From: Anditalea sp. | GTDB taxonomy: Bacteria > Bacteroidota > Bacteroidia > Cytophagales > Cyclobacteriaceae | Length of the DNA stretch: 64,000 nt | Assembly: GCA_040905145.1 (NCBI GenBank) | Contig: JBBDSC010000217.1 | Span: forward strand, 6,935-70,934 | Direction: 5' to 3' | Shown here: in pieces, positions 1 through 64,000 of the stretch | Layout of the letters: every line of letters begins with the position of its first letter | Position numbering within the stretch: the stretch's first letter is position 1 | Position numbers and translations under genes: made by a program | Notes under the pieces: model-generated | Databases searched by the model: none | What the model saw: the letters and a program-made list of their open reading frames with translations, nothing else | Told to the model about the DNA's origin: nothing

Positions 1-1
1 A

Positions 2-982
2 GCCTCCAATAAAAAATACACTGTTTTAACCCCTAGGGATTCTTCTCAAGCCCAGTTTTTCATTTATGAACCTAACAAAGTGGAATATGTGGTTTTTAAG
101 CTCGATGAACCGGATGTTTACAAAGAAGCAAAACCTGTGGAATTGAGAAGGAAGGAAGTAGGGGGTACTATCACACGTTCTCTGTATGTCAATATGGTGG
201 AGCAGGGGGTTGGTCCTGATTTGATAGATCAGTTTGCAGATTTGTACGGCTGGACAGTAGACTTTCAAAGGCTTCAGAAAGGGGATAAATTTAAAGTGGT
301 CTACAATGAAAAACTGGTAGATGGGATGGTAGTAGGTGTAGAAGAAATCCAGACGGCATATTTCGAGCATTTGGGGGAACCTACCCATGCGATCCCTTTT
401 GAGCAGAATGGTCATGTTTCGTTTTTTGATCAGGAAGGGAATAGCCTAAAAAAGGCCTTCTTGAGGGATCCCTTGAAATTTACCCGAATTAGTTCCAGAT
501 ATAACCTAAACAGGTTTCACCCTGTTCAGAAAAGGTATAAAGCACATCTGGGAACAGATTATGCGGCCCCAAGGGGTACGGAAATCCGATCAGTGGGTGA
601 CGGAACCGTGGTAGCAGCCAGTTATACGAGAGGGAACGGTAACTATGTCAAAATTAGGCACAACGGAACCTATAGTACCCAATATTTGCATATGTCCAAA
701 ATAGGAAAAGGCATTAAAACAGGGAAGAGGGTAAAGCAAGGCCAGGTGATAGGATATGTAGGTAGTACTGGTTTGGCTACGGGCCCTCATCTTTGTTTCC
801 GGTTTTGGAAACGTGGAAAGCAAGTGGATTGGTTAAGGGAAGAAATCCCACCTTCCGAACCCATCGCCCCTGAAAACAAATTGGCTTATGAGCGTGTGAT
901 GATGGAAAAATTGGATCAACTTGCGGCCATCCCTTATGTTGAGGCTCCTGATGAAACACAAGAGTTATTGACCAGTAAATAA
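2..982 (+). CDS. M23 family (LytM-type) metallopeptidase, 5' end outside window
   Basis: The frame is open from nt 2, so the listed GTG at 80 is internal. The signatures HLGTDYAAPRGT (HxxxD) and GSTGLATGPHLCF are visible. Confidence 0.85.
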   Translation, partial: ASNKKYTVLTPRDSSQAQFFIYEPNKVEYVVFKLDEPDVYKEAKPVELRRKEVGGTITRSLYVNMVEQGVGPDLIDQFADLYGWTVDFQRLQKGDKFKVVYNEKLVDGMVVGVEEIQTAYFEHLGEPTHAIPFEQNGHVSFFDQEGNSLKKAFLRDPLKFTRISSRYNLNRFHPVQKRYKAHLGTDYAAPRGTEIRSVGDGTVVAASYTRGNGNYVKIRHNGTYSTQYLHMSKIGKGIKTGKRVKQGQVIGYVGSTGLATGPHLCFRFWKRGKQVDWLREEIPPSEPIAPENKLAYERVMMEKLDQLAAIPYVEAPDETQELLTSK

Positions 983-1216
983 CATTCTTTCGATAGCAGG
1001 CAAAGGCATGGACATGATGGCCACACCCGATCTATAAAACTACGAAAACAAAAATATAGCTTACCGTTGTCGCGCGTTTGCAACGAGTAACGGCTAAAGT
1101 TGAGTCTGTGACTCATTACATGAGCCGGTTTGATAAGAGGCTCCATGGTTAAGGGTCCAACCCAGAATGGGTTGGATAAATATTTCTGCGAGACTCACCC
1201 GATAAAGAATCGGACC

Positions 1217-1315
1217 AAAAAAGCTAACCATAAGGATCACAAAGGTTTGCCCTAAGTTCCACAAAGCCTTCGTGTTACTACTTTTTGCGGCCATTGTGCA
1301 CTTAGTGGTTTAAAA
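1217..1315. repeat. Intergenic palindromic word repeat (copy 1 of the pair 1217-1315 / 42811-42908)
   Basis: AAAAAGCTAACCATAAGGATCACAAAGG...TTCCACAAAGCCTTCGTGTT...GTGCACTTAGTGGTTTAAAA aligns by eye with 42811-42908. The termini are of TAACCA / TGGTT(T)A type. Confidence 0.6.
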
Positions 1316-1481
1316 ACTAGGCACTATATGTTTAACAAGATTGTAAAACAGACCGCCAATCTTATCATTTGACCATCAGTAGAATTAAAGAGGAAGAAGC
1401 AAACTTTGTCAACCTTTGCTTTTGAATTTTGGCCAACAAAACATATTTTTAACGTTTTATTATTTATAAACCCGATTAATA

Positions 1482-4400
1482 ATGCCCAAAAGTGGAAAAA
1501 AGAACACCAAAAGATCACTTAAAACTTTTGGTATAATATTGATGGCTTTATGTGCATTTCAATGTACCCAACCTGATTCCAATGCACTAAAAATTGAAAA
1601 AGGCTCTCACATTGTCTTAATTGGGAACAACCTTGGATCAAGGATGATGAATTATGGTTATTTTGAAACCGAAATGCATCTCCGTTATCCAGACAGTTTG
1701 CTGTATATCAGAAATATGAGTGATGGGGGAAATACTCCGGGTTTCCGGCCCCATTCAGGCCGAAACTCCCCCTGGGCTTTTCCAGGTGCGGAAAATTTTC
1801 AGACGGAACTTGCTACAAATTCAGGCAGTATAGGTCATTTTGAAACCCCCGACGAATGGCTTACCCGACTTGAGGCTGATGTTATCATCGCTTTTTTTGG
1901 ATATAATGAATCTTTTCAAGGACCAGAGGGGCTCAAAAACTACAAGGGAGAGCTTGATGCTTTTATCCAACATACTTTAAGCCAAAGCTACAATGGGGAT
2001 ACCGCATCAGTTCAACTGGCAGTGGTCTCCCCCATCGCCTTTGAGAACCTTTCCGATCAGTATGATCTTCCAAATGGCCAACAGGAAAATGAAAACCTGG
2101 CGCTTTATACAGAGGCTATGAAAGAAATAGCGGCCAAAAACGACGTGCTCTTTGTTGATGCCTTTAACCCTTCCAAAGAATGGTATGAATCCAGTGACGA
2201 ACCCTTGACCATCGATGGTTTTCAGCTCAATGATGAAGGCTATGCTAAATTTTCTACCTTATTGACCAATCAGATTTTTGGTAAATCAAAGATCAAGGCA
2301 GAAGAACATCGCGAGTTGGTCCATGCTGCTGTCCTTGAAAAAAATTGGATGTGGCACAATGATTATAAAATACCAAATGGTGTTCACGTCTTCGGCCGGC
2401 GCTATGACCCTTTCGGACCAGATAATTATCCTGCTGAAATTAAAAAAATCCGTGAAATGACCGCAATCAGAGACGAAGCAATCTGGCGTGCGGTCAAAGG
2501 GGAGAAAATGGATATCCGCTCTGAGGATCAAAAAACAACTCAGCTTCCCCCTGTAGATACCAATTATAAACTTGATGAAAAAAGCGGTCCTCCGGAGTAC
2601 CTGTATGGAGAAGAAGCTCTTGATCAAATTAATGTCGCTCCAGGATATAAAATTGAACTTTTTGCTTCTGAAGAAGAATTTACCGATTTGGCAAATCCTG
2701 TTCAGTTATCCTTTGATAATAAAGGTCGCCTCTGGGTAGCGACCATGCCAAGCTATCCTCATTATAGACCCGGTGACGAGAAACCCAATGATAAACTGAT
2801 CATCCTTGAAGATACAGATGGCGATGGTAAAGCTGACAAACAAACCACTTTTGCTGATGGCCTTCATCTTCCTGTGGGGTTTGAGCTCGCACCGGAAGGG
2901 GTTTATATTTCTCAGGGGACTAACCTGAAACTTTATAAGGATACGGACGGTGATGATAAGGCTGATACCAATGAAATCCTTTTAAGTGGTTTTGACGATC
3001 ATGACACCCACCATGCGCACAGTGCCTATACCGCGGATCCTTCGGGGGCCATTTATATGGGCGAGGGGGTTTTCCTACATACCAACGTGGAAACTCCTTA
3101 TGGTCCAGTCCGTGCTACCAATGGAGGTTTTTACCGCTATAATCCGCAACGACATCATCTTGAACGAACCGCCCAGCTTTCCATCCCCAATCCCTGGGGC
3201 ATCGCATTTGATGAATGGGGGCAGAATTTCTTTGCGGAAACTTCCGGTCCGGATGTTCGCTGGATGATGCCCGGATCTGTTAAATCAAGGTATGGTGTGG
3301 CCACCCATAAATCAACGAACTTAATTGAAGATAAGCATAGAGTACGTCCTACTTCTGGCCTTGAGTTTGTCTCCAGCCGTCATTTTCCGGATGATGTGCA
3401 AGGGGATTTGCTTATCAACAACACCATAGGCTTTTTAGGGACCAAGCAACACACGATGGTAGACGATGGGATCGGTTATGAAAGTAAACACCGCCAAGAC
3501 CTGGTGAAGGGAGATGACAAAAACTTCCGCCCGGTAGACATGGAATTTGCCCCTGACGGCTCCCTTTATATCGTTGATTGGCACAATGTGCTGATCGGCC
3601 ATATGCAACACAATGCCAGGGACCCGCTCCGCGACCACGTACACGGTCGCATTTACCGCATCACTTATCCATCCCGTCCATTGGTTGAACCCGCTAAAGT
3701 GGACGGTGCAAGCATAGAAGAGCTTTTGGACAATCTCAAGCTTCCGGAATTCAGGACCCGTTACCGCACGCGTCGAGAACTTCGTGGCCGGGATGCATCG
3801 GAAGTGCTTTCCCATATTACGACATGGGTGGCCAATCTGGACAAGAACGATCCTAAATATGAACACCACTTGACAGAGGCATTATGGGTGAGCTGGGGGC
3901 TTAACCAAGTAGACGAATCATTGCTCCGTCAGGTGCTGAATGCCAAAGATTATCACGCCAGGGCCGCTGCCGCTCGGGTGTTGCGCTATACAGGTCATCA
4001 GGTAGCCGATCAGGCGGATTTATTGATGCAGGCAGCCAAGGATGATCATGGCCGGGTACGCTTGGAAGCATTGGTGGCCGCCTCTTGGCTGGATCCGGAA
4101 AAGGGCCTGCCCATTGTCATCGAAGCCGGTAAAAAACCAATGGATGAATGGATGGTCCATGCCCATGAAACAGCGCTGGCACATCTTAATGGACATGCAG
4201 TGGGAGAGGAAAAAGCAGGGTTAGTCGAGACCGAACTTAAAGGACCTGAACGTGACCTTTTTGTCGATGGAAAAGAAATATACGCCCGGGATGGGTACTG
4301 TATTACCTGCCATCAACCTGATGGTAAAGGGCTTGTAGCATCCGGTTTCCCTCCGCTCAACGGTACAGTGTGGGTAGAGGGAAATGAGGAACGGCTGATC

Positions 4401-4661
4401 AAGCTTACCTTAAAAGGTCTCTTGGGTCCCATTGAAGTATTGGGTGAAGAATATCCCGGACAAGTTCCCATGACTCCTTTTGGAGGCTTGCTCAATGACG
4501 ATGAAATGGCAGCTGTTCTGACTTATGTGCGCAATTCATTTGGCAACAAGGCTTCTGTCATTTCTCCTGAAAAAGTAAAAGAAGTACGTGCCGCTATTAA
4601 AGATAAAACGGGATTTTATTCTCCTGAAGAGCTGCTGAAAGAGCATCCCCTTGAGGAGTAA
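1482..4661 (+). CDS. PVC-type heme-binding CxxCH protein (SGNH-like N-terminus, membrane-bound-dehydrogenase-type beta-propeller, HEAT region, C-terminal cytochrome c)
   Basis: 1059 aa with a leader ending in Cys. DTDGDGKAD and DTDGDDKAD propeller loops are present. The C-terminal c-type heme motif CITCH is followed by a Met-containing segment (VPMTPF). Confidence 0.8.
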   Translation: MPKSGKKNTKRSLKTFGIILMALCAFQCTQPDSNALKIEKGSHIVLIGNNLGSRMMNYGYFETEMHLRYPDSLLYIRNMSDGGNTPGFRPHSGRNSPWAFPGAENFQTELATNSGSIGHFETPDEWLTRLEADVIIAFFGYNESFQGPEGLKNYKGELDAFIQHTLSQSYNGDTASVQLAVVSPIAFENLSDQYDLPNGQQENENLALYTEAMKEIAAKNDVLFVDAFNPSKEWYESSDEPLTIDGFQLNDEGYAKFSTLLTNQIFGKSKIKAEEHRELVHAAVLEKNWMWHNDYKIPNGVHVFGRRYDPFGPDNYPAEIKKIREMTAIRDEAIWRAVKGEKMDIRSEDQKTTQLPPVDTNYKLDEKSGPPEYLYGEEALDQINVAPGYKIELFASEEEFTDLANPVQLSFDNKGRLWVATMPSYPHYRPGDEKPNDKLIILEDTDGDGKADKQTTFADGLHLPVGFELAPEGVYISQGTNLKLYKDTDGDDKADTNEILLSGFDDHDTHHAHSAYTADPSGAIYMGEGVFLHTNVETPYGPVRATNGGFYRYNPQRHHLERTAQLSIPNPWGIAFDEWGQNFFAETSGPDVRWMMPGSVKSRYGVATHKSTNLIEDKHRVRPTSGLEFVSSRHFPDDVQGDLLINNTIGFLGTKQHTMVDDGIGYESKHRQDLVKGDDKNFRPVDMEFAPDGSLYIVDWHNVLIGHMQHNARDPLRDHVHGRIYRITYPSRPLVEPAKVDGASIEELLDNLKLPEFRTRYRTRRELRGRDASEVLSHITTWVANLDKNDPKYEHHLTEALWVSWGLNQVDESLLRQVLNAKDYHARAAAARVLRYTGHQVADQADLLMQAAKDDHGRVRLEALVAASWLDPEKGLPIVIEAGKKPMDEWMVHAHETALAHLNGHAVGEEKAGLVETELKGPERDLFVDGKEIYARDGYCITCHQPDGKGLVASGFPPLNGTVWVEGNEERLIKLTLKGLLGPIEVLGEEYPGQVPMTPFGGLLNDDEMAAVLTYVRNSFGNKASVISPEKVKEVRAAIKDKTGFYSPEELLKEHPLEE

Positions 4662-4858
4662 ATGCAGACGGAAATGGAATAGTGGAATAATGGAAAGAAT
4701 AAAATTAGAAATTATAAATTCCGTTATGGAAATGAAATAACCCCTGGGTTTTATTCGTAGGAATCCATGGATTCGTAAAAAAATGTAAGGAGGATGGGGG
4801 ACGGGCAAAAGTAGCGGAGGGAACAAATATTCCCGGTTGAATTGACTATATTTAGGCA

Positions 4859-5212
4859 ATGAGGGCGACGGAGATAATAGAAAAACTGCACAAGGTAAAT
4901 TTCACCGATGAGCAGGCACGTACTATAGCAGATATATTGGAGAGCTACGGGGAGAAGTATACCTCCAAGAAACACATGGAAACGGCAACGGGGAACTTGA
5001 GGGTGGCCCTGGAGGCAAAATTGGAAAAAACAAAGCTCGAACTACAAAAGGAACTGGAAAAAACAAAGCTTGAACTACAAAATGAACTGGAAAAAGCAAA
5101 GCTTGAACTACAAAAAGAGATAAGCCAGTCCAAATTCGACCTTGTCAAATGGATCGTTGCCGGGGTGGTCGCCAATGGGATCGTGGCCACCATACTCAAA
5201 TATTTGGGGTAA
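4859..5212 (+). CDS. Small coiled-coil protein with C-terminal membrane anchor (DUF1640-like)
   Basis: 117 aa. Three LEKTKLELQKE heptad-like repeats precede a hydrophobic tail, WIVAGVVANGIVATILKYLG. Confidence 0.5.
   Translation: MRATEIIEKLHKVNFTDEQARTIADILESYGEKYTSKKHMETATGNLRVALEAKLEKTKLELQKELEKTKLELQNELEKAKLELQKEISQSKFDLVKWIVAGVVANGIVATILKYLG
5021..5119 (+). repeat. 33-bp tandem repeat x3 inside the coiled-coil gene
   Basis: The units 5021-5053, 5054-5086 and 5087-5119 (CTGGAAAAAACAAAGCTTGAACTACAAAA-GAA) differ at only a few positions. Confidence 0.85.
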
Positions 5213-5246
5213 CCATTAACAAATATATTGGTCTAAAGCCAACTTC

Positions 5247-8200
5247 CTACTTAGCAACTTCTTTGGGCAGTTTGTTGAATTGCCGCTGAAAGCACTTGGC
5301 AAAATAGGAAGGAGAACTGAATCCTACCATCTCACTGACTTCCGTTATATTATACTGTCCTTTATGAAGCAATTCAGCTGCCCTTTTCAGCCTTACCAGC
5401 TTAATATAGCCATTGGGTGTAAGCTCTGAGATACCCTTGATTTTTCGGAGCAGGCTGGACTGGCTCATATTCATGGCTTCGGCAAGTTCGCTGACGCCAA
5501 ACAATTCGTTGGACATGTTTTCCAATATGATGTTATTTGCCTCTTGCAGAAACTGTTCATCCGCCTGCGTATGGGCAATGATATCAGCATTGACCAAAGG
5601 TTGGCTCGCAAAGGCTTTTCTGATCTGATCCCGGTAATGGAGCAGATTCTTTACCTGAAGGCTGAGATATTCCATCGAAAATGGCTTTTCAATATACACA
5701 TCAGCTCCCATTTCAAGCCCCTCTAGTTTTGATTGCAAGGTGCTTTTTGCTGTCAATAAAATGATTGGAATATGGCTGTAATTGATATCGGATTTAATGG
5801 CTTTGCACAAATGAAACCCGTCCATCACAGGCATCATCACATCACTGATGACCAAGTCAATGGGCTTTTCATCCAGGATCTTCAAACCTTGTTCCCCGTT
5901 CTCGGCTTTGTGAACATGATAATGGGATTTAAACTGGCGATGAAGGAATTTTTGAAGTTCATTATTGTCCTCTATTAGCAAAAGTGCAGGTTTGCTGGTT
6001 TCTAAGTTCTCTTTTCCTGTAGGCATTGCCCCATAAGTTTCCTCTTCTTCTGGGAAAGTTCCGATAATTTGTATAACATTTTTTTGCTGGAGGGGCAGTT
6101 CCAACACAAAGGTGTTCAGCTCTTCTCCAGAACAGTCTTCCAGATATAGATTTCCATTATGCATCTCAGCAAGGGAAAGTGCCAGGGGGAGTCCCAGCCC
6201 TGTTCCCGTATTGGGCCTGTCATTGCCGTTTCCGTCAATTTGAAAGAAGGGTTCAAAAATTTTGTCCCTAAATGAGGGTTCTATTATTCTGCCGTCATTA
6301 CTTACGGTGATTTTGAATTTTTTATCCCTGATCGTACCGGCGGTCAGGTTTATCTGGACGATGCTTTCGGCATTCTTGATGGCATTGGAAAAGAGGTTGC
6401 TGAGTATTTTGGTCAAGGCTTCCCGGTCCACATCGGCGAAAAACGGATCAATATTCTTATGGAGGAAAAAATTAATGGATTGCTGGTTGGCACTGCTTTT
6501 AAACCGGATATATATTTCATCCATTAAATGGCCAATTTCTGTCCTTACAAAATTAAGGGAGAAGCCTTTTTTCTCTGTTTTTCTAAAATCCAACAATTGA
6601 TTGCTCAAATCAATTAACCTGTTGGTATTCTTGTTCATTGTCCAAAGGTTTTCCTTAAGTTCTTGGTCGTATGAATTCTCTTTCTTGAGCAAATATTCCA
6701 ATGGGCTTTTGATCAAGGTCAGGGGCGTCCTTATTTCATGGGTAATATTTGTGAAAAAAGCGATTTTAGATTCATAGATTTCTTTTTCCTTTTCGTCTTC
6801 AAATGATTTGAGTGCCAATTCGTGCTTTTTGTTGATCCGCTTATTATAAGCATTGATGATAGTATAGCTACCCAAGACAAAGAGTAGGGTATAGAGAGCA
6901 TATGCCCAGTTTGTTTTCCAGAAAGGGGGCAGAACAGTAATGTCCAATGTAGCTTCCTTGGTGCTCCAATCACCAAAAACATTGGCGACTTTGACCCTTA
7001 ATTGATATTCACCGGGAGGCAGGTGGGAATAATGGATTCTTTGATTTTGGTCCATATAGGTCCAGTCCCTGTCAAATCCTTCCATTTTAAAGGCGTAGGA
7101 AAGGGAATTGGGGGCGGTATAGCTCAATGCTGCAAAATCAAAATTCAGTGAAGTCTGATCATGGGCCAAATTGATTTGCTGGGTGTTGATAATGGACCGA
7201 TTCAAAATCGGCTTGCTCCCGCCTATTTGAACAGGATCATTGGATACCTGTATCCCAGTAAAAACAATAGGCGGTTCAAAATGGTATGATTTGAAATGGG
7301 CGGGATTAAAGGAAATAAAACCACCCAAAGTGCCAAAGTAGAGGGTGCCGTCATCCGCCGCTATCCCTGATTTATAATTAAAAGGACTGTTGATCAGTCC
7401 ACTATCTTTGGTAAAAATACGGTATTCTTCGGTAGTAGGGTTGAATTCTAAAAGCCCCTTACTGCATGACATCCATAATTGGCCGGAGGAATCCTCTAGG
7501 ATTTTGTAGATTTTGTTGGCGGGAAAACCGTTTTTGGTGTTGTAGCAACGGAATGAATCACTTTGTTGATCATACCTACAAAACCCCCCGCCTTCTGTCG
7601 AAACCCAGATCCTGTCCTGGCTGTCCTCATACAGGCTGATGATAGAATGGTGGGAAAGACTGCCTGGATTTTGGGGATCAGGTTCAAAATACCTGGCTTT
7701 ATGGCTGGATGGATCAAATTTTACCAGTCCGTTATACCGGGTACCCAGCCATAGATCTCCCGCTTGGTCTTCAATGATGTCATGGACAAACACATGACCG
7801 ACCTCCTCTATCAAGTCAGAGGTACCGGATCGGGGATCATAAAGAAAAAGTTCATCAACGGTTCCCAACCATATCTGGTCCCTGCGGTCCACCAGAATGG
7901 AAAAAATATCGCTGTCCTGGAAATTACCTTCCTTATCCACTATTTTATGTTCTTCAATCCATCTATTGTCGGTGTTCAGAATATTAATTCCCTGGCTCCA
8001 TACGCCAATCAGCAGTTCATTTTTATTCATGGCCAAGCCATGGATATTATGATAGGAAATACTTCCTGGCTGTCCTGTAGGTTGATAGGGTGTAAATGTT
8101 GTTGTTTTAGGGTCAAAGTGGTTCAATCCTGCATCCTCAGTTCCTATCCACAGTGTTCCATCATCTCCTTGGACAAATTCCCTTACCCTTTTTCCACTAA

Positions 8201-9287
8201 TGGTATTGGCATTGGTAATGGGGTAATACTTTTCGAATTTGATAGGCTGATTGGGAAGGAAATTAATCCCGCCAAAATAAGTGCCTAACCAAATCCCTCC
8301 CTCCCGGTCCTGTTCGATCACATAGAGGGCATTGTCGGCAAGTGAAAAGGGGTCATTGTTATTGTGTTTTAAATTCTGGAATTCCCCTGTTTTCAAATCG
8401 TAAATAAACAGCCCGGATTCGGTGGTGATCCAAAGCTCATTTTCTTTAATGAATTGAAAATCCCTCACATAGATTTCGTTGCCTTCCTTGTCCCTGTTCA
8501 GCAGGTCCTTGAATTTTCCCGTGGACTTGTCCATGCTCTTGAGGCCGGCACTCTTGGTTCCGATCAATATGGAGGGTCCATTATCGAGAAGCCCGAAAAC
8601 ATATTCTTTTCTCAACAATTCTTCCTCATCCAAATATTCCACAAAACTCTCCGAACCTTCAATAAATTTATGTACCCCTTGCCCTACAACCCCGACCCAT
8701 ATTTGTCCTTCGTGATCCACCATGACACTGGAAATATATCCCGGCGAGAGGCTTCCTTCCCTGTTGTTGTTATGGGTAAATTGTTTTAATTCCTGCTTGG
8801 CGCCATTAAACCTGAACAGTCCGTTGATGTTTTCGGCAATCCAGATATTCCCTTCGAGATCTTTTTTGATGTCCGAAATAGATCCATTTATCTGTGATCC
8901 TTTATCCGAAAGTGATTGAAACCTGGTGAATTTTTCGGTTGCCGTGTCGTAAATGTACACTCCCTCTGAGGTGCCCACCCATATACGGCCTTCATTGTCT
9001 TCGCACAATTCATAGATTAAATTGTTGCCGAGGCCGTTTTCGATTTCCGACTCGGTATTGAAGACCTTGAAAGTATGCCCGTCATACCTGTTGAGGCCGT
9101 TTTTTGTCCCAAACCACATAAAACCCTCTCGGTCTTGTAAAATGGAAAAAACAGTGTTGTCTGATAACCCTTCCTTCATGTCCAGATTTTCAAAGTAAAG
9201 GTTTTGGTCAGCACCCCTTGCAGCAAATAACGCGGAAACAAAAAAAATCAATGTGCAAAAGTATTTTATGGCATTCAATGGCTTCAT
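5247..9287 (-). CDS. Hybrid two-component system regulator (beta-propeller/Y_Y_Y sensor, histidine kinase, receiver, AraC-type HTH)
   Basis: 1346 aa. Visible elements are the H-box HEIRTPLT, the receiver DLVISDVMMPVMDG and the C-terminal AraC HTH (SPSYFAKCFQRQF). The long N-terminal region carries repeated W.GT motifs. Confidence 0.9.
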   Translation of the reverse strand: MKPLNAIKYFCTLIFFVSALFAARGADQNLYFENLDMKEGLSDNTVFSILQDREGFMWFGTKNGLNRYDGHTFKVFNTESEIENGLGNNLIYELCEDNEGRIWVGTSEGVYIYDTATEKFTRFQSLSDKGSQINGSISDIKKDLEGNIWIAENINGLFRFNGAKQELKQFTHNNNREGSLSPGYISSVMVDHEGQIWVGVVGQGVHKFIEGSESFVEYLDEEELLRKEYVFGLLDNGPSILIGTKSAGLKSMDKSTGKFKDLLNRDKEGNEIYVRDFQFIKENELWITTESGLFIYDLKTGEFQNLKHNNNDPFSLADNALYVIEQDREGGIWLGTYFGGINFLPNQPIKFEKYYPITNANTISGKRVREFVQGDDGTLWIGTEDAGLNHFDPKTTTFTPYQPTGQPGSISYHNIHGLAMNKNELLIGVWSQGINILNTDNRWIEEHKIVDKEGNFQDSDIFSILVDRRDQIWLGTVDELFLYDPRSGTSDLIEEVGHVFVHDIIEDQAGDLWLGTRYNGLVKFDPSSHKARYFEPDPQNPGSLSHHSIISLYEDSQDRIWVSTEGGGFCRYDQQSDSFRCYNTKNGFPANKIYKILEDSSGQLWMSCSKGLLEFNPTTEEYRIFTKDSGLINSPFNYKSGIAADDGTLYFGTLGGFISFNPAHFKSYHFEPPIVFTGIQVSNDPVQIGGSKPILNRSIINTQQINLAHDQTSLNFDFAALSYTAPNSLSYAFKMEGFDRDWTYMDQNQRIHYSHLPPGEYQLRVKVANVFGDWSTKEATLDITVLPPFWKTNWAYALYTLLFVLGSYTIINAYNKRINKKHELALKSFEDEKEKEIYESKIAFFTNITHEIRTPLTLIKSPLEYLLKKENSYDQELKENLWTMNKNTNRLIDLSNQLLDFRKTEKKGFSLNFVRTEIGHLMDEIYIRFKSSANQQSINFFLHKNIDPFFADVDREALTKILSNLFSNAIKNAESIVQINLTAGTIRDKKFKITVSNDGRIIEPSFRDKIFEPFFQIDGNGNDRPNTGTGLGLPLALSLAEMHNGNLYLEDCSGEELNTFVLELPLQQKNVIQIIGTFPEEEETYGAMPTGKENLETSKPALLLIEDNNELQKFLHRQFKSHYHVHKAENGEQGLKILDEKPIDLVISDVMMPVMDGFHLCKAIKSDINYSHIPIILLTAKSTLQSKLEGLEMGADVYIEKPFSMEYLSLQVKNLLHYRDQIRKAFASQPLVNADIIAHTQADEQFLQEANNIILENMSNELFGVSELAEAMNMSQSSLLRKIKGISELTPNGYIKLVRLKRAAELLHKGQYNITEVSEMVGFSSPSYFAKCFQRQFNKLPKEVAK

Positions 9288-9626
9288 TCGTATTGTAATT
9301 TATGTTGGCCCGCTCCTTAATATGATTGGGTTATGAAGCGATTGATCTGGCCCTATTAATCAGTATGCTAATATGCATCATGGTAAGCTGTAAAAATAGT
9401 CAGTTTCTCCTTTCTTTAATATTTAAATGTTTTTCTAAATAAAAAAGGACGGATTTTTATCCTTTTATGAAGGAAATATGATAAGCTATTGAACCATTGC
9501 CGGCTATTTTTACAAAAATGACTTACTGTCCCTTTGGAGAAAAAGAAGCGAGGTTGATTATTCTTTCGAAATCTTGTTAATAGCTAGCATAAAATAAAAA
9601 TTAACCTAATCCTAAAAATGACATGA

Positions 9627-10049
9627 GAAAAAATTTGGCCGGATCCCAATGCCATTGGCAACGAGCACGGAAACGATGAGCCTGAAATCAGATATGCCGA
9701 TATATTATTATCCAGAGCAGAGGCCTTGAATGAACTGAACGGGCCCAACCAAGAGTCTATAGACTTGATCAATCAGGTTAGATTGCGGGCTGGACTATCA
9801 TCAGAATTATTGGCTGTAGGGGATTTTAGTACTAAGGAAGCACTTAGAGAACATTTATTGAATGAGAGAGCTTGGGAGTTTTACGGCGAAGTAGGCATTC
9901 GAAGAGAAGATCAGATCAGGATGGGGACTTTTATCTCTTCGGCAATAGAAAGAGGACATACCAATGCCCAACCATTTAGGGTAGTTTTCCCTATTCCCCA
10001 GGCAGCGATAGATGCAGACCCAAATCTGGTACAGAATGAAAATTATTAA
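9627..10049 (+). pseudogene. SusD/RagB C-terminal remnant (about the last 140 codons only)
   Basis: The frame opens just after a TGA at 9624-9626 and has no ATG. It reads ..RYADILLSRAEALNELNG..ERAWEFYGE..FPIPQAAIDADPNLVQNENY. There is no SusC upstream. Confidence 0.75.
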
Positions 10050-10100
10050 TTAACTTCTTTTATTAAATAATCTCATGAAAAAAGAATCGATTGTAAAGGG

Positions 10101-11639
10101 TTGGCAGCCTTGGTGGCCATGGCATTTTATTCAGGATGTACAAGTCCGGAAGCCAAAACCTCCCAAAAAGAGGATCAAAGGCCTAATATCATCTTAATTA
10201 TGGCAGATGATTTGGGCTTTTCTGACCTAGGCTGCTATGGCAGCGAAATCAACACGCCCAATATTGATTATTTGGCCACCAATGGTGTAAGATTTTCAAG
10301 TTTTTATAATCCCTCCAGGTGTTGCCCTACAAGAGCCTCATTGCTCACGGGTTTGTATAATCACCAGGCTGGAATAGGGGAGATGACAAGTGACCGGGAA
10401 GTTCCCGGTTACCGTGGACACCTGACTGAAAATGCCGTCACCATTGCAGAGGTATTAAAGGACGCCGGATACCGCACAGGCATGGTGGGAAAATGGCATG
10501 TTTCAAATACCTTGGTGCAGGATGATCCGGAGGAACAGCTGGACTGGCTGAACCACCAGACAGAGCATCCCCTTTTTTCTCCGGTGGAACAATATCCCAC
10601 CAACAGGGGATTTGAGAAATATTTTGGGAATATCTGGGGAGTGGTAGATTTTTTTGATCCTTTCAGCTTGGTTAACGGAACTGCCCCGGTCAAAACTGTC
10701 CCCAAAGATTATTACCATACAGATGCCATCAGTGACACTACGGTAGCCTATATTAAGGAATTCAGTAAAACGGATAAACCGTTTTTCCTATATGTGGCGC
10801 AGACTGCTCCCCATTGGCCGTTGCATGCCTTGCCGGAAGATATTGAAAAATACATAGACACCTACAAAGTAGGCTGGGACAGCATCCGGGAAAAAAGATA
10901 CGGGAAATTAGTAGAGATGGGCATGATTGATCCTGAAAAGGGTTCTTTGTCTCCCCGTATCGATGATGAACTTTCATGGGAAGAGAATCCTGACAAGGAA
11001 TGGGATGCCAGGGCTATGGCTGTCCATGCGGCTATGATAGATAGGATGGATCAGGGTATAGGTAAAATGATTACGGCTTTACGAGAAAGCGGCCAGTTAG
11101 AAAATACACTGATCTTATTCTTGAGCGATAATGGCGCCAGCCCTGAAGATGCTTCACGCTTTGGTCCGGGCTTTGACAGACCCAGTGAAACCAGGGATGG
11201 GCAGCAGATTATTTATCCGGTGGAAAAAAATGCTTTACCGGGACCGCAAAACACTTTTGCCTCCATAGGATCCAGGTGGGCCAATGTATCCAATACGCCT
11301 TTTCGGTATGCCAAAGCCCAATCCTATGAAGGAGGTATCCGTACGCCATTTGTGGCTTTCTGGCCAAAAGGCATTACTGTGGATAAAGGTGAAATTTTAG
11401 ATCAGGAAGGTCATGTAATGGATTTCATGGCCACCTTTACCGAGCTTGCAAATGCAACTTATCCTACTGAGTATAACGGCAGACAGATAACTCCCATGCA
11501 GGGAATCAGTTTAGTGCCAGCCTTTGAAGGCAAGGAGAGGAAAATTCATAACTCCCTGTTTAACGAACATTTCGGTGCACAGTATGTTCGCCATGAGGGT
11601 TGGAAACTGGTGGCCAGGAATAATGAGAAATGGTATTAA
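10101..11639 (+). CDS. Arylsulfatase (formylglycine-dependent sulfatase family), probably damaged at both ends
   Basis: The CCPTRASLLTG (CxPxR) motif and LFLSDNGA are present. ATG at 10075 is out of frame by 1 nt. An in-frame TAA at 11637-11639 is followed by 28 more sulfatase-like codons ending at 11726. Confidence 0.85.
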   Translation: MAALVAMAFYSGCTSPEAKTSQKEDQRPNIILIMADDLGFSDLGCYGSEINTPNIDYLATNGVRFSSFYNPSRCCPTRASLLTGLYNHQAGIGEMTSDREVPGYRGHLTENAVTIAEVLKDAGYRTGMVGKWHVSNTLVQDDPEEQLDWLNHQTEHPLFSPVEQYPTNRGFEKYFGNIWGVVDFFDPFSLVNGTAPVKTVPKDYYHTDAISDTTVAYIKEFSKTDKPFFLYVAQTAPHWPLHALPEDIEKYIDTYKVGWDSIREKRYGKLVEMGMIDPEKGSLSPRIDDELSWEENPDKEWDARAMAVHAAMIDRMDQGIGKMITALRESGQLENTLILFLSDNGASPEDASRFGPGFDRPSETRDGQQIIYPVEKNALPGPQNTFASIGSRWANVSNTPFRYAKAQSYEGGIRTPFVAFWPKGITVDKGEILDQEGHVMDFMATFTELANATYPTEYNGRQITPMQGISLVPAFEGKERKIHNSLFNEHFGAQYVRHEGWKLVARNNEKWY

Positions 11640-11726
11640 TATCCCGATAAAGTAAAGGAGCTGGAGGGGATGTGGCAAACCTGGGCCAAGAATAATAATG
11701 TATTGCCTAAACCAAAAGGAAAATGA

Positions 11727-11866
11727 CGTAGTCCCTGCTTGTCCTTTAAGATAGCAAAAGCCGTGTTATCGGATAATCCTTCTTTCATATCCAAATGTTT
11801 AAAATAAAGGCTAATGATCTGTCCTAAAAATCAATTTTAAACAGAATTTTGGAGGAATTTTTTCAT
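11727..11866 (-). pseudogene. N-terminal remnant (about 45 codons, frameshifted) of a second hybrid two-component regulator
   Basis: The minus strand reads ATG(11866) MKKFLQNSV* and then, after a frame shift, LYFKHLDMKEGLSDNTAFAILKDKQG. The intact HTCS at 5247-9287 has LYFENLDMKEGLSDNTVFSILQDREG. Similarity stops at about 11727. Confidence 0.6.
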
Positions 11867-12002
11867 TTTATGATGGATTTGTGACAGGTAGTTGAAGGAT
11901 TTTTCGGTTAGTTTGTTTCCACAATCGGTTGCGTAACTTATTGAATGATAAAAAGTTGAGATATAAAAATTGAATTAATCAACAGTAAACCAATCCAAAA
12001 TT

Positions 12003-15000
12003 ATGAAATTAAAATTACGAAAGACAATTTACATGATGGGCAGATATTTTCTGTTCGGAATTGTAATACAAATGTTGGCCTTCAACTTTGTATTGGCAGA
12101 ACATGACAATGGTCAAGATGAATCCATTGATGCAGTTCTGGTAAAAGTTTTCCGAGGATCCACATTCCAACGCAACTTTTCCAATAGTGCTGAAAATCCA
12201 TCCAAATCAGGTTCTTTGGAGAATTTTTTAGTTGAAGCTTCCCAACCACCTGTTTTTGATTTGACCAAAGCTAACAATGGTGTTGATGCCAATACAAAGG
12301 CAAGTGAAGAACAAATAACCAGGGATGATGACGCTGATATTATTGTAACGGGACAAGTTTTGGATGAGAAGGGAGAACCCCTGCCAGGGGCTACGATTAC
12401 GGTGGATGGAGCTCCTACAATAATAGGGACTGTCACGGATATCGATGGAAATTATTCCATTACGGTACCGGAAGATGCAGTCTTGGATTTTTCATTTATC
12501 GGATTTGAGTCCCTTCTTGTTCCAGTGGATAACCGTTCCCAGATAAACGTTACACTTTCCGTAGATATGTCTTCCTTGGATGAAGTTGTTGTCGTGGGGT
12601 ATGGTACTCAAAAGAGACAATCACTGACAGGGGCTATATCTTCAATTTCAAGTGAAGATATAGGTCGGGTACGAGGTGGGGCCACGGTAAGTTCCGGTTT
12701 AGCTGGAAAATTGCCAGGCGTCTCGTTTCGAATGCCAGATGGACGTCCTGGTGCAGCAGCCAGGGTGCAGATCCGAAATATGGGAGATCCCTTGTTTGTG
12801 ATTGATGGAATTCAACAGGAGGTACAGCAATTTAACAATCTAAACCCCACTGACATAGAAAGTATAACCATATTAAAAGATGGATCCGCCGCCATCTATG
12901 GGGTACGGGCCGCTAATGGTGTAGTATTAGTAACTACAAAAAAAGGATCAAGAGGTGATAAAAACACAATCAATATAAACGCCTATCAAGGTTTCCAAAA
13001 CTGGACAAAGTTCATGGATGTGACCAATAATTCTTATGACTGGGCCATGGAAAAAGTTCAGGCAGATATGAATGGTTTTGGTACAACCAACATAACAAAA
13101 GAAGATTTGGAGAAATATAAATTGGGAATTGAGCCAGGGTATCAGAGTTTTAATTGGAAAGATTTTATTATAAAAAAGAATGCCCCTATATCTCAAATTG
13201 ATATCAATGCATCAGGAGGGTCAGAAAAAATCAATTACTACATTTCTGGAAGCCATTTAAAACAATCCTCTGTTTTAGGCCGTGAATTCACTTTTGGTAG
13301 AACGAACCTGATAAGCAATATTGATGTCGATATAAGTGAACGTTTAAAAGTGGGGATTGGAATAAATGGGTATATGGAAGAGCGATTGAATCCCGGTATT
13401 CCAGGGGGCGATGACTATTGGTTGCCCCGATATGCCATCTTGCGGAATACTCCTTGGGAACGTCCCTATGCAAATGACAATCCCCTATACCTGAACGATA
13501 TCAAGCACAACGAAACCAACTGGGCTTATAATAATTTCAAGTATGGAGGTTATAAAAGGGAAAATAAAAAATATTTGCAAACTAATTTTACTGGCGAATA
13601 TCAGTTCGACTTCCTGGAAGGTCTTTCAGCCAGAGGAATGTATTCTTATGGAATTGAGGATGTACTGATGGATGGCCATGAATATACCTATGAAACATAT
13701 ACTTATTATCCAGCCACCGGAGAAACTCCTGAGGAATACCGGGTTACTGGTGGAAGTACCAACCCTTGGCGAGAGCGGGAAACCCGAAAAATAGAAAAGA
13801 ACAACTCACAGCTTGGTCTTAACTATAGTAATATTTTTGGTGATCATGAGATCGGTGCATTGTTTCTTGCCGAACGTTATGAAACTAGAGCTCGTCGAGT
13901 ATGGGTACATGCAGTACCGGCTACCAACATCCTTCCTTTATTGTATTTCAATACCATGGACAGGTATGATGACAGTGATTTTGAAGAAGCTAGAATAGGA
14001 TACATTACCCGAATAAATTACAATTTTGACAATAAATATTACTTAGAAATATCAGGGAGACGAGATGCTTCCTGGAAATTTTCACCTGACCAAAGGGTAG
14101 GGTATTTTCCTTCCGCTTCAGTGGGATGGAGAATTTCAAAAGAGGATTTCATGGAATCTATAGTGAGCGGAAACATCTTGAATGATTTAAAATTACGTGC
14201 TTCCTACGGGATTTTGGGTGATGACAATATTGGTATTGACCCATATGATTATCTTGCCGGTTACACTTATAACCAAGGCACTGGGATTTTGGATCGTACA
14301 CCTATTATCGGAACCAGAGATAAAGGCCAGCCTATTACCAATATTACCTGGTTAACCAGTAAAATATTGGATATAGGTGCTGATTTCAGCTTATTTAATG
14401 GAAAAGTTAACGGTAGTGTGGACTATTTTAACCGGAAACGGACTGGATTAAGAGGGCGAAAATACGATATAGTGGTACCGAATGAATTAGGCTACAACCT
14501 CCCTGATGAAAATGTCAATAGTGACAAACAATTTGGTGGTGAAGCATCTCTTTCCTATGCAGGAAATGTCGGTGATTTCACCTATAGCATCGGCGGAAAT
14601 CTGAGCTATGCACGTAGTAAATTCCTTTCCTCCTACAATCCAATCTTTTTTAACTCCTGGGATCAGTACCGCAATTCAGCCGAGGATAGATTTCAAAATC
14701 TAAGTTGGGGATATAAGGTTATTGGGCAGTTTTCTTCACAGGATGAAATAAACAATTATCCTGTCAATGTAGATGGACAAGGTAATAAAAGCTTACTTCC
14801 AGGAGATCTGATTTATGAAGATTTAAATGGCGATAAAATAATTGATGATTATGATCAGAGGCCTATAGGCTATGGAACAAACCTTCCTGTAGTAAACGGG
14901 GGTTTAAATTTTGTCTTTGGATGGAAAAATTTTGATTTTGCCATGGATTTTTCATTAGCCTCCATGTATTCCTTTACAGCTGATAATGAGTTAAGAAGAG

Positions 15001-15395
15001 CATTTCGTGCCAATGGGGGGAATATGGCAGAACACCTAAGAGATGCATGGCACAGGGAGGACCCTTTCGACTTGAACAGTAACTGGATACCGGGAACTTT
15101 TCCCCCAAACAGGTTTAATCAGGGAGGGCTAAGTTCAGTCAATAAAACCTCTGACTTTTGGATGCACAATGTTACCATCTTTAGGGCAAGGACGATACAA
15201 TTGGGTTATTCATTGCCTGTGTCGATCATTAATAGGGTAAAAATCCAACAGGCAAGGGTTTTTGTAAATGGATATAATTTATTCTTTTTTGATAATTTAA
15301 AAGATTATCCCATTGATCCTGAGGTTACTGATACCAACGGATTGCAATATCCACAAAATAGAATAATTAATATAGGTGTTGGTTTAACGCTTTAA
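12003..15395 (+). CDS. SusC/RagA-family TonB-dependent outer-membrane transporter
   Basis: 1130 aa. A CarboxypepD_reg-like segment (VTGQVLDEKGEPLPGATITV), the plug region DEVVVVGYGTQKRQSLTGAIS and a long barrel are visible. An N-terminal extension of about 110 aa precedes them. Confidence 0.9.
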   Translation: MKLKLRKTIYMMGRYFLFGIVIQMLAFNFVLAEHDNGQDESIDAVLVKVFRGSTFQRNFSNSAENPSKSGSLENFLVEASQPPVFDLTKANNGVDANTKASEEQITRDDDADIIVTGQVLDEKGEPLPGATITVDGAPTIIGTVTDIDGNYSITVPEDAVLDFSFIGFESLLVPVDNRSQINVTLSVDMSSLDEVVVVGYGTQKRQSLTGAISSISSEDIGRVRGGATVSSGLAGKLPGVSFRMPDGRPGAAARVQIRNMGDPLFVIDGIQQEVQQFNNLNPTDIESITILKDGSAAIYGVRAANGVVLVTTKKGSRGDKNTININAYQGFQNWTKFMDVTNNSYDWAMEKVQADMNGFGTTNITKEDLEKYKLGIEPGYQSFNWKDFIIKKNAPISQIDINASGGSEKINYYISGSHLKQSSVLGREFTFGRTNLISNIDVDISERLKVGIGINGYMEERLNPGIPGGDDYWLPRYAILRNTPWERPYANDNPLYLNDIKHNETNWAYNNFKYGGYKRENKKYLQTNFTGEYQFDFLEGLSARGMYSYGIEDVLMDGHEYTYETYTYYPATGETPEEYRVTGGSTNPWRERETRKIEKNNSQLGLNYSNIFGDHEIGALFLAERYETRARRVWVHAVPATNILPLLYFNTMDRYDDSDFEEARIGYITRINYNFDNKYYLEISGRRDASWKFSPDQRVGYFPSASVGWRISKEDFMESIVSGNILNDLKLRASYGILGDDNIGIDPYDYLAGYTYNQGTGILDRTPIIGTRDKGQPITNITWLTSKILDIGADFSLFNGKVNGSVDYFNRKRTGLRGRKYDIVVPNELGYNLPDENVNSDKQFGGEASLSYAGNVGDFTYSIGGNLSYARSKFLSSYNPIFFNSWDQYRNSAEDRFQNLSWGYKVIGQFSSQDEINNYPVNVDGQGNKSLLPGDLIYEDLNGDKIIDDYDQRPIGYGTNLPVVNGGLNFVFGWKNFDFAMDFSLASMYSFTADNELRRAFRANGGNMAEHLRDAWHREDPFDLNSNWIPGTFPPNRFNQGGLSSVNKTSDFWMHNVTIFRARTIQLGYSLPVSIINRVKIQQARVFVNGYNLFFFDNLKDYPIDPEVTDTNGLQYPQNRIINIGVGLTL

Positions 15396-15414
15396 GTATT
15401 TTAAATTTTAAGAC

Positions 15415-17325
15415 ATGCAAAAATTATATTACATATTAATCGCAATACTATTGGGTTTCAGTTGGGGGTGTGAATCTGATGAAGAGTTTATGAACAAACC
15501 ACCCAATCAGATTCTAACCGTGGAACAGGCATTTTCTGATCCTGCTCAGGTATTATCCATTTTAGCAAATTTATATTCCCGCCAATTTTCTTATTACAGG
15601 CTAAATGACTGGGCGACTTTTGGGGATTTCAATGAAGCTTTTTATGCACATACCCAAGGCGTCACCAATGAATTCCATACCAATACCACCTGGCCTTTTG
15701 GAGGAATAAGAAATTTTTGGACCACTTGGGATTATACTTATATAAGAGAACTCAATCTGTTTCTTGAGAGAATAGAAACTTCCTCGATTACCGAAGATCT
15801 AAAAACCAGGTATGCTGCTGAAGCCAAGTATTTACGTGCGGCCTATTATCTTGAACTCGCCCAATTCTACGGTGGGGTTCCCATAATTTTAGAATCCCAG
15901 AGCTATGATTTTAGCGGAGACCCCTCTTATCTTCAAATCCCAAGATCAACAGAGGCTGAAATCTATGACTTTATCATTGAGGAAGCCGAATCCTTAAAGA
16001 CTATACTTCCTGCGGATGCCACCAGTAAATCAAGGGCTACCAAAGGTGCCGCCCTGGCTATGAAAGCAAGGGCTGCCATTTATGCAGCATCCCTTGCAAA
16101 ATATAATAATAGCATCACCCCTTCGGTATCTCTTTCTGGGGGTGAGGTAGGAATTCCAACAGGCAGGGCTGAGGAGTATTATAATACTGCTCTGGAAGCC
16201 TCCAAAGAAATAATAGAAGGAACGGCAGGTTCATATTCCTTATATATGAAGAACCCTACCAATCTTTCAGAAAATTTTGCCGCACTATTCTATGATAAGA
16301 ATGCGAATCCTGAGGTCATTTTTGCTGACGATTATCTATTAAAATATAGGACTCATTATTTTACCGGAGCAAATCAACCTCGTTTTGGTGCGGAGGAAGA
16401 AGAAGGGGGTGCACTCAATCCAAGTCTCAACCTGGTTCAGGAATTTGAATTGCTGGACAATACCTTTGCCCCTATTCCAACTACCGATGAAAACGGTGAT
16501 CCTATTTATTATGAATCTCAACTGGATATATTTGCAAATCGGGATGCCAGGCTGGCAGGAACCGTTATATTGCCAGGATCAAATTTTAAGTCAAGACCTG
16601 TTGATATATGGGCAGGTTATCAGTTGGCCAATGGCACGGTGATCAGTGGAAATGACAGAGGTGACCAAAGGATATTGCCGGGGAAAACTATTGAGCAACA
16701 GGTTGTGGGATTTGATGGACCTGTTGAAGGGGCAGTACAGAATGCTCAAATGGGTTTCTATCTTCGGAAATATGTGGATCCTGCACCCGGCTCAGGTCAG
16801 CGAGGTATTCAAAGCGAAATTTGGAAAATTAAGTACCGCTATTCTGAAATCCTGCTAATTGCCGCTGAAGCTGCTTTTGAATTGGGACAACCGGATATTT
16901 CAGCCAACTATCTAAATATGGTACGCGAGAGGGCTGGGTTTACTATTCCCCTAAAAGGATCAGATATATCCTTGGATAGGATCGTTCATGAACGCAGAGT
17001 GGAGTTTGCCTTTGAAGGTTTGTACTTTATGGATTTAAAACGTTTTAGAATCGCCCATAGAATTTTTGATGGGGTATCCATGACTAAGGAAAATTTACTT
17101 TCTGGAATAGGCAAGGCAACTAAAAGAAGCACTATGCCCTGGGGTTTATGGCCTTATAGGATTTATAATCCTGGGTCTGAAAACGATGGAAAGTGGATTT
17201 ATAAAGAATATTTGTCAAAGCAGGTGACTGGTGCTGACAATTGGCAATTAGGTAATTATTATAGTAACATCAGTAATGAAATACTAAATAACAATCCAAA
17301 ACTTGTAAGACAACCTCTTCAGTAA
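15415..17325 (+). CDS. SusD/RagB-family nutrient-binding lipoprotein
   Basis: The gene lies immediately downstream of SusC. It has a lipoprotein leader (LLGFSWGC) and the SusD-type C-terminal block ERRVEFAFEGLYFMDLKRF. Confidence 0.9.
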   Translation: MQKLYYILIAILLGFSWGCESDEEFMNKPPNQILTVEQAFSDPAQVLSILANLYSRQFSYYRLNDWATFGDFNEAFYAHTQGVTNEFHTNTTWPFGGIRNFWTTWDYTYIRELNLFLERIETSSITEDLKTRYAAEAKYLRAAYYLELAQFYGGVPIILESQSYDFSGDPSYLQIPRSTEAEIYDFIIEEAESLKTILPADATSKSRATKGAALAMKARAAIYAASLAKYNNSITPSVSLSGGEVGIPTGRAEEYYNTALEASKEIIEGTAGSYSLYMKNPTNLSENFAALFYDKNANPEVIFADDYLLKYRTHYFTGANQPRFGAEEEEGGALNPSLNLVQEFELLDNTFAPIPTTDENGDPIYYESQLDIFANRDARLAGTVILPGSNFKSRPVDIWAGYQLANGTVISGNDRGDQRILPGKTIEQQVVGFDGPVEGAVQNAQMGFYLRKYVDPAPGSGQRGIQSEIWKIKYRYSEILLIAAEAAFELGQPDISANYLNMVRERAGFTIPLKGSDISLDRIVHERRVEFAFEGLYFMDLKRFRIAHRIFDGVSMTKENLLSGIGKATKRSTMPWGLWPYRIYNPGSENDGKWIYKEYLSKQVTGADNWQLGNYYSNISNEILNNNPKLVRQPLQ

Positions 17326-17351
17326 TTATTGAATGATAAAATCGCAAAATA

Positions 17352-18053
17352 ATGAAAAATAAATTTAATTATATATTATTGTTCCTATTGGGTATTTCTT
17401 TCATGTCTTGTGAAAAGGATAATTATGAACCGCCAAAATCCCCTCTTACTGGAAGGGTTATTTACCAAGGAACGCCATTGTATTTACAACCGAATAGAGT
17501 AAGTTACGAGTTATTCCAAGATGGTTTTGGTAAGAGTGGTCCCATAAGCGGTACTTTTACGGCTGATGGTAATTACTCACAACTCCTTTTTAATGGGACT
17601 TATAAAATGATAATTCGGGAAGGACAAGGCCCATTTCTTTGGGGAGAGTCAGTGGATAACCTGAAGAGTGAAGAAATTATCCATGTCAATGGTGCTACAG
17701 AGATGGATATCGAGGTCCTACCTTATTGGATGATTATAAACCCTAACATATCATTTAGTGAAGGAAAAGTAACAGGAACATTTGGACTTGAGCAAATTAT
17801 TGACGGTGCTAATGCTAAAAGTATTGAAAGTGTAACGCTTTACCTAAGCAAAACCGTTTTTGCTAATTCTGACACCAATGTGGCTACTAATTCAATAGGA
17901 GGGAGTGACATTAGCGATTTCAGTAATATCAATCTGAGTGTTAATGTACCAACCTTAACACCTTCTCAAAATTATATATTTGCCAGTATAGGTGTAAAAA
18001 TAGTTGGAGTGGAAGATATGATTTTTTCTGAGGTTCAAAAAATCAATTTATAG
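17352..18053 (+). CDS. DUF3823-like surface lipoprotein (SusE/F-position accessory protein)
   Basis: The lipoprotein leader SFMSCEKDNYEPPKSPLTGRV is typical of DUF3823. The gene sits directly after SusD. Confidence 0.55.
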   Translation: MKNKFNYILLFLLGISFMSCEKDNYEPPKSPLTGRVIYQGTPLYLQPNRVSYELFQDGFGKSGPISGTFTADGNYSQLLFNGTYKMIIREGQGPFLWGESVDNLKSEEIIHVNGATEMDIEVLPYWMIINPNISFSEGKVTGTFGLEQIIDGANAKSIESVTLYLSKTVFANSDTNVATNSIGGSDISDFSNINLSVNVPTLTPSQNYIFASIGVKIVGVEDMIFSEVQKINL

Positions 18054-18141
18054 TTAAAATTTCAATCCGATATGCCGGTTTAAGTTAACTTCGGTTTTTT
18101 AACCCATGATTGATCATTATTAAAGTTTAAAGAGTGTTTTT

Positions 18142-21100
18142 ATGAAACAAGCATTTATTTTATTGATATTAACTGGAATGTTATTCCATAGTTGTAAGGA
18201 TAAATTGATTACAACCAGTGGTAACCTTTCTGAGAATAATGATTACCAAAAAGGGAGAAGAGCAGAACTCCTTTTTCTTGGCCATGCAAGTGATCACCAC
18301 CCTTCCAGAAAATATGCCCCATGGCTGGCAACTTCGGTTTTCAAAAGCGGCATCAACATTACCTATACAGAAAATCTGGAAGATTTAAATCCTGAAAACT
18401 TAAACAAATACGATGCATTGGTCATTTATGCCAACCACGATTATTTGGCCCCGGAACAGGAAAGCGCACTCAAGGAATTTTTGGATAATGGGAAAGGCCT
18501 TATTCCCCTTCATTCTGCAACAGGCTGCTTCAAAAATTCCGACTGGTATATCCAAACAATAGGGGGGCAATTTGCATCCCATGGTACCGGAGAATTTATG
18601 GCCGAAATCATTGAGGCTTCCCATCCTATTCTGGACGGTGTGGAAAGCTTTGAGACCTGGGATGAAACTTATGTGCACAAAAACATCAATCCCGATATCA
18701 AAGTGCTGACGGAGCGGGTGGAAAACGGGCATCGCGAACCTTATACCTGGATAAGGGAAGAAGGAAATGGAAGGATTTTTTATACCGCCTATGGGCACAA
18801 TGACAGCACGTGGACCAATCCCGGTTTCCAGAAACTGGTAGAAAACGGCATCTTTTGGGCAATGGGAGACAAAGTCCAAGCTCTGGTCGCTGCATTGGAC
18901 ATTCCTGAAGTGGATGTTTATGAGGAACCGATTTCAGACTTTACCAAAAGATATGAGGTGCCAAAGGTCCAGGAACCACTGGAACCGGAAGAATCAAAAA
19001 AACTGATCCAGACTCCGGTGGATTTTGACATTCAATTGTTCGCTTCAGAACCTGATATCGTCAATCCTATCGCCATGGCCTGGGATGAAAGGGGAAGACT
19101 TTGGATCGTTGAATCGGTGGATTATCCCAATACCTTTAAAGAAACCGATGGGCTGGCCAATGACAGGATCAAAATCTGTGAGGATACAGACGGGGACGGC
19201 AAAGCAGACAAGTTTACCGTCTTTGCTGATAACCTGAACATCCCTACGAGTATTGCTTTTGCGAATGGAGGGGTAATCGTTTCCATGGCGCCTGATTTTC
19301 TATTCATGAAGGACACCGATGGGGACGACGTGGCAGATGTAAGAGAGGTTATAATGACAGGGTGGGGTAAGTATGATACTCATGCGGGACCCTCCAACCT
19401 ACAATATGGATTTGACAATAAAATTTGGGGTGTGACCGGCTATTCGGGCTTCAACGGCACCATCAATGGAAAGCCAATGCGTTTCCCACAGGGGGTTTAC
19501 CACTTTGATCCCGACGGTAAAAATTTCGAATACCTGGCCAGTACCAGCAACAACACTTGGGGATTGGGCTTTTCGGAAGACAACAATGTGTTTATTTCCA
19601 CTGCCAACAATACCCATGCGGCTTATTACTCCATCCCTGCGAAATACCTGCAACGTACCTTACCTGAAGCAGCCGAAGGACAACCTTCGCCCCCTTATTC
19701 CATACAGCCCATCCAAAAAATCGATGGACATTACGATGCCCATGCGATGACGCCCAACCTTCGCCAGGTGGATGTGGTCGGCGGATTTACTTCTGCGGCG
19801 GGCATCAGGCTGTATACGGCCAGGGATTTTCCCAAAGAATATTGGAATAGGATTGCTTTTGTGAGTGAACCGACGATCAGGTTGACCCATAATGCCATCC
19901 TCGAACCCGAGGGGGCAGGGTTTGTGGAAAAAGACGGCTGGAATTTATTGGCCAGTTCGGACGAATGGTTTGGACCCGTCCAGGCGGAAGTGGGGCCGGA
20001 TGGCGCTGTATGGATAGCTGATTGGTACAACTTTATCATCCAGCACAATGTCTTTGTGGAAAGACAGGCCCCATCCAGAATGGTTCTTCCTTTTACCGAT
20101 CAACCACATGGCCAGGGAAACGCTTTCCATAGTGAATTGCGCGACACCAACCATGGACGGATCTATCGTGTGGTGTACAAAAATGCAAAGCCTTACACTC
20201 CAATCCAATTATCAACAAATGATCCCCAAGGTTTATTGGCTGCTTTGAAAAACGACAATATGTTCTGGAGAATGACTGCTCAGCGGCTATTGGTGGAATC
20301 AGGGGCACAGGACGTCATTCCAGAGCTCTACGGGATCATAAACGATCAGCAAATTGATGAGATTGGATTAAACAGTCCTGCGGTCCATGCCTTATGGACC
20401 TTGCATGGCCTGGGGGCTTTGGATGGATCCAACCAAGAGGCTTTACAAGTGGCCATAAAAGCATTGTCCCATCCCGCAGATGGGGTGAGGAAAGCCGCCG
20501 TGGAAGTTCTGCCCGAAAATGAACAGGCTATCGCTGCATTTCAGGAAAGTGGGATCATCCAGGACCCAAACTTAAATGTCAGGATGCATGCATTTCTGTC
20601 CCTTGCCACCATGCCCACTTCAGATGCTGTCGGGGAGCTGCTTTACGGGGCAAGTATGTCCCCGGAAAACGCAAAGGATGACTGGCTGTCCAAGGCACTG
20701 TTTGCCGCGGCGATCAACCATGAAGAAAGCTTCCTTGCCGCTTCAAGCAAAAATGGTGCGGCTTCCTCTCCGGAAAACGGTTTGAACCAACGTTTGGTAA
20801 AAGCAGTGGGCAAGGAAATCTATGAACTGGGAAGAAGAAGTACTTTACAATTTTCTCCGGAAGTAGCCCAGAAAGAAATCATCATCAAAGCCTCTGTATC
20901 CAAAAGAGGGAATGAAGATCCGGAGGGATTTATAGTGGCCCAGGGTGGAAAGGAAAACGGCTATGGCCTTTATATAGAGGATGGAAAGCTAAATTTCGTA
21001 GTCAACCAAAATGGCAAAAAATATAAGGCCGTTACCACCAAAGCGTTGCCGGAAAGATATGAGTTCGTCGCATATTTGGCCAAAAATGGTCGGATGAGTA

Positions 21101-21276
21101 TTGAGATAGACGGAGAAAAGGCGGCCCAAGCCAATGCCGCTTCCTTGTTTTCAAGTCCTCTTTCTCCAAGTGTAAGATCAGGTCAGGATTATGGAGAGAA
21201 TAACAATGTAGGGGATTATGAAGGTGAATTCGCTTTTAAAGGTTCCTATCAAAATCTTACCCTTGAATTGAAGTAA
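18142..21276 (+). CDS. ThuA-domain / membrane-bound-dehydrogenase-type beta-propeller / HEAT / LamG-like fusion lipoprotein
   Basis: 1044 aa. The N-terminal ThuA-like block includes GRIFYTAYGHNDSTW and NGIFWAMG. The propeller region (DTDGDGKAD, DTDGDDVAD) is paralogous to 1482-4661. No CxxCH motif is present. Confidence 0.75.
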   Translation: MKQAFILLILTGMLFHSCKDKLITTSGNLSENNDYQKGRRAELLFLGHASDHHPSRKYAPWLATSVFKSGINITYTENLEDLNPENLNKYDALVIYANHDYLAPEQESALKEFLDNGKGLIPLHSATGCFKNSDWYIQTIGGQFASHGTGEFMAEIIEASHPILDGVESFETWDETYVHKNINPDIKVLTERVENGHREPYTWIREEGNGRIFYTAYGHNDSTWTNPGFQKLVENGIFWAMGDKVQALVAALDIPEVDVYEEPISDFTKRYEVPKVQEPLEPEESKKLIQTPVDFDIQLFASEPDIVNPIAMAWDERGRLWIVESVDYPNTFKETDGLANDRIKICEDTDGDGKADKFTVFADNLNIPTSIAFANGGVIVSMAPDFLFMKDTDGDDVADVREVIMTGWGKYDTHAGPSNLQYGFDNKIWGVTGYSGFNGTINGKPMRFPQGVYHFDPDGKNFEYLASTSNNTWGLGFSEDNNVFISTANNTHAAYYSIPAKYLQRTLPEAAEGQPSPPYSIQPIQKIDGHYDAHAMTPNLRQVDVVGGFTSAAGIRLYTARDFPKEYWNRIAFVSEPTIRLTHNAILEPEGAGFVEKDGWNLLASSDEWFGPVQAEVGPDGAVWIADWYNFIIQHNVFVERQAPSRMVLPFTDQPHGQGNAFHSELRDTNHGRIYRVVYKNAKPYTPIQLSTNDPQGLLAALKNDNMFWRMTAQRLLVESGAQDVIPELYGIINDQQIDEIGLNSPAVHALWTLHGLGALDGSNQEALQVAIKALSHPADGVRKAAVEVLPENEQAIAAFQESGIIQDPNLNVRMHAFLSLATMPTSDAVGELLYGASMSPENAKDDWLSKALFAAAINHEESFLAASSKNGAASSPENGLNQRLVKAVGKEIYELGRRSTLQFSPEVAQKEIIIKASVSKRGNEDPEGFIVAQGGKENGYGLYIEDGKLNFVVNQNGKKYKAVTTKALPERYEFVAYLAKNGRMSIEIDGEKAAQANAASLFSSPLSPSVRSGQDYGENNNVGDYEGEFAFKGSYQNLTLELK

Positions 21277-21289
21277 ATAACTAAAAAGA

Positions 21290-21322
21290 AGACCTGTCAG
21301 GTTTTGAAAACCTGACAGGTCT
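21290..21322 (+). terminator. Perfect 16+1+16 palindrome after the 18142-21276 gene
   Basis: AGACCTGTCAGGTTTTGAAAACCTGACAGGTCT starts 14 nt after the stop codon. Confidence 0.6.
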
Positions 21323-21406
21323 ATAACTGGTATGAAAATTGAAAACCCCGTTATCAACTAAGCGAATATTTCCCTTACCTGAAATCAATAATCAAAATTT
21401 AGAGTC

Positions 21407-22006
21407 ATGAAGAAAAATTTGTTTTTATTGGGGGCTTTGGGTCTTTTAATATCCTGCCAGGGTATTTCAGATAAGAAAAGCACAGCCTTCCATTCCCTTT
21501 CAATGAACCAGGGATTCGCCGTTCAGACCGTAGCTTACCTTGCCCAGGAAGGCATAATGGAAGGCATGAGATTATCATCAGAAGGGAATGCCCGTTCTGA
21601 TTGGGACAAAAAATTTATCCAGGAGGATCCAAGATTTATACTGATTGAGGTTGTCCCTGATTTAATGAAGTTTGATACCGATACGTTTACAGTAGCTGTA
21701 GGAGAAAAAATCGTACTTGAACTGGATAACCTGGACGGGATGCAACATAATCTGCTAATCGGCAAACAAGGGACATTGGAGAAGATAGGGACCGCCGCAG
21801 ATGCCATGCTCAGGGATCCAAAAGCTGCTGAAAAACAATATGTTCCAGAAATACCAGAGGTATTGTTTGCTACTGAATTGCTCGACCCGGGGGAAGTCTT
21901 CACCCTGAAGTTTACCGCCCCTGCTGAACCTGGAAATTATCCTTTTGTATGTACTTTTCCCGGCCATTGGCGAATGATGAACGGGATTATGAAAGTGGAG
22001 GAATAG
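21407..22006 (+). CDS. Cupredoxin (azurin/plastocyanin-like blue copper protein), lipoprotein
   Basis: The leader is LLISCQG. The copper-ligand pattern is MQHN...YPFVCTFPGHWRMMNG (His, Cys, His, Met). Confidence 0.75.
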   Translation: MKKNLFLLGALGLLISCQGISDKKSTAFHSLSMNQGFAVQTVAYLAQEGIMEGMRLSSEGNARSDWDKKFIQEDPRFILIEVVPDLMKFDTDTFTVAVGEKIVLELDNLDGMQHNLLIGKQGTLEKIGTAADAMLRDPKAAEKQYVPEIPEVLFATELLDPGEVFTLKFTAPAEPGNYPFVCTFPGHWRMMNGIMKVEE

Positions 22007-22011
22007 CAAAA

Positions 22012-22127
22012 GGACGGAAGTCCGAAGTCGGATGACCGAAGTGAAGTGGAGAGTGGGGAGTTCCTTAGGAACGAAGAGACGAAGAGAGAGGGAGACGGAA
22101 GAGGTGACATCGGAAGTCCAAAGTCAG
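22012..22127. repeat. Purine-rich word repeat block (GGAAGTCCGAAGTC / GACGAAGAG / GGAGACGGAAG words)
   Basis: CGGAAGTCCGAAGTC at about 22015 and CGGAAGTCCAAAGTC at about 22110 form a direct repeat. Related words occur at 56531-56560 and 4667-4700. Confidence 0.5.
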
Positions 22128-22247
22128 CGTTCTTACCCTGAAGGGGTAAAAGATGAATAGCCCCGGGTGAAATGACTATGGACCATCAACTATGGACTCT
22201 CTGTTCTGCAGAATATAAATTAAACAATAACATCAATAAACTACCCT

Positions 22248-23012
22248 ATGAAAAAAAATAACAATATCTTTTGGCTTTCCAAGCACCTGTTTTTTTCAAC
22301 TGCTTTCTGGATGATGGCGTGCTTTATGCTCAGCCAATGTACTCCAAAATCCCAGCAAGCCTCCAATGCATCTGAAAGTATCCGGACCTTAATAGTAGGC
22401 GGGGGTGCATCCCATGATTTTGACAAATGGTACAAAGAAGCTGATGCCCGTACATTGCGGGAGGATGGACTGGCCACCGTAAGGTACACTGACAACACGG
22501 ATTCCATTGTTCATTATCTACCGGATATTGACGTCCTATATCTTACCAACAACCAACCTATCAGCGATCCCAAGACACGCCAGGCCATCTTTGATTTTGC
22601 GGATGCAGGAAAGGGGCTGGTTTTGGGACATGCCGCACTTTGGTACAATTGGGAAGACTGGCCCGAATACAATCAGCTAATGGTAAGTGGGGGCTCCAGC
22701 GGTCATGATAAATATGGTAGCTTCGATGTCAACATCACCAATACAAATCACCCGGTTACCCAAGGGGTGGATCAGAAGTTTACCTTAAAAGACGAACTTT
22801 ATTATTTTAAAGTGGACGAAAGTGGCCCTGGGATAGAAGTGCTTGCCACGGCCAGTACCGAAGGTTCTGAAATTTTCCCCTCTGTGTTTGTCATAAACCA
22901 CCCTAACGCAAGGATTGTAGGCATAGCCTTGGGACATGATGGGGAATCCCATGATCTGAAGGCCTATAAAACGATCTTGAGAAATGCAGTGAAATGGGCA
23001 GCTAATGAATAA
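22248..23012 (+). CDS. ThuA domain-containing protein (trehalose-utilisation-like)
   Basis: 254 aa with a leader peptide. IRTLIVGGGASHDF and ARIVGIALGHDGESH..NAVKWA resemble ThuA. Confidence 0.8.
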   Translation: MKKNNNIFWLSKHLFFSTAFWMMACFMLSQCTPKSQQASNASESIRTLIVGGGASHDFDKWYKEADARTLREDGLATVRYTDNTDSIVHYLPDIDVLYLTNNQPISDPKTRQAIFDFADAGKGLVLGHAALWYNWEDWPEYNQLMVSGGSSGHDKYGSFDVNITNTNHPVTQGVDQKFTLKDELYYFKVDESGPGIEVLATASTEGSEIFPSVFVINHPNARIVGIALGHDGESHDLKAYKTILRNAVKWAANE

Positions 23013-23030
23013 TTGATTCGTAGTTCCCCA

Positions 23031-23065
23031 GAGGCCTTCCAGGTTTTGAAAACCTGGAAGGCCTC
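23031..23065 (+). terminator. Perfect 17+1+17 palindrome after the ThuA gene
   Basis: GAGGCCTTCCAGGTTTTGAAAACCTGGAAGGCCTC is followed by AAGTTTTTG. It shares its central 17 nt with 21290-21322. Confidence 0.6.
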
Positions 23066-23141
23066 AAGTTTTTGTACCTGTACCTCATACTTTGTACCAA
23101 ACAGCAAAACTTATTACGATTTACCAAAATATTAAAAAGTT

Positions 23142-24257
23142 ATGAATCAGAAAAAAATCACAGTTGTTATTGTCGGAATGGGATTTGGAAAGGAATTTAT
23201 TCCCATTTATCAAAGCCATCCAAATATCAAGTCAGTAGGCATTTGTACCAGAAATCAAAAAACACTGGATGAACTGGCCGCCAAATTCAACCTAGACAAG
23301 GACCTGTGTTTTACCAATTTTGAGGATGTTCCAAAAAGAGATGATGTGGATGCCATCCATGTAGTGACCCCTGTTCCTGAACACGCAAAGATGACTTTAG
23401 CGTCCCTTAATGCCAATAAACATACTGCCTGCACCATCCCCATGGCAATGACAGTGGAAGACTGCAAGGCAATCGTCGAGGCAAAAAGAAAAGCCAACAA
23501 GGTGTATATGATGATGGAGACCGCCTTATATACCCGTGAATTTTTATACGGACTCCAACTGGCAGAAAAAGGGGATCTGGGAAAAATCCAGTTTGTAAGA
23601 GGCTCCCATATTCAGGATATGAGCATGGAAGGATGGGCCGAATACTGGAAAGGTTTCCCCCCCATGTTGAATGGGACTCATGCCATTTCTCCCTTATTAA
23701 GAATAAACAATACAAAGGCAGAAGCAGTAGTTTGCCATGGTTCCGGCAGATTGTCCGAAGATCTGGCCAGTAGGTATGGCTCCCCTTATGCTGTGGAAAC
23801 GGCTACTTTTACCCTTAAAAATTCTGATGTGGTCGCCGAGGCTACCCGATCCTTATTTGATGTGGTAAGACAGTATAGGGAAAGTTATGATGTATACGGC
23901 ACCAAAATGTCCTTTGAATGGGAGCAATTAGAGGATGAGAGCCATGTGATATTTGATGGTGGGGAAAATGCCCGGCGTATCAATGTTCCTGATACCGATG
24001 CACTGCTCATTGAGCCCATCAAGCATTTTACCAAAAGGGAGAAAATAGATGACCCCAATCACGTCTCATTTCTACAGGGAGCAGGCCATGGTGGATCCCA
24101 CCCTCACTTGGTGCAGGAGTTTGTAGCTGCTATCGTAGAAGGAAGGGACTCGGCAGTAGATGCGGCCTTGGCGGCCAACTATACCTGTGCAGGCATTTGT
24201 GCTCATGAATCAGCCATGAAAAACGGGAAGAGAGTCAATATCCCCGATTTTGAATAA
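23142..24257 (+). CDS. Gfo/Idh/MocA family oxidoreductase
   Basis: The N-terminal Rossmann segment is KITVVIVGMGFGKEF. Length is 371 aa and no signal peptide is apparent. Confidence 0.85.
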   Translation: MNQKKITVVIVGMGFGKEFIPIYQSHPNIKSVGICTRNQKTLDELAAKFNLDKDLCFTNFEDVPKRDDVDAIHVVTPVPEHAKMTLASLNANKHTACTIPMAMTVEDCKAIVEAKRKANKVYMMMETALYTREFLYGLQLAEKGDLGKIQFVRGSHIQDMSMEGWAEYWKGFPPMLNGTHAISPLLRINNTKAEAVVCHGSGRLSEDLASRYGSPYAVETATFTLKNSDVVAEATRSLFDVVRQYRESYDVYGTKMSFEWEQLEDESHVIFDGGENARRINVPDTDALLIEPIKHFTKREKIDDPNHVSFLQGAGHGGSHPHLVQEFVAAIVEGRDSAVDAALAANYTCAGICAHESAMKNGKRVNIPDFE

Positions 24258-24454
24258 ATTTTGGAAATTTTCCCGCTGATCACGCTGCCTTGCCACCAGG
24301 CAGGTTCTCACAGATGAAGGCTTAAAATCTGCGTGGACTCGCCTGTCCTGTCCGGCCGGGAGGCCTGCCGGACATTATGGCAGATTTGAATTATATCTTC
24401 ATTTAAAATCAGTTGACAACTACATCTATTCTTTTCATCTTTTAACAATTCAAC

Positions 24455-25300
24455 ATGCAATTTGGAGTAAGTACATTTTTATGGGTATCACCATTTGATA
24501 CCCATTCTTTCGATTTGGTGTATAAGATCAAGGAAATGGGATTTGATATCATTGAAGTACCTGTTGAAAACAAGTCGTTGATTGACTGGTCCCAATTAAA
24601 AGAAGCGGTGAGAGAGGCGGGGCTAAAAGTCACCATCAGCGGTGCTTTTGGGGCAGATCGGGACATCTCCAGTGAAGATCCCAAGGTCCGGGAGCAAGGC
24701 CTGAAATATATAATGGATTGCATTGAAATTGCTGAATATATGGGCAGCCCCTTATTTGGTGGGCCTTTGTATTCTGCCGTGGGCAAGACTCGCTTTATTT
24801 CAGAGGACCAGAAAAAAAGGGAAATGGAATGGTGTGTGGAAAACCTTTCCAAAGCTGGAAAATTTGCCCAGAATCATGGCATCATCCTAGGGTTGGAGCC
24901 CTTGAACAGATTTGAAAGTGACATGGTCAATACAGCCGACCAGGCGCTCTCCATCGTCAAGGAAGTTTCCCATCCCAACCTCAAAATCCAATTGGACACT
25001 TTCCATTGTAATATTGAAGAAAAAAACATTCCAGACACCATCAGGAAAATAGGGAAAGACCTGCTATGCCATGTGCAGGGAAATGAAAGTGACCGGGGAA
25101 CCCCGGGAACAGGCAATCTGGATTGGCAGGGAATCAAATCCGCCCTAGAAGAAATCGGGTATGATGGGGCTATGGTGATTGAAACATTTGGAGCAGTTTC
25201 AGAGGAAATCGCCAAAGCTACCTGTATTTGGAGACCTTTGGCCAATAGTTCCGACGAATTGGCCGAAGAAGGGCTGGCTTTCTATAAGGGGTTGTTTTAA
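24455..25300 (+). CDS. Sugar phosphate isomerase/epimerase (xylose-isomerase-like TIM barrel)
   Basis: 281 aa. MQFGVSTFLW..GFDIIEV..LGLEPLNRFE..DTFHCNIEE follows the pattern typical of this fold family. Confidence 0.85.
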   Translation: MQFGVSTFLWVSPFDTHSFDLVYKIKEMGFDIIEVPVENKSLIDWSQLKEAVREAGLKVTISGAFGADRDISSEDPKVREQGLKYIMDCIEIAEYMGSPLFGGPLYSAVGKTRFISEDQKKREMEWCVENLSKAGKFAQNHGIILGLEPLNRFESDMVNTADQALSIVKEVSHPNLKIQLDTFHCNIEEKNIPDTIRKIGKDLLCHVQGNESDRGTPGTGNLDWQGIKSALEEIGYDGAMVIETFGAVSEEIAKATCIWRPLANSSDELAEEGLAFYKGLF

Positions 25301-25416
25301 TCCATTAAAATACTTAAAATTGTTAAGAGTTTCCTTTTAAGGTTGATTTTCATAAATACTAGTGATGTACGGACTCTTCATAGACTGCTGGAATATTTGG
25401 TGTAATTAAAATATCA

Positions 25417-26292
25417 ATGATTAAAGTATTGCCAGAAATCGAGAATAATGGAAAAATGTGGAAGGATTCACTTATTTTAAAAGGTGACTCTAATGTAGTG
25501 ATTGAAGGCTTGCCTGACAATTTCTATTCCAGTTGTGTTACAAGCCCTCCATATTGGGGTAAAAGAGACTATGGATACGAAGGACAGATTGGGGCAGAAC
25601 ACGAGTTGAATGATTATATCAAAAACCTTGTTAACATTTTTCGAAATGTAAAGAAAAAGTTAAAAGAAGATGGAACTCTATGGGTCAATATTGGAGACAC
25701 ATATACAAGTGGAAATAGAACTTGGCGTGCAGAAGATAAAAAGAATCCTGCCCGCGGGATGAACTATAGGCCGCCTACTCCGGATGGACTTAAACCCAAG
25801 GATTTAATAGGTCTTCCATGGAAACTTGCTTTTGCTTTACAGGAAGACGGTTGGTATCTTCGCTCTGACATTATATGGTATAAACCAAATTGTCAACCCG
25901 AATCAGTAAAAGATCGACCTACTCAATCTCATGAATATATATTTCTGCTATCAAAATCAGAGAAATACTATTATGATTATTTAAGTATTAGAGAGCAGAC
26001 TTCGCAAAAAGACAAGCTTCGTAACAAGCGTAGTGTCTGGTTTGTCAATACAGAACCTTTTCCAGAAGCACATTTTGCGACTTTCCCAGAGGATTTAATA
26101 AAGCCAATCATTTTAGCATCATCTAAAGAGAGTGATTTTGTCTTAGATCCATTTTTTGGGTCAGGAACGGTCGGGTCAGTTTGTAAAAAATTAGGCCGCA
26201 AGTTCCATGGAATTGAATTAAAAGATGAATATATAGAAATTGCTAAAAGACGAATATTTAATGATAAACAAATTTCGCTCTTTAATTCCTGA
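25417..26292 (+). CDS. Beta-class DNA methyltransferase, probably N4-cytosine (SPPY)
   Basis: Motif IV (TSPPYWGKRDY) lies near the N-terminus and motif I (LDPFFGSGTVG) near the C-terminus. The gene is AT-rich compared with its flanks. Confidence 0.85.
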   Translation: MIKVLPEIENNGKMWKDSLILKGDSNVVIEGLPDNFYSSCVTSPPYWGKRDYGYEGQIGAEHELNDYIKNLVNIFRNVKKKLKEDGTLWVNIGDTYTSGNRTWRAEDKKNPARGMNYRPPTPDGLKPKDLIGLPWKLAFALQEDGWYLRSDIIWYKPNCQPESVKDRPTQSHEYIFLLSKSEKYYYDYLSIREQTSQKDKLRNKRSVWFVNTEPFPEAHFATFPEDLIKPIILASSKESDFVLDPFFGSGTVGSVCKKLGRKFHGIELKDEYIEIAKRRIFNDKQISLFNS

Positions 26293-27217
26293 TTTACAGA
26301 TTAGCTTCTATTATCGACTTAAAACAGTAAAGGAACTTTATTTTCATGCTGCTTTAAAGCAAGCTTTAAAAAGTATAGATATTAAAGAAGTTGACAGGGA
26401 ACTATCAATATATGTATCACAGGAAGCTTTAAGGAAATTAGCGTCTTTTTCTTTACGTGGAGAGGCCTTATTCCCAATACCATCCTTACTTCTCCAAAAT
26501 CCGTATCTATTAGGTTACTATAGATTACTACTAGGCTTTTCTCAAAAAGAATTCTATTCTAAAGGACCCTTTGGAATTTTTAAATCAATGGAAGAAAAAG
26601 GTTCTATTTCGAAGAACGCTAAACTTTCTTTGAATGAATTGTGTAAAAGCTTAATTCAATCAATGGAATTAGTGGTGACCGAAATTGATGAATTTTCCCT
26701 ACCCATTATTCAAGAATTGCAACTACTAACAGTTGGACCATTATTTCGTGGCTCCATGAATAATAAATACGGGCAATTAGCAACGCAGAAAACTTTCGAT
26801 CTAATTAAAGAAATTGTAAGAGACTATATTCTAGCAACCACTCCATTATCGATTAGAATTAAAAATGATTCAGGTCGAATGGTAACAATTGCATTTGCCG
26901 CTGATCCAGATATTGAAATTATTGAAGAACTAGCCAATAGCAATAGAGGTTTAATTTCTATGGAAATAAAAGGAGGTCTTGATATATCAAATGTTCATAA
27001 TAGAATTGGTGAGGCAGAAAAAAGCCATCAAAAAGCAAGGAAGCGAGGTTATTTTGAATTTATGACCATTCTGAATGTGGAAGTAAATTACGAAGCCCTT
27101 AGATTTGAATCACCTACAACAAGTCATTTTTATAATCTAGAAAAGCTAATGGATAAAACATCTTCAGAATTTTTTCATTTCAAAGATACTTTATCATCCA
27201 TTATGGGTATAAAATAA
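26261..27217 (+). CDS. Candidate type II restriction endonuclease partner of the methyltransferase
   Basis: The first ATG at 26261 overlaps the MTase 3' end by 32 nt. A PD-(D/E)XK-like arrangement is present (AADPDIEII ... ISMEIKGG). AT-richness matches the MTase. The family was not identified with certainty. Confidence 0.5.
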   Translation: MINKFRSLIPDLQISFYYRLKTVKELYFHAALKQALKSIDIKEVDRELSIYVSQEALRKLASFSLRGEALFPIPSLLLQNPYLLGYYRLLLGFSQKEFYSKGPFGIFKSMEEKGSISKNAKLSLNELCKSLIQSMELVVTEIDEFSLPIIQELQLLTVGPLFRGSMNNKYGQLATQKTFDLIKEIVRDYILATTPLSIRIKNDSGRMVTIAFAADPDIEIIEELANSNRGLISMEIKGGLDISNVHNRIGEAEKSHQKARKRGYFEFMTILNVEVNYEALRFESPTTSHFYNLEKLMDKTSSEFFHFKDTLSSIMGIK

Positions 27218-27381
27218 ATATTTACGAAAGAGTAAAATCTATATTTGGTCATCCGGCAGACTAGTTGATTTACCAAAATTATTTATAGAGCCTACAGGAA
27301 TAAATAATAGTGCGGAAATATAGATTTTTTAAGGAGGAATAGTATCTTCAAAAGAATAATTAAAAATCTTAAAAAGCCACC

Positions 27382-28830
27382 ATGAAAAAATCATTATTTA
27401 CCGCATTCGTTATTCTTTTTGCCTTCATAGCCCAAGCCGAAGTAAGCTTGCCGAAGGTCTTTGCTGACCATATGGTTTTACAGCGCGATATGAAAATCCC
27501 CGTTTGGGGATGGGCCGATCCAAGGGAACGTGTGGAAGTAACTTTTCAGGATAAGTCCTACAAGACGAGAGCCGATAAAAGTGGAAAATGGCAGGTTGAG
27601 ATGAATTCCTCAACAGCAGGAGGCCCTTTCACCTTAACTGTAAAGGGTAAAAACACTCTTTCCTTGAAAGATGTGTTGGTGGGGGATGTTTGGCTGCTGG
27701 GCGGACAGTCCAACATGGAGTGGCCGCTGAGTCAGACCAATAGCGGTGAGGACAGTATAAGCTTGGCTGATTATCCAAATATCCGATTATTTGAGGTAGG
27801 GCAAAACGTTAGCATCTTCCCGATTAAGGATGTCCCGGAAGCCTCCTGGAACCTATGTTCGCCGGAGACTATTGCCGATTTCTCAGCTATTGGTTATTAC
27901 TTTGGGAAAAATTTGCACCAGGACCTGGATATTCCCATTGGGCTGTTGGACATCAATTGGGGAGGAACTGTTTCTGAAGCCTGGACCAGTGGGGAGGCCT
28001 TGACTACCCATGCAGATTTTGAAGGAAAAATGACTGCTTATCAAGCAAGCGGCGAAGCGGATTTTCAAAATGCTGAAAACAAAGGTCCCAACAGCTGGCC
28101 TGCCAGCCTTTTTCATGGAATGCTGGAACCTATTATTCCTTTTGGCATCAAAGGGGCGCTCTGGTATCAGGGAGAGTCCAATGCTCCCAGGGCCTATCAG
28201 TACCGGGAAATCTTCCCTTTGATGATCCAGGATTGGCGTAGCCAATGGGGCCAGGGTGATTTTCCATTCCTATGGGTTCAATTGGCGAATTTTAAACAAC
28301 CGGTAGCTCAACCCAAAGACAGTGATTGGGCAGAATTGCGGGAAGCACAATCCATGACCCTATCCCTGCCCAATACAGGTCAGGCGGTGATCATTGACAA
28401 AGGAGAGGCCGATGACATTCATCCAAGGGATAAATGGACGGTGGGGGAGAGATTGGCCCGATCCGCCAAAAAGGTGGCTTACGGACAAAATGTGGTATAT
28501 AGCGGCCCTACCTTTAACAAAATGGAAATAGAGGGAAACAAGGCCAGGATAATTTTTGACCATGTGGGATCAGGCTTAAAGATCAATGATAAATACGGAT
28601 ATGTAAAAGGATTTGCCATAGCCGGGGAGGACAAGGTGTTCCATTGGGCCAATGCCTGTCAGGACGGCAACGATATTATCGTTTATTCCGACAAAGTCCC
28701 CCACCCCAAATCCGTCCGATATGGCTGGGCCGATAATCCGGATGATGTAAATGTATATAATACAGAAGGCCTTCCAGCTTCTCCCTTTAGGACCGATTCT
28801 TGGGAAGGAATAACTTTTGGTAAAAAATAA
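27382..28830 (+). CDS. Sialate O-acetylesterase-like (SASA family) carbohydrate esterase
   Basis: A signal peptide is followed by LPKVFADHMVLQRD, GGQSNMEW and the WYQGESN blocks. Confidence 0.8.
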   Translation: MKKSLFTAFVILFAFIAQAEVSLPKVFADHMVLQRDMKIPVWGWADPRERVEVTFQDKSYKTRADKSGKWQVEMNSSTAGGPFTLTVKGKNTLSLKDVLVGDVWLLGGQSNMEWPLSQTNSGEDSISLADYPNIRLFEVGQNVSIFPIKDVPEASWNLCSPETIADFSAIGYYFGKNLHQDLDIPIGLLDINWGGTVSEAWTSGEALTTHADFEGKMTAYQASGEADFQNAENKGPNSWPASLFHGMLEPIIPFGIKGALWYQGESNAPRAYQYREIFPLMIQDWRSQWGQGDFPFLWVQLANFKQPVAQPKDSDWAELREAQSMTLSLPNTGQAVIIDKGEADDIHPRDKWTVGERLARSAKKVAYGQNVVYSGPTFNKMEIEGNKARIIFDHVGSGLKINDKYGYVKGFAIAGEDKVFHWANACQDGNDIIVYSDKVPHPKSVRYGWADNPDDVNVYNTEGLPASPFRTDSWEGITFGKK

Positions 28831-28854
28831 GGCATTAATACTTAAACCTGTTTC

Positions 28855-29649
28855 ATGAGAGCATTAAAATTAATTTTGCCCGCGGTCACTTTGCTGTCTG
28901 TACTTTGCTGTTCTACCCGAACATCGGAAAACAACGAATGGCAGACTCTTTTCAACGGCAAGAACCTGGACGGTTGGACTGTCAAGATCCACCACCATGA
29001 TGTGGGTGACAATTACGCCCAGACATTCCGGGTTAAAGATGGTTTGCTTCAGGTAAATTATGAGGATTATCAGGAATTCAATGAACGCTATGGCCATTTG
29101 TATTATGAAGAACCTTTTTCTTCCTTTCGCCTTAAATGGGAATACAGGTTCACTGACCAATGGCTTAAAGATGCTCCTGATTATACGTATAGAAACAGCG
29201 GCATCATGTTCCACTCCCAAGCCCCTAATACTATTTTGAAAGAACAGGATTGGCCAATCTCAGTGGAGTTTCAGTTGTTGGCGGATGCAGGAGATGGCAA
29301 CACCCGTCCTACCGGCAATATGTGTTCTCCGGGAACGGAAGTTTTTTACCAGGGAGAGATGGATTCCAGACATTGCATTAATTCTTCCTCAGATACCTTT
29401 GAGTGGGACCAATGGATATCCGCAGAGCTTATCGTCTATGAAGATTCACTGGTTACCCACCTAATCAATGGAGATACGGTATTACAATATGCCAAACCGC
29501 AAATTGGAGGAGGGGTAGCCAATGGTTACGACCCAGAAATAAAGAAAGATGGAACAGCCTTGAAGGAAGGCTATATCGCCCTTCAAAGTGAGGGGCAGGG
29601 GATAGAATTCAGAGAGATAAAGATAAAAAAACTGGATCCTATGCCTTAA
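28855..29649 (+). CDS. DUF1080 (3-keto-disaccharide hydrolase family) protein
   Basis: The leader is followed by WQTLFNGKNLDGWTV near the N-terminus. GYIALQSEGQGIEFREIKIKKL lies at the C-terminus. Confidence 0.8.
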   Translation: MRALKLILPAVTLLSVLCCSTRTSENNEWQTLFNGKNLDGWTVKIHHHDVGDNYAQTFRVKDGLLQVNYEDYQEFNERYGHLYYEEPFSSFRLKWEYRFTDQWLKDAPDYTYRNSGIMFHSQAPNTILKEQDWPISVEFQLLADAGDGNTRPTGNMCSPGTEVFYQGEMDSRHCINSSSDTFEWDQWISAELIVYEDSLVTHLINGDTVLQYAKPQIGGGVANGYDPEIKKDGTALKEGYIALQSEGQGIEFREIKIKKLDPMP

Positions 29650-29681
29650 TCGGACAAATAAAATTTCTTTGCAGGCCTTTA

Positions 29682-29800
29682 GTGGTTAAAAAAATCCTGA
29701 TTGAGAAATTTAACCACAAGGAGCACCAGGGAGGCACTAAGCCCACAATAAAAAAAACCTTGTGCGCCTTGTGCATTCTTTTGTGTACCTTATGGTTAAA
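29682..29800. repeat. Palindromic TTAACCACAAGG...CCTTATGGTTAA element, left copy flanking the GxxExxY gene
   Basis: Contains GAGAAATTTAACCACAAGG...AACCTTGTGCGCCTTGTGCA..TGTGTACCTTATGGTTAAAAAA. It aligns with 30231-30318. Confidence 0.75.
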
Positions 29801-29848
29801 AAATTTAATTATACTTTTTGAGTAGACAAAATCCAGCCACAGGATCAT

Positions 29849-30229
29849 ATGACAGAAAATGATATATCTAAAATAGTATTCGATTGTGCCTTAAAAGTGC
29901 ATACAAATCTTGGCCCTGGCCTATTGGAAAGTGCTTATGAGGAATGTCTGTTCTACGAAATCAAAAAAATTGGATTACATGTAGAAAAGCAAAAGCCACT
30001 CCCTCTTATTTATGAAAAAGTAATGCTCGAAATTGGCTATCGCATAGACATAATTGTTGAGAATAAGTTTATTATCGAGGTAAAAGCTGTGGATGCTTTA
30101 AATGATGTGCATCTAGCACAAATCCTAACTTATTTAAAATTAACAAACTGTAAACTTGGAATGCTCATTAACTTTAATGTTACACTCATTAAAAATGGAA
30201 TTAAAAGAGTAATTAACGGGATCTTGTGA
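29849..30229 (+). CDS. GxxExxY protein (PD-(D/E)XK nuclease superfamily)
   Basis: 126 aa. GPGLLESAYEECL matches GxxExxY and IDIIVENKFIIEVK carries the D..E.K core. Confidence 0.85.
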   Translation: MTENDISKIVFDCALKVHTNLGPGLLESAYEECLFYEIKKIGLHVEKQKPLPLIYEKVMLEIGYRIDIIVENKFIIEVKAVDALNDVHLAQILTYLKLTNCKLGMLINFNVTLIKNGIKRVINGIL

Positions 30230-30230
30230 A

Positions 30231-30318
30231 CCTTGTGGTGAGAAACTTAACCACAAGGGGCCACAGTAAAAAAAAACCTTGTGCGCCTTGTGCAATCCTT
30301 TGTGTACCTCGTGGTTAA
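30231..30318. repeat. Right copy of the TTAACCACAAGG...GTGGTTAA element
   Basis: CCTTGTGGTGAGAAACTTAACCACAAGGGGCCACAGTAAAAAAAAACCTTGTGCGCCTTGTGCAATCCTTTGTGTACCTCGTGGTTAA. It shares an identical 20-nt block, AACCTTGTGCGCCTTGTGCA, with the left copy. Confidence 0.75.
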
Positions 30319-30334
30319 AAAAAATAGCATTAAT

Positions 30335-31336
30335 TCATTTTTCCTCATCCAATGAAGCCATAGATTCCAGCATCATCAGGCCACTCAACTGTACGGAAGC
30401 ATCGATCACCGCATCGGAAGATTTATCCCAGGAAGGGCCAATCAGCAATTGCGGTCTCTTTATATTGGCATACACAGTCTCAGCATTATGCCGGAGAAAA
30501 TCCATATAAGCATTACTACGATCTTTGGGCAAGTCAACATTTTGTATCATATAAGTCATATAACGGACCAGAATCCCTTTGAACAGACCGCCATCTCCCA
30601 TACCCTCGCTTCGCAGGACACCTCCAGGTGCAAAATGGGCGTCCTTGACCACATGATTAGCGGTGCGTATGGCATCGTCCAAATAGGTTTGGTCATTGGT
30701 AACAAGGAAAAGCTCTACTGCAGCACCTATATAAACCCCTTGGTTATAGGTGAATTTCCAACCCTTATCGATCTCATTATCCCCATTCCGGTTTATCCCA
30801 TCCCACACCAATCCTGTACTTGGGTCCACCAGATTGGTTTTCTGCCAATGATAGATACGTTTGGCCCATTCCAAATCTTCCGGGCGGTTTTTCTCCTTAA
30901 AAAGCCGTGCCGCCAGGATCACCGCAGGTGCATTGGCCGGGGTATTTTTATAATCCAATTGTGTTTTCCTCCAAGCTATCCCCCCACCCTGATGATCGTT
31001 CCACCCCTTCTTGATATCCTCCCAAAGGATTTCTGATACTTCCAGGTATTCCGCTTCCCCCGTTGCCCCATAGGCCCTTAGCGAAGAAAGAGCAAGCCAT
31101 TCCATATCGTCGTAATAATTGTTCAGATAGCTGCCTTCGTTCATGGATTTAATGCCCCTTAGGACAGTTAGCATCTTCTCTTCATCCTCCAAATTGTCCC
31201 TGCGCATTTTAGCATCTACCAGCACATCCATCACATGGGCATTCCACCAATAATGAAAAGTCTGATCTCCTCCATTGTTCTGGGCAAAATATTGACCGTT
31301 TTCTGAAATAAAAGCATTATAGGTAGCTAACTGCAC
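30335..31336 (-). CDS. Glycoside hydrolase family 76 (alpha-1,6-mannanase-like) with the signal-peptide region out of frame
   Basis: FHYWWNAHVMDVLVDA and YYDDMEWLALSSLRAY are GH76-like. The listed start is a GTG, the frame stays open upstream to 31510, and a signal-peptide-like ORF starts at 31458 in another frame. Confidence 0.8.
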   Translation of the reverse strand: MQLATYNAFISENGQYFAQNNGGDQTFHYWWNAHVMDVLVDAKMRRDNLEDEEKMLTVLRGIKSMNEGSYLNNYYDDMEWLALSSLRAYGATGEAEYLEVSEILWEDIKKGWNDHQGGGIAWRKTQLDYKNTPANAPAVILAARLFKEKNRPEDLEWAKRIYHWQKTNLVDPSTGLVWDGINRNGDNEIDKGWKFTYNQGVYIGAAVELFLVTNDQTYLDDAIRTANHVVKDAHFAPGGVLRSEGMGDGGLFKGILVRYMTYMIQNVDLPKDRSNAYMDFLRHNAETVYANIKRPQLLIGPSWDKSSDAVIDASVQLSGLMMLESMASLDEEK

Positions 31337-31678
31337 CGAGTCCGCAATTGCTTTCCAATCATATTCCTTCCCCAGGGCAACAGGAATAGTTGCCTCCTCA
31401 CTTTTTCCCGTTAAACAGGAAAAAGGGCTACTAAAGCCATCCGTAAAATTAACATCATATTTATTTTTAGAATGTTCTTGAAGTTTTTTAATGTTTGTAA
31501 ATGTAATATTTTAGTTCTATTCCCTTCCATCCTATTTATAAAAAATTACTTAATCCATAATAATCCTAAAAGAAACAAAGAGGATTAAAAAATTCTTTTT
31601 AGGAATCTTAATTTTTTTTATTTCCTTGGACCAGATTTTAAAATTATCAAACCCCAAAATAATAATACCGACTCCGAA

Positions 31679-31878
31679 TTGCTGGCCCTGATCCGGAAGG
31701 GCGAGCGTGAAGCATTTAATACAGTCTACGAAAGATATTGGCTCAAGCTTTACAGGTTGGCATTTGATAAAATCCAATCCAGTGATGAAGCAGAGGATAT
31801 GGTACAGGATTTATTTATTTCATTATGGATGAAAAGAAAATCCCTGTTATCCATATTTCTTTGTCTGCCTATCTTTTT
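31679..31878 (+). pseudogene. ECF sigma-70 factor N-terminal remnant (region 2 only, frameshifted)
   Basis: LLALIRKGEREAFNTVYERYWLKLYRLAFDKIQSSDEAEDMVQDLFISLWMKRKSL is followed, after a frame change, by ISLSAYLF. There is no region 4 and no ATG. Confidence 0.6.
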
Positions 31879-32215
31879 GAAATGTACCTCACCAGGGCAA
31901 TTATACTCTTCATACAGGGAGATGTGGCAGGTGCAATCCATGATGTAAATGTCATTCGGGAGCGGGCTGGGCTTGAACCTCTCTCCACCGTCACGGAGCA
32001 GGACATCCACAACGAGCGGATCAAAGAAATGTCCCAGAAGGAGACCGGCTTGATTGTGCGTGCACTTAAACTCCCCATCCTTCCAGGAGACAGGGATCCG
32101 AGTCTGCCAACGAGCACCATATCTTAATAGTGATTTTATTTTGCCATACCCCAAGCAGAATATGATCTTAATGGTGGTTACAATAATTGAAAGTAATGAT
32201 AACATTCACCAGCCA
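31879..32215 (+). pseudogene. SusD-family C-terminal remnant (decayed, multiple frames)
   Basis: EMYLTRAIILFIQGDVAGAIHDVNVIRERAGLEPL..DIHNERIKEM appears in one frame. FILPYPKQNMIL, a tail resembling the SusD C-terminal LPIPQ motif, appears in another. Confidence 0.5.
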
Positions 32216-32422
32216 TTTGTAGGATTTGATGCCAATTAAAGGATAATAAAAAACGTTCTGGAAAATTCAGAACCTAACATATCTCCAGGCAACAACATTC
32301 GACATACACAAAGCCGGATGTCCGGTGAGATTAGTGATCTGAAGTTGCTTACCTCCATAAGTCGGTGTTATGATTACGTCATAAACCTGAAAAAGTGCAT
32401 GTATTTGAGTGGGAGGATTAAA

Positions 32423-32638
32423 TTACAAAGACGGCTTGGTGGCATTTTCAAGCTTGGATTTTCTCAATTCTCCATATTCTTCCCGGTAGTTTTCAAGGTT
32501 GGTAAGCATGCTGTCCTTTTCGGCTTGTGAAAATTGCAGTCCGATTAAATTCTCGGAACCTACAACATCCTGAAAGGTGATGTCGGCCATATTATTTTCA
32601 GCAATAAAACCCAGTGAGAACAGGGTGGTATAATTACC
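32423..32638 (-). pseudogene. Possible amidase N-terminal remnant
   Basis: The minus strand reads ..LFSLGFIAENNMADITFQDVVGSENLIGLQFSQAEKDSMLTNLENYREEYGELRKSKLENATKPSL*. This resembles the leader domain of secreted Bacteroidota amidases, but no catalytic domain follows. Confidence 0.35.
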
Positions 32639-32755
32639 TTAATTTCATTTAAAAGCAAGTTTAAGCCTGCTTCATGGAACCATAAAGCACCGATAATCCT
32701 TATTATTTTTGATATCATCCCCCTGAACCTACCTTATTATTTTAACCAATAAGAA

Positions 32756-34099
32756 ATGATTAATAAAACATCTGAACCTGGAAATTTTTTAAAAACCATT
32801 TATTTCAAGCTTGAGCTTGGCATTATCACTGGATTGTTTGTTGTGATGGTTTGTTTATCCCTCTACGGTTCACTTTCAGCCCAAACGTTAAATGGGCAAA
32901 CGGATCAAGATACCACTATCATAAAATCCACGGATACCTTAAGTCAAGATGTCATTTCGGTATTCATTGATTGTCAGTCTTGTGATAACAGTTGGATACG
33001 TCAAGAAATCAATTTTGTGAATTATGTAAGAGATCCGCAATTAGGTCAACTTCACCTCTTTATCACCACACAGGGTACTGCCGGGGGTGGCCGCACCTTC
33101 ACACTTTCTTTTATTGGCAAAAAAAGTTTCCAGGGTATCAACAACACTCTTACTTATACCTCACTCCCAACCAACACCCGAGACGAAGAAAGAGAAGGCT
33201 TGAATGCCATGGTCAAATTGGGTTTGGTGCCTTATGTGGCTCATACTCCAATGGCCAATAAACTCTTGCTCACTGTTTCAGACCAAGAAATTGACCCAAT
33301 ATCTGAAAAAGATAAATGGCAAAACTGGATTTTTGAATTGTATGGGGGCATTGACTTTTCAAAAGAAACAAGTAAAAGTGCACTTGACCTCCGATATGGT
33401 TTTTATGCAGATCATATTACCGAAACTTGGCGAATTCGGTTCCGGCCTTATTTTAATTATAACAAAAGGAATTTTGAGAGGGATGAGGAAGTAATTAAGA
33501 GCATTCTCCACAGAAATGGTTTTGATGGAACAGTTGTAAGAAGTATCAACAATCACTGGTCAGTAGGTTTATTTACAGAGGTCCTCTCCTCGACCTATAA
33601 TAATTTTAAATTAGGATATTCTGTATTCCCGGCCATTGAATACAGCTTATTTCCCTATAAGGAGGCACTTCGTAAGGAAATTACCATCGCTTACAGTGCA
33701 GGGTACGATAGCCGAACATACATGGAAGAGACAATCTATGGGAAATTAAAGGAATCGCTTCCCCGTCATGCACTGGAAATAGGGGTGAGGATAAGACAGC
33801 CATGGGGTTCATTGAGGGTGGAACTGGAAGGGTCTCAATTTTTACATGATTTGAGTAAAAAGCGTGTTTCCTTCGAAAGCAACCTTTCCTGGAGAATATA
33901 TAAAGGCTTGTCAGTCAATTTTTCCTCTGAACTTGACATTGTTCGTGATCAATTGTCTCTTCCAAAGGGTGATGTTTCTCTGGAGGACCTCCTGCTGCAA
34001 CAACGGCAATTGGCAACCAGCTTTGGGGTTTCGATGGCTGTTGGGGTCAGCTATAGCTTTGGGTCCATTTATAATAGCATTGTCAATACCAGGCTTTGA
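32756..34099 (+). CDS. Hypothetical secreted/outer-membrane protein (N-terminal CxxC domain plus probable beta-barrel)
   Basis: 447 aa. A hydrophobic leader ends in SLSAQ and FIDCQSCDNSW follows. The C-terminal approximately 250 aa show alternating hydrophobic/polar segments. No family was recognised. Confidence 0.4.
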   Translation: MINKTSEPGNFLKTIYFKLELGIITGLFVVMVCLSLYGSLSAQTLNGQTDQDTTIIKSTDTLSQDVISVFIDCQSCDNSWIRQEINFVNYVRDPQLGQLHLFITTQGTAGGGRTFTLSFIGKKSFQGINNTLTYTSLPTNTRDEEREGLNAMVKLGLVPYVAHTPMANKLLLTVSDQEIDPISEKDKWQNWIFELYGGIDFSKETSKSALDLRYGFYADHITETWRIRFRPYFNYNKRNFERDEEVIKSILHRNGFDGTVVRSINNHWSVGLFTEVLSSTYNNFKLGYSVFPAIEYSLFPYKEALRKEITIAYSAGYDSRTYMEETIYGKLKESLPRHALEIGVRIRQPWGSLRVELEGSQFLHDLSKKRVSFESNLSWRIYKGLSVNFSSELDIVRDQLSLPKGDVSLEDLLLQQRQLATSFGVSMAVGVSYSFGSIYNSIVNTRL

Positions 34100-34182
34100 G
34101 GTAGGGGGTAAATTTTGCGATGCTTAGTGGACCCTTTGGGGTAAAAAGTTTTACCTCACAGGATTTCCAAGGGGCTGAGTAA

Positions 34183-35112
34183 CTAGGGCTTGCTCAATTT
34201 TTCCATCCAATTAATACAATTTTGCGTCCATTTTTTGTGCGATCCATCTGCATTGACGGCTAGAGAATAGCCATGCCCCCCTTTGGGATAAAGGTGCATT
34301 TCTACTGCTACTTCCTGCTTGATCAATGCTTCATAAAACAAAAGGCTGTGTTGAACAGGAACTGCCGGGTCATCCTGGGAATGAAAAATAAAAGTAGGTG
34401 GGGTATCCCCCGTTACTTGTAATTCGTTGGAATAAAGGTTTACCAACTCCTCTGAAGGGGATTTTCCCAAAAGATTATTTCTGGAACCAATATGGGAAAT
34501 ATGCTTCTTTAGGGAAACCACCGGATAACCCAGAACCATAAAATCAGGTCTGCTGCTTATCTTTTCAATAGGGTCTGAGGAAGCCACATTCCCTGGGTCA
34601 AAATGAGTGCCAAGAGTGGACGCCAAATGCCCCCCGGCAGAAAATCCCATAATGCCGATTTGATCAGGTCGGATATTCCACTCCTCGGCATGGTGCCTCG
34701 TCATCCTTAAAGCCCTTTTTGCATCTGCTAAAGGAACATGCTGTGGTTCCGTTTGGCTTTCGGAGGAAGGTAAACGGTACTTTAAAACGATGGCAGCAAT
34801 ACCATAACTATTGAGCCACTTGGCAATATCAGTGCCCTCCCAATCATAGGCCAGTATCCCATACCCTCCTCCGGGACAAATTACCACTGCCTGTTGCGTA
34901 GCATTTTTTTTTGAAGGCAGAAAAACCTGGATGGAAGGGTCCTGTACTTTCGAGACTACTAAAATGTCATCTTTCCGGATTTCCTCCTTTTCATCAGAAG
35001 GTTTGGCATACGGAACAGCACCGGAATACAATGGAATGGTAATGGGATCAAATTGAGAGAAGGCTTGTCCGGTAACCATAAATGTCAGAAAAATCAGGAG
35101 GCAGTATTTCAT
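34183..35112 (-). CDS. Alpha/beta hydrolase (esterase/lipase, candidate carbohydrate acetylesterase)
   Basis: A signal peptide is followed by VICPGGGY, the nucleophile elbow GFSAGGHLA and the C-terminal HLYPKGGHGY. Confidence 0.8.
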   Translation of the reverse strand: MKYCLLIFLTFMVTGQAFSQFDPITIPLYSGAVPYAKPSDEKEEIRKDDILVVSKVQDPSIQVFLPSKKNATQQAVVICPGGGYGILAYDWEGTDIAKWLNSYGIAAIVLKYRLPSSESQTEPQHVPLADAKRALRMTRHHAEEWNIRPDQIGIMGFSAGGHLASTLGTHFDPGNVASSDPIEKISSRPDFMVLGYPVVSLKKHISHIGSRNNLLGKSPSEELVNLYSNELQVTGDTPPTFIFHSQDDPAVPVQHSLLFYEALIKQEVAVEMHLYPKGGHGYSLAVNADGSHKKWTQNCINWMEKLSKP

Positions 35113-35129
35113 AGTGTATTAATTTAATT

Positions 35130-36461
35130 TTATGTGGATTCATCAAGCATTAAGGCTGCCCCATAGGCAGAGCCTAAAGGAAAGTCAGAAAATTCCAAAG
35201 TATAGCCATCCAAAAAATGCTGGAGCAACCGGATAAAAACCTGATTGTGAACAAAGCCTCCATCAATAAAAACCTTTTTGATAGGGGCACTTCCCTGGGC
35301 CAACTTCAGAGAAGCCACCTGCATTCGGGTCAACCCCCAAATAACCTGATGATAGGCCTCTTCATAACTGGAAAAAGATTCGGGATGCCAGTTGCTTTCA
35401 GGAAAAACTTCATTGACCAGTGGGGTTTTGGCAATAGTAGCAGGATAAAAGCTATTTTCTATTCTTCTTTGTTCAATTTGACCAATTATCATTTCATCCG
35501 GAACAATGGTCTTGTAATATTTTTCGGGCTTATTAAAAATTCTATTCAATTGCAACAGTTGATGGTCCAGTTCATAACCCAGAAGGAAGCGGCTTGCCTT
35601 TACCATTTTGCCATGGATGGAGAGAAAGTTAAGGCAATCGTTCTGCAAATCCGAAAAGTCCAGATTTTCTTCAGGATAAGGATTAAGGGAAATACTCCAG
35701 GTTCCGGTAGAAATCAATAGAAAAGGTTCTTTTACCTTAACCAGGTAAGAGGCCAAAGCCGAAGAACTGTCATGTATTCCTACTCCGACTTTAACCTTTT
35801 GTCCGCATATTTCCTTTTCAAAGTAATGGGTGGTAGGGACAATTTCAGGAAGAAGGGAATCAATACCCTCTTCATATACCCATTCATGATAATCGCTTTT
35901 TGCAAAATCCCATAATTTGGTATGACAGCCTATGGAAGTGGGCTCACTCACTGCCTCTCCTGTAAACAAATAGGAAACATATTGAGGGAGATGGAGGGAA
36001 TACTTTATCTGATTGAAGACATCAGGCCTTTTTCTTTTCAGCCAATATATCAGTAAGCCGGAATTGAGCATGCCCAATGTAGGAGAGGCTGTGGTTAAAT
36101 TGATGGCTGCTTCGGAATATTTTCCATAAAATTCTTCATGCAAGTCCTCAGGGAAATCTTTCAAATAATTGTAGATAGGAGCGACAGGTTCTCCATCTTC
36201 ATTGATGTGCACAAGCGAAGCGCCATAGGTAGAGAAATTAAGGGCTTTCAGCACATATTCTTCTGATTCACAAATAATTTGTACTTTTTCCCTGACCCAA
36301 TCCGTAAGTTTAACCAGATCATCGCATTCCTCACCATCTTCATCCTGTATTAATGGTATTTTAATATATTCTTCATTGATTTCCTGAAACTGTTCATCAA
36401 ACAGGAAAAACTTTTTATTGGTTTTACCAATGTCAAATATTGCTATTACCGGTTGGGCCAT
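35130..36461 (-). CDS. FGGY-family carbohydrate kinase, candidate L-rhamnulokinase
   Basis: The N-terminal segment VIAIFDIGKTNKKFFLF resembles the start of sugar kinases in this operon type. The gene lies in an operon with the rhamnose isomerase and aldolase genes. Confidence 0.65.
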   Translation of the reverse strand: MAQPVIAIFDIGKTNKKFFLFDEQFQEINEEYIKIPLIQDEDGEECDDLVKLTDWVREKVQIICESEEYVLKALNFSTYGASLVHINEDGEPVAPIYNYLKDFPEDLHEEFYGKYSEAAINLTTASPTLGMLNSGLLIYWLKRKRPDVFNQIKYSLHLPQYVSYLFTGEAVSEPTSIGCHTKLWDFAKSDYHEWVYEEGIDSLLPEIVPTTHYFEKEICGQKVKVGVGIHDSSSALASYLVKVKEPFLLISTGTWSISLNPYPEENLDFSDLQNDCLNFLSIHGKMVKASRFLLGYELDHQLLQLNRIFNKPEKYYKTIVPDEMIIGQIEQRRIENSFYPATIAKTPLVNEVFPESNWHPESFSSYEEAYHQVIWGLTRMQVASLKLAQGSAPIKKVFIDGGFVHNQVFIRLLQHFLDGYTLEFSDFPLGSAYGAALMLDEST

Positions 36462-36583
36462 ATCTTGGTTTTGAAATTTGAAAATGTTTTTAATAGGTCA
36501 TCTTCCCTCACAGAAGGAAAAAAAGCCGTAAAAGGTAAAGTATTCAGCATGACGGGCCACTTTCCTGCCCCAATGGCGTAATA

Positions 36584-37867
36584 CTATAAGCCTGTGGAAA
36601 CGGCCTGTTCCCCTCTTTCTTTGATCAATTGGAGCCGTACATTTATTTTTCTATAGACGACCAAAGGATTAAAAGTGCCCCCTGATTGAATTCTTGCTTC
36701 TGCCAAAAGAGGCCTAACATCCATCCGGTAAGCTTCCTGCAATACCTCCTGGGCCAATGCGGGATCATTCCTCTCCCTTGCTTGTTCTAAAGCAGTCCTA
36801 TCTACCAACAATGCCTGTGCATAGGCAATTTTAATCGCTTCGATGGATTGGAGCAGATCTTCCAGGGGATCTTTAAGGTTATGGCTCGCATCAATCATCC
36901 ATGCAGGACTCGGGTTATGGGAAGTGGTATCTTCCATTCCTTCCACCAACTCATTAAAGATAAGGAATAACTGATAAGGTTTAATTGACCCTACCGTCAG
37001 ATCATCATCCCCATATTTGGAATCATTAAAATGGAAACCGCCCAACTTGCCTTCCATCATGAGAGTGGCCACGATCTGTTCTATATTGGTGTTGGGAAGA
37101 TGATGTCCCAAGTCGACCAAACTAAAGGCCTGATCGCCTAATTTTGAGGCAAGGAGATGAGAGGTGCCCCAATCTTGGATTACAGTGGAATAGAAGTTGG
37201 GCTCATAGGGTTTATATTCAATAAATATTTTCCAATCCTTGGGCATTCCTGAATAGATTTCCCCTAGGGAGGCAAATGTCCGTTGAAAGGCTTTTTTAAA
37301 ATTAAGCTGCCCAGGAAAGGAAGATCCATCGGCCAGCCAAACAGTAAGGGATTTTGATCCGAGTGCATTTCCATACTTTATTACTTCCAGGTTATGGTCA
37401 ATGGCCTGTTGCCTCACCTTGGGATCTGTATGGCAAAGGGAACCGAATTTATAAGAATAAGGCTGCCCGGATTGATCCTGAAAAGTGTTTGAATTAACTG
37501 CATCAAAAGACAGGTCATGGGAAGCCGCCAATGCTTGGATCGCTGGAACATCTCCGGGAATATCCCAAGGAATATGAAGCGATATGGATCCGCAAGATCG
37601 GTTTAAGGCATGGAGCAAGCCCACATCTTCTATTTTTTCTTCCAGGGTGCGTGGCTCTCCTCCACCGGAAAATCTTCCAAATCGCGTACCTCCGGTGCCT
37701 AAGGCCCAACTGGGAATGGCAATCTGGAAGTCCTTGATCTTACCTATTACATGATGAAAATCAATAGCTTTTTTTTCCAACCTCCCCTTCAAATAATTAA
37801 AACTCTCCCGGTGATCCGGGAGAGTCTGTTCATTATGGGCTGCTATTAATTGATCCTCTACACGCAT
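36584..37867 (-). CDS. rhaI: L-rhamnose isomerase (RhaI type, xylose-isomerase-like TIM barrel)
   Basis: 427 aa. IPSWALGTGGTRFGRF and HIPWD are present. The gene is adjacent to, and nearly abuts, the aldolase/dehydrogenase gene. Confidence 0.7.
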   Translation of the reverse strand: MRVEDQLIAAHNEQTLPDHRESFNYLKGRLEKKAIDFHHVIGKIKDFQIAIPSWALGTGGTRFGRFSGGGEPRTLEEKIEDVGLLHALNRSCGSISLHIPWDIPGDVPAIQALAASHDLSFDAVNSNTFQDQSGQPYSYKFGSLCHTDPKVRQQAIDHNLEVIKYGNALGSKSLTVWLADGSSFPGQLNFKKAFQRTFASLGEIYSGMPKDWKIFIEYKPYEPNFYSTVIQDWGTSHLLASKLGDQAFSLVDLGHHLPNTNIEQIVATLMMEGKLGGFHFNDSKYGDDDLTVGSIKPYQLFLIFNELVEGMEDTTSHNPSPAWMIDASHNLKDPLEDLLQSIEAIKIAYAQALLVDRTALEQARERNDPALAQEVLQEAYRMDVRPLLAEARIQSGGTFNPLVVYRKINVRLQLIKERGEQAVSTGL

Positions 37868-37869
37868 AT

Positions 37870-39978
37870 TTATCTTACAAAGGCGGCAGCGACCCCACCA
37901 TCTACATTTAATATATTGCCTGTGCTCTTGCTCAAATTTCCTCCTACAAAAGCAAATACGCCATTGGCGATATCCTCCACACCGATGATCTCATTTAAGA
38001 TCGTGCGTTTGGCATAAAATGCAGGCAGTTCTTCTACTGATATGCCGTAGGCTTTTGCCCTTCCTGCTGCCCATTCACCTTCCCAGATTTTACTTCCTTC
38101 GATGACAGCATCAGGGTTGACTACATTGACCCGGATTTTATCCTTTCCTAATTCAGCAGCCAATAAACGGCTCATATGGACTTGCGCGGCTTTTGCGGTA
38201 CCATAACCCACATTGTTTGGACCGGAAACCAAGGCATTCTTACTGGCAATGTTAATGATGTCCCCACCTTGCGCCTGAGCCCTCAGGATTCCCACGGCAG
38301 CTTTGGATACTGCAAATTGGCCCTTCACCAAGATGTTTTGTAACAGGTCCCATTCTTCCTCGGAGGTATTTTCCAAAGGCTTGGAAATGGCTATTCCCGC
38401 ACAATTTACCACGATGTCCACACCTCCGAACTTATAAATCGCCTCTTTAAAAGCTTCCTTGATATCATCAGGATTAACGACATCCATTAGAGCCCCGGCA
38501 CCGGTATCTTTACCATAGGTAGCTACAGCCTCATCCAGCCTCTCCTCATTGATGTCGGTAATAAATACACATGCCCCTTCTTTGGCCAATTTGTCGGCTA
38601 TGGCTTTGCCAATGCCTCCCGCACCACCCGTGATCAGGGCAATTTTCCTGGAAAGTGGCTGCTCCTTGGGCATTCGTTGAAGTTTGGCTTCCTCCAATAA
38701 CCAGTATTCAATATCAAAGGCTTCTTGAAGTGGTAAAGAAACATAGGTTGAAATGGCTTCTGCACCTTTCATGACATTAATGGCATTGACGTAAAATTCA
38801 CTCGCCACCCGGGCCGTTTGCTTGTTTTTTGCATAAGAGAACATCCCCACGCCGGGCCATAATATGATTACCGGATTGGCATCCCTGATAGCAGGGCTGT
38901 TAGGTCCTTTATGGTCTTCATAATATTTGGTGTAATAATTCCTGTATATTTCAAACTCCTTTTCAAGTTTCGTTTTGATCCATTCCATGTCACCAAGGTC
39001 GACGTCCGCTGGAAAATCCAAAACCAAAGGCCTGATTTTAGTCCTCAGAAAATGATCGGGACAACTCGTTCCCAATGGGGCAAGCTTCTCCAGATCATTG
39101 CTGTTTATGAATTCCATAACCCGATCATCATCTGTAAAATGACCAATCATCCGGGCTTGACTTGAGGCTAATCCCCTCAACACGGGGGCTAATTTTGTGG
39201 CTTGGTCTTTTCTTTCTTCTGGTTTTAAAGAAGAAACTTTCTGGCCTCCGAAGACAGGACGTTTTTTACCATAATTCTCCTCAAGATAAACAGAGGCTTT
39301 GTCTATCACCTCCAGACTGTTGACATAACATTCATAAGAAGTGTCTCCCCAGGTAAAAAGTCCATGTCCCCCCAGCATGATTCCCCTTATTCCCGGATTT
39401 TCTTTTAAGGCTTTTTCCAATTCCAAGGCCAACTCAAATCCGGGCCTACGCCAAGGAACCCAGGCAATTTGTCCTTCAAAAAGTTCTTGGGTAATTTTTT
39501 CCCCTTCTTTAGAAGCAGCTATGGCTATGGCCGCATCCGGGTGAAGGTGATCAATATGTTTGAAAGGCAAAAAAGCATGCAGGGGGGTGTCAATGGACGG
39601 TGCTTTGGAGTCCAGGTCATAAAGGCTATGGTTGAACAGCCCGACCATTTCATCTTCAAATTCCAGTCCCCGGTAGACATTTTTTAAGGAATGCAACTTC
39701 TCTACATACAGAGCGGCCAAGCCGCTTCTTGTAAGGGTTCCGATATCACCCCCTGATCCTTTTATCCACATTACTTCCTTGTCCTGTTGAGTAAGTGGGT
39801 CCTTTTCAATGGTTTTACAACTGGTATTGCCTCCCCCGTAATTTGTAATTCTTAAATCAGCTCCCAGTATATTTGAACGATAAATCAAAAGTGCTACCTG
39901 ATCATCTTTAAGTTCATCTTCTTTCTCTTTATCCCAAAGATAATCTACGTGTTTGAAGGTGTTTTCCATAGTACTCAT
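37870..39978 (-). CDS. rhaEW: Bifunctional rhamnulose-1-phosphate aldolase / short-chain dehydrogenase
   Basis: A class II aldolase-like N-terminal half is joined to a C-terminal SDR (TGGAGGIGKA, YGTAKAA). The start is set at the ATG at 39978 (MSTMENTF). The longer ORF to 40137 has an implausible N-terminus. Confidence 0.85.
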   Translation of the reverse strand: MSTMENTFKHVDYLWDKEKEDELKDDQVALLIYRSNILGADLRITNYGGGNTSCKTIEKDPLTQQDKEVMWIKGSGGDIGTLTRSGLAALYVEKLHSLKNVYRGLEFEDEMVGLFNHSLYDLDSKAPSIDTPLHAFLPFKHIDHLHPDAAIAIAASKEGEKITQELFEGQIAWVPWRRPGFELALELEKALKENPGIRGIMLGGHGLFTWGDTSYECYVNSLEVIDKASVYLEENYGKKRPVFGGQKVSSLKPEERKDQATKLAPVLRGLASSQARMIGHFTDDDRVMEFINSNDLEKLAPLGTSCPDHFLRTKIRPLVLDFPADVDLGDMEWIKTKLEKEFEIYRNYYTKYYEDHKGPNSPAIRDANPVIILWPGVGMFSYAKNKQTARVASEFYVNAINVMKGAEAISTYVSLPLQEAFDIEYWLLEEAKLQRMPKEQPLSRKIALITGGAGGIGKAIADKLAKEGACVFITDINEERLDEAVATYGKDTGAGALMDVVNPDDIKEAFKEAIYKFGGVDIVVNCAGIAISKPLENTSEEEWDLLQNILVKGQFAVSKAAVGILRAQAQGGDIINIASKNALVSGPNNVGYGTAKAAQVHMSRLLAAELGKDKIRVNVVNPDAVIEGSKIWEGEWAAGRAKAYGISVEELPAFYAKRTILNEIIGVEDIANGVFAFVGGNLSKSTGNILNVDGGVAAAFVR

Positions 39979-40193
39979 ATATTTTATAATGGTTTTAGTT
40001 TTGAAATAAAAGCGAATATAATTTCCGGTTTCCGATAAACTGTCCTGTTCTGTACTGTTGATGGTTCTTTGCCTACCAAAAGAATTTTTATTTACTTTTG
40101 AGTGGTGCATAAAACCATTCCACTTGATCTCCATCATCTCATAAGCTATTTATCACAAAAAGCTGAAAATCAGTGATTATTGATCTTAATGAC

Positions 40194-40207
40194 CAACAAT
40201 ATTGTTG
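40194..40207. promoter_or_regulatory. Perfect 14-bp palindrome CAACAATATTGTTG in the divergent rhaEW / SusC intergenic region (candidate operator)
   Basis: Seen directly in the sequence. A second palindrome, CTCATAAATTATGAG, lies about 35 nt upstream of the SusC start. Confidence 0.25.
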
Positions 40208-40400
40208 CCAACCTATAGAAGTTTAAATATTACCATTAATTTTAAGATAATAGGGTAATCGATAAGAAGCTAATAAATAGAAGAATAATTATATTCCAAA
40301 GTTGGTTTCCTCCTGACCAAAAAATATTTATTTTGCTTTGTCTATTAATTCTCATAAATTATGAGCTAAATAATAAACCCATAACCAAAATCACTTTATC

Positions 40401-42782
40401 ATGAAAAAAAATTTACCTTTTTCAGTCCCCTATTTTATTAGGACTGCCCGCTGGCTTATGCTGTCCATGGTATGGCTCCTCCTGGAGCCTTCCTACTCCA
40501 TAGCAAATACCTCATTCTTTGAAAAAATCAAAATCGAACCGGAAACGGGATCCACTTTCTTGTATAAGGAAGCCATTACTGTGAGCGGTAATGTCACTTC
40601 CCAGGAAGACGGGGAATTATTGCCGGGAGTGAATATTTTGGTCAAAGGGACCACCTCGGGAACGGTAACGGATATGGATGGTAATTATTCCATCACTGTA
40701 CAGGATGAAAATGCCACCTTGGTATTTTCTTTTATCGGCTATACCTCCCAAGAAATCCCCATTAACGGGAGGTCCCAGATTGATGTCGCCCTAGAACCGG
40801 ACTATGGGACTTTAGGGGAGGTAGTGGTCATTGGGTATGGTACCCAAAGAAGGTCTGACCTTACTGGGGCCGTGGGCTCCGTGGGAGAAGAAGCCTTGTC
40901 TGAACGGCCAGCACCATCCCTGAACCAAGCTTTGGCTGGTAGAGTCTCGGGGGTACAGGTTAATACCAACTCGGGACGTCCAGGGGGACGAACAAACGTA
41001 AGAATTCGCGGTTTCAGTTCCATCAATTCCTCCAATAATCCCTTGTATGTAGTAGACGGAGTGATGTTGCCCATGGGAAATCAGGCTCAAGCCAGTAGTG
41101 CCATTGATTATATTAACCCTAATGACATAGCTTCTGTGGAAGTCCTGAAGGATGCCTCTTCCACGGCAATTTACGGCTCCAGGGGTGCCAATGGGGTCAT
41201 TCTGATCACCACCAAGAAAGGCAGATCCGGGGAAGGAACCCTCACCTATAACGTGGATTTCAGTGTACCTACCATAGGTCCCAACCGACCGGAAGTATTG
41301 AACACCGAGGAATATCTTGCAGTAGAGGAACTGGCCTGGAGAAATATGGAAAAATATGATCCCGAAGGCTGGGCAGCCGGAAGATGGGCTTATTTGGAGC
41401 CCGCCCTGCGCAGAACTGATCCCCGGATTTTTGACAGCAACGGAAATCCGCTGTACGATACGGATTGGTTGGAAGAAACCACACAAAGCAAGCTTTCACA
41501 AAACCACCAGCTTGGCTTTACCGGTGGAAATGAGAGGACCACCTACTCTCTTTCCCTGGGATATAGGGATGATGAGGGGCTCGTGAAGACATCTTATCTT
41601 ACCCGTTATTCTACCAGATTTACCATTGATGACCAGATCAAATCCTGGTGGAAAGTAGGAGGTACTTTAAGTTATAACAATCAATCGGAAAACCTGGTGG
41701 ATATCAGCGATGCTGTACCACGACAAATAGTTGAAGACTTCCCGTTTTTGCCGGTGAAGTATGAGGACGGAACTTATGCAAACAACAGGGACTATCCCTT
41801 TGCAGAAGGGACCATGAGTTCCATGCACCGACTGCATGGCAGGAAATATATACTGAACACTCAAACTACAATAGGAAGCGCCTATTCCAACATCACACTG
41901 GCTGAAGGACTGGAAATGCGGACGGTGTTGGGGGCGAATATCCTTACCCAGGAAAACGACGAATCCAGTACCAGGACTTTAGCCATTAGTCAAAATGGTA
42001 CGGCGTCTAAAAGTATGAGAAAGGAAAGTTTTTGGTCCCTGGAAAATTATTTGACCTACAATAGAATGTTTAATGAAATCCATTCATTTACCGGTCTGCT
42101 GGGTATTTCCTGGCAGGAAACCAATTTTACCAGAATGGAGGCAAGCATTCAAAATTTTGCCACTGATTATTTTACCTATAATAATTTAGGGGCAGGTAGC
42201 CAGCTTCCCAGAGTTTCATCCGGGGCTTCAAGAAATTCGATGAATTCTTATTTTGCAAGGATCAACTATATTCTGGACGGCAAGTATCTTTTTACAGCTA
42301 CCGGGCGTGCAGACGGATCCTCCAAATTTGGGGAAAACAATAAATATGCCTTCTTCCCTTCCGCAGCATTGGCCTGGAGGGTGTCTGAAGAGCCGTTCTT
42401 GATCAACCATTCTACCATTTCCAACCTAAAGCTTCGGGCAAGTTATGGATTGACGGGCAACTCTGAAATACCCGCTTATTCCTCCCTGTCCCTTTTAAGT
42501 TCAAATTATTCTGCCATTTATAATGAAACGCAGATAGGGGGAACAGGTATAAACAGATTGGCCAACCCTGATCTCAGATGGGAAAAAACAGCCCAAAGTG
42601 ATGTGGGATTAGAACTGGGAATGTTCAATAACCGGCTCAGCTTTGAAGCTGACTTTTATTACAGAAAAACTACTGACATGCTGTTGGATTCACCGGTCCC
42701 ACGCACCAGCGGCTATGCTACCATTAGGAGAAATGTCGGCTCAATGGAGAATAAAGGTATAGAACTTACCTTGAACACATAA
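40401..42782 (+). pseudogene. SusC/RagA-family transporter truncated at the C-terminus (orphan, no SusD)
   Basis: The N-terminal parts are normal (GNVTSQEDGELLPGVNILV, EVVVIGYGTQRRSDLTGAV). The protein ends at residue 793 in the conserved ENKGIELTLNT block, whereas the full-length neighbour has 1130 aa. Confidence 0.75.
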
Positions 42783-42810
42783 TGATAAAAATCCGGGAGG
42801 GCATTTGCCC

Positions 42811-42908
42811 AAAAAGATAACCACAAAGCATCACAAAGTTTTGCACCAAGATTCCACAAAGCCGCCTTCGTGTTGCTTTGTACAGTCTTAGTGCACTTTG
42901 AGGTTAAA
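42811..42908. repeat. Intergenic palindromic word repeat (copy 2 of the pair with 1217-1315), at the SusC truncation point
   Basis: AAAAAGATAACCACAAAGCATCACAAAG...TTCCACAAAGCCGCCTTCGTGTT...GTGCACTTTGAGGTTAAA. Confidence 0.6.
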
Positions 42909-42971
42909 GATAAAAATCTACCAAAGCCTGGCAAAGACATTCAAGTATTACCTATAAAAATAAAATTAAAT

Positions 42972-44345
42972 ATGAAAGAGGAAAATTATGATATTTCAAG
43001 AAGGAAATTCCTTCTAACAGCCGCCACCGCTGCACTAGCGCCACCGCTCATTCTTAGTTTCCCGGCCAATGCGGGATCAAAAAAAGAAAAATTGGCCCAT
43101 GCCTGTATTGGTGTAGGAGGTATGGGTTGGCATGACCTTCAACGTTTCCATGCGCATTCAAACGTTGAAATTGTAGCCCTGTGTGATGTGGATGAAAATA
43201 ATTTAAAAAGGGCGGCCGAAGCGCTACCTGGCGCCCGTACTTATACTGATTGGCGTGAACTGCTAAAAAAGGAGAGAAAGAACATTGATTCTGTCAATGT
43301 AAGTGTCCCGGATCATAATCATTTTCCCATTGCCTTCGAAGCAATCAAAAGAGGGAAACATGTTTATTGCCAAAAGCCCATGTGCCATGATGTGGCTGAA
43401 ATCCGTGCCCTTACCGAAGCCTCAGTCGAAGCCGGGATAATCAGCCAGCTTGGCACGCAACATGCCTCCGGCGACGGCGACAGAACGGCTGTACAATTGA
43501 TTAAAAATGGCACAATTGGAAAAATTAAGCACGTTTACCTCTGTTCCAACCGTCCAGGAGCTACGGAAGCCTATCGGTACGAAGGTCCCCGCCCTGCTGA
43601 AGGACAAGAACCGCCCTCCCATTTAGATTGGGACCTTTGGATAGGCACAGCTCCCATGCGGCCATATTCTCCGGAAATCTATCATCCAGCAAAATGGAGG
43701 GCATGGCAGGATTTCGGAACTGGATGGTCCGGAGATATTGGATGCCATATCTTCGATGCGGTTTGGAAAGGTCTGGAGCTTCAATCACCTCAATCCGTCA
43801 ATGCCCGGGTGCAACAGTCTTGGGATGATTCAGCTGAAAGACGTGGGGATACCTGGCCACAGAGTAACCATATTACCTGGGTATTTCCGGGGAATGACCT
43901 TACCGCTTCTCCAGAACTCCAGGTAGAATGGTTTGATGGTGAATTTTATCCCCCAGAGGAAATCAGGGCCTTATATTCTGTAGAAGATTATCCTGCCGAA
44001 TCAGCCATGTTGATTGGAACAGAAGGAGCCCTGCTGATCCCTCACACTCAAATGCCCGTTCTTCTTCCTGAAAATAAATTTCAAGAGGTTAAACTTCCCG
44101 AATTGGAGCCCAGGGATCATTACCATCATTTTGTGGATGCCTGTCTGGGCGGTGAAAAGACCGCTTCTCATTTTGCCCAGTCTGGCCCCATGACAGAAGC
44201 CATTATATTGGGTACTGTAGCGATTAGGGAACCTGGAAAAACTTTACAATGGGATCCCAAAGAAATGAAATTCTCCAATCATCCCGAAGCGGAGCAATAC
44301 CTAAGCCGCAATTACCGCAGAGGCTGGGGGGTAAAGGGCTTTTAA
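42972..44345 (+). CDS. Gfo/Idh/MocA family oxidoreductase with twin-arginine signal
   Basis: The start is set at the ATG at 42972 (MKEENYDISRRKFLLTAATAALA, a Tat motif). The Rossmann segment is CIGVGGMGWHD. Confidence 0.85.
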   Translation: MKEENYDISRRKFLLTAATAALAPPLILSFPANAGSKKEKLAHACIGVGGMGWHDLQRFHAHSNVEIVALCDVDENNLKRAAEALPGARTYTDWRELLKKERKNIDSVNVSVPDHNHFPIAFEAIKRGKHVYCQKPMCHDVAEIRALTEASVEAGIISQLGTQHASGDGDRTAVQLIKNGTIGKIKHVYLCSNRPGATEAYRYEGPRPAEGQEPPSHLDWDLWIGTAPMRPYSPEIYHPAKWRAWQDFGTGWSGDIGCHIFDAVWKGLELQSPQSVNARVQQSWDDSAERRGDTWPQSNHITWVFPGNDLTASPELQVEWFDGEFYPPEEIRALYSVEDYPAESAMLIGTEGALLIPHTQMPVLLPENKFQEVKLPELEPRDHYHHFVDACLGGEKTASHFAQSGPMTEAIILGTVAIREPGKTLQWDPKEMKFSNHPEAEQYLSRNYRRGWGVKGF

Positions 44346-44380
44346 AAAATGGCTTATATGGGTAAACCCAATAAAATATC

Positions 44381-44406
44381 ACAGTCGGCCGCCCATGGCC
44401 GACTGT
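44381..44406 (+). terminator. Stem-loop (10-bp stem, 6-nt loop)
   Basis: ACAGTCGGCC GCCCAT GGCCGACTGT lies 36 nt after the stop codon. Confidence 0.5.
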
Positions 44407-44490
44407 AAATACAAACTTTCAAGCTTATCCTGGTCTATCAAACCAGAGAGGATAAATCATTGAATAAACCATAAAATAAATACATGTAAA

Positions 44491-46230
44491 ATGAGTTTGG
44501 AAATTAAACCCAAAGAAGAAAATTACGATGCCATTATAGTAGGGTCAGGAGCCGGCGGTGGTATGGCTTCCAAGATTTTGTCAGAAGCTGGTCTGTCGGT
44601 AGCGGTAGTAGAAGCAGGAAGTGATTTTGATCCTGCCAAAGAAGAATATAGGACCCAATTACGTTACCCTTGGGAATCCCCCCGAAGGGGAGCCAATACC
44701 AAGAGGGCCTTTGGTGATTTCGATGCGGCTTATGGCGGATGGGAAATCGAAGGCGAACCCTATACCCGTGCCGGAGGGACACAGTTTGATTGGTTCCGAT
44801 CAAGGATGCTTGGAGGGAGAACCAATCATTGGGGAAGAATCTCCTTGAGATTTGGGCCAAATGATTTCAAAAGAAAAAGCATGGATGGACTGGGAGACGA
44901 TTGGCCTGTCGGATATGACCAAATGAAACCCTATTATGATAAAGTGGATCAGTTGATCGGCGTATTTGGCTCAAAGGAAGGGATGTACAATGAGCCGGAC
45001 GGTTTTTTTCTTCCTCCACCCAAACCCAGATTACATGAGATCGTAATCAAAAAAGGGGCAGACAAAGCGAATATTCCCGTTATTCCATCAAGGCTGTCCA
45101 TTCTCACCAGACCGGTCAATAATGAGCGGGGAACCTGCTTTTTCTGTGCCCAATGCAGCAGGGCATGTCAGGTTTATGGTGATTTTTCAGCAGGTACCTG
45201 CTTGGTAAAACCCGCTATGAAAAAAGGAAAAGTAGATCTCTTCACTTATGCCATGGTCCGTAAAGTCACCACCAATGATCAAGGTGAAGCCACGGGGATT
45301 TCTTATGTGAGCAAGGTGGACATGAAGGAATATAAGCTAAAAGCAAGGGTGGTGGTATTAGGTGCTTCGGCATGTGAATCCGCCAGGATCCTATTGAATT
45401 CAAAATCAAAAACCCATCCCGACGGTTTGGGAAATGGAAGTGGAATGGTGGGCAGATATCTTCATGATTCTACAGGAGCCAGTAGAAGTGCCGTACTCCC
45501 CGACATGGTCGACCGGGACAGGTACAACGAAGATGGTGTAGGGGGGGCGCATATTTATTCCCCTTGGTGGTTAGATAATAAGAAATTGGACTTCCCCAGA
45601 GGCTATCATATAGAATATGGAGGGGGAATAAGAATGCCTGCCTATGGTTTCGGAATGGGGATGGACAACATGAGGCAATATGTAAAGGATGAATTTGGTA
45701 ACCCCAGGCCCAATGGAGGATATGGTACAGGATTGAAAAAGGATATCAAGAGGTTTTATGGTGCCACTATAGGCATGGCTGGCCGTGGAGAGAGTGTGCC
45801 CCAATATGATAACTATTGCGAGATTGATCCCAACACGGTGGATAAATATGGTATCCCGGTATTAAAGTTCAATTATACCTGGACGGATCATGAAGTCAAA
45901 CAGGCGAAGCATATGCAGGATAGTTTTGAAGAGATCATGGAAGGAATGGGAGCTAAGCCCTTAGGAGTAAAGGCTGGGGCAGATACACAATATGGGCTCC
46001 TTGCTCCTGGAAGGATCATCCATGAAGTAGGCACCACCAGAATGGGCAATGATCCAAAGACCTCTGTATTGAACAGCAATTGCCAGGCACATGAGTGTAA
46101 AAACCTTTTTGTTGTAGATGGAGGACCTTTTGTTTCCCAAGCAGATAAAAACCCTACCTGGACAATTTTGGCGCTTTCCTGGAGGACTTCGGATTATATC
46201 GTCGATGAACTCAATAGGAAAAACATTTAA
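44491..46230 (+). CDS. GMC family FAD-dependent oxidoreductase
   Basis: The FAD-binding segment is YDAIIVGSGAGGGMAS. The C-terminal GMC block is HEVGTTRMGNDPKTSVLN..LFVVDGGPF. Confidence 0.85.
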   Translation: MSLEIKPKEENYDAIIVGSGAGGGMASKILSEAGLSVAVVEAGSDFDPAKEEYRTQLRYPWESPRRGANTKRAFGDFDAAYGGWEIEGEPYTRAGGTQFDWFRSRMLGGRTNHWGRISLRFGPNDFKRKSMDGLGDDWPVGYDQMKPYYDKVDQLIGVFGSKEGMYNEPDGFFLPPPKPRLHEIVIKKGADKANIPVIPSRLSILTRPVNNERGTCFFCAQCSRACQVYGDFSAGTCLVKPAMKKGKVDLFTYAMVRKVTTNDQGEATGISYVSKVDMKEYKLKARVVVLGASACESARILLNSKSKTHPDGLGNGSGMVGRYLHDSTGASRSAVLPDMVDRDRYNEDGVGGAHIYSPWWLDNKKLDFPRGYHIEYGGGIRMPAYGFGMGMDNMRQYVKDEFGNPRPNGGYGTGLKKDIKRFYGATIGMAGRGESVPQYDNYCEIDPNTVDKYGIPVLKFNYTWTDHEVKQAKHMQDSFEEIMEGMGAKPLGVKAGADTQYGLLAPGRIIHEVGTTRMGNDPKTSVLNSNCQAHECKNLFVVDGGPFVSQADKNPTWTILALSWRTSDYIVDELNRKNI

Positions 46231-46315
46231 GCACGGTAAGCTTAATCAATTGCAGTACTGTACAGGATGGGATACGTGTGGTTACCCCTTAACTTAGGCC
46301 CAATAAATTTCATTT

Positions 46316-47041
46316 ATGCGAATCGGATTATTTATACCCTGTTATATTGACCAGTTCTATCCCACGGCTGCCATTGCAACGGTAGAACTTCTGGAAAAAT
46401 ACGGTGTGGAAGTGGTGTATCCCTTGGATCAAACCTGCTGTGGTCAACCCATGGCCAATTCTGGTTATGAAGATTTGGGAAAGGGGACAACTGATCTATT
46501 CCTAAGGAACTTTGGCGGCTTTGATTACATTGTCGCACCTTCAGGAAGCTGTACACTCCATGTGAAAGAGCATGTGATACCTAAAGATTCTTTCAGGCCC
46601 CATATCTATGAGCTCTGCGAATTCCTCACGGATATCATTAAAGTGGAAGAAATAAGTTCTTCCTATCCCCATAAAGTCGGTCTGCATGCGAGCTGCCATG
46701 GGGTAAGGGGCCTTGATCTGGCAAAACCCTCTGAAAAGGTGGGGACTGATTATAACAAACCATTAAGTTTACTGGAAAAAGTGGATGGAATAGAAGTAGT
46801 AACCCTTTCCAGAAAAGATGAATGTTGTGGTTTTGGGGGCACCTTTGCCGTATTTGAGGAAGCAGTTTCCGTAAGTATGGGAAATGACCGTATTGAGGAC
46901 CATCAAAGGCAGGGGGTGGAAGTGATTACCTCTGCAGATATGTCTTGTCTGATGCATTTGGAAGGTCTGTTGAAAAGGAAAAACAGCCCTATCAGGGTAA
47001 AGCATATTGCTGAGATTTTAAATGGAAACCCTTTGAATTGA
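46316..47041 (+). CDS. lutA: Lactate utilisation protein A ((Fe-S)-binding, CCG-domain protein)
   Basis: Two CCG motifs are present (DQTCCGQP, DECCGFGG). The gene is followed by lutB and lutC. Confidence 0.8.
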   Translation: MRIGLFIPCYIDQFYPTAAIATVELLEKYGVEVVYPLDQTCCGQPMANSGYEDLGKGTTDLFLRNFGGFDYIVAPSGSCTLHVKEHVIPKDSFRPHIYELCEFLTDIIKVEEISSSYPHKVGLHASCHGVRGLDLAKPSEKVGTDYNKPLSLLEKVDGIEVVTLSRKDECCGFGGTFAVFEEAVSVSMGNDRIEDHQRQGVEVITSADMSCLMHLEGLLKRKNSPIRVKHIAEILNGNPLN

Positions 47042-47185
47042 AGAATAAGACGTAAGCTATAAGACATAAGTTCAAGAATTGCCTGTCATTCTCAGCGCCT
47101 GTTCTCTGTATCTCTGAGAATTCTGTGGTGCAAAAGTATTTTGGCCTCTTGACTCAAATCTAAAATTTAGATAAAGGATAATTTC

Positions 47186-48571
47186 ATGAAGACCAACATA
47201 AAACACGCCAAGGCCGCAGAAGAATTTCTAAAGGATGAGGCAAGGACTGATTGGCATGATGAGACTCTCTGGCATGTCAGGGAAAAGCGGGATACAGCTG
47301 CCCAAAAATTGCCGGAATGGGAGCAATTGAGGGACAATGCATCTGAAGTGAAGGATTATGTATTGTCCCATCTCGATCAATTACTTTTGGATTTTGAAAA
47401 AAATGCCAATTCAAATGGGGTTGAAGTACTTTGGGCAAAAGATGCCAAGGAACACAATGAACATGTGCTGGATATCCTCCAAAAGCATGGGATCAAAAAT
47501 ATTGTTAAAAGTAAATCCATCCTAACAGAAGAGTGTGGGCTGAACCATTTTTTGGAAGATAAAGGGTATGACGTGGTGGACACTGATCTGGGAGAGCGGA
47601 TCATCCAGTTTGTAAAACAGGCTCCCAGTCATATCGTATTGCCTGCCATTCATCTTAAAAAGCAGGAAATAGGGAATATTTTTCATGATCACATTGGCAC
47701 AAGAAAGGGTGCAGATGATCCCAAATACCTGACGGAATCAGCTCGCTTACACTTAAGGGAGAAATTTGTGCAAGCAAACGCCGCCATTACAGGGGTGAAT
47801 TTTGGAATAGCGGAGACAGGTGGTTTTGTGGTATGTACCAATGAAGGGAATGCTGATATGGGAACACATCTGGCCAATGTCCACATCGCCTGTATGGGGA
47901 TAGAGAAGCTTATACCAAGGGCTGCTGACCTGGGGGTTTTTCTCCGCTTATTGGCCAGGAGCGCAACGGGACAGAGCATCACCACCTATTCCTCCCATTT
48001 TCACCGTCCCATGAAAGGCAGGAAAACGTACCTCATCCTGGTTGACAATGGGCGGACTACCCAGTTGGGCAGGGAAGATTTTAGAAATTCTTTAAAATGC
48101 ATCCGTTGTGGCGCCTGCATGAACACTTGCCCCATCTATAGAAGAAGCGGGGGGTACAGCTATAACTCCACCGTACCCGGTCCCATCGGTTCCATACTTT
48201 CCCCGGGCATGGATATAAATAAATACAGTTCTCTTCCTTTTGCTTCCACCTTGTGTGGCTCCTGTACGGATGTATGCCCGGTAAAGATCGACATTCATGA
48301 ACAGCTTTATAAATGGAGGCAGGTGATTACCAAAGAAGGTCCCTCTGATAGCCGGAAAAAGTGGGCGATGAAGTTGACAGGGGCAACTTTAAGTAAACCT
48401 CGCCTGTATGACTTTTTTGGAAGCATGGCTAGAAAAGCGTTGAAAGTGGTACCGGATAGCCTTGTGTACAGCAGTCTTAATGTGTGGGGGAAGCATAGGG
48501 ACCTGCCGGAAGTGCCAAAACAGAGTTTTAAGGAGTGGTACAAGAAAAACAGAAAGGACAATGGACAGTAA
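47186..48571 (+). CDS. lutB: Lactate utilisation protein B (4Fe-4S ferredoxin-type)
   Basis: The cluster motifs CIRCGACMNTCP and CGSCTDVCP are present, along with a LUD-type domain. Confidence 0.85.
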   Translation: MKTNIKHAKAAEEFLKDEARTDWHDETLWHVREKRDTAAQKLPEWEQLRDNASEVKDYVLSHLDQLLLDFEKNANSNGVEVLWAKDAKEHNEHVLDILQKHGIKNIVKSKSILTEECGLNHFLEDKGYDVVDTDLGERIIQFVKQAPSHIVLPAIHLKKQEIGNIFHDHIGTRKGADDPKYLTESARLHLREKFVQANAAITGVNFGIAETGGFVVCTNEGNADMGTHLANVHIACMGIEKLIPRAADLGVFLRLLARSATGQSITTYSSHFHRPMKGRKTYLILVDNGRTTQLGREDFRNSLKCIRCGACMNTCPIYRRSGGYSYNSTVPGPIGSILSPGMDINKYSSLPFASTLCGSCTDVCPVKIDIHEQLYKWRQVITKEGPSDSRKKWAMKLTGATLSKPRLYDFFGSMARKALKVVPDSLVYSSLNVWGKHRDLPEVPKQSFKEWYKKNRKDNGQ

Positions 48572-49142
48572 GCAGCATATTTTGGAAGCGATCAAAAAAA
48601 ATAAACCGGCAGAAACTCTTCTGCCTGATTTATTGTCATTTCCGGCTACCGATAATCTGACAGAAAAATACACCCAGTCCTTATCCCTAAATGGAGGCTC
48701 GGCGATTGGAATAAACACCTTGGAAGATATCCACACCTATCTGAAGGAAAATTTTCCTGAGGATCTTTTAGTGGCTTCTTTAGTAGAAGGAATTGAGGGA
48801 AACATGGATGCTCAGGATATCTCAGATCCTCATGACCTGGAGACAGTGGAAGTAGTATTGGTAAGTGGGGAAGTAGGTGTGGCGGAAAATGCCGCTATTT
48901 GGATTTCGGAAAAAAGTCTGCCCCACCGGGTGCTGCCCTTTATCGCCCAACATTTGATCATCGTGCTGGAGGAAGATCAGCTGGTGACCAATATGCATGA
49001 AGCTTATCAAAAGATCAATGTGGCAGAAGGCGGATATGGAGTATTTATTGCCGGCCCTTCCAAGACGGCCGATATTGAGCAGTCCCTCGTCATCGGGGCA
49101 CACGGGGCAAGGAGCTTAACGGTGTTTTTGGTCAAGAATTAA
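48561..49142 (+). CDS. lutC: Lactate utilisation protein C (LUD domain)
   Basis: The start is set at the ATG at 48561 (MDSKQHILEAIKK), overlapping the lutB stop by 11 nt. Length is 193 aa. Confidence 0.8.
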   Translation: MDSKQHILEAIKKNKPAETLLPDLLSFPATDNLTEKYTQSLSLNGGSAIGINTLEDIHTYLKENFPEDLLVASLVEGIEGNMDAQDISDPHDLETVEVVLVSGEVGVAENAAIWISEKSLPHRVLPFIAQHLIIVLEEDQLVTNMHEAYQKINVAEGGYGVFIAGPSKTADIEQSLVIGAHGARSLTVFLVKN

Positions 49143-49218
49143 TGGAACTCTTTTACTCTGTGGTCTTTTATGTTGAAAAAAATTGATCTTTATGTTTAAC
49201 TTTGAAACTTTTTTAATT

Positions 49219-49590
49219 TCACATCCACTTCACGTCTTTCTCCATACTTTCTCGAACACGAAAAGCGGCAATCTTGCGAATGAGGGACAACGGGAGCGGT
49301 TTATCCAGCGGAAACTGAATAGTGCTACTGGAAGTTTTATATTCTGAAAGATCTTTTGCAAAGGATTTTACTGCTGACGGAGTGGGGTATAAACTGATGT
49401 GATGCTTGAACGCTGCAAACGTGAATAATATCCTATGGTAGGAAAAAGTGGGCACACCCCACTTAAGGGCTTCCTCGGCTCCAGGCGCGAATTCGTGAAG
49501 ACATGCACGCATTTGTTTCAAAACCTTTTGGGCATCTTTTGGAAAACCGGCAATGTATTCATCAATGTTGTTTGGTTTATCTGCTGTCAT
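49219..49590 (-). CDS. DUF1801 (YdhG-like) domain protein
   Basis: 123 aa. IDEYIAGFPKDAQKVLKQMR..KWGVPTF is typical of the family. Confidence 0.7.
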   Translation of the reverse strand: MTADKPNNIDEYIAGFPKDAQKVLKQMRACLHEFAPGAEEALKWGVPTFSYHRILFTFAAFKHHISLYPTPSAVKSFAKDLSEYKTSSSTIQFPLDKPLPLSLIRKIAAFRVRESMEKDVKWM

Positions 49591-49644
49591 AATGTTTCCC
49601 CTCCTATAAATTAAAAGCTACAGCCATTATATAATTTTTCTTGT

Positions 49645-49851
49645 TTATATGACGGGTCGTTCATCGCCAATACCATAGCCATGGCCTCCTTTTTCAAAAA
49701 GATGCAGCTCCACCTTAGTCCCGAATTTATTTAAAGCCTGAGCATAGCGGATAGAATTTTCTGTTTCTTCCCCATGCACAGAAACCGAGGCCGCCAGATG
49801 ACCTCCTGCTGAAAAACCCAAATCCCCACCCTTTCCGGATGGATGCTCCAT
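49645..49851 (-). pseudogene. Alpha/beta-hydrolase remnant with internal deletion
   Basis: The 68 codons retain only GFSAGGHLAA and LHLFEKGGHGYG. In the intact paralog 34183-35112 these two blocks lie about 110 aa apart. Confidence 0.65.
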
Positions 49852-50442
49852 TTATGGTAACACAAAAGACACTTTGGGTCCGCCATAAAAAGCGAAGATC
49901 GGATAATCTGGATGTATTAAGAAACCTCCCGTAAGACCAAATTGCCACCGGCTGGATAGTATATAATTGATGTCCAGATTTATCGGGAATACCAAGTCAG
50001 ACCAAATGGATGTTCTGGTATAGCCTGCGCTTGCTTCCCTGTATGGGTACTCTCTGGAATGGATCACCACACCGACACCGGCACCTGGAACTATACTAAA
50101 ATAGCTATTATCAATAACTTTGTATTTATACATACCTGAAAAAGTGCGATAGTCAGCCCGGGAATTTGTTCCATTTTTATAGACATGACCTGTGGGGTCA
50201 TTTGATAATACATCATCATAATAATAATGTTCGCCCGCCAAGTAAATGGCAGTTACAATATGCCTTCTTGTCAGATGATAGTCAAAGTCAATCTTGAAAA
50301 ATCCTCTGGCACTGGCATTTTCGTAAGTAGGGCTATTCAGTAGTCCTGTGCTTACAGAAACTGCCAAATCTTTTTTTTCCTGTCCTTTTACAGTTAGCAA
50401 AAAGGTCATGGAAATTAATATGGTTAAAATTGCTTTCATCAT
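49852..50442 (-). CDS. Small outer-membrane beta-barrel (porin-family) protein
   Basis: The start is at ATGATG (50442), overlapping the upstream stop. The signal peptide is MMKAILTILISMTFLLTVKGQ, and alternating beta-strand-like segments follow. Confidence 0.55.
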   Translation of the reverse strand: MMKAILTILISMTFLLTVKGQEKKDLAVSVSTGLLNSPTYENASARGFFKIDFDYHLTRRHIVTAIYLAGEHYYYDDVLSNDPTGHVYKNGTNSRADYRTFSGMYKYKVIDNSYFSIVPGAGVGVVIHSREYPYREASAGYTRTSIWSDLVFPINLDINYILSSRWQFGLTGGFLIHPDYPIFAFYGGPKVSFVLP

Positions 50443-51110
50443 TTTTCTTTTTGAATTATATTTTTCAATGCCCATTTCAGTCCTATATTTAAATTCATTC
50501 CGTTATGTCTTATTTTATTATTATTTCCGAAATACTCCGTGCTTGTCATCGATGTAAGACTGTGGTGATATATAAATGATGCGGTTAACCAAAGCCTGTC
50601 TACCATTTTATAACCACCACCAATTTCAGCAAGTCCGGCTAAGTCAAATTTTGATACTATGTTGGTGACGTCAGTTGTTTCCGTTCCTGTAATTCTGCCT
50701 TCAATGCCAATGGTTGGCACTGTTGTTTTTGCGTCAATAAGTAGGGAGGGGATCAGTCCAATTTTTGCAAAACCAAATAGCTTGTTGCCTACATCATAAA
50801 AACCGGTTTTCACCGGAACAGATAAATAGTCATAATTGCGGTTGATTGTAATCTTTTCACCAGTTGGATTTTCAAAATTGTCTGTAAACCCGCGCTGATT
50901 ATAGATTACATCAGCTCCAATTGAAAAATCTTTCTTCACAAAATACTCGTAAGTTATACCACCTGATACTCCTTGTCTATAGTCGGTTTGGTTGGAAAAA
51001 CTGGAGGTAACATTTGTCCAATTTGCTCCGCCTGTAATTCCAATTAGATGGTTTTGTGCGGCAACTTCTATAGTTGTCAATGTTAAAATGATGATAATTA
51101 TTGATTTCAT
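50439..51110 (-). CDS. Small outer-membrane beta-barrel (porin-family) protein
   Basis: The signal peptide is MKSIIIIILTLTTIEVAAQ and GITGGANWTN follows. The gene sits in tandem with the similar-sized barrel gene at 49852-50442. Confidence 0.6.
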   Translation of the reverse strand: MKSIIIIILTLTTIEVAAQNHLIGITGGANWTNVTSSFSNQTDYRQGVSGGITYEYFVKKDFSIGADVIYNQRGFTDNFENPTGEKITINRNYDYLSVPVKTGFYDVGNKLFGFAKIGLIPSLLIDAKTTVPTIGIEGRITGTETTDVTNIVSKFDLAGLAEIGGGYKMVDRLWLTASFIYHHSLTSMTSTEYFGNNNKIRHNGMNLNIGLKWALKNIIQKEK

Positions 51111-51502
51111 GGTTTTATGGGTAGGGACATTTTATTCTGAATAACGTCAATTTAGGTGGATGAATATCAATTGCTTAAAAATTGCTTACTCAAATCCCAA
51201 AATTGAAGCCTTTAAGAGCCCAGGACTTGCGGCAACCTCTTTTTGCCCATGCTTCATACCCATTCTTCATAACAGTATTCAGCTTGCAAGATACTTATTG
51301 ATTCCAGAAATTCATTTTCAGCATTGGTAAATTATATCCAATTGCTCCGATCTTCTGCAGATAGTTTCCCGTTATGCGACATAAACAATATTTTATTTCA
51401 CTATTACATCATTGGTTGTAACTTCAATAGAGTAATTATTTTATTTACAATTCTCACTAGAGTATTAAATAATAAATTACAATCCTGCCCATACCTGTTC
51501 CT

Positions 51503-51688
51503 TTATGCTTTTTCTTCCCTAGTTTTTCCGTTCATCCAATAAGGTGCCGTCAAGAACCAGCCCAAAGTGCCGACCAACATCAGATTCTTGTTCATTTCCA
51601 GGGTGATTATATTGAAGAACACCAAAAAAGCGGGGACAATAGTGAGCAATAGGCTACATATAGAGACCAGAACCAGTAACTTCTTCAT
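51503..51688 (-). CDS. Small two-helix membrane protein
   Basis: 61 aa with two hydrophobic segments. It starts 7 nt after the permease stop on the same strand. Confidence 0.4.
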   Translation of the reverse strand: MKKLLVLVSICSLLLTIVPAFLVFFNIITLEMNKNLMLVGTLGWFLTAPYWMNGKTREEKA

Positions 51689-51694
51689 TGGTTG

Positions 51695-53131
51695 TTAGTT
51701 TTGGGAATGGGTGGTGACAAGATTACTTTCAGTTGGGGCTAATTCCTTTTTTTGAAGCCATTTGCTGGATACAAGATAGATAATTACTGCAAAAAACCAC
51801 CCTGGAAGACCCAGAAAAAAGATTTCCACCCCCAGGGTCAAATTCATAAACAGGCAAAGAGCCAAGCTTATCACCCACGTAATTCCCACCGACCAATTAA
51901 AAGAGATTGAAGTCAATTCGGCATAATTCTTTTTCAATCCCAACTTTTCCAGGACATACACATCGATAAAAATCACAGCCCCCAGGGGCATAAGGATCAA
52001 GCCATAAAGGGCGACAAACTCCAGCAATCGCATGACCAAGGCGGGAAAGCAAGCGACAATGGTGGTAAATAACCCAACAAACAGGGTTACCTTCCAGGTT
52101 TTCCACTTGGGATTAATGGACTGAATCGCCAGGCCGGCCCTGTAAAGTGTGGGATTGGCAGTGGTCCAACCTGCTATAAGCACGCAAACAGCTCCCGCTA
52201 TTCCAACTGCCCCATATGCAATAGGACCCGGGGAAAAGCTGCTGCTGTTATTGGAGTCAATCAAGAAAAGAGAATACAAAATTCCAGAAGCAATCCATGC
52301 AATGTAATGTCCCAGAAAAACACCTGTGGCCGAAGAAAAGCCATATTGCCATTTCTTGGCATACCTCAACAAGGAGAGATCTGCCATCCCTATATGCATG
52401 GCCATATTACAAAACCAGGCAAAGAACATGATATGCCAAAAGGTAAACTTACTCTGGCCCTCCAGGGGAACTCCCGTCCAAATGGTACTTTGGGCCACAG
52501 GCCAAAAATCAGCAATTGAATGGACACCAAGCTGGGGCAGCACGGCCACCGCAGCTGCTATAAACACCATGATCATCCAGGGGGCGGCAACATTGGCAAA
52601 CCTGCTCACTTGCTCAAAACCAAACATGGCTACCACAGTAGTGATCGCCCCCACTACTAAAACAGTCACCACCCAACCCAAACTGTTAGGATATACATCT
52701 GTTAGAGAAGGCATGGCCAGATCAAAGGGGATGCCTACTGCTGTGGCAGATACCGCTATCATGGCACCTGCCAAAAAACAGAATAATCCTGCGTTGACCA
52801 GATTATAAATAAGAGTAAATTTAGACCCTGCAATCTTCTCCAATTGATAATAAAGGGTAATCCTGTCTTTCACAGCTATTTTTGCCGTAAAAAAGGCCCA
52901 GCTGAGCACGGCTAAAATATTTCCTACCAGCAAACCGGTCACCAAATCTATGGCACTGGCACCATGTGCAACAAACAGGGGGCCAATCACAAATTCGGTA
53001 CCTGCCGTATGCTCTCCCGCATAAGTCCCTATAAAACTTCTCCAACCTTTAAGTTTGCTTTTTGGTACAGGCTGCCTTTCATGTTCATTGACCGCATCCA
53101 ATTGCTGAAAAAGATTCTTTTTGGTCCACAT
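51695..53131 (-). CDS. NCS1-type (purine/cytosine permease-like) transporter
   Basis: 478 aa with about 12 hydrophobic segments. The overall resemblance is to the cytosine/purine permease family; no single diagnostic motif was verified. Confidence 0.65.
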   Translation of the reverse strand: MWTKKNLFQQLDAVNEHERQPVPKSKLKGWRSFIGTYAGEHTAGTEFVIGPLFVAHGASAIDLVTGLLVGNILAVLSWAFFTAKIAVKDRITLYYQLEKIAGSKFTLIYNLVNAGLFCFLAGAMIAVSATAVGIPFDLAMPSLTDVYPNSLGWVVTVLVVGAITTVVAMFGFEQVSRFANVAAPWMIMVFIAAAVAVLPQLGVHSIADFWPVAQSTIWTGVPLEGQSKFTFWHIMFFAWFCNMAMHIGMADLSLLRYAKKWQYGFSSATGVFLGHYIAWIASGILYSLFLIDSNNSSSFSPGPIAYGAVGIAGAVCVLIAGWTTANPTLYRAGLAIQSINPKWKTWKVTLFVGLFTTIVACFPALVMRLLEFVALYGLILMPLGAVIFIDVYVLEKLGLKKNYAELTSISFNWSVGITWVISLALCLFMNLTLGVEIFFLGLPGWFFAVIIYLVSSKWLQKKELAPTESNLVTTHSQN

Positions 53132-53333
53132 ATCTTAAGGAAACAATATTGAGTAAATTAAGCAAAAGTATAAAAAAGGTATAGGGACAAAATGTCCTGT
53201 ACTTACCTGTGCCCTAGAATTTCATATGTATATAATTGATTTTTTAAGGTCATATGCCTGTCTGCCGATACGCAGGGAACCTCGCTGGAAATTCATTCTG
53301 TGTGAGATCTTTTCCCATGCTCGATTTCCTGAT

Positions 53334-54398
53334 TTAGAGGGAACCTCTATCGATAAACCTGAAAACGTTTTTGACAGCTTCTTTTTTACGCTTTTTGATC
53401 ATATAAGCGGCTGTTTCTCCCATGACGCGAAAATCCGTAGACATCACCGTAATGCCAAGGAGTTCTTTTAAAGGCGTATCATTGTAGGATATGATGCCTA
53501 TATCACTTCCCATTTCATAGTTCAGATCCCTTACTTGCTTGATAAGGCTTACCAAGTCATTTTCTTCAATAACGATATAGGCGTCGCGAGGCTGCAATTC
53601 CATTTCCGGATAAACCGTCTCCAAAACCTCAAAATCAAAGTCAAAGTCAATGCAAAATTTTTTGAAGCCCTGCATAATCTCCTGTGGATAAGGATATACC
53701 ACTTTGCTGGGGTAAACAAGAATTAACTTATGATAATTTTTCAGCTTGGAAATTCCCTCATAAAGCGCATGATTGATATCCATCTTAAAATCCTGATAAA
53801 TGGAAGCCACTTCACTTCCCAATGCAGGCATAGCATTATCCATAATAACCAGTTTATTAGGAGATATCTTTTGTAAACGGGCAATTACATCCTGGTCAAT
53901 GTTATGATGGATAAGCTGGTCATCTTTAAAATGGGGCATCACCACATAATAGTCATAAGCCCCTATGTTCTCGTCAAGAATGTCTAACAGTAATTTTGGA
54001 TCACAATGGTAAATATTTAAATCTACCTGGGCACTGGCCCCCAAATTATTGATAAAGGAATTGTAGATCTTTAACTTATAGTTGCTTAATTTATTTAATA
54101 GAAACAACACTTTAATTTGTGAGGTAGAAATATTCCTGGCAACATAATATCCTTTTCCTTTAACTGAAATAATGATCTTTTTTTCCTTCAATAAATTATA
54201 GGCCTTCTCTACTGTGTCCCGGGATAAATAACATTCTTCACTGATTTCATTTATCGAAGGGATTTTCTCACCTACTGCCAGGCAACCATTTTCAATATCT
54301 TCAATAATGGAATTTACGATTTGCTGATATTTGGGAATTCTTGAACCGCTATTGAGATGAACTAGGGTTTTTAACTCAATCATTTTGGCTATTGTCAA
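53334..54398 (-). CDS. GntR-type HTH regulator fused to a LacI/PBP1-type sugar-binding domain (AraR-like architecture)
   Basis: The N-terminus reads IPKYQQIVNSIIEDIENG..KIPSINEISEECYLSRDTVEKAYNLLKEKKII. The C-terminal approximately 270 aa resemble the periplasmic-binding fold. Confidence 0.8.
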   Translation of the reverse strand: MTIAKMIELKTLVHLNSGSRIPKYQQIVNSIIEDIENGCLAVGEKIPSINEISEECYLSRDTVEKAYNLLKEKKIIISVKGKGYYVARNISTSQIKVLFLLNKLSNYKLKIYNSFINNLGASAQVDLNIYHCDPKLLLDILDENIGAYDYYVVMPHFKDDQLIHHNIDQDVIARLQKISPNKLVIMDNAMPALGSEVASIYQDFKMDINHALYEGISKLKNYHKLILVYPSKVVYPYPQEIMQGFKKFCIDFDFDFEVLETVYPEMELQPRDAYIVIEENDLVSLIKQVRDLNYEMGSDIGIISYNDTPLKELLGITVMSTDFRVMGETAAYMIKKRKKEAVKNVFRFIDRGSL

Positions 54399-54697
54399 TC
54401 TGTTTATTGTAATTATCGCTCAAATTAAATGATTCATTGTTCATAATCTACTTTTCCTCTACAAATTGTACTTGTTTTATAAAATTTTTTATAAACGGCA
54501 TTTAAAATACAGTCTCCCAAAGGTTTAAAGTTTACCAAAGCCCATAGACAAGCACAAAACCGAGCGGTTCCCCGGATTTCATTGAAGGATTTGTTTACTG
54601 TGATGCTGAATCAAAATCAGTTTTCTCATTGATTAATTCCCCACCGCCAATGTTTAACCGGAGCTATTTAAAATTCAGATTGAGGAGTAAAAATTTG

Positions 54698-54970
54698 TTA
54701 TTTTTTAACGGCAACAATTATTCCTGTTGCCCAAACTTGCTTTGTCAGAAACAAATCTTCTCTCATCTCTAAATGGTTAATCAGATTGATTGCTTTTTCA
54801 TGGTGCCCATCTGGCCAGTTAGGCTGTGGTAGCATATCGTCAAATCTCTGAGCAATTTCCAAAAATCCAGGTTCATTGTCAATTGAAATTAATGAGGAAT
54901 CCTTATCCATTCCATCCAGTATCCAGGCTGTTGAAAGTCCTGTTCCTGTTCCAAGTTCAAGAAATTTAAG
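54698..54970 (-). pseudogene. Class I SAM-dependent methyltransferase remnant
   Basis: The open frame begins right after a TAA and reads LKFLELGTGTGLSTAWILDG (motif I). About 90 codons are present and the usual N-terminal region is missing. Confidence 0.5.
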
Positions 54971-55373
54971 TTAGCTAAAGAAACCGGTTTGCTGACCCTA
55001 AGGTAAAAATCAAGGAATTGTTAATATGCTGATTATTTGCCCATAATTCAATGAGGATAAAAAAAGCAGACCCTGTCCTATTCCATTTTCTCACAAAGAG
55101 CCCAAACAAAATATAAATTAAAGATGAGAATATGTGGAGCATTTCTTAATATTAACCTTTGAAGGGATGAGAAATGTTTTCTATCATCATCATTTGATAT
55201 TACCGTAACAAAAGAAGGTTTAATAAGTTTTTTCAAGAGGAAAAGAAATATTATTTGTGGAGTGATTACAAAATAATGCGAGCAAATCAGTGGCTTAACA
55301 ATTTGTTAATATAAATGTCTTATAAACTTATTTAACTTTGTGCTGAAAATATAATTCAGTGGAATAAAGCTTT

Positions 55374-56504
55374 ATGGCAAAATTAAAAGATCAAAACATC
55401 AATCAGGCCAAGCTTTCAAAAGCAGCCTATTCACTTTTTGATTTCTCAAAGAAAGAAAAACCTTTTTTGATTGTCATTTGCATCCTGGTATCCATTGCCG
55501 GTTATATTACCCAATATACCTATGCGGCGATGTGGTTCGGTTTTATGTTGGCCGCTTATTCTGCCATTGCCAATGACAGCATCCAGACCATCGGAACATT
55601 CATTGCCTCTAATTCCAAAACGAAATGGTATTGGTTATGGCTTTTTATGGGCCTTATTTTTGTAGGCACTGTCACTTATAGTTGGATCGTTTTTAACGGT
55701 GATGTCAGTAACGAAAGGTTACAGGTACCGGGATTGGACAAAGCTCCGGATGAAATTGTTTTCCTCCAGCTGGCCGCTCCCCTTGTTTTGTTGGTGATGA
55801 CAAGGCTAAGAATACCCGTGTCCACTACTTTTTTGTTATTGAACGTGTTCACCTATGAAGCGGGTACTATTATCGGCGTCATGGAGAAGAGCTTTATTGG
55901 TTATCTTCTGGCATTTTTTATGGGCATCGTAGTATGGTTTGTTTTGGAAAAATTTTATACCAATTACCTGAAGGGCAAGCCAAGCCCTTATTGGATGCCC
56001 ATACAATGGGTTATTTCAGGAACCCTCTGGGCAGTATGGATCATGCAGGATGCCGCCAACATTGCGGTATTTTTGCCCAGGCAATTGGTTTTAGGGGAGT
56101 TTATAGCATTTGCAGGTTTTGTTTTTCTGGGACTCGGCTTTTTATTTTATTTAAAGGGTGACCGTATTCAAGAAATTGTCAATAAAAAAACCAGGGTTAT
56201 CGATGTGCGGGCCGCTACTATTGTGGATTTTGTATATGCCGTTCTTCTTTTTTACTTTAAGATGTACAGCAATATGCCCATGAGTACTACCTGGGTTTTT
56301 ATTGGCTTATTGGGAGGTAGGGAAATAGCCATTGCTTTGGCCAAATCCAAAAAATTGAAAAAAAGGAAAGCCAGGCTGGTAAGGGCTTATAGATTGGCCA
56401 GCAATGATGTATATAAGGCCATGATTGGTTTGATTGTTTCTTTGATTTTGGCCCTGATCATTAATAATGGAGTTAGAAAAGAATTATTAGACCTCATCTT
56501 CTAA
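55374..56504 (+). CDS. Divergent PiT/PHO4-superfamily-like ion transporter
   Basis: 376 aa and multi-pass. It has an internal duplication, each half carrying an ANDS/QDAAN-type motif and a P(V/M)STT motif (RIPVSTTF, NMPMSTTW), as in phosphate/sulfate permeases. Confidence 0.45.
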   Translation: MAKLKDQNINQAKLSKAAYSLFDFSKKEKPFLIVICILVSIAGYITQYTYAAMWFGFMLAAYSAIANDSIQTIGTFIASNSKTKWYWLWLFMGLIFVGTVTYSWIVFNGDVSNERLQVPGLDKAPDEIVFLQLAAPLVLLVMTRLRIPVSTTFLLLNVFTYEAGTIIGVMEKSFIGYLLAFFMGIVVWFVLEKFYTNYLKGKPSPYWMPIQWVISGTLWAVWIMQDAANIAVFLPRQLVLGEFIAFAGFVFLGLGFLFYLKGDRIQEIVNKKTRVIDVRAATIVDFVYAVLLFYFKMYSNMPMSTTWVFIGLLGGREIAIALAKSKKLKKRKARLVRAYRLASNDVYKAMIGLIVSLILALIINNGVRKELLDLIF

Positions 56505-56557
56505 GCCTGTGGTTAAGCGAACAGGTTGGAAGACCGGAGACAGAAGAAGATTTGGGG

Positions 56558-56585
56558 ACGAAGGGATACTCCCCATCCCTTCGTC
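56558..56585. terminator. 11-bp-stem hairpin between convergent genes
   Basis: GACGAAGGGAT ACTCCCC ATCCCTTCGTC is embedded in a purine-word repeat block (56520-56625). Confidence 0.5.
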
Positions 56586-56636
56586 CCTTCGGTCTCTCCG
56601 TCTCCCTCCTTTTGGCAGAATTTGTCCGGTAACGTA

Positions 56637-57653
56637 TTATCCAAGCAAATGCAAAGTTAAAATTTCTTCAGGCTCCAATCCCCTTTTCAAATGCTTAAAC
56701 CTGATAGCCGCTTTTTTGCTTTCCACCGCCAGATCTTTTGCCTCTACGGCAGCTAAGATGGTGGGGTGTATATAGTAGGTCTTACAAATACTAACGGTGT
56801 TGCCCAACTTCTCAGCAACCAAATTGACCAAGATGTTTTCCAGTTTTTTCCTTGGATTTGCTTCCAATACCTTCTCCGCCTCTTCCTTAAAGGAAACTGT
56901 AAGTACTGACCCCGCCCAGGTCCTGAAATCTTTGGCGGAAAACTCAGCCCCTGTAATTTCCCTCAGGTAACTGTTAACATCTTCGCTAAGTAAATTGCAG
57001 TAGCACTTGGTCTCTTCGTCATAATACCGGAATATCTCATGCCCGGGAAGATCCATACATTCCTTGATAAGGGGGACCAGTTCTTCATCTTCCAATATTA
57101 CTTTCCTGAATTTGCCACTTTTGGCTTTATATTCAAAAGTCGCCATGCCTTCATTCAAATGGACATGTTTTCTCCTCAGAGTCGACAGTCCATAGGTTCC
57201 GTTGTTTTTTGCATAACATACATTTCCTATCCTGATAAACAATTCATCCAGGATCATCACCATTAAAGCCAACATCTTATTGCGGGGCCATCCGCTCAAC
57301 TGTAAATCTTTGGAGGCCCTGGCCCTGATCGCTGGAAGGGCCTGGCCAAAAAACCTGAGCCGTTGATATTTTGAATTTTGTCGATAATCCACCCAGTGCC
57401 GATGATATATGTACTGTTTTCTTCCTTTTAAGTCAATGCCCGTAACTTGTATATGTCCTTTAGGATCTTTTGTAATCCAAACATTTTCCCACATCGGGGG
57501 AATCACCAGTTCTTCGATCCTTGAAAGCGTCTGCTTTGCGGTAACTATTTTCCCATTGGGGAATTGATATATAAACCCTTTACCACATTTCTTACGAAGG
57601 ATCCCAGGTTTTTCCTGGTTGGTATAATTCAAATTAGAGGGAAGTAAATCCAT
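56637..57653 (-). CDS. DNA topoisomerase IB (bacterial poxvirus-like type)
   Basis: 338 aa. RKQYIYH, DFRTWAGSV and the C-terminal SICKTYYIHP (active-site Tyr region) are present. Confidence 0.85.
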   Translation of the reverse strand: MDLLPSNLNYTNQEKPGILRKKCGKGFIYQFPNGKIVTAKQTLSRIEELVIPPMWENVWITKDPKGHIQVTGIDLKGRKQYIYHRHWVDYRQNSKYQRLRFFGQALPAIRARASKDLQLSGWPRNKMLALMVMILDELFIRIGNVCYAKNNGTYGLSTLRRKHVHLNEGMATFEYKAKSGKFRKVILEDEELVPLIKECMDLPGHEIFRYYDEETKCYCNLLSEDVNSYLREITGAEFSAKDFRTWAGSVLTVSFKEEAEKVLEANPRKKLENILVNLVAEKLGNTVSICKTYYIHPTILAAVEAKDLAVESKKAAIRFKHLKRGLEPEEILTLHLLG

Positions 57654-57745
57654 GTTGTTAGTTTTGAGAATATAAACTCAAAAGAAAACGATTTGGTTGC
57701 TCATTTCAATAATATACCTTATAAATTTGAGCGTGAAACCTATAA

Positions 57746-57809
57746 ACCACAGAGTTTACAGAGACCACAGAGTTTTTTTTTCTCTGTGGTCCTCCGTGAA
57801 CTCTGTGGT
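57746..57809. repeat. Long near-perfect inverted repeat (27/28-nt arms, T9 loop) of the CACAGAG word family
   Basis: The left arm AACCACAGAGTTTACAGAGACCACAGAG, a T9 loop and the right arm CTCTGTGGTCCTCCGTGAACTCTGTGGT lie between the topIB and tadA starts. Confidence 0.75.
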
Positions 57810-57820
57810 AAAAAACATTT

Positions 57821-58264
57821 ATGGAACTATACAGTGATGAGTATTTTATGAACGAAGCCTTTAAACAGGCCCAAATAGCCTTTGAAGAAGGGGAAATTCC
57901 TGTAGGGGCGGTTATTGTTTGTAGGAATAAAATCATTGCCAGGGCTTATAACCAAACTGAAAAGCTGTCCGATGTTACCGCACATGCAGAAATTCTCGCC
58001 ATCACTGCCGCATCATCTGGGTTAGGTTTCAAGTATTTAAATGAATGCAAACTGTATGTGACCCTTGAGCCTTGTGTGATGTGTGCAGGAGCTTGTTTTT
58101 GGGCCCAACTCGGTGAAATTCATTTTGCCGCCAAGGATCCAAAAAGAGGCTTTAGTAGGATCAGGGAACCTCTGCTCCATTCAAAAACAAAAATCAGCCA
58201 AGGGATTATGGCAGCAGCCTCCAAAGCAATTTTGGATGAATTTTTCAGAGAATTGAGAAAATAA
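57821..58264 (+). CDS. tadA: tRNA adenosine(34) deaminase
   Basis: The zinc-ligand motifs HAEILAI and PCVMCAGA are present. Length is 147 aa. Confidence 0.9.
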   Translation: MELYSDEYFMNEAFKQAQIAFEEGEIPVGAVIVCRNKIIARAYNQTEKLSDVTAHAEILAITAASSGLGFKYLNECKLYVTLEPCVMCAGACFWAQLGEIHFAAKDPKRGFSRIREPLLHSKTKISQGIMAAASKAILDEFFRELRK

Positions 58265-58368
58265 AAACTAAATTCAATTTTTAGAACCATTTGCCTTTAT
58301 TTCTGGTTTGTAAAACGTGCATTCGCACCAAATCTATTTCATGTTTCACTTTAAACTTTCATTTAACA

Positions 58369-58977
58369 ATGGCTTTTGAACTACCACAATTACCTTACGA
58401 TTTTAATGCATTGGATCCACATATCGATGCAAAGACGATGGAAATCCATCATGGAAAGCACCACAATGCTTATGTAACCAAATTGAACGACGCTATTAAA
58501 GGCTCTGAGTTAGAGGGAAAAAGTCTGGATGAATTAATGAAAAGTATCTCTTCCGCTCCAACAGCCGTAAGAAACAACGGAGGAGGACATTATAATCACT
58601 CCCTGTTTTGGACCGTCTTGTCCCCTAATGGTGGTGGCGAACCTTCCGGCGAACTGGCTGAAGCAATCAACAGTAAGTTTGGTTCCTTTGCTGCGTTTAA
58701 AGAGGAATTTGATAAAGCTGCGGCCACCAGATTTGGCTCAGGTTGGGCCTGGCTTACCGTAGACAGTTCGGGACAACTCCAGGTTTCCTCTACTCCCAAC
58801 CAGGATAATCCTGTAATGGATGTTGCTGAGGTTCAAGGTACCCCTGTTCTTGGATTGGACGTATGGGAGCATGCCTACTACCTTAAATATCAAAACAAGA
58901 GACCAGAATACATTAGTGCCTTCTGGAATGTAGTAAACTGGGAGGAAGTAAATAAAAGATATGCTGCGGTAAAATAA
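58369..58977 (+). CDS. Fe/Mn superoxide dismutase
   Basis: The start is set at the ATG at 58369 ([10 protein letters not shown]). HHGKHH and DVWEHAYY are present. Confidence 0.9.
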
Positions 58978-59000
58978 TTTTCAATAGAAAATTCTTTATA

Positions 59001-59040
59001 AAAGTCTCTTGGTTGAAAAATCAAGGGACTTTTATTTTTT
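59001..59040 (+). terminator. Rho-independent-type terminator after the SOD gene
   Basis: The stem AAAGTCTCTTG / CAAGGGACTTT has one mismatch and is followed by TATTTTTT. Confidence 0.6.
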
Positions 59041-59205
59041 AAAAGACTTGTATTGTTAACGAACAGAAAATATGTTCGATTATGATACAGCACCAACTTT
59101 CCTTGTAAGTATAAAGATGCTCTGCATCAATAGGTTACACAAATCCATAAGCTTGGCACCCATTTTTCATAGAAGATTTGCATAACTTATTGAAATCCAA
59201 TCATT

Positions 59206-61638
59206 ATGAAAGTCCCCCATCAAATTTCCGTTACTCTTTTTCTTTTCTTCTTGGGCATGAGCCATGTCGTGGCGCAGGAGAAAAGTACCTTATTGGGTCA
59301 GGTGAAAGAATCCAGCGGCAATGGCCTACCTTATGCCAACATTGCCCTTATTGAACAAAACAGCGGCAATCTAATCTCCGGCGCTGTTTCCGATGAAAGC
59401 GGAAAATTTGTGATCACTACAGCAAAATCTGGAAAAGTCATTTTATCCATTTCCAGCATTGGCTTTATTACCTTGGAATCTGAGGTCATAGAACTCAGAC
59501 CAGGTATCAAAAAAGATTTGGGTACCATGGAAATAAAGGAAGAAATATCATCCCTGGAAGAGGTAACGGTTCATTCCTCAAAACCTGATATCATTATAGA
59601 AGCAGATAGGACCATTGTCAATATTGAAGGTACAGTGATGGCGGAGGGAAACACTGCGCTGGACGTCATTGGAAGATCTCCTGGAGTCTATGTAGATGCG
59701 GATGGGAAAATCAACCTTAACGGCCGTTCAGGAGTCATTGTATTGATCGATGACCGGCAGACTTATATGAGTGCCGAAGACTTGGCCAACTTCCTTCGCG
59801 CCATGCCTGCTGACAATATCAAAACTATTGAAGTGATTAACAATCCCCCTGCAAAGTTTGATGCGGAAGGGGCAGCGGGCGTATTGAACCTTAAACTGAA
59901 GAAAAATACCTATAACGGAACCAATGGAAGTATACAAATAGGGAACCAGTACAATGGTCTGTATGCACCATTTGCCGGAACCACCATAAATATGAAGCGG
60001 GGCAAATGGACCAGCAACGCCAGCTTAAATTACAATGAATGGGCAAGATTTTTAGATTTGGACATCTTCAGAAGGTTTCAATTGGATAACGGCTTGTCGG
60101 AATTTGATCAAACCGCACGCTTGAAACTGGTCAGAAAAAACCTTTTCTTCTCTGGAGGGGCCGATTATCAAATCAACGATAAGCATAGTATAGGCATTAA
60201 CCTTCAAGCCTCCAACCAAAATGGTACGGAAGACGGAAACTCTCTTACCCATATCTCTAATCCAGGCACCACAGACATAAATTTTTTGAACGCCATTAAT
60301 GACAGCGAATCGGACAACCAAAGGATATTTACTAACTTTCATTACGTGGGCAATCTGGACACACTTGGAACAAAGATCTCGGCTGACCTGGATTTTACCA
60401 CCATGGATGTGGGAAGCCTTAGCTTATTAAACAACCAATATTGGGTCAATTACGGGCAATCCAACGAAACCAAGGATAGGATACTGACAGGTAATGAGAT
60501 GAGTTATACCATTTACACGGCCAAAACGGATTTCAACAAGCCATTTGGAAAAGGCAAAATGCTGGAAGCCGGCCTGAAAGGAAGCTGGGTAAAATCTGAC
60601 AACAATCTGGAAATATCAAAAAGCGTGGAAGAAGAACCATTTATGCCCGATGCAAACAGCAATGAGTTTATTTATCATGAAAATGTCCTGGCCGCCTATG
60701 CCTCCTATAAATCCCCGATCAGCGAAAAACTGAACTTCCAGGTTGGATTAAGAGCCGAATATTCAGACATCACCGGAAACTCTGTAACCTCCAACCAAAT
60801 TAATACCCAGGAATACGCAGACTTGTTCCCCAGCATTTACCTCCAACACAAGGTGAGTGACAAATACCAGATCAATTATAATGTTAACAGAAGGATTACC
60901 CGTCCAAATTATAGATTACTAAACCCCTTTGTATTTTATATAGATCCTTTGACAACCGAAGAAGGAAACCCACATTTAAAACCTCAGTACGCAAATAATA
61001 TAGAAATGAGCCATGTATTAAAAGAAATTTATCAGTTTACCTTAAGCTATTCCAGGACCACCGATGCCTTTGGGCAGGTGATGGTTCAGGAAGAAGAATC
61101 CCGTAAATCCACTATTCAAATGCAGAATTTTGATAGAACAGAAAATCTTAGCTTAAGAATGATGATTCCTGTAGAAATAGCCAAATGGTGGAACACCAGC
61201 AATATGATCCACTTGTACAACAATAAATACTACTCAATGCTTGAAGAAGAATTACTGGACAATTCGCAGTTCTCCTACATGGCAAGGACACAGCATAACA
61301 TTACCCTGCCAGAAGGGTTCAAGGTGGAAATAGTGGGAGTGTACCGCAGCCCCTTTATCGACGGTCAAATCAAAATACAAGGAATGGGCTGGATGGATGC
61401 CGGGGTGACCAAGACTTTTATGGAGGATAAGCTAAGCCTTACGGTCAACGGAACGGATATCTTCAGGACCCAGAGGTTCAAGGGAAATATCAACTTTGAT
61501 AAGATCAATACCGATATCCAACAGTATAACAACAACCAAGGAATCCGGGTAACTCTAAGATGGAAATTTTCTCAAGGCGAAAAGTTCAATGTTTCCGAGA
61601 GAAACGGAAGCTCTGAAGAAAGGAGAAGGCTCGACTAA
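59206..61638 (+). CDS. TonB-dependent receptor / outer-membrane beta-barrel family protein (non-SusC type)
   Basis: 810 aa. A signal peptide is followed by a CarboxypepD_reg-like segment (GQVKESSGNGLPYANIAL), a plug-like region and a long barrel. Confidence 0.75.
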   Translation: MKVPHQISVTLFLFFLGMSHVVAQEKSTLLGQVKESSGNGLPYANIALIEQNSGNLISGAVSDESGKFVITTAKSGKVILSISSIGFITLESEVIELRPGIKKDLGTMEIKEEISSLEEVTVHSSKPDIIIEADRTIVNIEGTVMAEGNTALDVIGRSPGVYVDADGKINLNGRSGVIVLIDDRQTYMSAEDLANFLRAMPADNIKTIEVINNPPAKFDAEGAAGVLNLKLKKNTYNGTNGSIQIGNQYNGLYAPFAGTTINMKRGKWTSNASLNYNEWARFLDLDIFRRFQLDNGLSEFDQTARLKLVRKNLFFSGGADYQINDKHSIGINLQASNQNGTEDGNSLTHISNPGTTDINFLNAINDSESDNQRIFTNFHYVGNLDTLGTKISADLDFTTMDVGSLSLLNNQYWVNYGQSNETKDRILTGNEMSYTIYTAKTDFNKPFGKGKMLEAGLKGSWVKSDNNLEISKSVEEEPFMPDANSNEFIYHENVLAAYASYKSPISEKLNFQVGLRAEYSDITGNSVTSNQINTQEYADLFPSIYLQHKVSDKYQINYNVNRRITRPNYRLLNPFVFYIDPLTTEEGNPHLKPQYANNIEMSHVLKEIYQFTLSYSRTTDAFGQVMVQEEESRKSTIQMQNFDRTENLSLRMMIPVEIAKWWNTSNMIHLYNNKYYSMLEEELLDNSQFSYMARTQHNITLPEGFKVEIVGVYRSPFIDGQIKIQGMGWMDAGVTKTFMEDKLSLTVNGTDIFRTQRFKGNINFDKINTDIQQYNNNQGIRVTLRWKFSQGEKFNVSERNGSSEERRRLD

Positions 61639-61647
61639 TGATTTTGG

Positions 61648-62112
61648 TTATGAAAAATGATATAAAAAAATCAGGCCTGCAATAAAGGCTGGTTTTTTCT
61701 GCCCTTTAATTTCCAGCTTAACTTTCATTTCTGTTTTGACGGTGCCCCTGAGGTCAGTAATGTTGTCCAGTGAAGCATGTAACCTTACCTCATCATTTAC
61801 CAAAACAGGTTGAGCAAATTTCAGGCTGTCAATGCCATAATTTACCATCATTTTCAGGTTGTTGACCTTTACGATTTGTTCCCAGAGGAAAGGGACAATG
61901 GAAAGGGTCAAATAGCCATGGGCAATGGTACTGCCAAAGGCCCCTTCTTTCTTGGCCCGAGCAGGGTCGGTGTGGATCCACTGGTGATCCAAGGTCGCCT
62001 CTGCAAAAAGATTAATCTGATCCTGGGTAATGGTATGGAATTCAGATACTCCCAGTTCTTTTCCAATGTACTTTTGAAATTCTTCAAAACTGCCTATAAC
62101 CAGCTGACTCAT
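61648..62112 (-). CDS. MaoC-like (hotdog fold) dehydratase
   Basis: The start is set at the ATG at 62112 (MSQLVIGSFEEF). The protein is 154 aa with a TIAHGYLTLSI block. Confidence 0.75.
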   Translation of the reverse strand: MSQLVIGSFEEFQKYIGKELGVSEFHTITQDQINLFAEATLDHQWIHTDPARAKKEGAFGSTIAHGYLTLSIVPFLWEQIVKVNNLKMMVNYGIDSLKFAQPVLVNDEVRLHASLDNITDLRGTVKTEMKVKLEIKGQKKPAFIAGLIFLYHFS

Positions 62113-62269
62113 ATGGGTGGGTTTTAACGTTTCAAGATATACAAATAAAATAAGGAAAGAAACCATACAAAAAGAAAACCCATTTTAATGGAGGGCTCTC
62201 CAAATTGCTTTTTTCGGCTATTAAATTCCTGCTGATTCTTCAATGTATTTGACACCAACATGATAGGGT

Positions 62270-63805
62270 TTAATGCATGCCTTCATCTTCCTCATCATCA
62301 AAATCATCCGGGGAACCCATATCAAACATACTGCTGAAGAGGTCTTTGAACTGCATACCCGTATCCAACAGTTTTTTGCTCAACTGACTGAATTCCGCCA
62401 ATCCATGTAGGGCAAACTCCATGAAAAACTCCTTTTCCTTTTCCGGAAGTTGCTTTACAAAATCTGTGACGATTTTCTCGAGTCCAGGTACATTATGCAA
62501 CGTGGTTTTATATTCCTTATCACTTTGGGAAGCCAAAATGTCCAGATTATTTCCTTCCCCAAACCAAGCTAATGACAAAATATAGGGATTGACTTCCCTT
62601 TCTTTCTTTTTCTGTTCCGGAGAAGGAAAATACTCTGTAAATAAAGTCCTGATAGCTTTTCCAATCAGCGTATAGGCAACAATACCAGCACCCTCCTGTT
62701 CTCCTTCATAAACCAGCTCTACTTTACCGGTAATAGCAGGAATAATGCCGATCAAATCCGCAATCCTTACGACTGTATTGTTCTCTTCATTGAGATAGAT
62801 CCTCCTCTCTGCGGCAGAAAGAAGATTTTCATAGGCAGAAATTGTCAGGCGTGCGGATACCCCACTTTTCTCATCCACATATTCACTGGCCCTAGCTTCC
62901 ACGGCTATCTGTTCAATGAGATCTTTCATTAGCTCAGGGACATGGATCTTATCTATAGGCCTCTCATTTATCTTCACTTCCTGGGCGGTAATTTTTTTCC
63001 CGATCCTGATATTTTTAGGGTAATGGGTGATGATCTGCGATTCAATCCTGTCCTTCAAAGGAGTAACAATACTGCCCCTATTGGTATAATCTTCGGGGTT
63101 GGCAGTAAAGACAAATTGAATATCCAAAGGCAGCCTCATTTTAAATCCTCTAATCTGAATATCCCCTTCCTGCAGAATATTGAAAAGTGCCACCTGTATC
63201 CTTGCCTGTAAATCCGGCAGCTCATTGATTACAAAAATAGAGCGATGGGACCGGGGCACCAATCCATAGTGGATTACCCGCTCATCATTATAGGAAAGCT
63301 TCATGGTCGCCGCTTTAATGGGATCCACATCACCTATTAAATCCGCCACTGAAACATCCGGGGTAGCCAGCTTTTCGGTATACCGGTCATTTCTGTGCCA
63401 CCAAATCACCGGGGTTTTATCCCCCTTTTCCACAATTAGTTCCTTTGAATAGGTGGAAAGTGGCTGTAAAGGATCATCATTTAGTTCCGACCCTTTCACC
63501 ACCGGTACATATTCATCCAGAAGATGGGTCATCATCCGGGCAATCCTCGTCTTAGCCTGCCCCCTCAGTCCCAATAAATTGATATTATGCCTGGAAAGAA
63601 TAGCCCTTTCTATGTCCGGGATGACGGTGTCTTCAAAGCCCCAGATACCTTCAAATGCATTTTCCTTTCGCTGAATCTTTTGGATCAGATTCTGGCGGAG
63701 CTCTTCCTTTATGGACTTTGGCTGGTATCCCGCTGCTTTTAGCTCACCTAATGTATTAATTTTCAATAATTCCTTAGAGGCTAGTTTTCTATACTCCATA
63801 CTCAA
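62270..63805 (-). CDS. AAA+ ATPase of the Mg-chelatase ChlI-like type
   Basis: A Walker A-like motif (GLRGQAKT) and a Walker B-like motif (IFVINELPD) are present. The gene overlaps the upstream VWA-like gene by 4 nt. Confidence 0.65.
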   Translation of the reverse strand: MSMEYRKLASKELLKINTLGELKAAGYQPKSIKEELRQNLIQKIQRKENAFEGIWGFEDTVIPDIERAILSRHNINLLGLRGQAKTRIARMMTHLLDEYVPVVKGSELNDDPLQPLSTYSKELIVEKGDKTPVIWWHRNDRYTEKLATPDVSVADLIGDVDPIKAATMKLSYNDERVIHYGLVPRSHRSIFVINELPDLQARIQVALFNILQEGDIQIRGFKMRLPLDIQFVFTANPEDYTNRGSIVTPLKDRIESQIITHYPKNIRIGKKITAQEVKINERPIDKIHVPELMKDLIEQIAVEARASEYVDEKSGVSARLTISAYENLLSAAERRIYLNEENNTVVRIADLIGIIPAITGKVELVYEGEQEGAGIVAYTLIGKAIRTLFTEYFPSPEQKKKEREVNPYILSLAWFGEGNNLDILASQSDKEYKTTLHNVPGLEKIVTDFVKQLPEKEKEFFMEFALHGLAEFSQLSKKLLDTGMQFKDLFSSMFDMGSPDDFDDEEDEGMH

Positions 63806-64000
63806 AACCGTTTTGTTCTGTTTCTTCTGTAATCTTCAAAAATCAAGTCGCCCAAACCTTTCAGGCTACTGTAATAGGCATTTCCATTGTTTACTTTTGT
63901 AAACTCTTTGACAAATTCTTTCAGATAGGGATCCGAAGCAATCATAAAGGTAGTGACAGGCACTTTAAGTTTTCTACATTGAGCCGCCAATTTTAAGGTC
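63802..64000 (-). CDS. C-terminal part of a probable VWA-domain partner protein (5' end outside window)
   Basis: The frame is open to the window edge and translationally coupled to the ATPase gene. Only about 65 codons are visible, so the family call is weak. Confidence 0.4.
   Translation of the reverse strand, partial: TLKLAAQCRKLKVPVTTFMIASDPYLKEFVKEFTKVNNGNAYYSSLKGLGDLIFEDYRRNRTKRF

Follow-up and report, generated by a model that had tools for sequence, protein, structure and literature searches.

Probable wreckage of serial rearrangement, with apparent relics of three kinds of regulator, in front of a susC operon in Anditalea

In a MAG of Anditalea sp. (236 contigs), an intact HTCS gene and an intact SusC gene are separated by 2.7 kb of pieces of other genes (positions 9288-12002 of the window, by which we mean the whole stretch of 64,000 nucleotides analysed): how did this interval arise, and what controls the transporter genes to its right? 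An initial annotation had described three remnants between the two intact genes (a SusD piece, a sulfatase and a stub of a second HTCS gene), and had proposed that two deletions collapsed two neighbouring PULs into one. Sequence and profile comparison (Pfam, translations and homolog alignments) shows that all three remnants are genuine. We read the interval as non-functional wreckage from serial rearrangement, at a locus that often exchanges SusC/SusD cassettes and regulators, and give this reading a probability of about 0.72. The interval is bounded by three breakpoints (J0, J1 and J2), and three different kinds of regulator appear, from their sequence traces, to have left relics in front of susC2, the SusC gene on the right.

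It is very improbable that the remnants are artefacts of assembly or sequencing, that is, chimeric joins in the MAG together with a wrongly read homopolymer and stop in the sulfatase. The fragmentation of the MAG and the position of one sulfatase lesion in an A6 run would suit such an origin, but an independently assembled Logan contig (SRR27977661) is 100% identical across 19,862 nt and spans every joint and lesion, the joints have no flanking repeats longer than 25 nt, and the fragments diverge as expected of real orthologs (84% identity for the SusD piece). A DNA search of the 2.7-kb interval against 30 relatives returned weak sulfatase matches only and no DNA-level synteny, and because no relative closer than genus level has the left unit, its ancestral order was pieced together from different genera. 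The relatives labelled below include a Negadavirga shengliensis locus (G066), a congeneric MAG (G004), a metagenome contig (L163, Ga0079224_100292485 in a JGI sample) and a further contig (L109, from SRR11534413).

The left unit and its missing transporter genes

The regulator at the left edge (HTCS1; 5247..9287, minus strand) is an intact hybrid two-component protein of 1346 aa, as judged by Pfam and full-length homologs. Pfam finds every part expected of an HTCS: a periplasmic Reg_prop/Y_Y_Y sensor, HisKA, HATPase_c, a receiver (Response_reg) and an AraC-type HTH (HTH_18). Over its full length it is 54-59% identical to HTCSs of Negadavirga, Echinicola and Anditalea, its DNA-binding end being nearest to Echinicola HTCSs (70-73%), and a database of 5.8 billion proteins contains no homolog above 59%. 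The possibility that HTCS1 is itself a chimera with a one-sided recombination joint was also considered; sliding-window identity against five orthologs gave no clear breakpoint.

Between HTCS1 and the first remnant lies what would have been the divergent control region of HTCS1 and SusC1 (9288..9626), which has no coding similarity in any frame, to SusC or SusD in particular, and which carries the plus-strand direct-repeat boxes GACGGATTT (9448-9456) and TTTTATGAAGGAAATATGA (9463-9481). The susD1 fragment that follows (9627..10049, plus strand) consists of the last 140 codons, without a start codon and free of stops. It matches Pfam SusD_RagB at positions 151-297 of 297 (E 4.5e-25) and corresponds to residues 351-489 (the last 139) of the full-length G066 SusD, with 84% amino-acid and 74% nucleotide identity; its best paralog in the same genome is just 44% identical. 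Homology to G066 susD DNA starts at 9635, and the left deletion joint J0 lies at about 9625-9633. The left unit has neither a complete SusC nor a complete SusD and so is no PUL in its present form. A SusC1 ortholog was not found elsewhere in the 236 contigs, and a translocated copy on an unbinned contig is conceivable.

The arrangement before deletion is found in Negadavirga (G066:C2), where an HTCS faces SusC (1022 aa), SusD (489 aa) and an arylsulfatase, followed by ThuA-DUF7133, cupredoxin, ThuA, GFO/IDH and sugar-phosphate isomerase-like genes. The HTCS (59%), the SusD C-terminus (84%) and the sulfatase (74%) keep the same order and orientation in the window, and ThuA-DUF7133 (73%) and GFO (91%) are colinear as well. 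Unlike the window, G066 has complete SusC and SusD genes, a sulfatase of 566 aa and redox genes directly after it, and is without a second SusC/SusD/DUF3823 cassette, HTCS stub or LacI operator. Since the orthologous HTCS in G066 faces SusC-SusD-sulfatase, the comparison supports the loss of about 4.1 kb, comprising SusC1 and the first ~350 codons of SusD1, from what would have been a Negadavirga-like PUL in which HTCS1 faced SusC1-SusD1-sulfatase. The initial annotation had proposed such a deletion, with only the last ~140 codons of SusD surviving and no SusC before them, and on this point the G066 synteny, the mapped junction and the lack of SusC1 in the genome agree with it. Two other candidates for the undeleted state were set aside: the nearest sulfatase homologs (79-80%), which have FGE, GH127 or IS elements as neighbours and are uninformative because they are not syntenic, and contigs L110 and L111, which have another arrangement with no SusD upstream of the sulfatase.

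A decayed sulfatase and the stub of a second HTCS gene

The sulfatase (10075..11726, plus strand) consists of a main frame at 10101-11639 and a conserved tail at 11640-11726. Fold and catalytic motif are both present (PF00884, E 4.1e-63, profile positions 1-300 of 301; the C/S-x-P-x-R motif is kept as CCPTR, in CCPTRAS); the reading frame is not intact, and the initial annotation had missed both lesions. The start codon at 10075 (ATG) is shifted by one base relative to the main frame, owing to a 1-nt indel in the A-run at 10078-10083, and the open frame stops at a TAA (11637-11639) created by a 48-nt deletion, which in homolog alignments replaces 18 conserved residues (HLYxINADETELNDLxxQ) by 'Y*'. 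The last 28 conserved residues fall past this TAA, in frame, down to the natural stop at 11724-11726, and SGSH_C scores 23.5 bits against a cut-off of 29.3. The closest homolog in the 5.8-billion-protein database is 80% identical.

Could the gene still work, translated from a TTG at 10101 to 11639, which would leave the SusD and HTCS pieces as the sole remnants? The open frame of 512 codons, in which the CCPTR motif is intact and the Pfam sulfatase domain present, and a lipobox cysteine downstream of the TTG would allow it. Yet a start at the TTG leaves no positively charged n-region ahead of the lipobox, while the ATG-MKK leader that should be in frame is shifted by one base; the conserved 18-residue segment is gone and the last 28 conserved residues follow the stop; all homologs among the matches listed (120 of 120) are 521-595 aa long with SGSH_C present; and the transporter partners have been lost. 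We consider a working sulfatase improbable: the lesions indicate a dead gene, apparently inactivated twice after the left deletion.

Immediately beyond the sulfatase, on the minus strand, lies the 5' stub of a second HTCS gene (11732..11866, about 45 codons), recognised by its similarity to HTCS1: residues 29-59 of HTCS1 match 11812-11720 with 64.5% identity (E 6e-9), and the 19/26 identity with the intact gene given in the initial annotation is exact. That similarity ends where the sulfatase tail does: the last clear HTCS codon is 11732-11734 (Gly) and the natural sulfatase stop is 11724-11726, which places junction J1, joining the sulfatase stop to about codon 45 of the second HTCS, within 11727-11731. 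The stub has decayed through two or more indels and is interrupted in frame by stops at codons 10 and 12, the core of its signal peptide (KFCLKLIF) has slipped into the +1 frame, and what is left, the equivalent of residues ~20-45, gives no Pfam match and lacks the parts that define an HTCS. HTCS1 is its only other significant match in the genome (next best 30%, E 0.36), so it is not a generic Reg_prop motif. Over a 78-nt motif the stub differs from HTCS1 at 21 nucleotides and from the G066 ortholog at 21, and HTCS1 and the G066 ortholog differ at 19. These comparisons indicate that the stub is specific to the HTCS1 clade and derives from a distinct HTCS that was functional and under purifying selection until recently. 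Its gene was cut down to the first ~45 codons plus ~40-55 nt of upstream boxes, a loss of at least 3.9 kb; stub and boxes together form an island of ~175-190 nt. The stub and the 5' end of SusC2 might both have come from a tandem duplication of the 5' region of HTCS1/SusC1; this was rejected, because the signal peptide and extension of SusC2 are STN-type and the divergence between stub and HTCS1 is 27%.

Earlier regulators of the right operon

The right unit contains a complete susC/susD pair, both full length in comparison with their orthologs, and therefore qualifies as a PUL: SusC2 is a TonB-dependent transporter of 1130 aa (12003..15395, plus strand; Pfam Plug and CarboxypepD_reg), SusD2 has 636 aa (15415-17325, plus strand; SusD-like_3 and SusD_RagB; 69-81% identity to orthologs), and an intact DUF3823 protein follows (17352-18053, plus strand; Pfam). 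From SusC2 to a sugar-phosphate isomerase-like gene (Pfam AP_endonuc_2) the operon is intact and under strong purifying selection. In comparison with L109 (dS ~0.8-1), dN/dS is 0.03 for the SusC2 core, 0.05 for SusD2 and 0.10 for the DUF3823 protein, and the ~13 kb of the operon contain no lesion, against two in the 1.65-kb sulfatase. An orphaned PUL, one of two outcomes suggested by the initial annotation, is unlikely for these reasons.

The one part of SusC2 that escapes this constraint is its N-terminal extension, with a pN of 0.54. It holds a degenerate STN relic (codons 33-112; 12099-12338, plus strand), from which the ortholog alignment shows ~30 residues to be deleted; residues 1-200 give no match to PF07660 (STN) even at E<=1, against 7.7e-11 for the G054 ortholog, and the alignment with eight GTDB orthologs of SusC2 shows STN in each. 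At nine of nine loci of more distant SusC2 orthologs an ECF sigma/FecR pair stands beside the transporter gene, with FecR directly upstream. Neither gene is present in 9288-12002, and in the genome as a whole the orthologous pair finds nothing better than 38-40% and 30% identity. PULs of this design, with an ECF sigma factor, a FecR-type anti-sigma factor and an STN-bearing SusC, have been validated in Bacteroides thetaiotaomicron (PMC2709373). SusC2 falls in a clade of this trans-envelope signalling design (STN at the N-terminus, FecR and ECF sigma adjacent) and has an N-terminal extension in the same place; its own extension is unmatched by STN, ~30 residues short and unconstrained, and no cognate sigma or anti-sigma gene was found in this genome. 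The comparison shows that the SusC2 lineage had, at a still earlier stage, lost its ECF sigma and anti-sigma partners, and that the STN domain has drifted free of constraint.

A second and later regulator is suggested by an element just upstream of susC2. The segment TTCCACAATCGGTTGCGTAA (11917-11936) agrees at 17 of 20 positions with a palindrome common to relatives, a LacI-type operator; its three mismatches all lie in the left half, so that the right half-site is perfect. Relatives carry the 20-nt palindrome upstream of SusC, with one mismatch each in L109 and L163 and twice in G004 (0 and 2 mismatches). The order is LacI-family gene (Pfam), two palindromes and SusC in G004, and LacI (77.7% identical to that of G004), palindrome and a SusC2 93% identical to that of the window in L163. 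L109 has the same operator before a SusC2 of 89% identity. Only about 60 nt of L109 lie to the left of its palindrome, and they contain neither an HTCS nor a LacI gene. There are just five distinct sites in the 1.18 Mb of relatives' loci retrieved; the palindrome is not enriched beyond chance within its own genome, and the 43 stretches of GTDB genomes that contain it come from many phyla, which marks it as a generic LacI-type operator.

The window shares with G004 and L163 the palindrome upstream of susC, and with G004 also the colinear ThuA, GFO, AP_endonuc_2 and SASA genes (77-90% identical); it differs from both in that the LacI gene is absent, the left half of the operator is degraded, and an HTCS stub with its boxes lies upstream. 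Homology to L163 ends at the operator; an impression by eye that it continued to the left was not borne out by a shuffle test (score 10; mean of the shuffles 11.1). The retention of a clipped operator only points to a third junction, J2, near 11905-11923, and there are three junctions rather than two because the closest relatives have LacI or its operator upstream of SusC and nothing homologous is left of it in the window. No LacI gene was found on this contig; a LacI HTH is matched four times on other contigs, by three full-length paralogs (C37, C196 and C201) and by a broken 80-aa frame, with no ortholog of the G004/L163 LacI among them (best 42-45%), though one on an unbinned contig of the MAG is conceivable. 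We infer that the LacI gene, probably the true regulator of the right PUL, was lost entirely, and that the operator remnant marks the third joint.

This bears on the initial annotation's claim that a second deletion, in side-by-side HTCS PULs, took the right PUL's own HTCS, so that the stub would be the former regulator of SusC2. Its position suits that role: it is divergently oriented, the ATG of susC2 is only 136 nt away with HTCS-clade boxes in between, and HTCSs of the clade face SusC-SusD-DUF3823 in Anditalea, three Echinicola genomes and metagenome contig L114 (in contig L113 one faces a short SusC at the contig end). Against this, LacI or its operator, and no HTCS, occupies that place in L163 (93%), L109 (89%) and the congeneric G004; the remnant operator still lies between stub and susC2, and homology to the LacI-type relatives ends at it; and SusC2 is 60-74% identical to the STN/FecR clade against 54% to HTCS-type SusCs. 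The loss of at least 3.9 kb from a distinct HTCS gene thus stands, but the stub is unlikely to have been the right PUL's own regulator, and probably was not.

How the stub came to lie beside the operator can be told in two ways, J2 being either a deletion joint or an integration joint. In the second, the block left of ~11905 (HTCS1, the SusD fragment or a then-intact cassette, the sulfatase and the stub) would have been acquired horizontally and integrated illegitimately, displacing LacI, and the truncation of the second HTCS may predate the transfer, in the donor. Several observations fit: synteny with G004 begins at the operator and susC and continues downstream (ThuA 77%, GFO 90%, SASA 79%), with nothing left of J2 in common; the nearest sulfatase homologs adjoin IS elements in other contexts; and the stub is as distant from HTCS1 as the Negadavirga ortholog. 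Acquisition is nevertheless somewhat doubtful, given that the joints have no mobile-element genes, tRNA, integrase or terminal repeats, that there is no clear compositional break, and that J1 demands a deletion in some genome anyway. It is a variant of the reading as rearrangement wreckage, not an alternative to the scars.

Possible control by the surviving HTCS

Which regulator, then, would act on the right operon now? The stub island contains HTCS-clade boxes on the plus strand (11866..11902; TTTTATGATGGATTTGTGA at 11866-11884 and GAAGGATTT at 11894-11902), and the candidate activating boxes ahead of susC2, within 11727-12002, are GATGGATTT and GAAGGATTT. The island box has two mismatches to TTTAATGAAGGATTTGTGA, an element found with 0-2 mismatches and in the same orientation in five of five Echinicola-type HTCS-SusC intergenic regions; in G066 and G089 the 19-nt element was not found. 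A similar pair lies upstream of HTCS1, with a spacing of 21-22 nt from start to start, and the local similarity between the 9288-9626 control region and 11835-11914 was reached by 2 of 300 shuffles, a modest significance. The boxes are short and AT-rich, and genome-wide the 19-nt element has 13 matches with up to three mismatches, against six for a reversed control. Neither intergenic region contains an exact copy of the Bacteroidetes -7 motif TAnnTTTG, Rfam gave no match, a scan for sigma-70-type promoters stayed below chance, and 9100-12300 contains no terminator-like site on the plus strand.

Since both control regions share the same boxes, control of the susC2 operon by HTCS1, the rewiring that the initial annotation had offered as its other outcome, is plausible. 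In B. thetaiotaomicron the paralogous HTCS pairs BT4111/BT4124 and BT4178/BT4182 have each been inferred to share a DNA motif, consisting of direct repeats with a spacer, and a regulon (PMC3878776). The window resembles these pairs in having two paralogs in one locus and similar direct-repeat boxes upstream of both; it differs in that one of the two has decayed and the sharing of a motif is a prediction from sequence. The right operon would still be expressed, most likely driven by the surviving HTCS1, which could act through the direct-repeat boxes, brought by the joint to ~100-130 nt upstream of susC2; or else, as no terminator intervenes, transcription may read through from the former susC1 promoter of HTCS1. 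The full sequence of events, in which J2 fused the boxes of a dead HTCS to a susC promoter that was formerly LacI-repressed and earlier ECF-sigma-dependent, and HTCS1 now controls the operon, is a tentative proposal that we would not favour at present. If true, one promoter region would record how its regulator was replaced three times in succession, most recently by deletion alone.

An automatic PUL caller would see here one tidy locus of HTCS, sulfatase and SusC/SusD, a 'sulfated-glycan PUL under HTCS control'. Such a call is contradicted by the evidence: the sulfatase appears dead, the transporter would at first have had another partner than the HTCS, and its cargo genes encode redox enzymes. 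Within one family, homologous SusC-SusD-DUF3823/ThuA loci are under an HTCS, an ECF sigma/anti-sigma pair or LacI, and the locus is a concrete natural example of such turnover in PUL regulation; with real wreckage and apparent leftovers of three kinds of regulator, it suggests that ordinary genome decay can record a swap of sugar-uptake control. Should HTCS1 indeed drive susC2, regulons could be rewired by nothing more than a deletion that brings a regulator's boxes up to a neighbouring promoter.

Loss of the left unit's transporter

A family-wide search located an undeleted counterpart of the left unit (HTCS1, the intact hybrid two-component regulator at 5247-9287 on the minus strand, with SusC1, SusD1 and a sulfatase) in Negadavirga shengliensis, a different genus. 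The unit was found in no relative closer than genus level, and among the 5.8 billion proteins searched the best homologs of HTCS1 and the sulfatase are at most 59% and 80% identical. The Negadavirga HTCS (59% identical to HTCS1 over 1338 residues) is divergent from a 1022-aa SusC; residues 351-489 of the 489-aa SusD are 84% identical to the window's fragment, and the sulfatase is 74% identical. ThuA-DUF7133 (73%), cupredoxin, ThuA, GFO/IDH (91%) and AP_endonuc_2-type isomerase (78%) genes follow the sulfatase directly in Negadavirga, whereas in the window they follow SusC2-SusD2-DUF3823 of the right unit.

The window's SusD1 fragment (9627-10049, plus strand) comprises 140 open codons with an in-frame TGA just before them, and aligns with just the C-terminal half of the Pfam SusD_RagB profile (positions 151-297 of 297, E 4.5e-25); upstream of 9627, no similarity to SusC or SusD was found in any frame. 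DNA homology to the Negadavirga susD begins at 9635 (74% over 426 nt), and the genome holds neither a SusC1 ortholog (best match 38%) nor a further copy of SusD1. Because of this synteny, the point at which homology starts and the missing copies, a deletion of about 4.1 kb that took SusC1 and some 350 codons of SusD1 is well supported, in line with the loss of SusC and most of SusD proposed in the initial annotation. Regulators and genes of a SusC2-type PUL come immediately after SusC1-SusD1-sulfatase in Catalinimonas (G156), so this genome is not the only one in which the two units are neighbours. The Catalinimonas site spans the chromosome end and start (L052+L053+L065), and both PULs there have ECF sigma/FecR control; between them stand a 510-aa protein and an FG-GAP/ASPIC protein, the latter also found beside SusC2-type loci in G054, G279, L110 and L112.

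The sulfatase remnant lies where it had been placed (main frame 10101-11639, plus strand; PF00884, E 4.1e-63), and is a pseudogene too. The ATG-MKK leader at 10075 is offset by one base from the frame of the lipobox and enzyme, the shift falling within an A-run at 10078-10083. Near the C-terminus a 'Y-stop' stands in place of 18 highly conserved residues (in the closest homologs, WHLYxINADETELNDLxxQYPDKV); this lesion is a 48-nt in-frame deletion with the joint TAT TAA at 11634-11639, past which the last 28 conserved residues continue in frame to the natural stop (11724-11726). Among the matches listed, 120 of 120 homologs measure 521-595 aa, all with the SGSH_C subdomain. The closest homolog (79%) is on L102 (JGI Ga0210040_10004668), where its neighbours are a second, truncated sulfatase and fragments of IS1- and DDE-type transposases.

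The HTCS stub and its candidate control boxes

The stub (11732-11866, minus strand) is recognisable over 11812-11720, with 64.5% identity to HTCS1 residues 29-59 (E 6e-9), and the previously reported block of 19 identities in 26 positions is exact. HTCS1 is its sole significant match in the whole 4.9-Mb genome (the next HTCS-like match is 30%, E 0.36), and the stub is therefore not a generic propeller motif. The sulfatase's natural stop and the last recognisable HTCS codon (11732-11734) place the joint J1 within 11727-11731, in agreement with the earlier observation that HTCS similarity ends where the sulfatase tail does. The stub's frame has stops at codons 10 and 12, and its hydrophobic signal core KFCLKLIF (homologous to HTCS1 KYFCTLIF) is in the +1 frame, which requires at least two indels.

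An assembly artefact or chance similarity is a very unlikely explanation of these remnants; an independently assembled Logan contig (SRR27977661) is 100% identical across 19,862 nt that begin within HTCS1 and end past the right operon, and no long repeats flanking the joints were found. Within a conserved 78-nt block there are 21 differences between the stub and HTCS1, 21 between the stub and the Negadavirga HTCS, and 19 between the two intact genes, the differences lying mostly at third codon positions. The parent gene was thus a lineage of its own within the HTCS1 clade, under purifying selection until recently, and neither a recent HTCS1 copy nor an ancient fossil. In Anditalea, three Echinicola genomes and metagenome contig L114, HTCSs of this clade are found facing SusC-SusD-DUF3823 triads, and on contig L113 one faces a short SusC at the contig end.

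Between J1 and a further joint, J2, the stub and about 40-55 nt of upstream DNA survive as an island of about 175-190 nt. It holds the box TTTTATGATGGATTTGTGA (11866-11884), two mismatches from TTTAATGAAGGATTTGTGA, which occurs at 0-2 mismatches and in the same orientation in five of five Echinicola-type HTCS-SusC spacers; a second box, GAAGGATTT, starts 22 nt after the start of the first. The same layout is seen upstream of HTCS1, where GACGGATTT (9448-9456) and TTTTATGAAGGAAATATGA (9463-9481) start 21 nt apart, and 9433-9510 aligns locally with 11835-11914 at a score reached by 2 of 300 shuffles. The boxes resemble HTCS operators inferred in Bacteroides, which are direct repeats with a spacer, and paralogous HTCSs in one Bacteroides locus were proposed to share sites (PMC3878776). 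At its DNA-binding end, HTCS1 is closest to Echinicola proteins (70-73%). The boxes are short, AT-rich and only about twofold enriched genome-wide, and were not found in Negadavirga or Anditalea; we regard these shared candidate control sites as a lead rather than a result. In every case the conserved 19-nt element includes a mini-ORF of four codons whose register does not vary (window 9467-9481 and 11870-11884; equivalents in L096, L098 and L113), reading ATG AAG GAT TTG TGA in the Echinicola type, ATG ATG GAT TTG TGA in the stub island and ATG AAG GAA ATA TGA upstream of HTCS1; this may be coincidence, a leader peptide or just part of a binding site.

Probable former regulators of susC2

A congeneric MAG (G004) has a gene of the LacI family (Pfam domains LacI and Peripla_BP) just before SusC-SusD-DUF3823, with two copies of the 20-nt palindrome TTACGCAACCGGTTGCGTAA in the LacI-SusC spacer; a second SusC/SusD pair, then ThuA (77%), GFO (90%) and SASA (79%), follow the triad. 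On its contig C45 (L117/L118), 10143-20624 carries the tandem SusC-SusD-DUF3823 and SusC'-SusD' between the LacI and ThuA genes. Cassette number and regulator type at the right-PUL locus vary even within the genus. Metagenome contig L163, the closest relative (SusC2 93% identical), has directly upstream a LacI that is 77.7% identical to that of the MAG, and the palindrome lies 141 nt ahead of its susC2 ATG; L109 has the identical palindrome, with 44 of 48 surrounding bases matching L163.

The window retains TTCCACAATCGGTTGCGTAA at 11917-11936, with a perfect right half and all three mismatches in the left. Among 1.18 Mb of collected loci, the palindrome at three or fewer mismatches is confined to these four loci and L102; in GTDB as a whole it recurs widely as an operator of the LacI type. 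The L102 copy (TTATGCAACCGGTTGCGTAA, position 3913) is upstream of a divergent GH125/GH97 operon. Window 11727-11916 is not similar to the L163 spacer (score 10; shuffle mean 11.1 ± 1.9), and the genome has no ortholog of the G004/L163 LacI (best 42-45%). Since half the operator is degraded, homology to L163 ceases to its left and LacI is gone, there must be a third joint, J2, at about 11905-11923, which removed LacI and apparently clipped its operator.

These relatives bear on the initial view that the second HTCS was cut down by deletion as the right PUL's own regulator: the stub does derive from a distinct HTCS gene, but its assignment to SusC2 conflicts with the LacI of the closest relatives and is unlikely, though conceivable should this lineage have had an HTCS interposed. 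If the whole left block had arrived horizontally, J2 would be an integration joint; J0 (about 9625-9633) and J1 would still need deletions.

More distant orthologs of SusC2 and SusD2 (60-74% and 69-81% identical; eight GTDB genomes and one Logan contig) point to an older control. At all nine loci the gene immediately upstream encodes a FecR-type anti-sigma, an ECF sigma is close by at most of them, and all eight GTDB SusC2 orthologs bear an N-terminal STN domain; trans-envelope signalling of this kind is validated in B. thetaiotaomicron (PMC2709373). The window's SusC2 (12003-15395) keeps the N-terminal extension with no STN match at E<=1; it is about 30 residues short of the STN orthologs, the most conserved ones included, and against L109 (89% identical) its pN is 0.54, with a dN/dS of 0.03 for the rest of SusC2. 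As the STN is unrecognisable, the extension unconstrained and no cognate sigma or FecR present in the genome, signalling by SusC2 was lost long ago. In L163 susC2 is broken into two reading frames (1411-1761 and 1740-2342) and the extension almost wholly deleted, and in L109 and L110 the extension has been deleted independently and in different ways; the STN relic is repeatedly being lost.

Present state of the right operon

The eight genes in a row from 12003 to 25300 (about 13 kb) are each full length relative to their orthologs, and the four compared with L109 give dN/dS of 0.03-0.10 at dS of about 0.8-1. With lesions as dense as in the sulfatase (2 per 1.65 kb), a neutrally evolving span of this length should carry about 16, and none is observed. 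The operon shows no decay, and these features together argue that something still expresses it. Our leading reading, at a probability of roughly 0.4, is that HTCS1 drives it, through the boxes, which now lie 100-130 nt ahead of susC2, or by read-through from the former susC1 promoter; no terminator-like site was found on the plus strand in 9100-12300. Constitutive expression, or control by some other factor, is almost as plausible; action of a LacI paralog on the residual operator is unlikely, and a silent operon more unlikely still.

A type II restriction-modification pair (N6_N4 methyltransferase and XcyI-type endonuclease, Pfam; 25417-27217) stands between the AP_endonuc_2 and SASA esterase genes, which are adjacent in G004, and has therefore been inserted into the operon. 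The region is flanked by two large DUF7133 propeller/HEAT proteins (1482-4661 and 18142-21276), one with GDSL-lipase and cytochrome c modules and the other with ThuA and a LamG-like end, each about 27% identical to the other's orthologs.

Pseudogenised PUL genes, mosaic PULs and differing PUL regulator classes (HTCS, ECF sigma/anti-sigma, LacI and others) are already known. PUL callers would mis-annotate this region as a canonical HTCS/sulfatase/SusCD locus. What is new is an unusually legible case in which one family's homologous loci are run by three regulator classes, and in which one genome keeps relics of all three ahead of a single susC.

Follow-up and report, generated by a model that had tools for sequence, protein, structure and literature searches.

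A SusC/SusD glycan-uptake locus of an Anditalea-like bacterium with a widely conserved, putatively sugar-oxidising five-gene module

The oxidise-then-eliminate route of glycoside breakdown has already been described in Bacteroidota (PMC8121099; bioRxiv 10.1101/2024.03.25.586180) and, as a concept, is therefore not new. Proteins of the DUF1080, Gfo/Idh/MocA (Gfo) and TIM-barrel families perform this 3-keto chemistry in BT2156-BT2160 and AL1-AL5. A further described protein of related architecture is Lac161_ORF7, a TIGR02604-HEAT-cytochrome c protein which, once purified, reportedly hydrolysed lactose (Km 1.8 mM; PMC5342196). We have analysed a 64,000-nucleotide stretch of DNA (the window) from an Anditalea-like Cyclobacteriaceae bacterium. 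A preliminary description had proposed that it carries a glycosidase-free type of PUL, in which Gfo or ThuA proteins make a 3-keto-glycoside, a TIM barrel and a DUF1080 protein cleave it by elimination, and periplasmic carriers take up the electrons. Our best reading, to which we attach a probability of about 0.55, is that this is a SusC/SusD glycan-uptake locus with a redox module of five genes, as yet uncharacterised but conserved in many species, which is predicted from the sequences to oxidise sugars in the periplasm alongside glycoside hydrolases (GHs). A literature search for this five-gene module returned no paper.

A Pfam search recovered all ten ORFs originally listed between 12003 and 29649, at the same coordinates and with the same domains, and an independent assembly, built from a different set of reads, shows the same gene order. 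Features are on the plus strand unless otherwise indicated. The uptake trio was confirmed, each ORF carrying its expected Pfam domains: a SusC-like TonB-dependent transporter (12003-15395; Plug and CarboxypepD_reg), a SusD-like lipoprotein (15415-17325; SusD_RagB and SusD-like_3, with an N-terminal lipobox) and a DUF3823 surface lipoprotein in the SusE/F position (17352-18053; DUF3823 and DUF3823_C, with a lipobox). The same search identified no GH or PL domain in the same-strand ORFs of 12003-29649, as the preliminary description had expected, and there is no intact GH within the 64-kb window. That account did not include the hybrid two-component regulator (5247-9287, minus strand), a SusD fragment (9726-10049), a sulfatase (10101-11639) or a GH76 ORF on the minus strand.

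For comparison, we used 80 loci, one per species, from Cytophagales, Chitinophagales and Sphingobacteriales (1,046 ORFs), 53 of which are fully flanked (at least 5 kb on both sides). Only SusC/SusD/DUF3823 and the five genes between 18142 and 25300 (ThuA-propeller, cupredoxin, ThuA, Gfo and TIM barrel) are conserved as a unit, and the order of the five is kept in essentially all 80 loci. SusC/SusD adjoins the module in 46 of the 53 fully flanked loci, so that the original pairing of the trio with a redox gene set proves to be an evolutionary linkage. In 52 loci a SusC orthologue (50-74% identity) borders the redox core; SusD orthologues show 48-80% identity, and DUF3823 still follows SusD in 44-46 loci. 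Each of the eight conserved genes has an intact ORF, both here and in the independent assembly. At least 39 of the 53 fully flanked loci also carry classical GHs (GH43, GH5-like, GH2, GH127, GH92 or GH78), and at least 15 related loci include a sulfatase. The absence of GHs is therefore local to this lineage and does not define a PUL type. We conclude that the redox module probably acts alongside classical GHs, not in their place.

The first gene of the module (18142-21276) encodes a protein in which Pfam and NCBIfam identify a ThuA domain (residues 45-240), a DUF7133/TIGR02604 six-bladed propeller (281-680; TIGR02604 score 267 bits, cutoff 122), HEAT repeats and, at approximately 929-1020, a lectin-like domain of the LamG type. 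It has 80 orthologues at 60-77% identity. We found no sequence-level match of the propeller to any solved propeller. A structural model of the propeller domain (pLDDT 91.3) gave as its best Foldseek matches PQQ-dependent glucose/aldose dehydrogenases (2ism, 3das, 1qbi, 3a9g and 2g8s) and AA12 enzymes (6h7t and 6jt5), only marginally above generic six-bladed propellers such as NHL and SMP30/gluconolactonase (TM-scores 0.5-0.65). The model of the full-length protein matches ThuA-like and LamG folds. No CxxCH haem motif is present in the protein. On the basis of its fold class and export signal, we consider this exported lipoprotein to be a putative periplasmic sugar dehydrogenase.

The neighbouring cupredoxin lipoprotein (21407-22006; PF00127) has a complete set of azurin-type ligands (His114 in M-Q-H-N; Cys182, His187 and Met191 in C-T-F-P-G-H-W-R-M-M). 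In 59 of the 80 orthologues, the propeller protein continues at its C-terminus into a fused cupredoxin, and all of these carry CTFPGH...M. The periplasmic electron carrier invoked in the preliminary description is thus supported: gene fusion establishes the partnership, and we infer that the cupredoxin accepts electrons from the propeller protein. Next is a stand-alone ThuA-fold protein (22248-23012; PF06283), found in 76-78 of the 80 loci, whose orthologues bear signal or lipoprotein peptides. Two perfect palindromes interrupt this region. One (21290-21322, without strand; 15-bp stem) lies between the propeller and cupredoxin genes and has the core CAGGTTTTGAAAACCTG; the other (23031-23065; 16-bp stem), between the ThuA and Gfo genes, shares this 17-nt core and is followed by a T-run. 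The window contains two copies of the core, against 0.05 expected, and the 80 related loci contain no copy. The second palindrome appears terminator-like from its sequence. With this hairpin between the ThuA and Gfo genes, the periplasmic and cytoplasmic genes may be transcribed either together or apart.

The last two module proteins, Gfo (23142-24257; Pfam) and the xylose-isomerase-like TIM barrel (24455-25300), lack a signal peptide in every orthologue examined and are predicted to be cytoplasmic. Signal-peptide prediction, suggested earlier as a way of placing the enzymes, gave a divided answer, with lipoboxes on SusD, DUF3823 and DUF1080 but no export signal on these two. Gfo residues 97-101 read C-T-I-P-M where the family has C-E-K-P-M (from alignments to DgpA, IDH and GFOR), and this variant is found in 72 of 73 orthologues (median identity 88.7%; homologues at 84-94% extend from Cyclobacteriaceae to Sphingobacterium and Chitinophaga). 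Since it lacks the canonical EKP catalytic lysine, this atypical but exceptionally conserved Gfo may not be a simple reductase. Its best solved relatives are the DgpA glycoside 3-oxidoreductases, matched weakly (66 bits). On the model of the BT_2159 family its score is just 19.6 bits. This low score, the altered motif and the missing signal peptide argue against its assignment as a glycoside 3-dehydrogenase. Similarly, the TIM barrel had been proposed as an eliminase. It matches D-psicose/D-tagatose 3-epimerases in the PDB over its full length (E 2e-42) and scores 204 bits on NCBIfam PsicseEpim (cutoff 300), which instead indicates a ketose-3-epimerase relative. The counterparts of E150, D183 and E244 are retained; one metal-binding His (H209) is replaced by Gln in 53 of 53 orthologues.

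The remainder of the region reflects the rearrangement of the cluster in this lineage. The statement that every same-strand gene encodes a redox or non-hydrolytic enzyme had overlooked an R-M pair between the TIM barrel and the SASA esterase: an N6/N4 DNA methylase (25417-26292) and an XcyI-type restriction endonuclease (26240-27217), both identified with Pfam. The pair (25417-27217) has a low GC content (0.366). In the closest species-level relative (L002), the TIM-SASA gap is only about 220 bp; the pair is a type II insertion relative to L002 and lies outside the sugar system. The closest relative (L083) has a different R-M pair at another intergenic site. The secreted SASA-type carbohydrate O-acetylesterase (27382-28830; Pfam; E 6.5e-133 against the PDB carbohydrate esterase 9h4u) is a lineage-specific addition, present in one of the 80 loci (L002) and also in L083. 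This is also true of the DUF1080 lipoprotein (28855-29649; 3-keto-disaccharide hydrolase/lyase family, PF06439, E 7e-39), which starts 25 nt downstream of SASA and holds the same relative position in L083, but none of the 1,046 ORFs in the 80 loci is related to it, and like SASA it does not belong to the conserved unit. It matches solved BT2157-type proteins weakly (E 0.002-0.005). Outside the module loci, DUF1080 sits beside ordinary GHs (GH65, GH2 and GH43).

Upstream, the SusD fragment covers just positions 173-297 of the Pfam SusD_RagB profile. It shares 81% identity with the C-terminal end of a complete SusD in a related locus (L017), which there follows a SusC-like gene; the fragment is what remains of a SusC'/SusD' pair that has been lost. 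The sulfatase (PF00884, E 4e-63) belongs to the extended locus; its orthologues in L017 (73%) and L024 (69%) are clustered with the core. The regulator (Reg_prop, Y_Y_Y, HisKA, HATPase, response regulator and AraC HTH domains in Pfam) likely controls the locus; its orthologues (50-57% identity) directly adjoin the ThuA-propeller gene in Algoriphagus and Negadavirga. Downstream, the GH76 ORF (30335-31336, minus strand; E 8e-44) lacks its N-terminus and a signal peptide. It has 333 aa and matches the profile from position 24, compared with 388 aa for its L083 orthologue, and immediately upstream, in a different frame, is a 39-aa ORF that ends in the hydrophobic stretch MMLILRMALVALFPV. It is probably a frameshifted pseudogene and goes with the minus-strand genes, not the SusC/SusD operon. 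The neighbourhood also holds an ECF sigma fragment and a repeat-flanked PD-(D/E)XK cassette.

These observations can be combined as follows. Oligosaccharides would be imported by SusC/SusD/DUF3823, probably under the control of the divergent hybrid regulator. The ThuA-propeller-HEAT-LamG lipoprotein, of the soluble PQQ-glucose-dehydrogenase/AA12 fold class, would oxidise the sugar in the periplasm and may pass electrons to the azurin-type blue-copper lipoprotein and then to the aerobic respiratory chain. The second exported ThuA may handle the same substrates or products. In the cytoplasm, the atypical Gfo and the epimerase-like TIM barrel would feed the oxidised or keto sugar back into central metabolism.

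The oxidise-then-cleave route of the preliminary description draws on the same genes. It is favoured by the chemistry of the DUF1080, Gfo and TIM-barrel families, by the kept position of DUF1080 after SASA, by the lack of GH domains in the same-strand ORFs and by the DgpA similarity of Gfo. DUF1080 is, however, the sole component whose family has experimental 3-keto-glycoside chemistry, and we have rejected the known lyase pathway for this module: Gfo and TIM carry no signal peptide, Gfo lacks the EKP lysine and barely scores on the BT_2159 model, the TIM barrel is epimerase-like, DUF1080 occurs in 0 of 80 loci and classical GHs in most relatives. We consider this route quite unlikely. Scarcely better placed, and still unlikely, is the reading that the ThuA-propeller protein is a non-classical glycosidase, a depolymerase of unrecognised family, with the cupredoxin in an accessory or regulatory redox role. 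Given the reported lactose hydrolysis by Lac161_ORF7, which has the same propeller and HEAT arrangement with cytochrome c, the protein could itself cleave glycosides; its lectin-like LamG domain and the many invariant His and Glu residues of its ThuA domain are consistent with this. Nevertheless, that activity is a single report without mechanism or structure, the obligatory fusion or pairing with one-electron carriers indicates redox catalysis, and most related loci keep classical GHs.

It is very unlikely that the redox genes are unconnected with a glycan (serving copper or redox homeostasis or a non-carbohydrate oxidation), with SusC/SusD adjacent by chance or the copy decaying. The nearby decay and insertions (SusD fragments, ECF sigma fragment, truncated GH76, R-M pair and PD-(D/E)XK cassette) and the 7 of 53 fully flanked loci without adjacent SusC/SusD would fit such a reading. 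Against it, the adjacency to SusC/SusD/DUF3823 has persisted over three orders despite gene-order rearrangements and changes of regulator type, the eight conserved genes are intact in both assemblies, and in relatives the module is accompanied by GHs, sulfatases, MFS sugar transporters and LacI regulators.

In the known 3-keto pathway the oxidase and lyases are exported, whereas here Gfo and TIM have no signal peptide. The stand-alone ThuA shares just about 25% identity with rhizobial ThuA. Finally, where relatives of the module have the fused cupredoxin, the canonical propeller family has a cytochrome c domain with CITCH, as does a paralogue within the window itself (1482-4661).

The ORF listing, combined with Pfam and NCBIfam scans, identifies a SusC gene (12003-15395) and a SusD gene (15415-17325), with a DUF3823 gene recognised by Pfam directly after SusD (17352-18053). 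The hallmark of a SusC/SusD-type PUL, a SusC-like TonB-dependent transporter adjoining a SusD-like lipoprotein gene, is therefore present at the Pfam level. The next gene (18142-21276) encodes a 1044-aa protein with a ThuA domain (residues 45-240), a DUF7133/TIGR02604 propeller (281-680), HEAT repeats and a LamG-type domain (hereafter the propeller protein). Then come genes for a cupredoxin (21407-22006), a stand-alone ThuA (22248-23012), a Gfo/Idh/MocA protein (Gfo; 23142-24257; Rossmann domain PF01408, E 3.5e-22), a xylose-isomerase-like TIM barrel (TIM; 24455-25300), a SASA esterase (27382-28830) and a DUF1080 lipoprotein (28855-29649). The ten genes named in the preliminary description are all confirmed at their coordinates, but that description had overlooked a type II restriction-modification (R-M) pair within the locus, a sulfatase gene upstream of SusC (10101-11639), a fragment of the SusD C-terminus also upstream (9726-10049), a divergent upstream hybrid two-component regulator (HTCS; 5247-9287) and a GH76 gene.

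The same-strand ORFs of 12003-29649 include none with a GH or PL Pfam domain, and the intergenic gaps leave no room for further hidden genes. A search of the entire 64-kb window for GH or PL genes gave none that is intact, only the SASA esterase, the sulfatase and the truncated GH76. The gene order is the same in an independent assembly from another read set, and we therefore reject an assembly artefact. A scan for promoters and terminators gave counts no higher than those in shuffled sequence and is uninformative concerning operon structure.

One genome per species was scanned with the propeller protein. This gave more than 568 relatives, and the best 80 loci (60-77% identity) were mapped. 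They belong to the Cyclobacteriaceae, Spirosomataceae, Hymenobacteraceae, Chitinophagaceae and Sphingobacteriaceae. The order ThuA-propeller, cupredoxin, ThuA, Gfo and TIM (the core, 18142-25300 in the window) is repeated throughout these best 80 loci, the least constant gene being TIM (53-59 of 80). Where at least 5 kb was available on both flanks, SusC/SusD/DUF3823 orthologues adjoin the core in 46 of 53 loci, with SusC 50-74% identical to that of the window. Their placement relative to the core varies between loci. So does the type of regulator: HTCS in the window and in Algoriphagus, where its orthologues adjoin the core, and ECF/FecR or LacI in its place in other lineages. Since the adjacency persists through rearrangement, it argues for a functional link between SusC/SusD and the core.

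Other parts of the window's locus are less widely shared. SASA occurs in only one of the 80 loci, that of the closest species-level relative (L002), and relatives of DUF1080 and GH76 are absent from all 1,046 ORFs of the 80 loci. The arrangement running from TIM through SASA to DUF1080 is common only to the window and a very close relative (L083). Conversely, a family of secreted proteins of about 693 aa, absent from the window, lies beside the core in 28 of the 80 loci (for example, 7650-9731 of L065). It has no Pfam or PDB match and may be an enzyme of the system that has so far gone unrecognised. A UPF0261/PEP-hydrolase-like (PF09370) gene pair follows the core in 16-17 loci (for example, L007 17795-19015 and L024 20319-21185).

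The preliminary description had proposed a type of PUL without glycoside hydrolases (GHs). This does not extend to the related loci. Recurrent neighbours in the 80 loci were scanned with Pfam and include GH43 (three clusters), a GH5-like family, GH2, GH127, GH92, GH78 and a GH130-like protein, as well as sulfatases, MFS transporters, the UPF0261/PEP-hydrolase-like pair and the 693-aa family. A labelled GH occurs in at least 39 of the 53 fully flanked loci (GH43 in 27 and GH5-like in 21), a lower bound in that only part of the neighbours were scanned. The three loci whose SusC/SusD most resemble those of the window (L009, L020 and L039; 63-79% identity) have a GH2, GH43 or GH127 gene immediately behind the core; the window and L002 do not. 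The absence of GHs is therefore a trait of the rearranged cluster of this lineage. The GH and sulfatase partners give a hint that the glycan may contain arabinose or galactose and may possibly be sulfated.

In the window, the propeller protein, the cupredoxin and the stand-alone ThuA all carry signal or lipoprotein peptides, as do the ThuA orthologues examined. The propeller protein scores 267 bits with TIGR02604 (cutoff 122) and is named 'PVC-type heme-binding CxxCH protein [Anditalea sp.]' by NCBI, where its source is a MAG. It contains no CxxCH motif and has no cytochrome Pfam match. The cupredoxin retains its ligands in azurin spacing: M-Q-H-N, then C-T-F-P-G-H-W-R-M-M (His, Cys, His and Met). 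It is fused to the propeller protein as a C-terminal domain in 59 of the 80 loci, and CTFPGH...M is present in all 59. A cytochrome c takes the position of the cupredoxin in the canonical family and in a paralogue within the window (1482-4661). This paralogue consists of a GDSL lipase/esterase, DUF7133, HEAT and cytochrome c (CITCH at residue 940) and provides an alternative electron-carrier arrangement in the same genome. The best argument for a redox function of the propeller domain is its obligatory pairing with one-electron carriers. Two elements of the earlier interpretation are upheld here: the link of redox genes to SusC/SusD, given their adjacency, and the periplasmic electron carrier, given the azurin-type cupredoxin and its frequent fusion.

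A full-length AlphaFold model of the propeller protein built with 35 close orthologues (pLDDT 71) was discarded: the propeller was poor and Foldseek gave only ThuA-like and LamG matches. Modelling the propeller domain alone with 73 diverse sequences solved this problem (pLDDT 91.3). The best Foldseek matches are PQQ-dependent glucose/aldose dehydrogenases (2ism, 3das, 7cgz, 1qbi, 3a9g and 2g8s) and AA12 pyranose dehydrogenases (6h7t and 6jt5), with E values of 1e-10 to 1e-7 and TM scores of 0.5-0.65, nearly equalled by NHL and SMP30 propellers. The model is thus suggestive, rather than proof, of a PQQ-dehydrogenase/AA12 type. Single-sequence and profile searches of the PDB with the propeller gave no propeller relative. 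The family alignment shows invariant Asp, His, Asn and Arg residues, among them a His within D-T-H-A-G and two Arg within H-G-R-I-Y-R, and the C-terminal LamG domain resembles lectin and CBM folds in Foldseek. The family is large (11,932 clusters at 50% identity), and the sole experimental datum that we found for it is a TIGR02604-HEAT-cytochrome c protein from a verrucomicrobial cosmid reported to hydrolyse lactose (PMC5342196). In a paper on ThuA (PMC11494336) a dehydrogenase role is inferred only. Our literature search found no description of a SusC/SusD-linked ThuA-propeller/cupredoxin module.

Two perfect palindromes with stems of 15 and 16 bp (21290-21322 and 23031-23065) flank the cupredoxin and ThuA genes. 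They have a common 17-nt core, CAGGTTTTGAAAACCTG, found twice against 0.05 expected. They are missing from all 80 related loci and were rejected as a conserved regulatory element.

Gfo and TIM are predicted to be cytoplasmic. In both, the fold begins at the N-terminus (in Gfo with the Rossmann strand), and none of the orthologues examined has a signal peptide. TIM matches D-psicose/D-tagatose 3-epimerases in the PDB over its full length (E 2e-42) and scores 204 bits on the NCBIfam ketose 3-epimerase equivalog model, which is below the 300-bit cutoff; its match to the 3-keto-glucoside epimerase YcjR (6wn6) is only 70 bits. The equivalents of the metal ligands Glu150, Asp183 and Glu244 are kept, with Gln at the His209 position in 53 of 53 orthologues, as are those of Glu156, His186 and Arg215 (residue numbers are those of the Clostridium cellulolyticum enzyme).

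Gfo is unusually well conserved, with a median identity to its orthologues of 88.7% (range 82-93%) compared with 64.8% for the propeller protein, 60.5% for ThuA, 68.3% for TIM and 57.9% for SusC in the same loci. Its identity stays at 82-93% across Cytophagales, Chitinophagales and Sphingobacteriales, where the operon neighbours are at 55-77%, and homologues at 84-94% extend to Pedobacter, Sphingobacterium and Chitinophaga. At the position of C-E-K-P-M in DgpA, inositol dehydrogenase and GFOR, Gfo has C-T-I-P-M (72 of 73 orthologues), and the conserved E-K-P with its catalytic lysine is missing. A full-length homologue (29% identity) on a Kitasatospora plasmid, beside a sugar ABC transporter, has S-S-V-P-M, again without EKP, and a G-H-x-G-S-H motif in common with Gfo. 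Since EKP is missing and the score on BT_2159_fam is 19.6 bits against a cutoff of 650, Gfo is, as judged from its sequence, a distinct subfamily and not the equivalent of BT2158/BT2159. The preliminary description had cast Gfo as a 3-dehydrogenase and TIM as an eliminase. The lack of signal peptides, the epimerase-like nature of TIM and the Gfo score all speak against these roles.

The DUF1080 lipoprotein is set off from the core by the R-M pair and SASA and gives only weak matches to solved BT2157-type proteins. Its subfamily extends, at 68-80% identity, from Cyclobacteriaceae to Flavobacteriia and Balneolaceae. A member lies beside GH65 and a PfkB kinase in Pontibacter, and in Christiangramia forsetii another belongs to a GH16 cluster, where it comes after GH2 and GH43. 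Neither of these two loci (L084 and L085) has a dehydrogenase call in its 8-kb flanks.

The R-M pair lies on the same strand inside the gap between TIM and SASA (25300-27382) and comprises, by Pfam, an N6/N4 methylase (25417-26292) and an XcyI-type endonuclease (26240-27217). The region has a low GC content (0.366), and a PHROGs scan of the two genes added nothing to the Pfam calls. In L002 the TIM and SASA genes, which align to the window on both sides, are only about 220 bp apart, so that the pair in the window is an insertion. L083, closer still than L002, has another R-M pair, a C5 methylase with a BsuBI/PstI-type enzyme (L083 7844-9863), at a different site between SASA and DUF1080. The two sister lineages thus differ both in their type II pair and in the intergenic site that it occupies within this sugar gene cluster, and the cluster looks like a repeated landing site for R-M cassettes. 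A PD-(D/E)XK_3 gene (29849-30229) lies between direct repeats of about 100 nt (29702-29803 and 30239-30322; 86-93% identical), and the segment 29702-30322 has the appearance of a small cassette that was inserted between DUF1080 and GH76.

The GH76 ORF identified by Pfam downstream on the minus strand has 333 aa, starts with GTG and lacks a signal peptide. A 39-aa ORF in a different frame closely precedes it and ends in a hydrophobic signal-peptide-like stretch (MMLILRMALVALFPV), and the orthologue in L083 has 388 aa. GH76 is truncated at its 5' end and, for these two reasons, probably frameshifted. Decay is seen on both sides of the locus (9726-10049 and 30335-32127), with fragments of an ECF sigma factor gene (about 31679-31948) and of a second SusD-like gene (31825-32127). 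Further along, the minus strand carries an L-rhamnose catabolism set (34183-40137) with a BD-FAE esterase, an FGGY kinase, a rhamnose-isomerase-like TIM barrel and an aldolase/short-chain dehydrogenase fusion; in L083 the same set follows GH76. A separate cluster (40401-46230) contains a TonB-dependent receptor, a Gfo/Idh/MocA protein with a twin-arginine signal (SRRKFL) and a GMC oxidoreductase, and is followed by LutABC (46316-49142). This cluster looks nearer to known periplasmic glycoside-oxidising systems than the locus at 12003-29649 does.

Of the original interpretation, the redox link and the periplasmic carrier stand, while the GH-free claim and the 3-keto-eliminase assignments fall. 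What remains is a widespread conserved redox module linked to SusC/SusD, without a characterised member in the literature. Among its proteins are an apparently AA12-like propeller with a fused azurin domain and an ultra-conserved Gfo in which the catalytic lysine is missing. One tentative reading, to which we give roughly one chance in five, is that the module represents a new class of machinery, encoded in PULs of aerobic Bacteroidota, that processes glycans by oxidation and is coupled to the respiratory chain. Its parts would be the ThuA-propeller-LamG protein, the azurin-type partner of that protein and the other exported ThuA protein. The AA12-like dehydrogenase would oxidise imported oligosaccharides and pass electrons to the blue-copper carrier; the ThuA-fold domains would cleave or transform the oxidised sugars in a route parallel to hydrolysis; and Gfo would be a new type of cytoplasmic enzyme dedicated to the product.

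PUL biology rests almost wholly on hydrolases and lyases. For Bacteroidota, redox reactions in the breakdown of glycans are a recent finding, limited to one small periplasmic Gfo/TIM/DUF1080 set of gut anaerobes. The redox module analysed here is a different one, and its genetic tie to SusC/SusD recurs in dozens of Cytophagales, Chitinophagales and Sphingobacteriales from soil, freshwater and marine habitats. It comprises a sugar-dehydrogenase-like propeller protein, usually with a fused azurin-type carrier, two ThuA-fold units and an atypical, ultra-conserved Gfo. If it does oxidise imported oligosaccharides, it would tie glycan foraging directly to aerobic respiration, give several very large 'unknown' families (DUF7133/TIGR02604 and exported ThuA proteins) a function, and bring bacterial AA12-like auxiliary activities into PUL models. 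Cultured carriers exist in which the role of the module is directly testable.

The oxidise-then-eliminate route proposed initially for this locus is already established in Bacteroidota, in the AL cluster of Alistipes (AL1-AL5) and its Bacteroides counterparts BT2156-BT2160 (PMC8121099; bioRxiv 10.1101/2024.03.25.586180). In the AL pathway C3 is oxidised by a Gfo enzyme that is exported through Tat. Elimination and hydration are the work of a TIM-barrel lyase, which is secreted, and a DUF1080 lipoprotein; AL4 is a cytosolic Gfo-family protein (same sources). The window module shares with these 3-keto systems the phylum, three Pfam families (Gfo, TIM barrel and DUF1080) and the general idea, proposed for the window, of oxidation rather than hydrolysis as the first sugar step. 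Its Gfo is also predicted to be cytosolic, like AL4. However, it fails their testable defining features, namely compartment, subfamily and a conserved linkage to DUF1080. Their oxidase is Tat-exported and their lyases secreted, whereas Gfo and TIM of the window have no signal peptide; their TIM barrel is a 3-keto-beta-glucoside lyase, while that of the window is a relative of ketose 3-epimerases; and the window Gfo lacks the EKP lysine and remains far below the BT_2159_fam cutoff (19.6 against 650 bits). DUF1080 accompanies their oxidoreductases but is outside the conserved unit here. In addition, the BT2156-BT2160/AL systems include no propeller dehydrogenase, ThuA or cupredoxin, and they recycle a tightly bound cofactor instead of feeding a respiratory chain.

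ThuAB, the trehalose 3-dehydrogenase of Sinorhizobium and Agrobacterium, likewise has a ThuA-fold gene directly upstream of a Gfo gene. Its products share a compartment, whereas in the window ThuA is predicted to be exported and Gfo is not. The two ThuA proteins are only about 25% identical (E 7e-5), and we reject membership of the rhizobial system on these two grounds. ThuAB is also accompanied by an ABC sugar transporter, which the window's locus lacks, and the best full-length plasmid-borne relatives of Gfo are actinobacterial and not rhizobial.

LacABC, a glucoside 3-dehydrogenase with cytochrome c and DUF1080 (Caulobacter and Pedobacter), is a respiratory variant in aerobes (PMC9007349). 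It resembles what we propose for the window in its periplasmic, respiratory-chain-coupled glycoside oxidation, with DUF1080 proteins nearby, but its dehydrogenase is a GMC flavoprotein with cytochrome c instead of a propeller protein with a cupredoxin. The GMC oxidoreductase and Tat-signal Gfo of the window are in a separate cluster (42870-46230) outside the locus. PVC-type haem-binding CxxCH proteins (TIGR02604 with TIGR02603) share the NCBI name and the succession of TIGR02604 and HEAT repeats; in place of their cytochrome c, the window has LamG and a separate or fused cupredoxin.

The PQQ glucose/aldose dehydrogenases and fungal AA12 enzymes are the best structural matches of the propeller domain, with no sequence-level similarity detected; the TM scores (0.5-0.65) lie near those that unrelated six-bladed propellers reach. 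Nothing equivalent to the N-terminal ThuA domain or the HEAT repeats occurs in these families. The AA12 pyranose dehydrogenase of Coprinopsis cinerea (6jt5) is a multidomain enzyme in which the propeller is accompanied by a cytochrome electron-transfer domain and a carbohydrate-binding module; in the window the propeller is accompanied by a cupredoxin and LamG.
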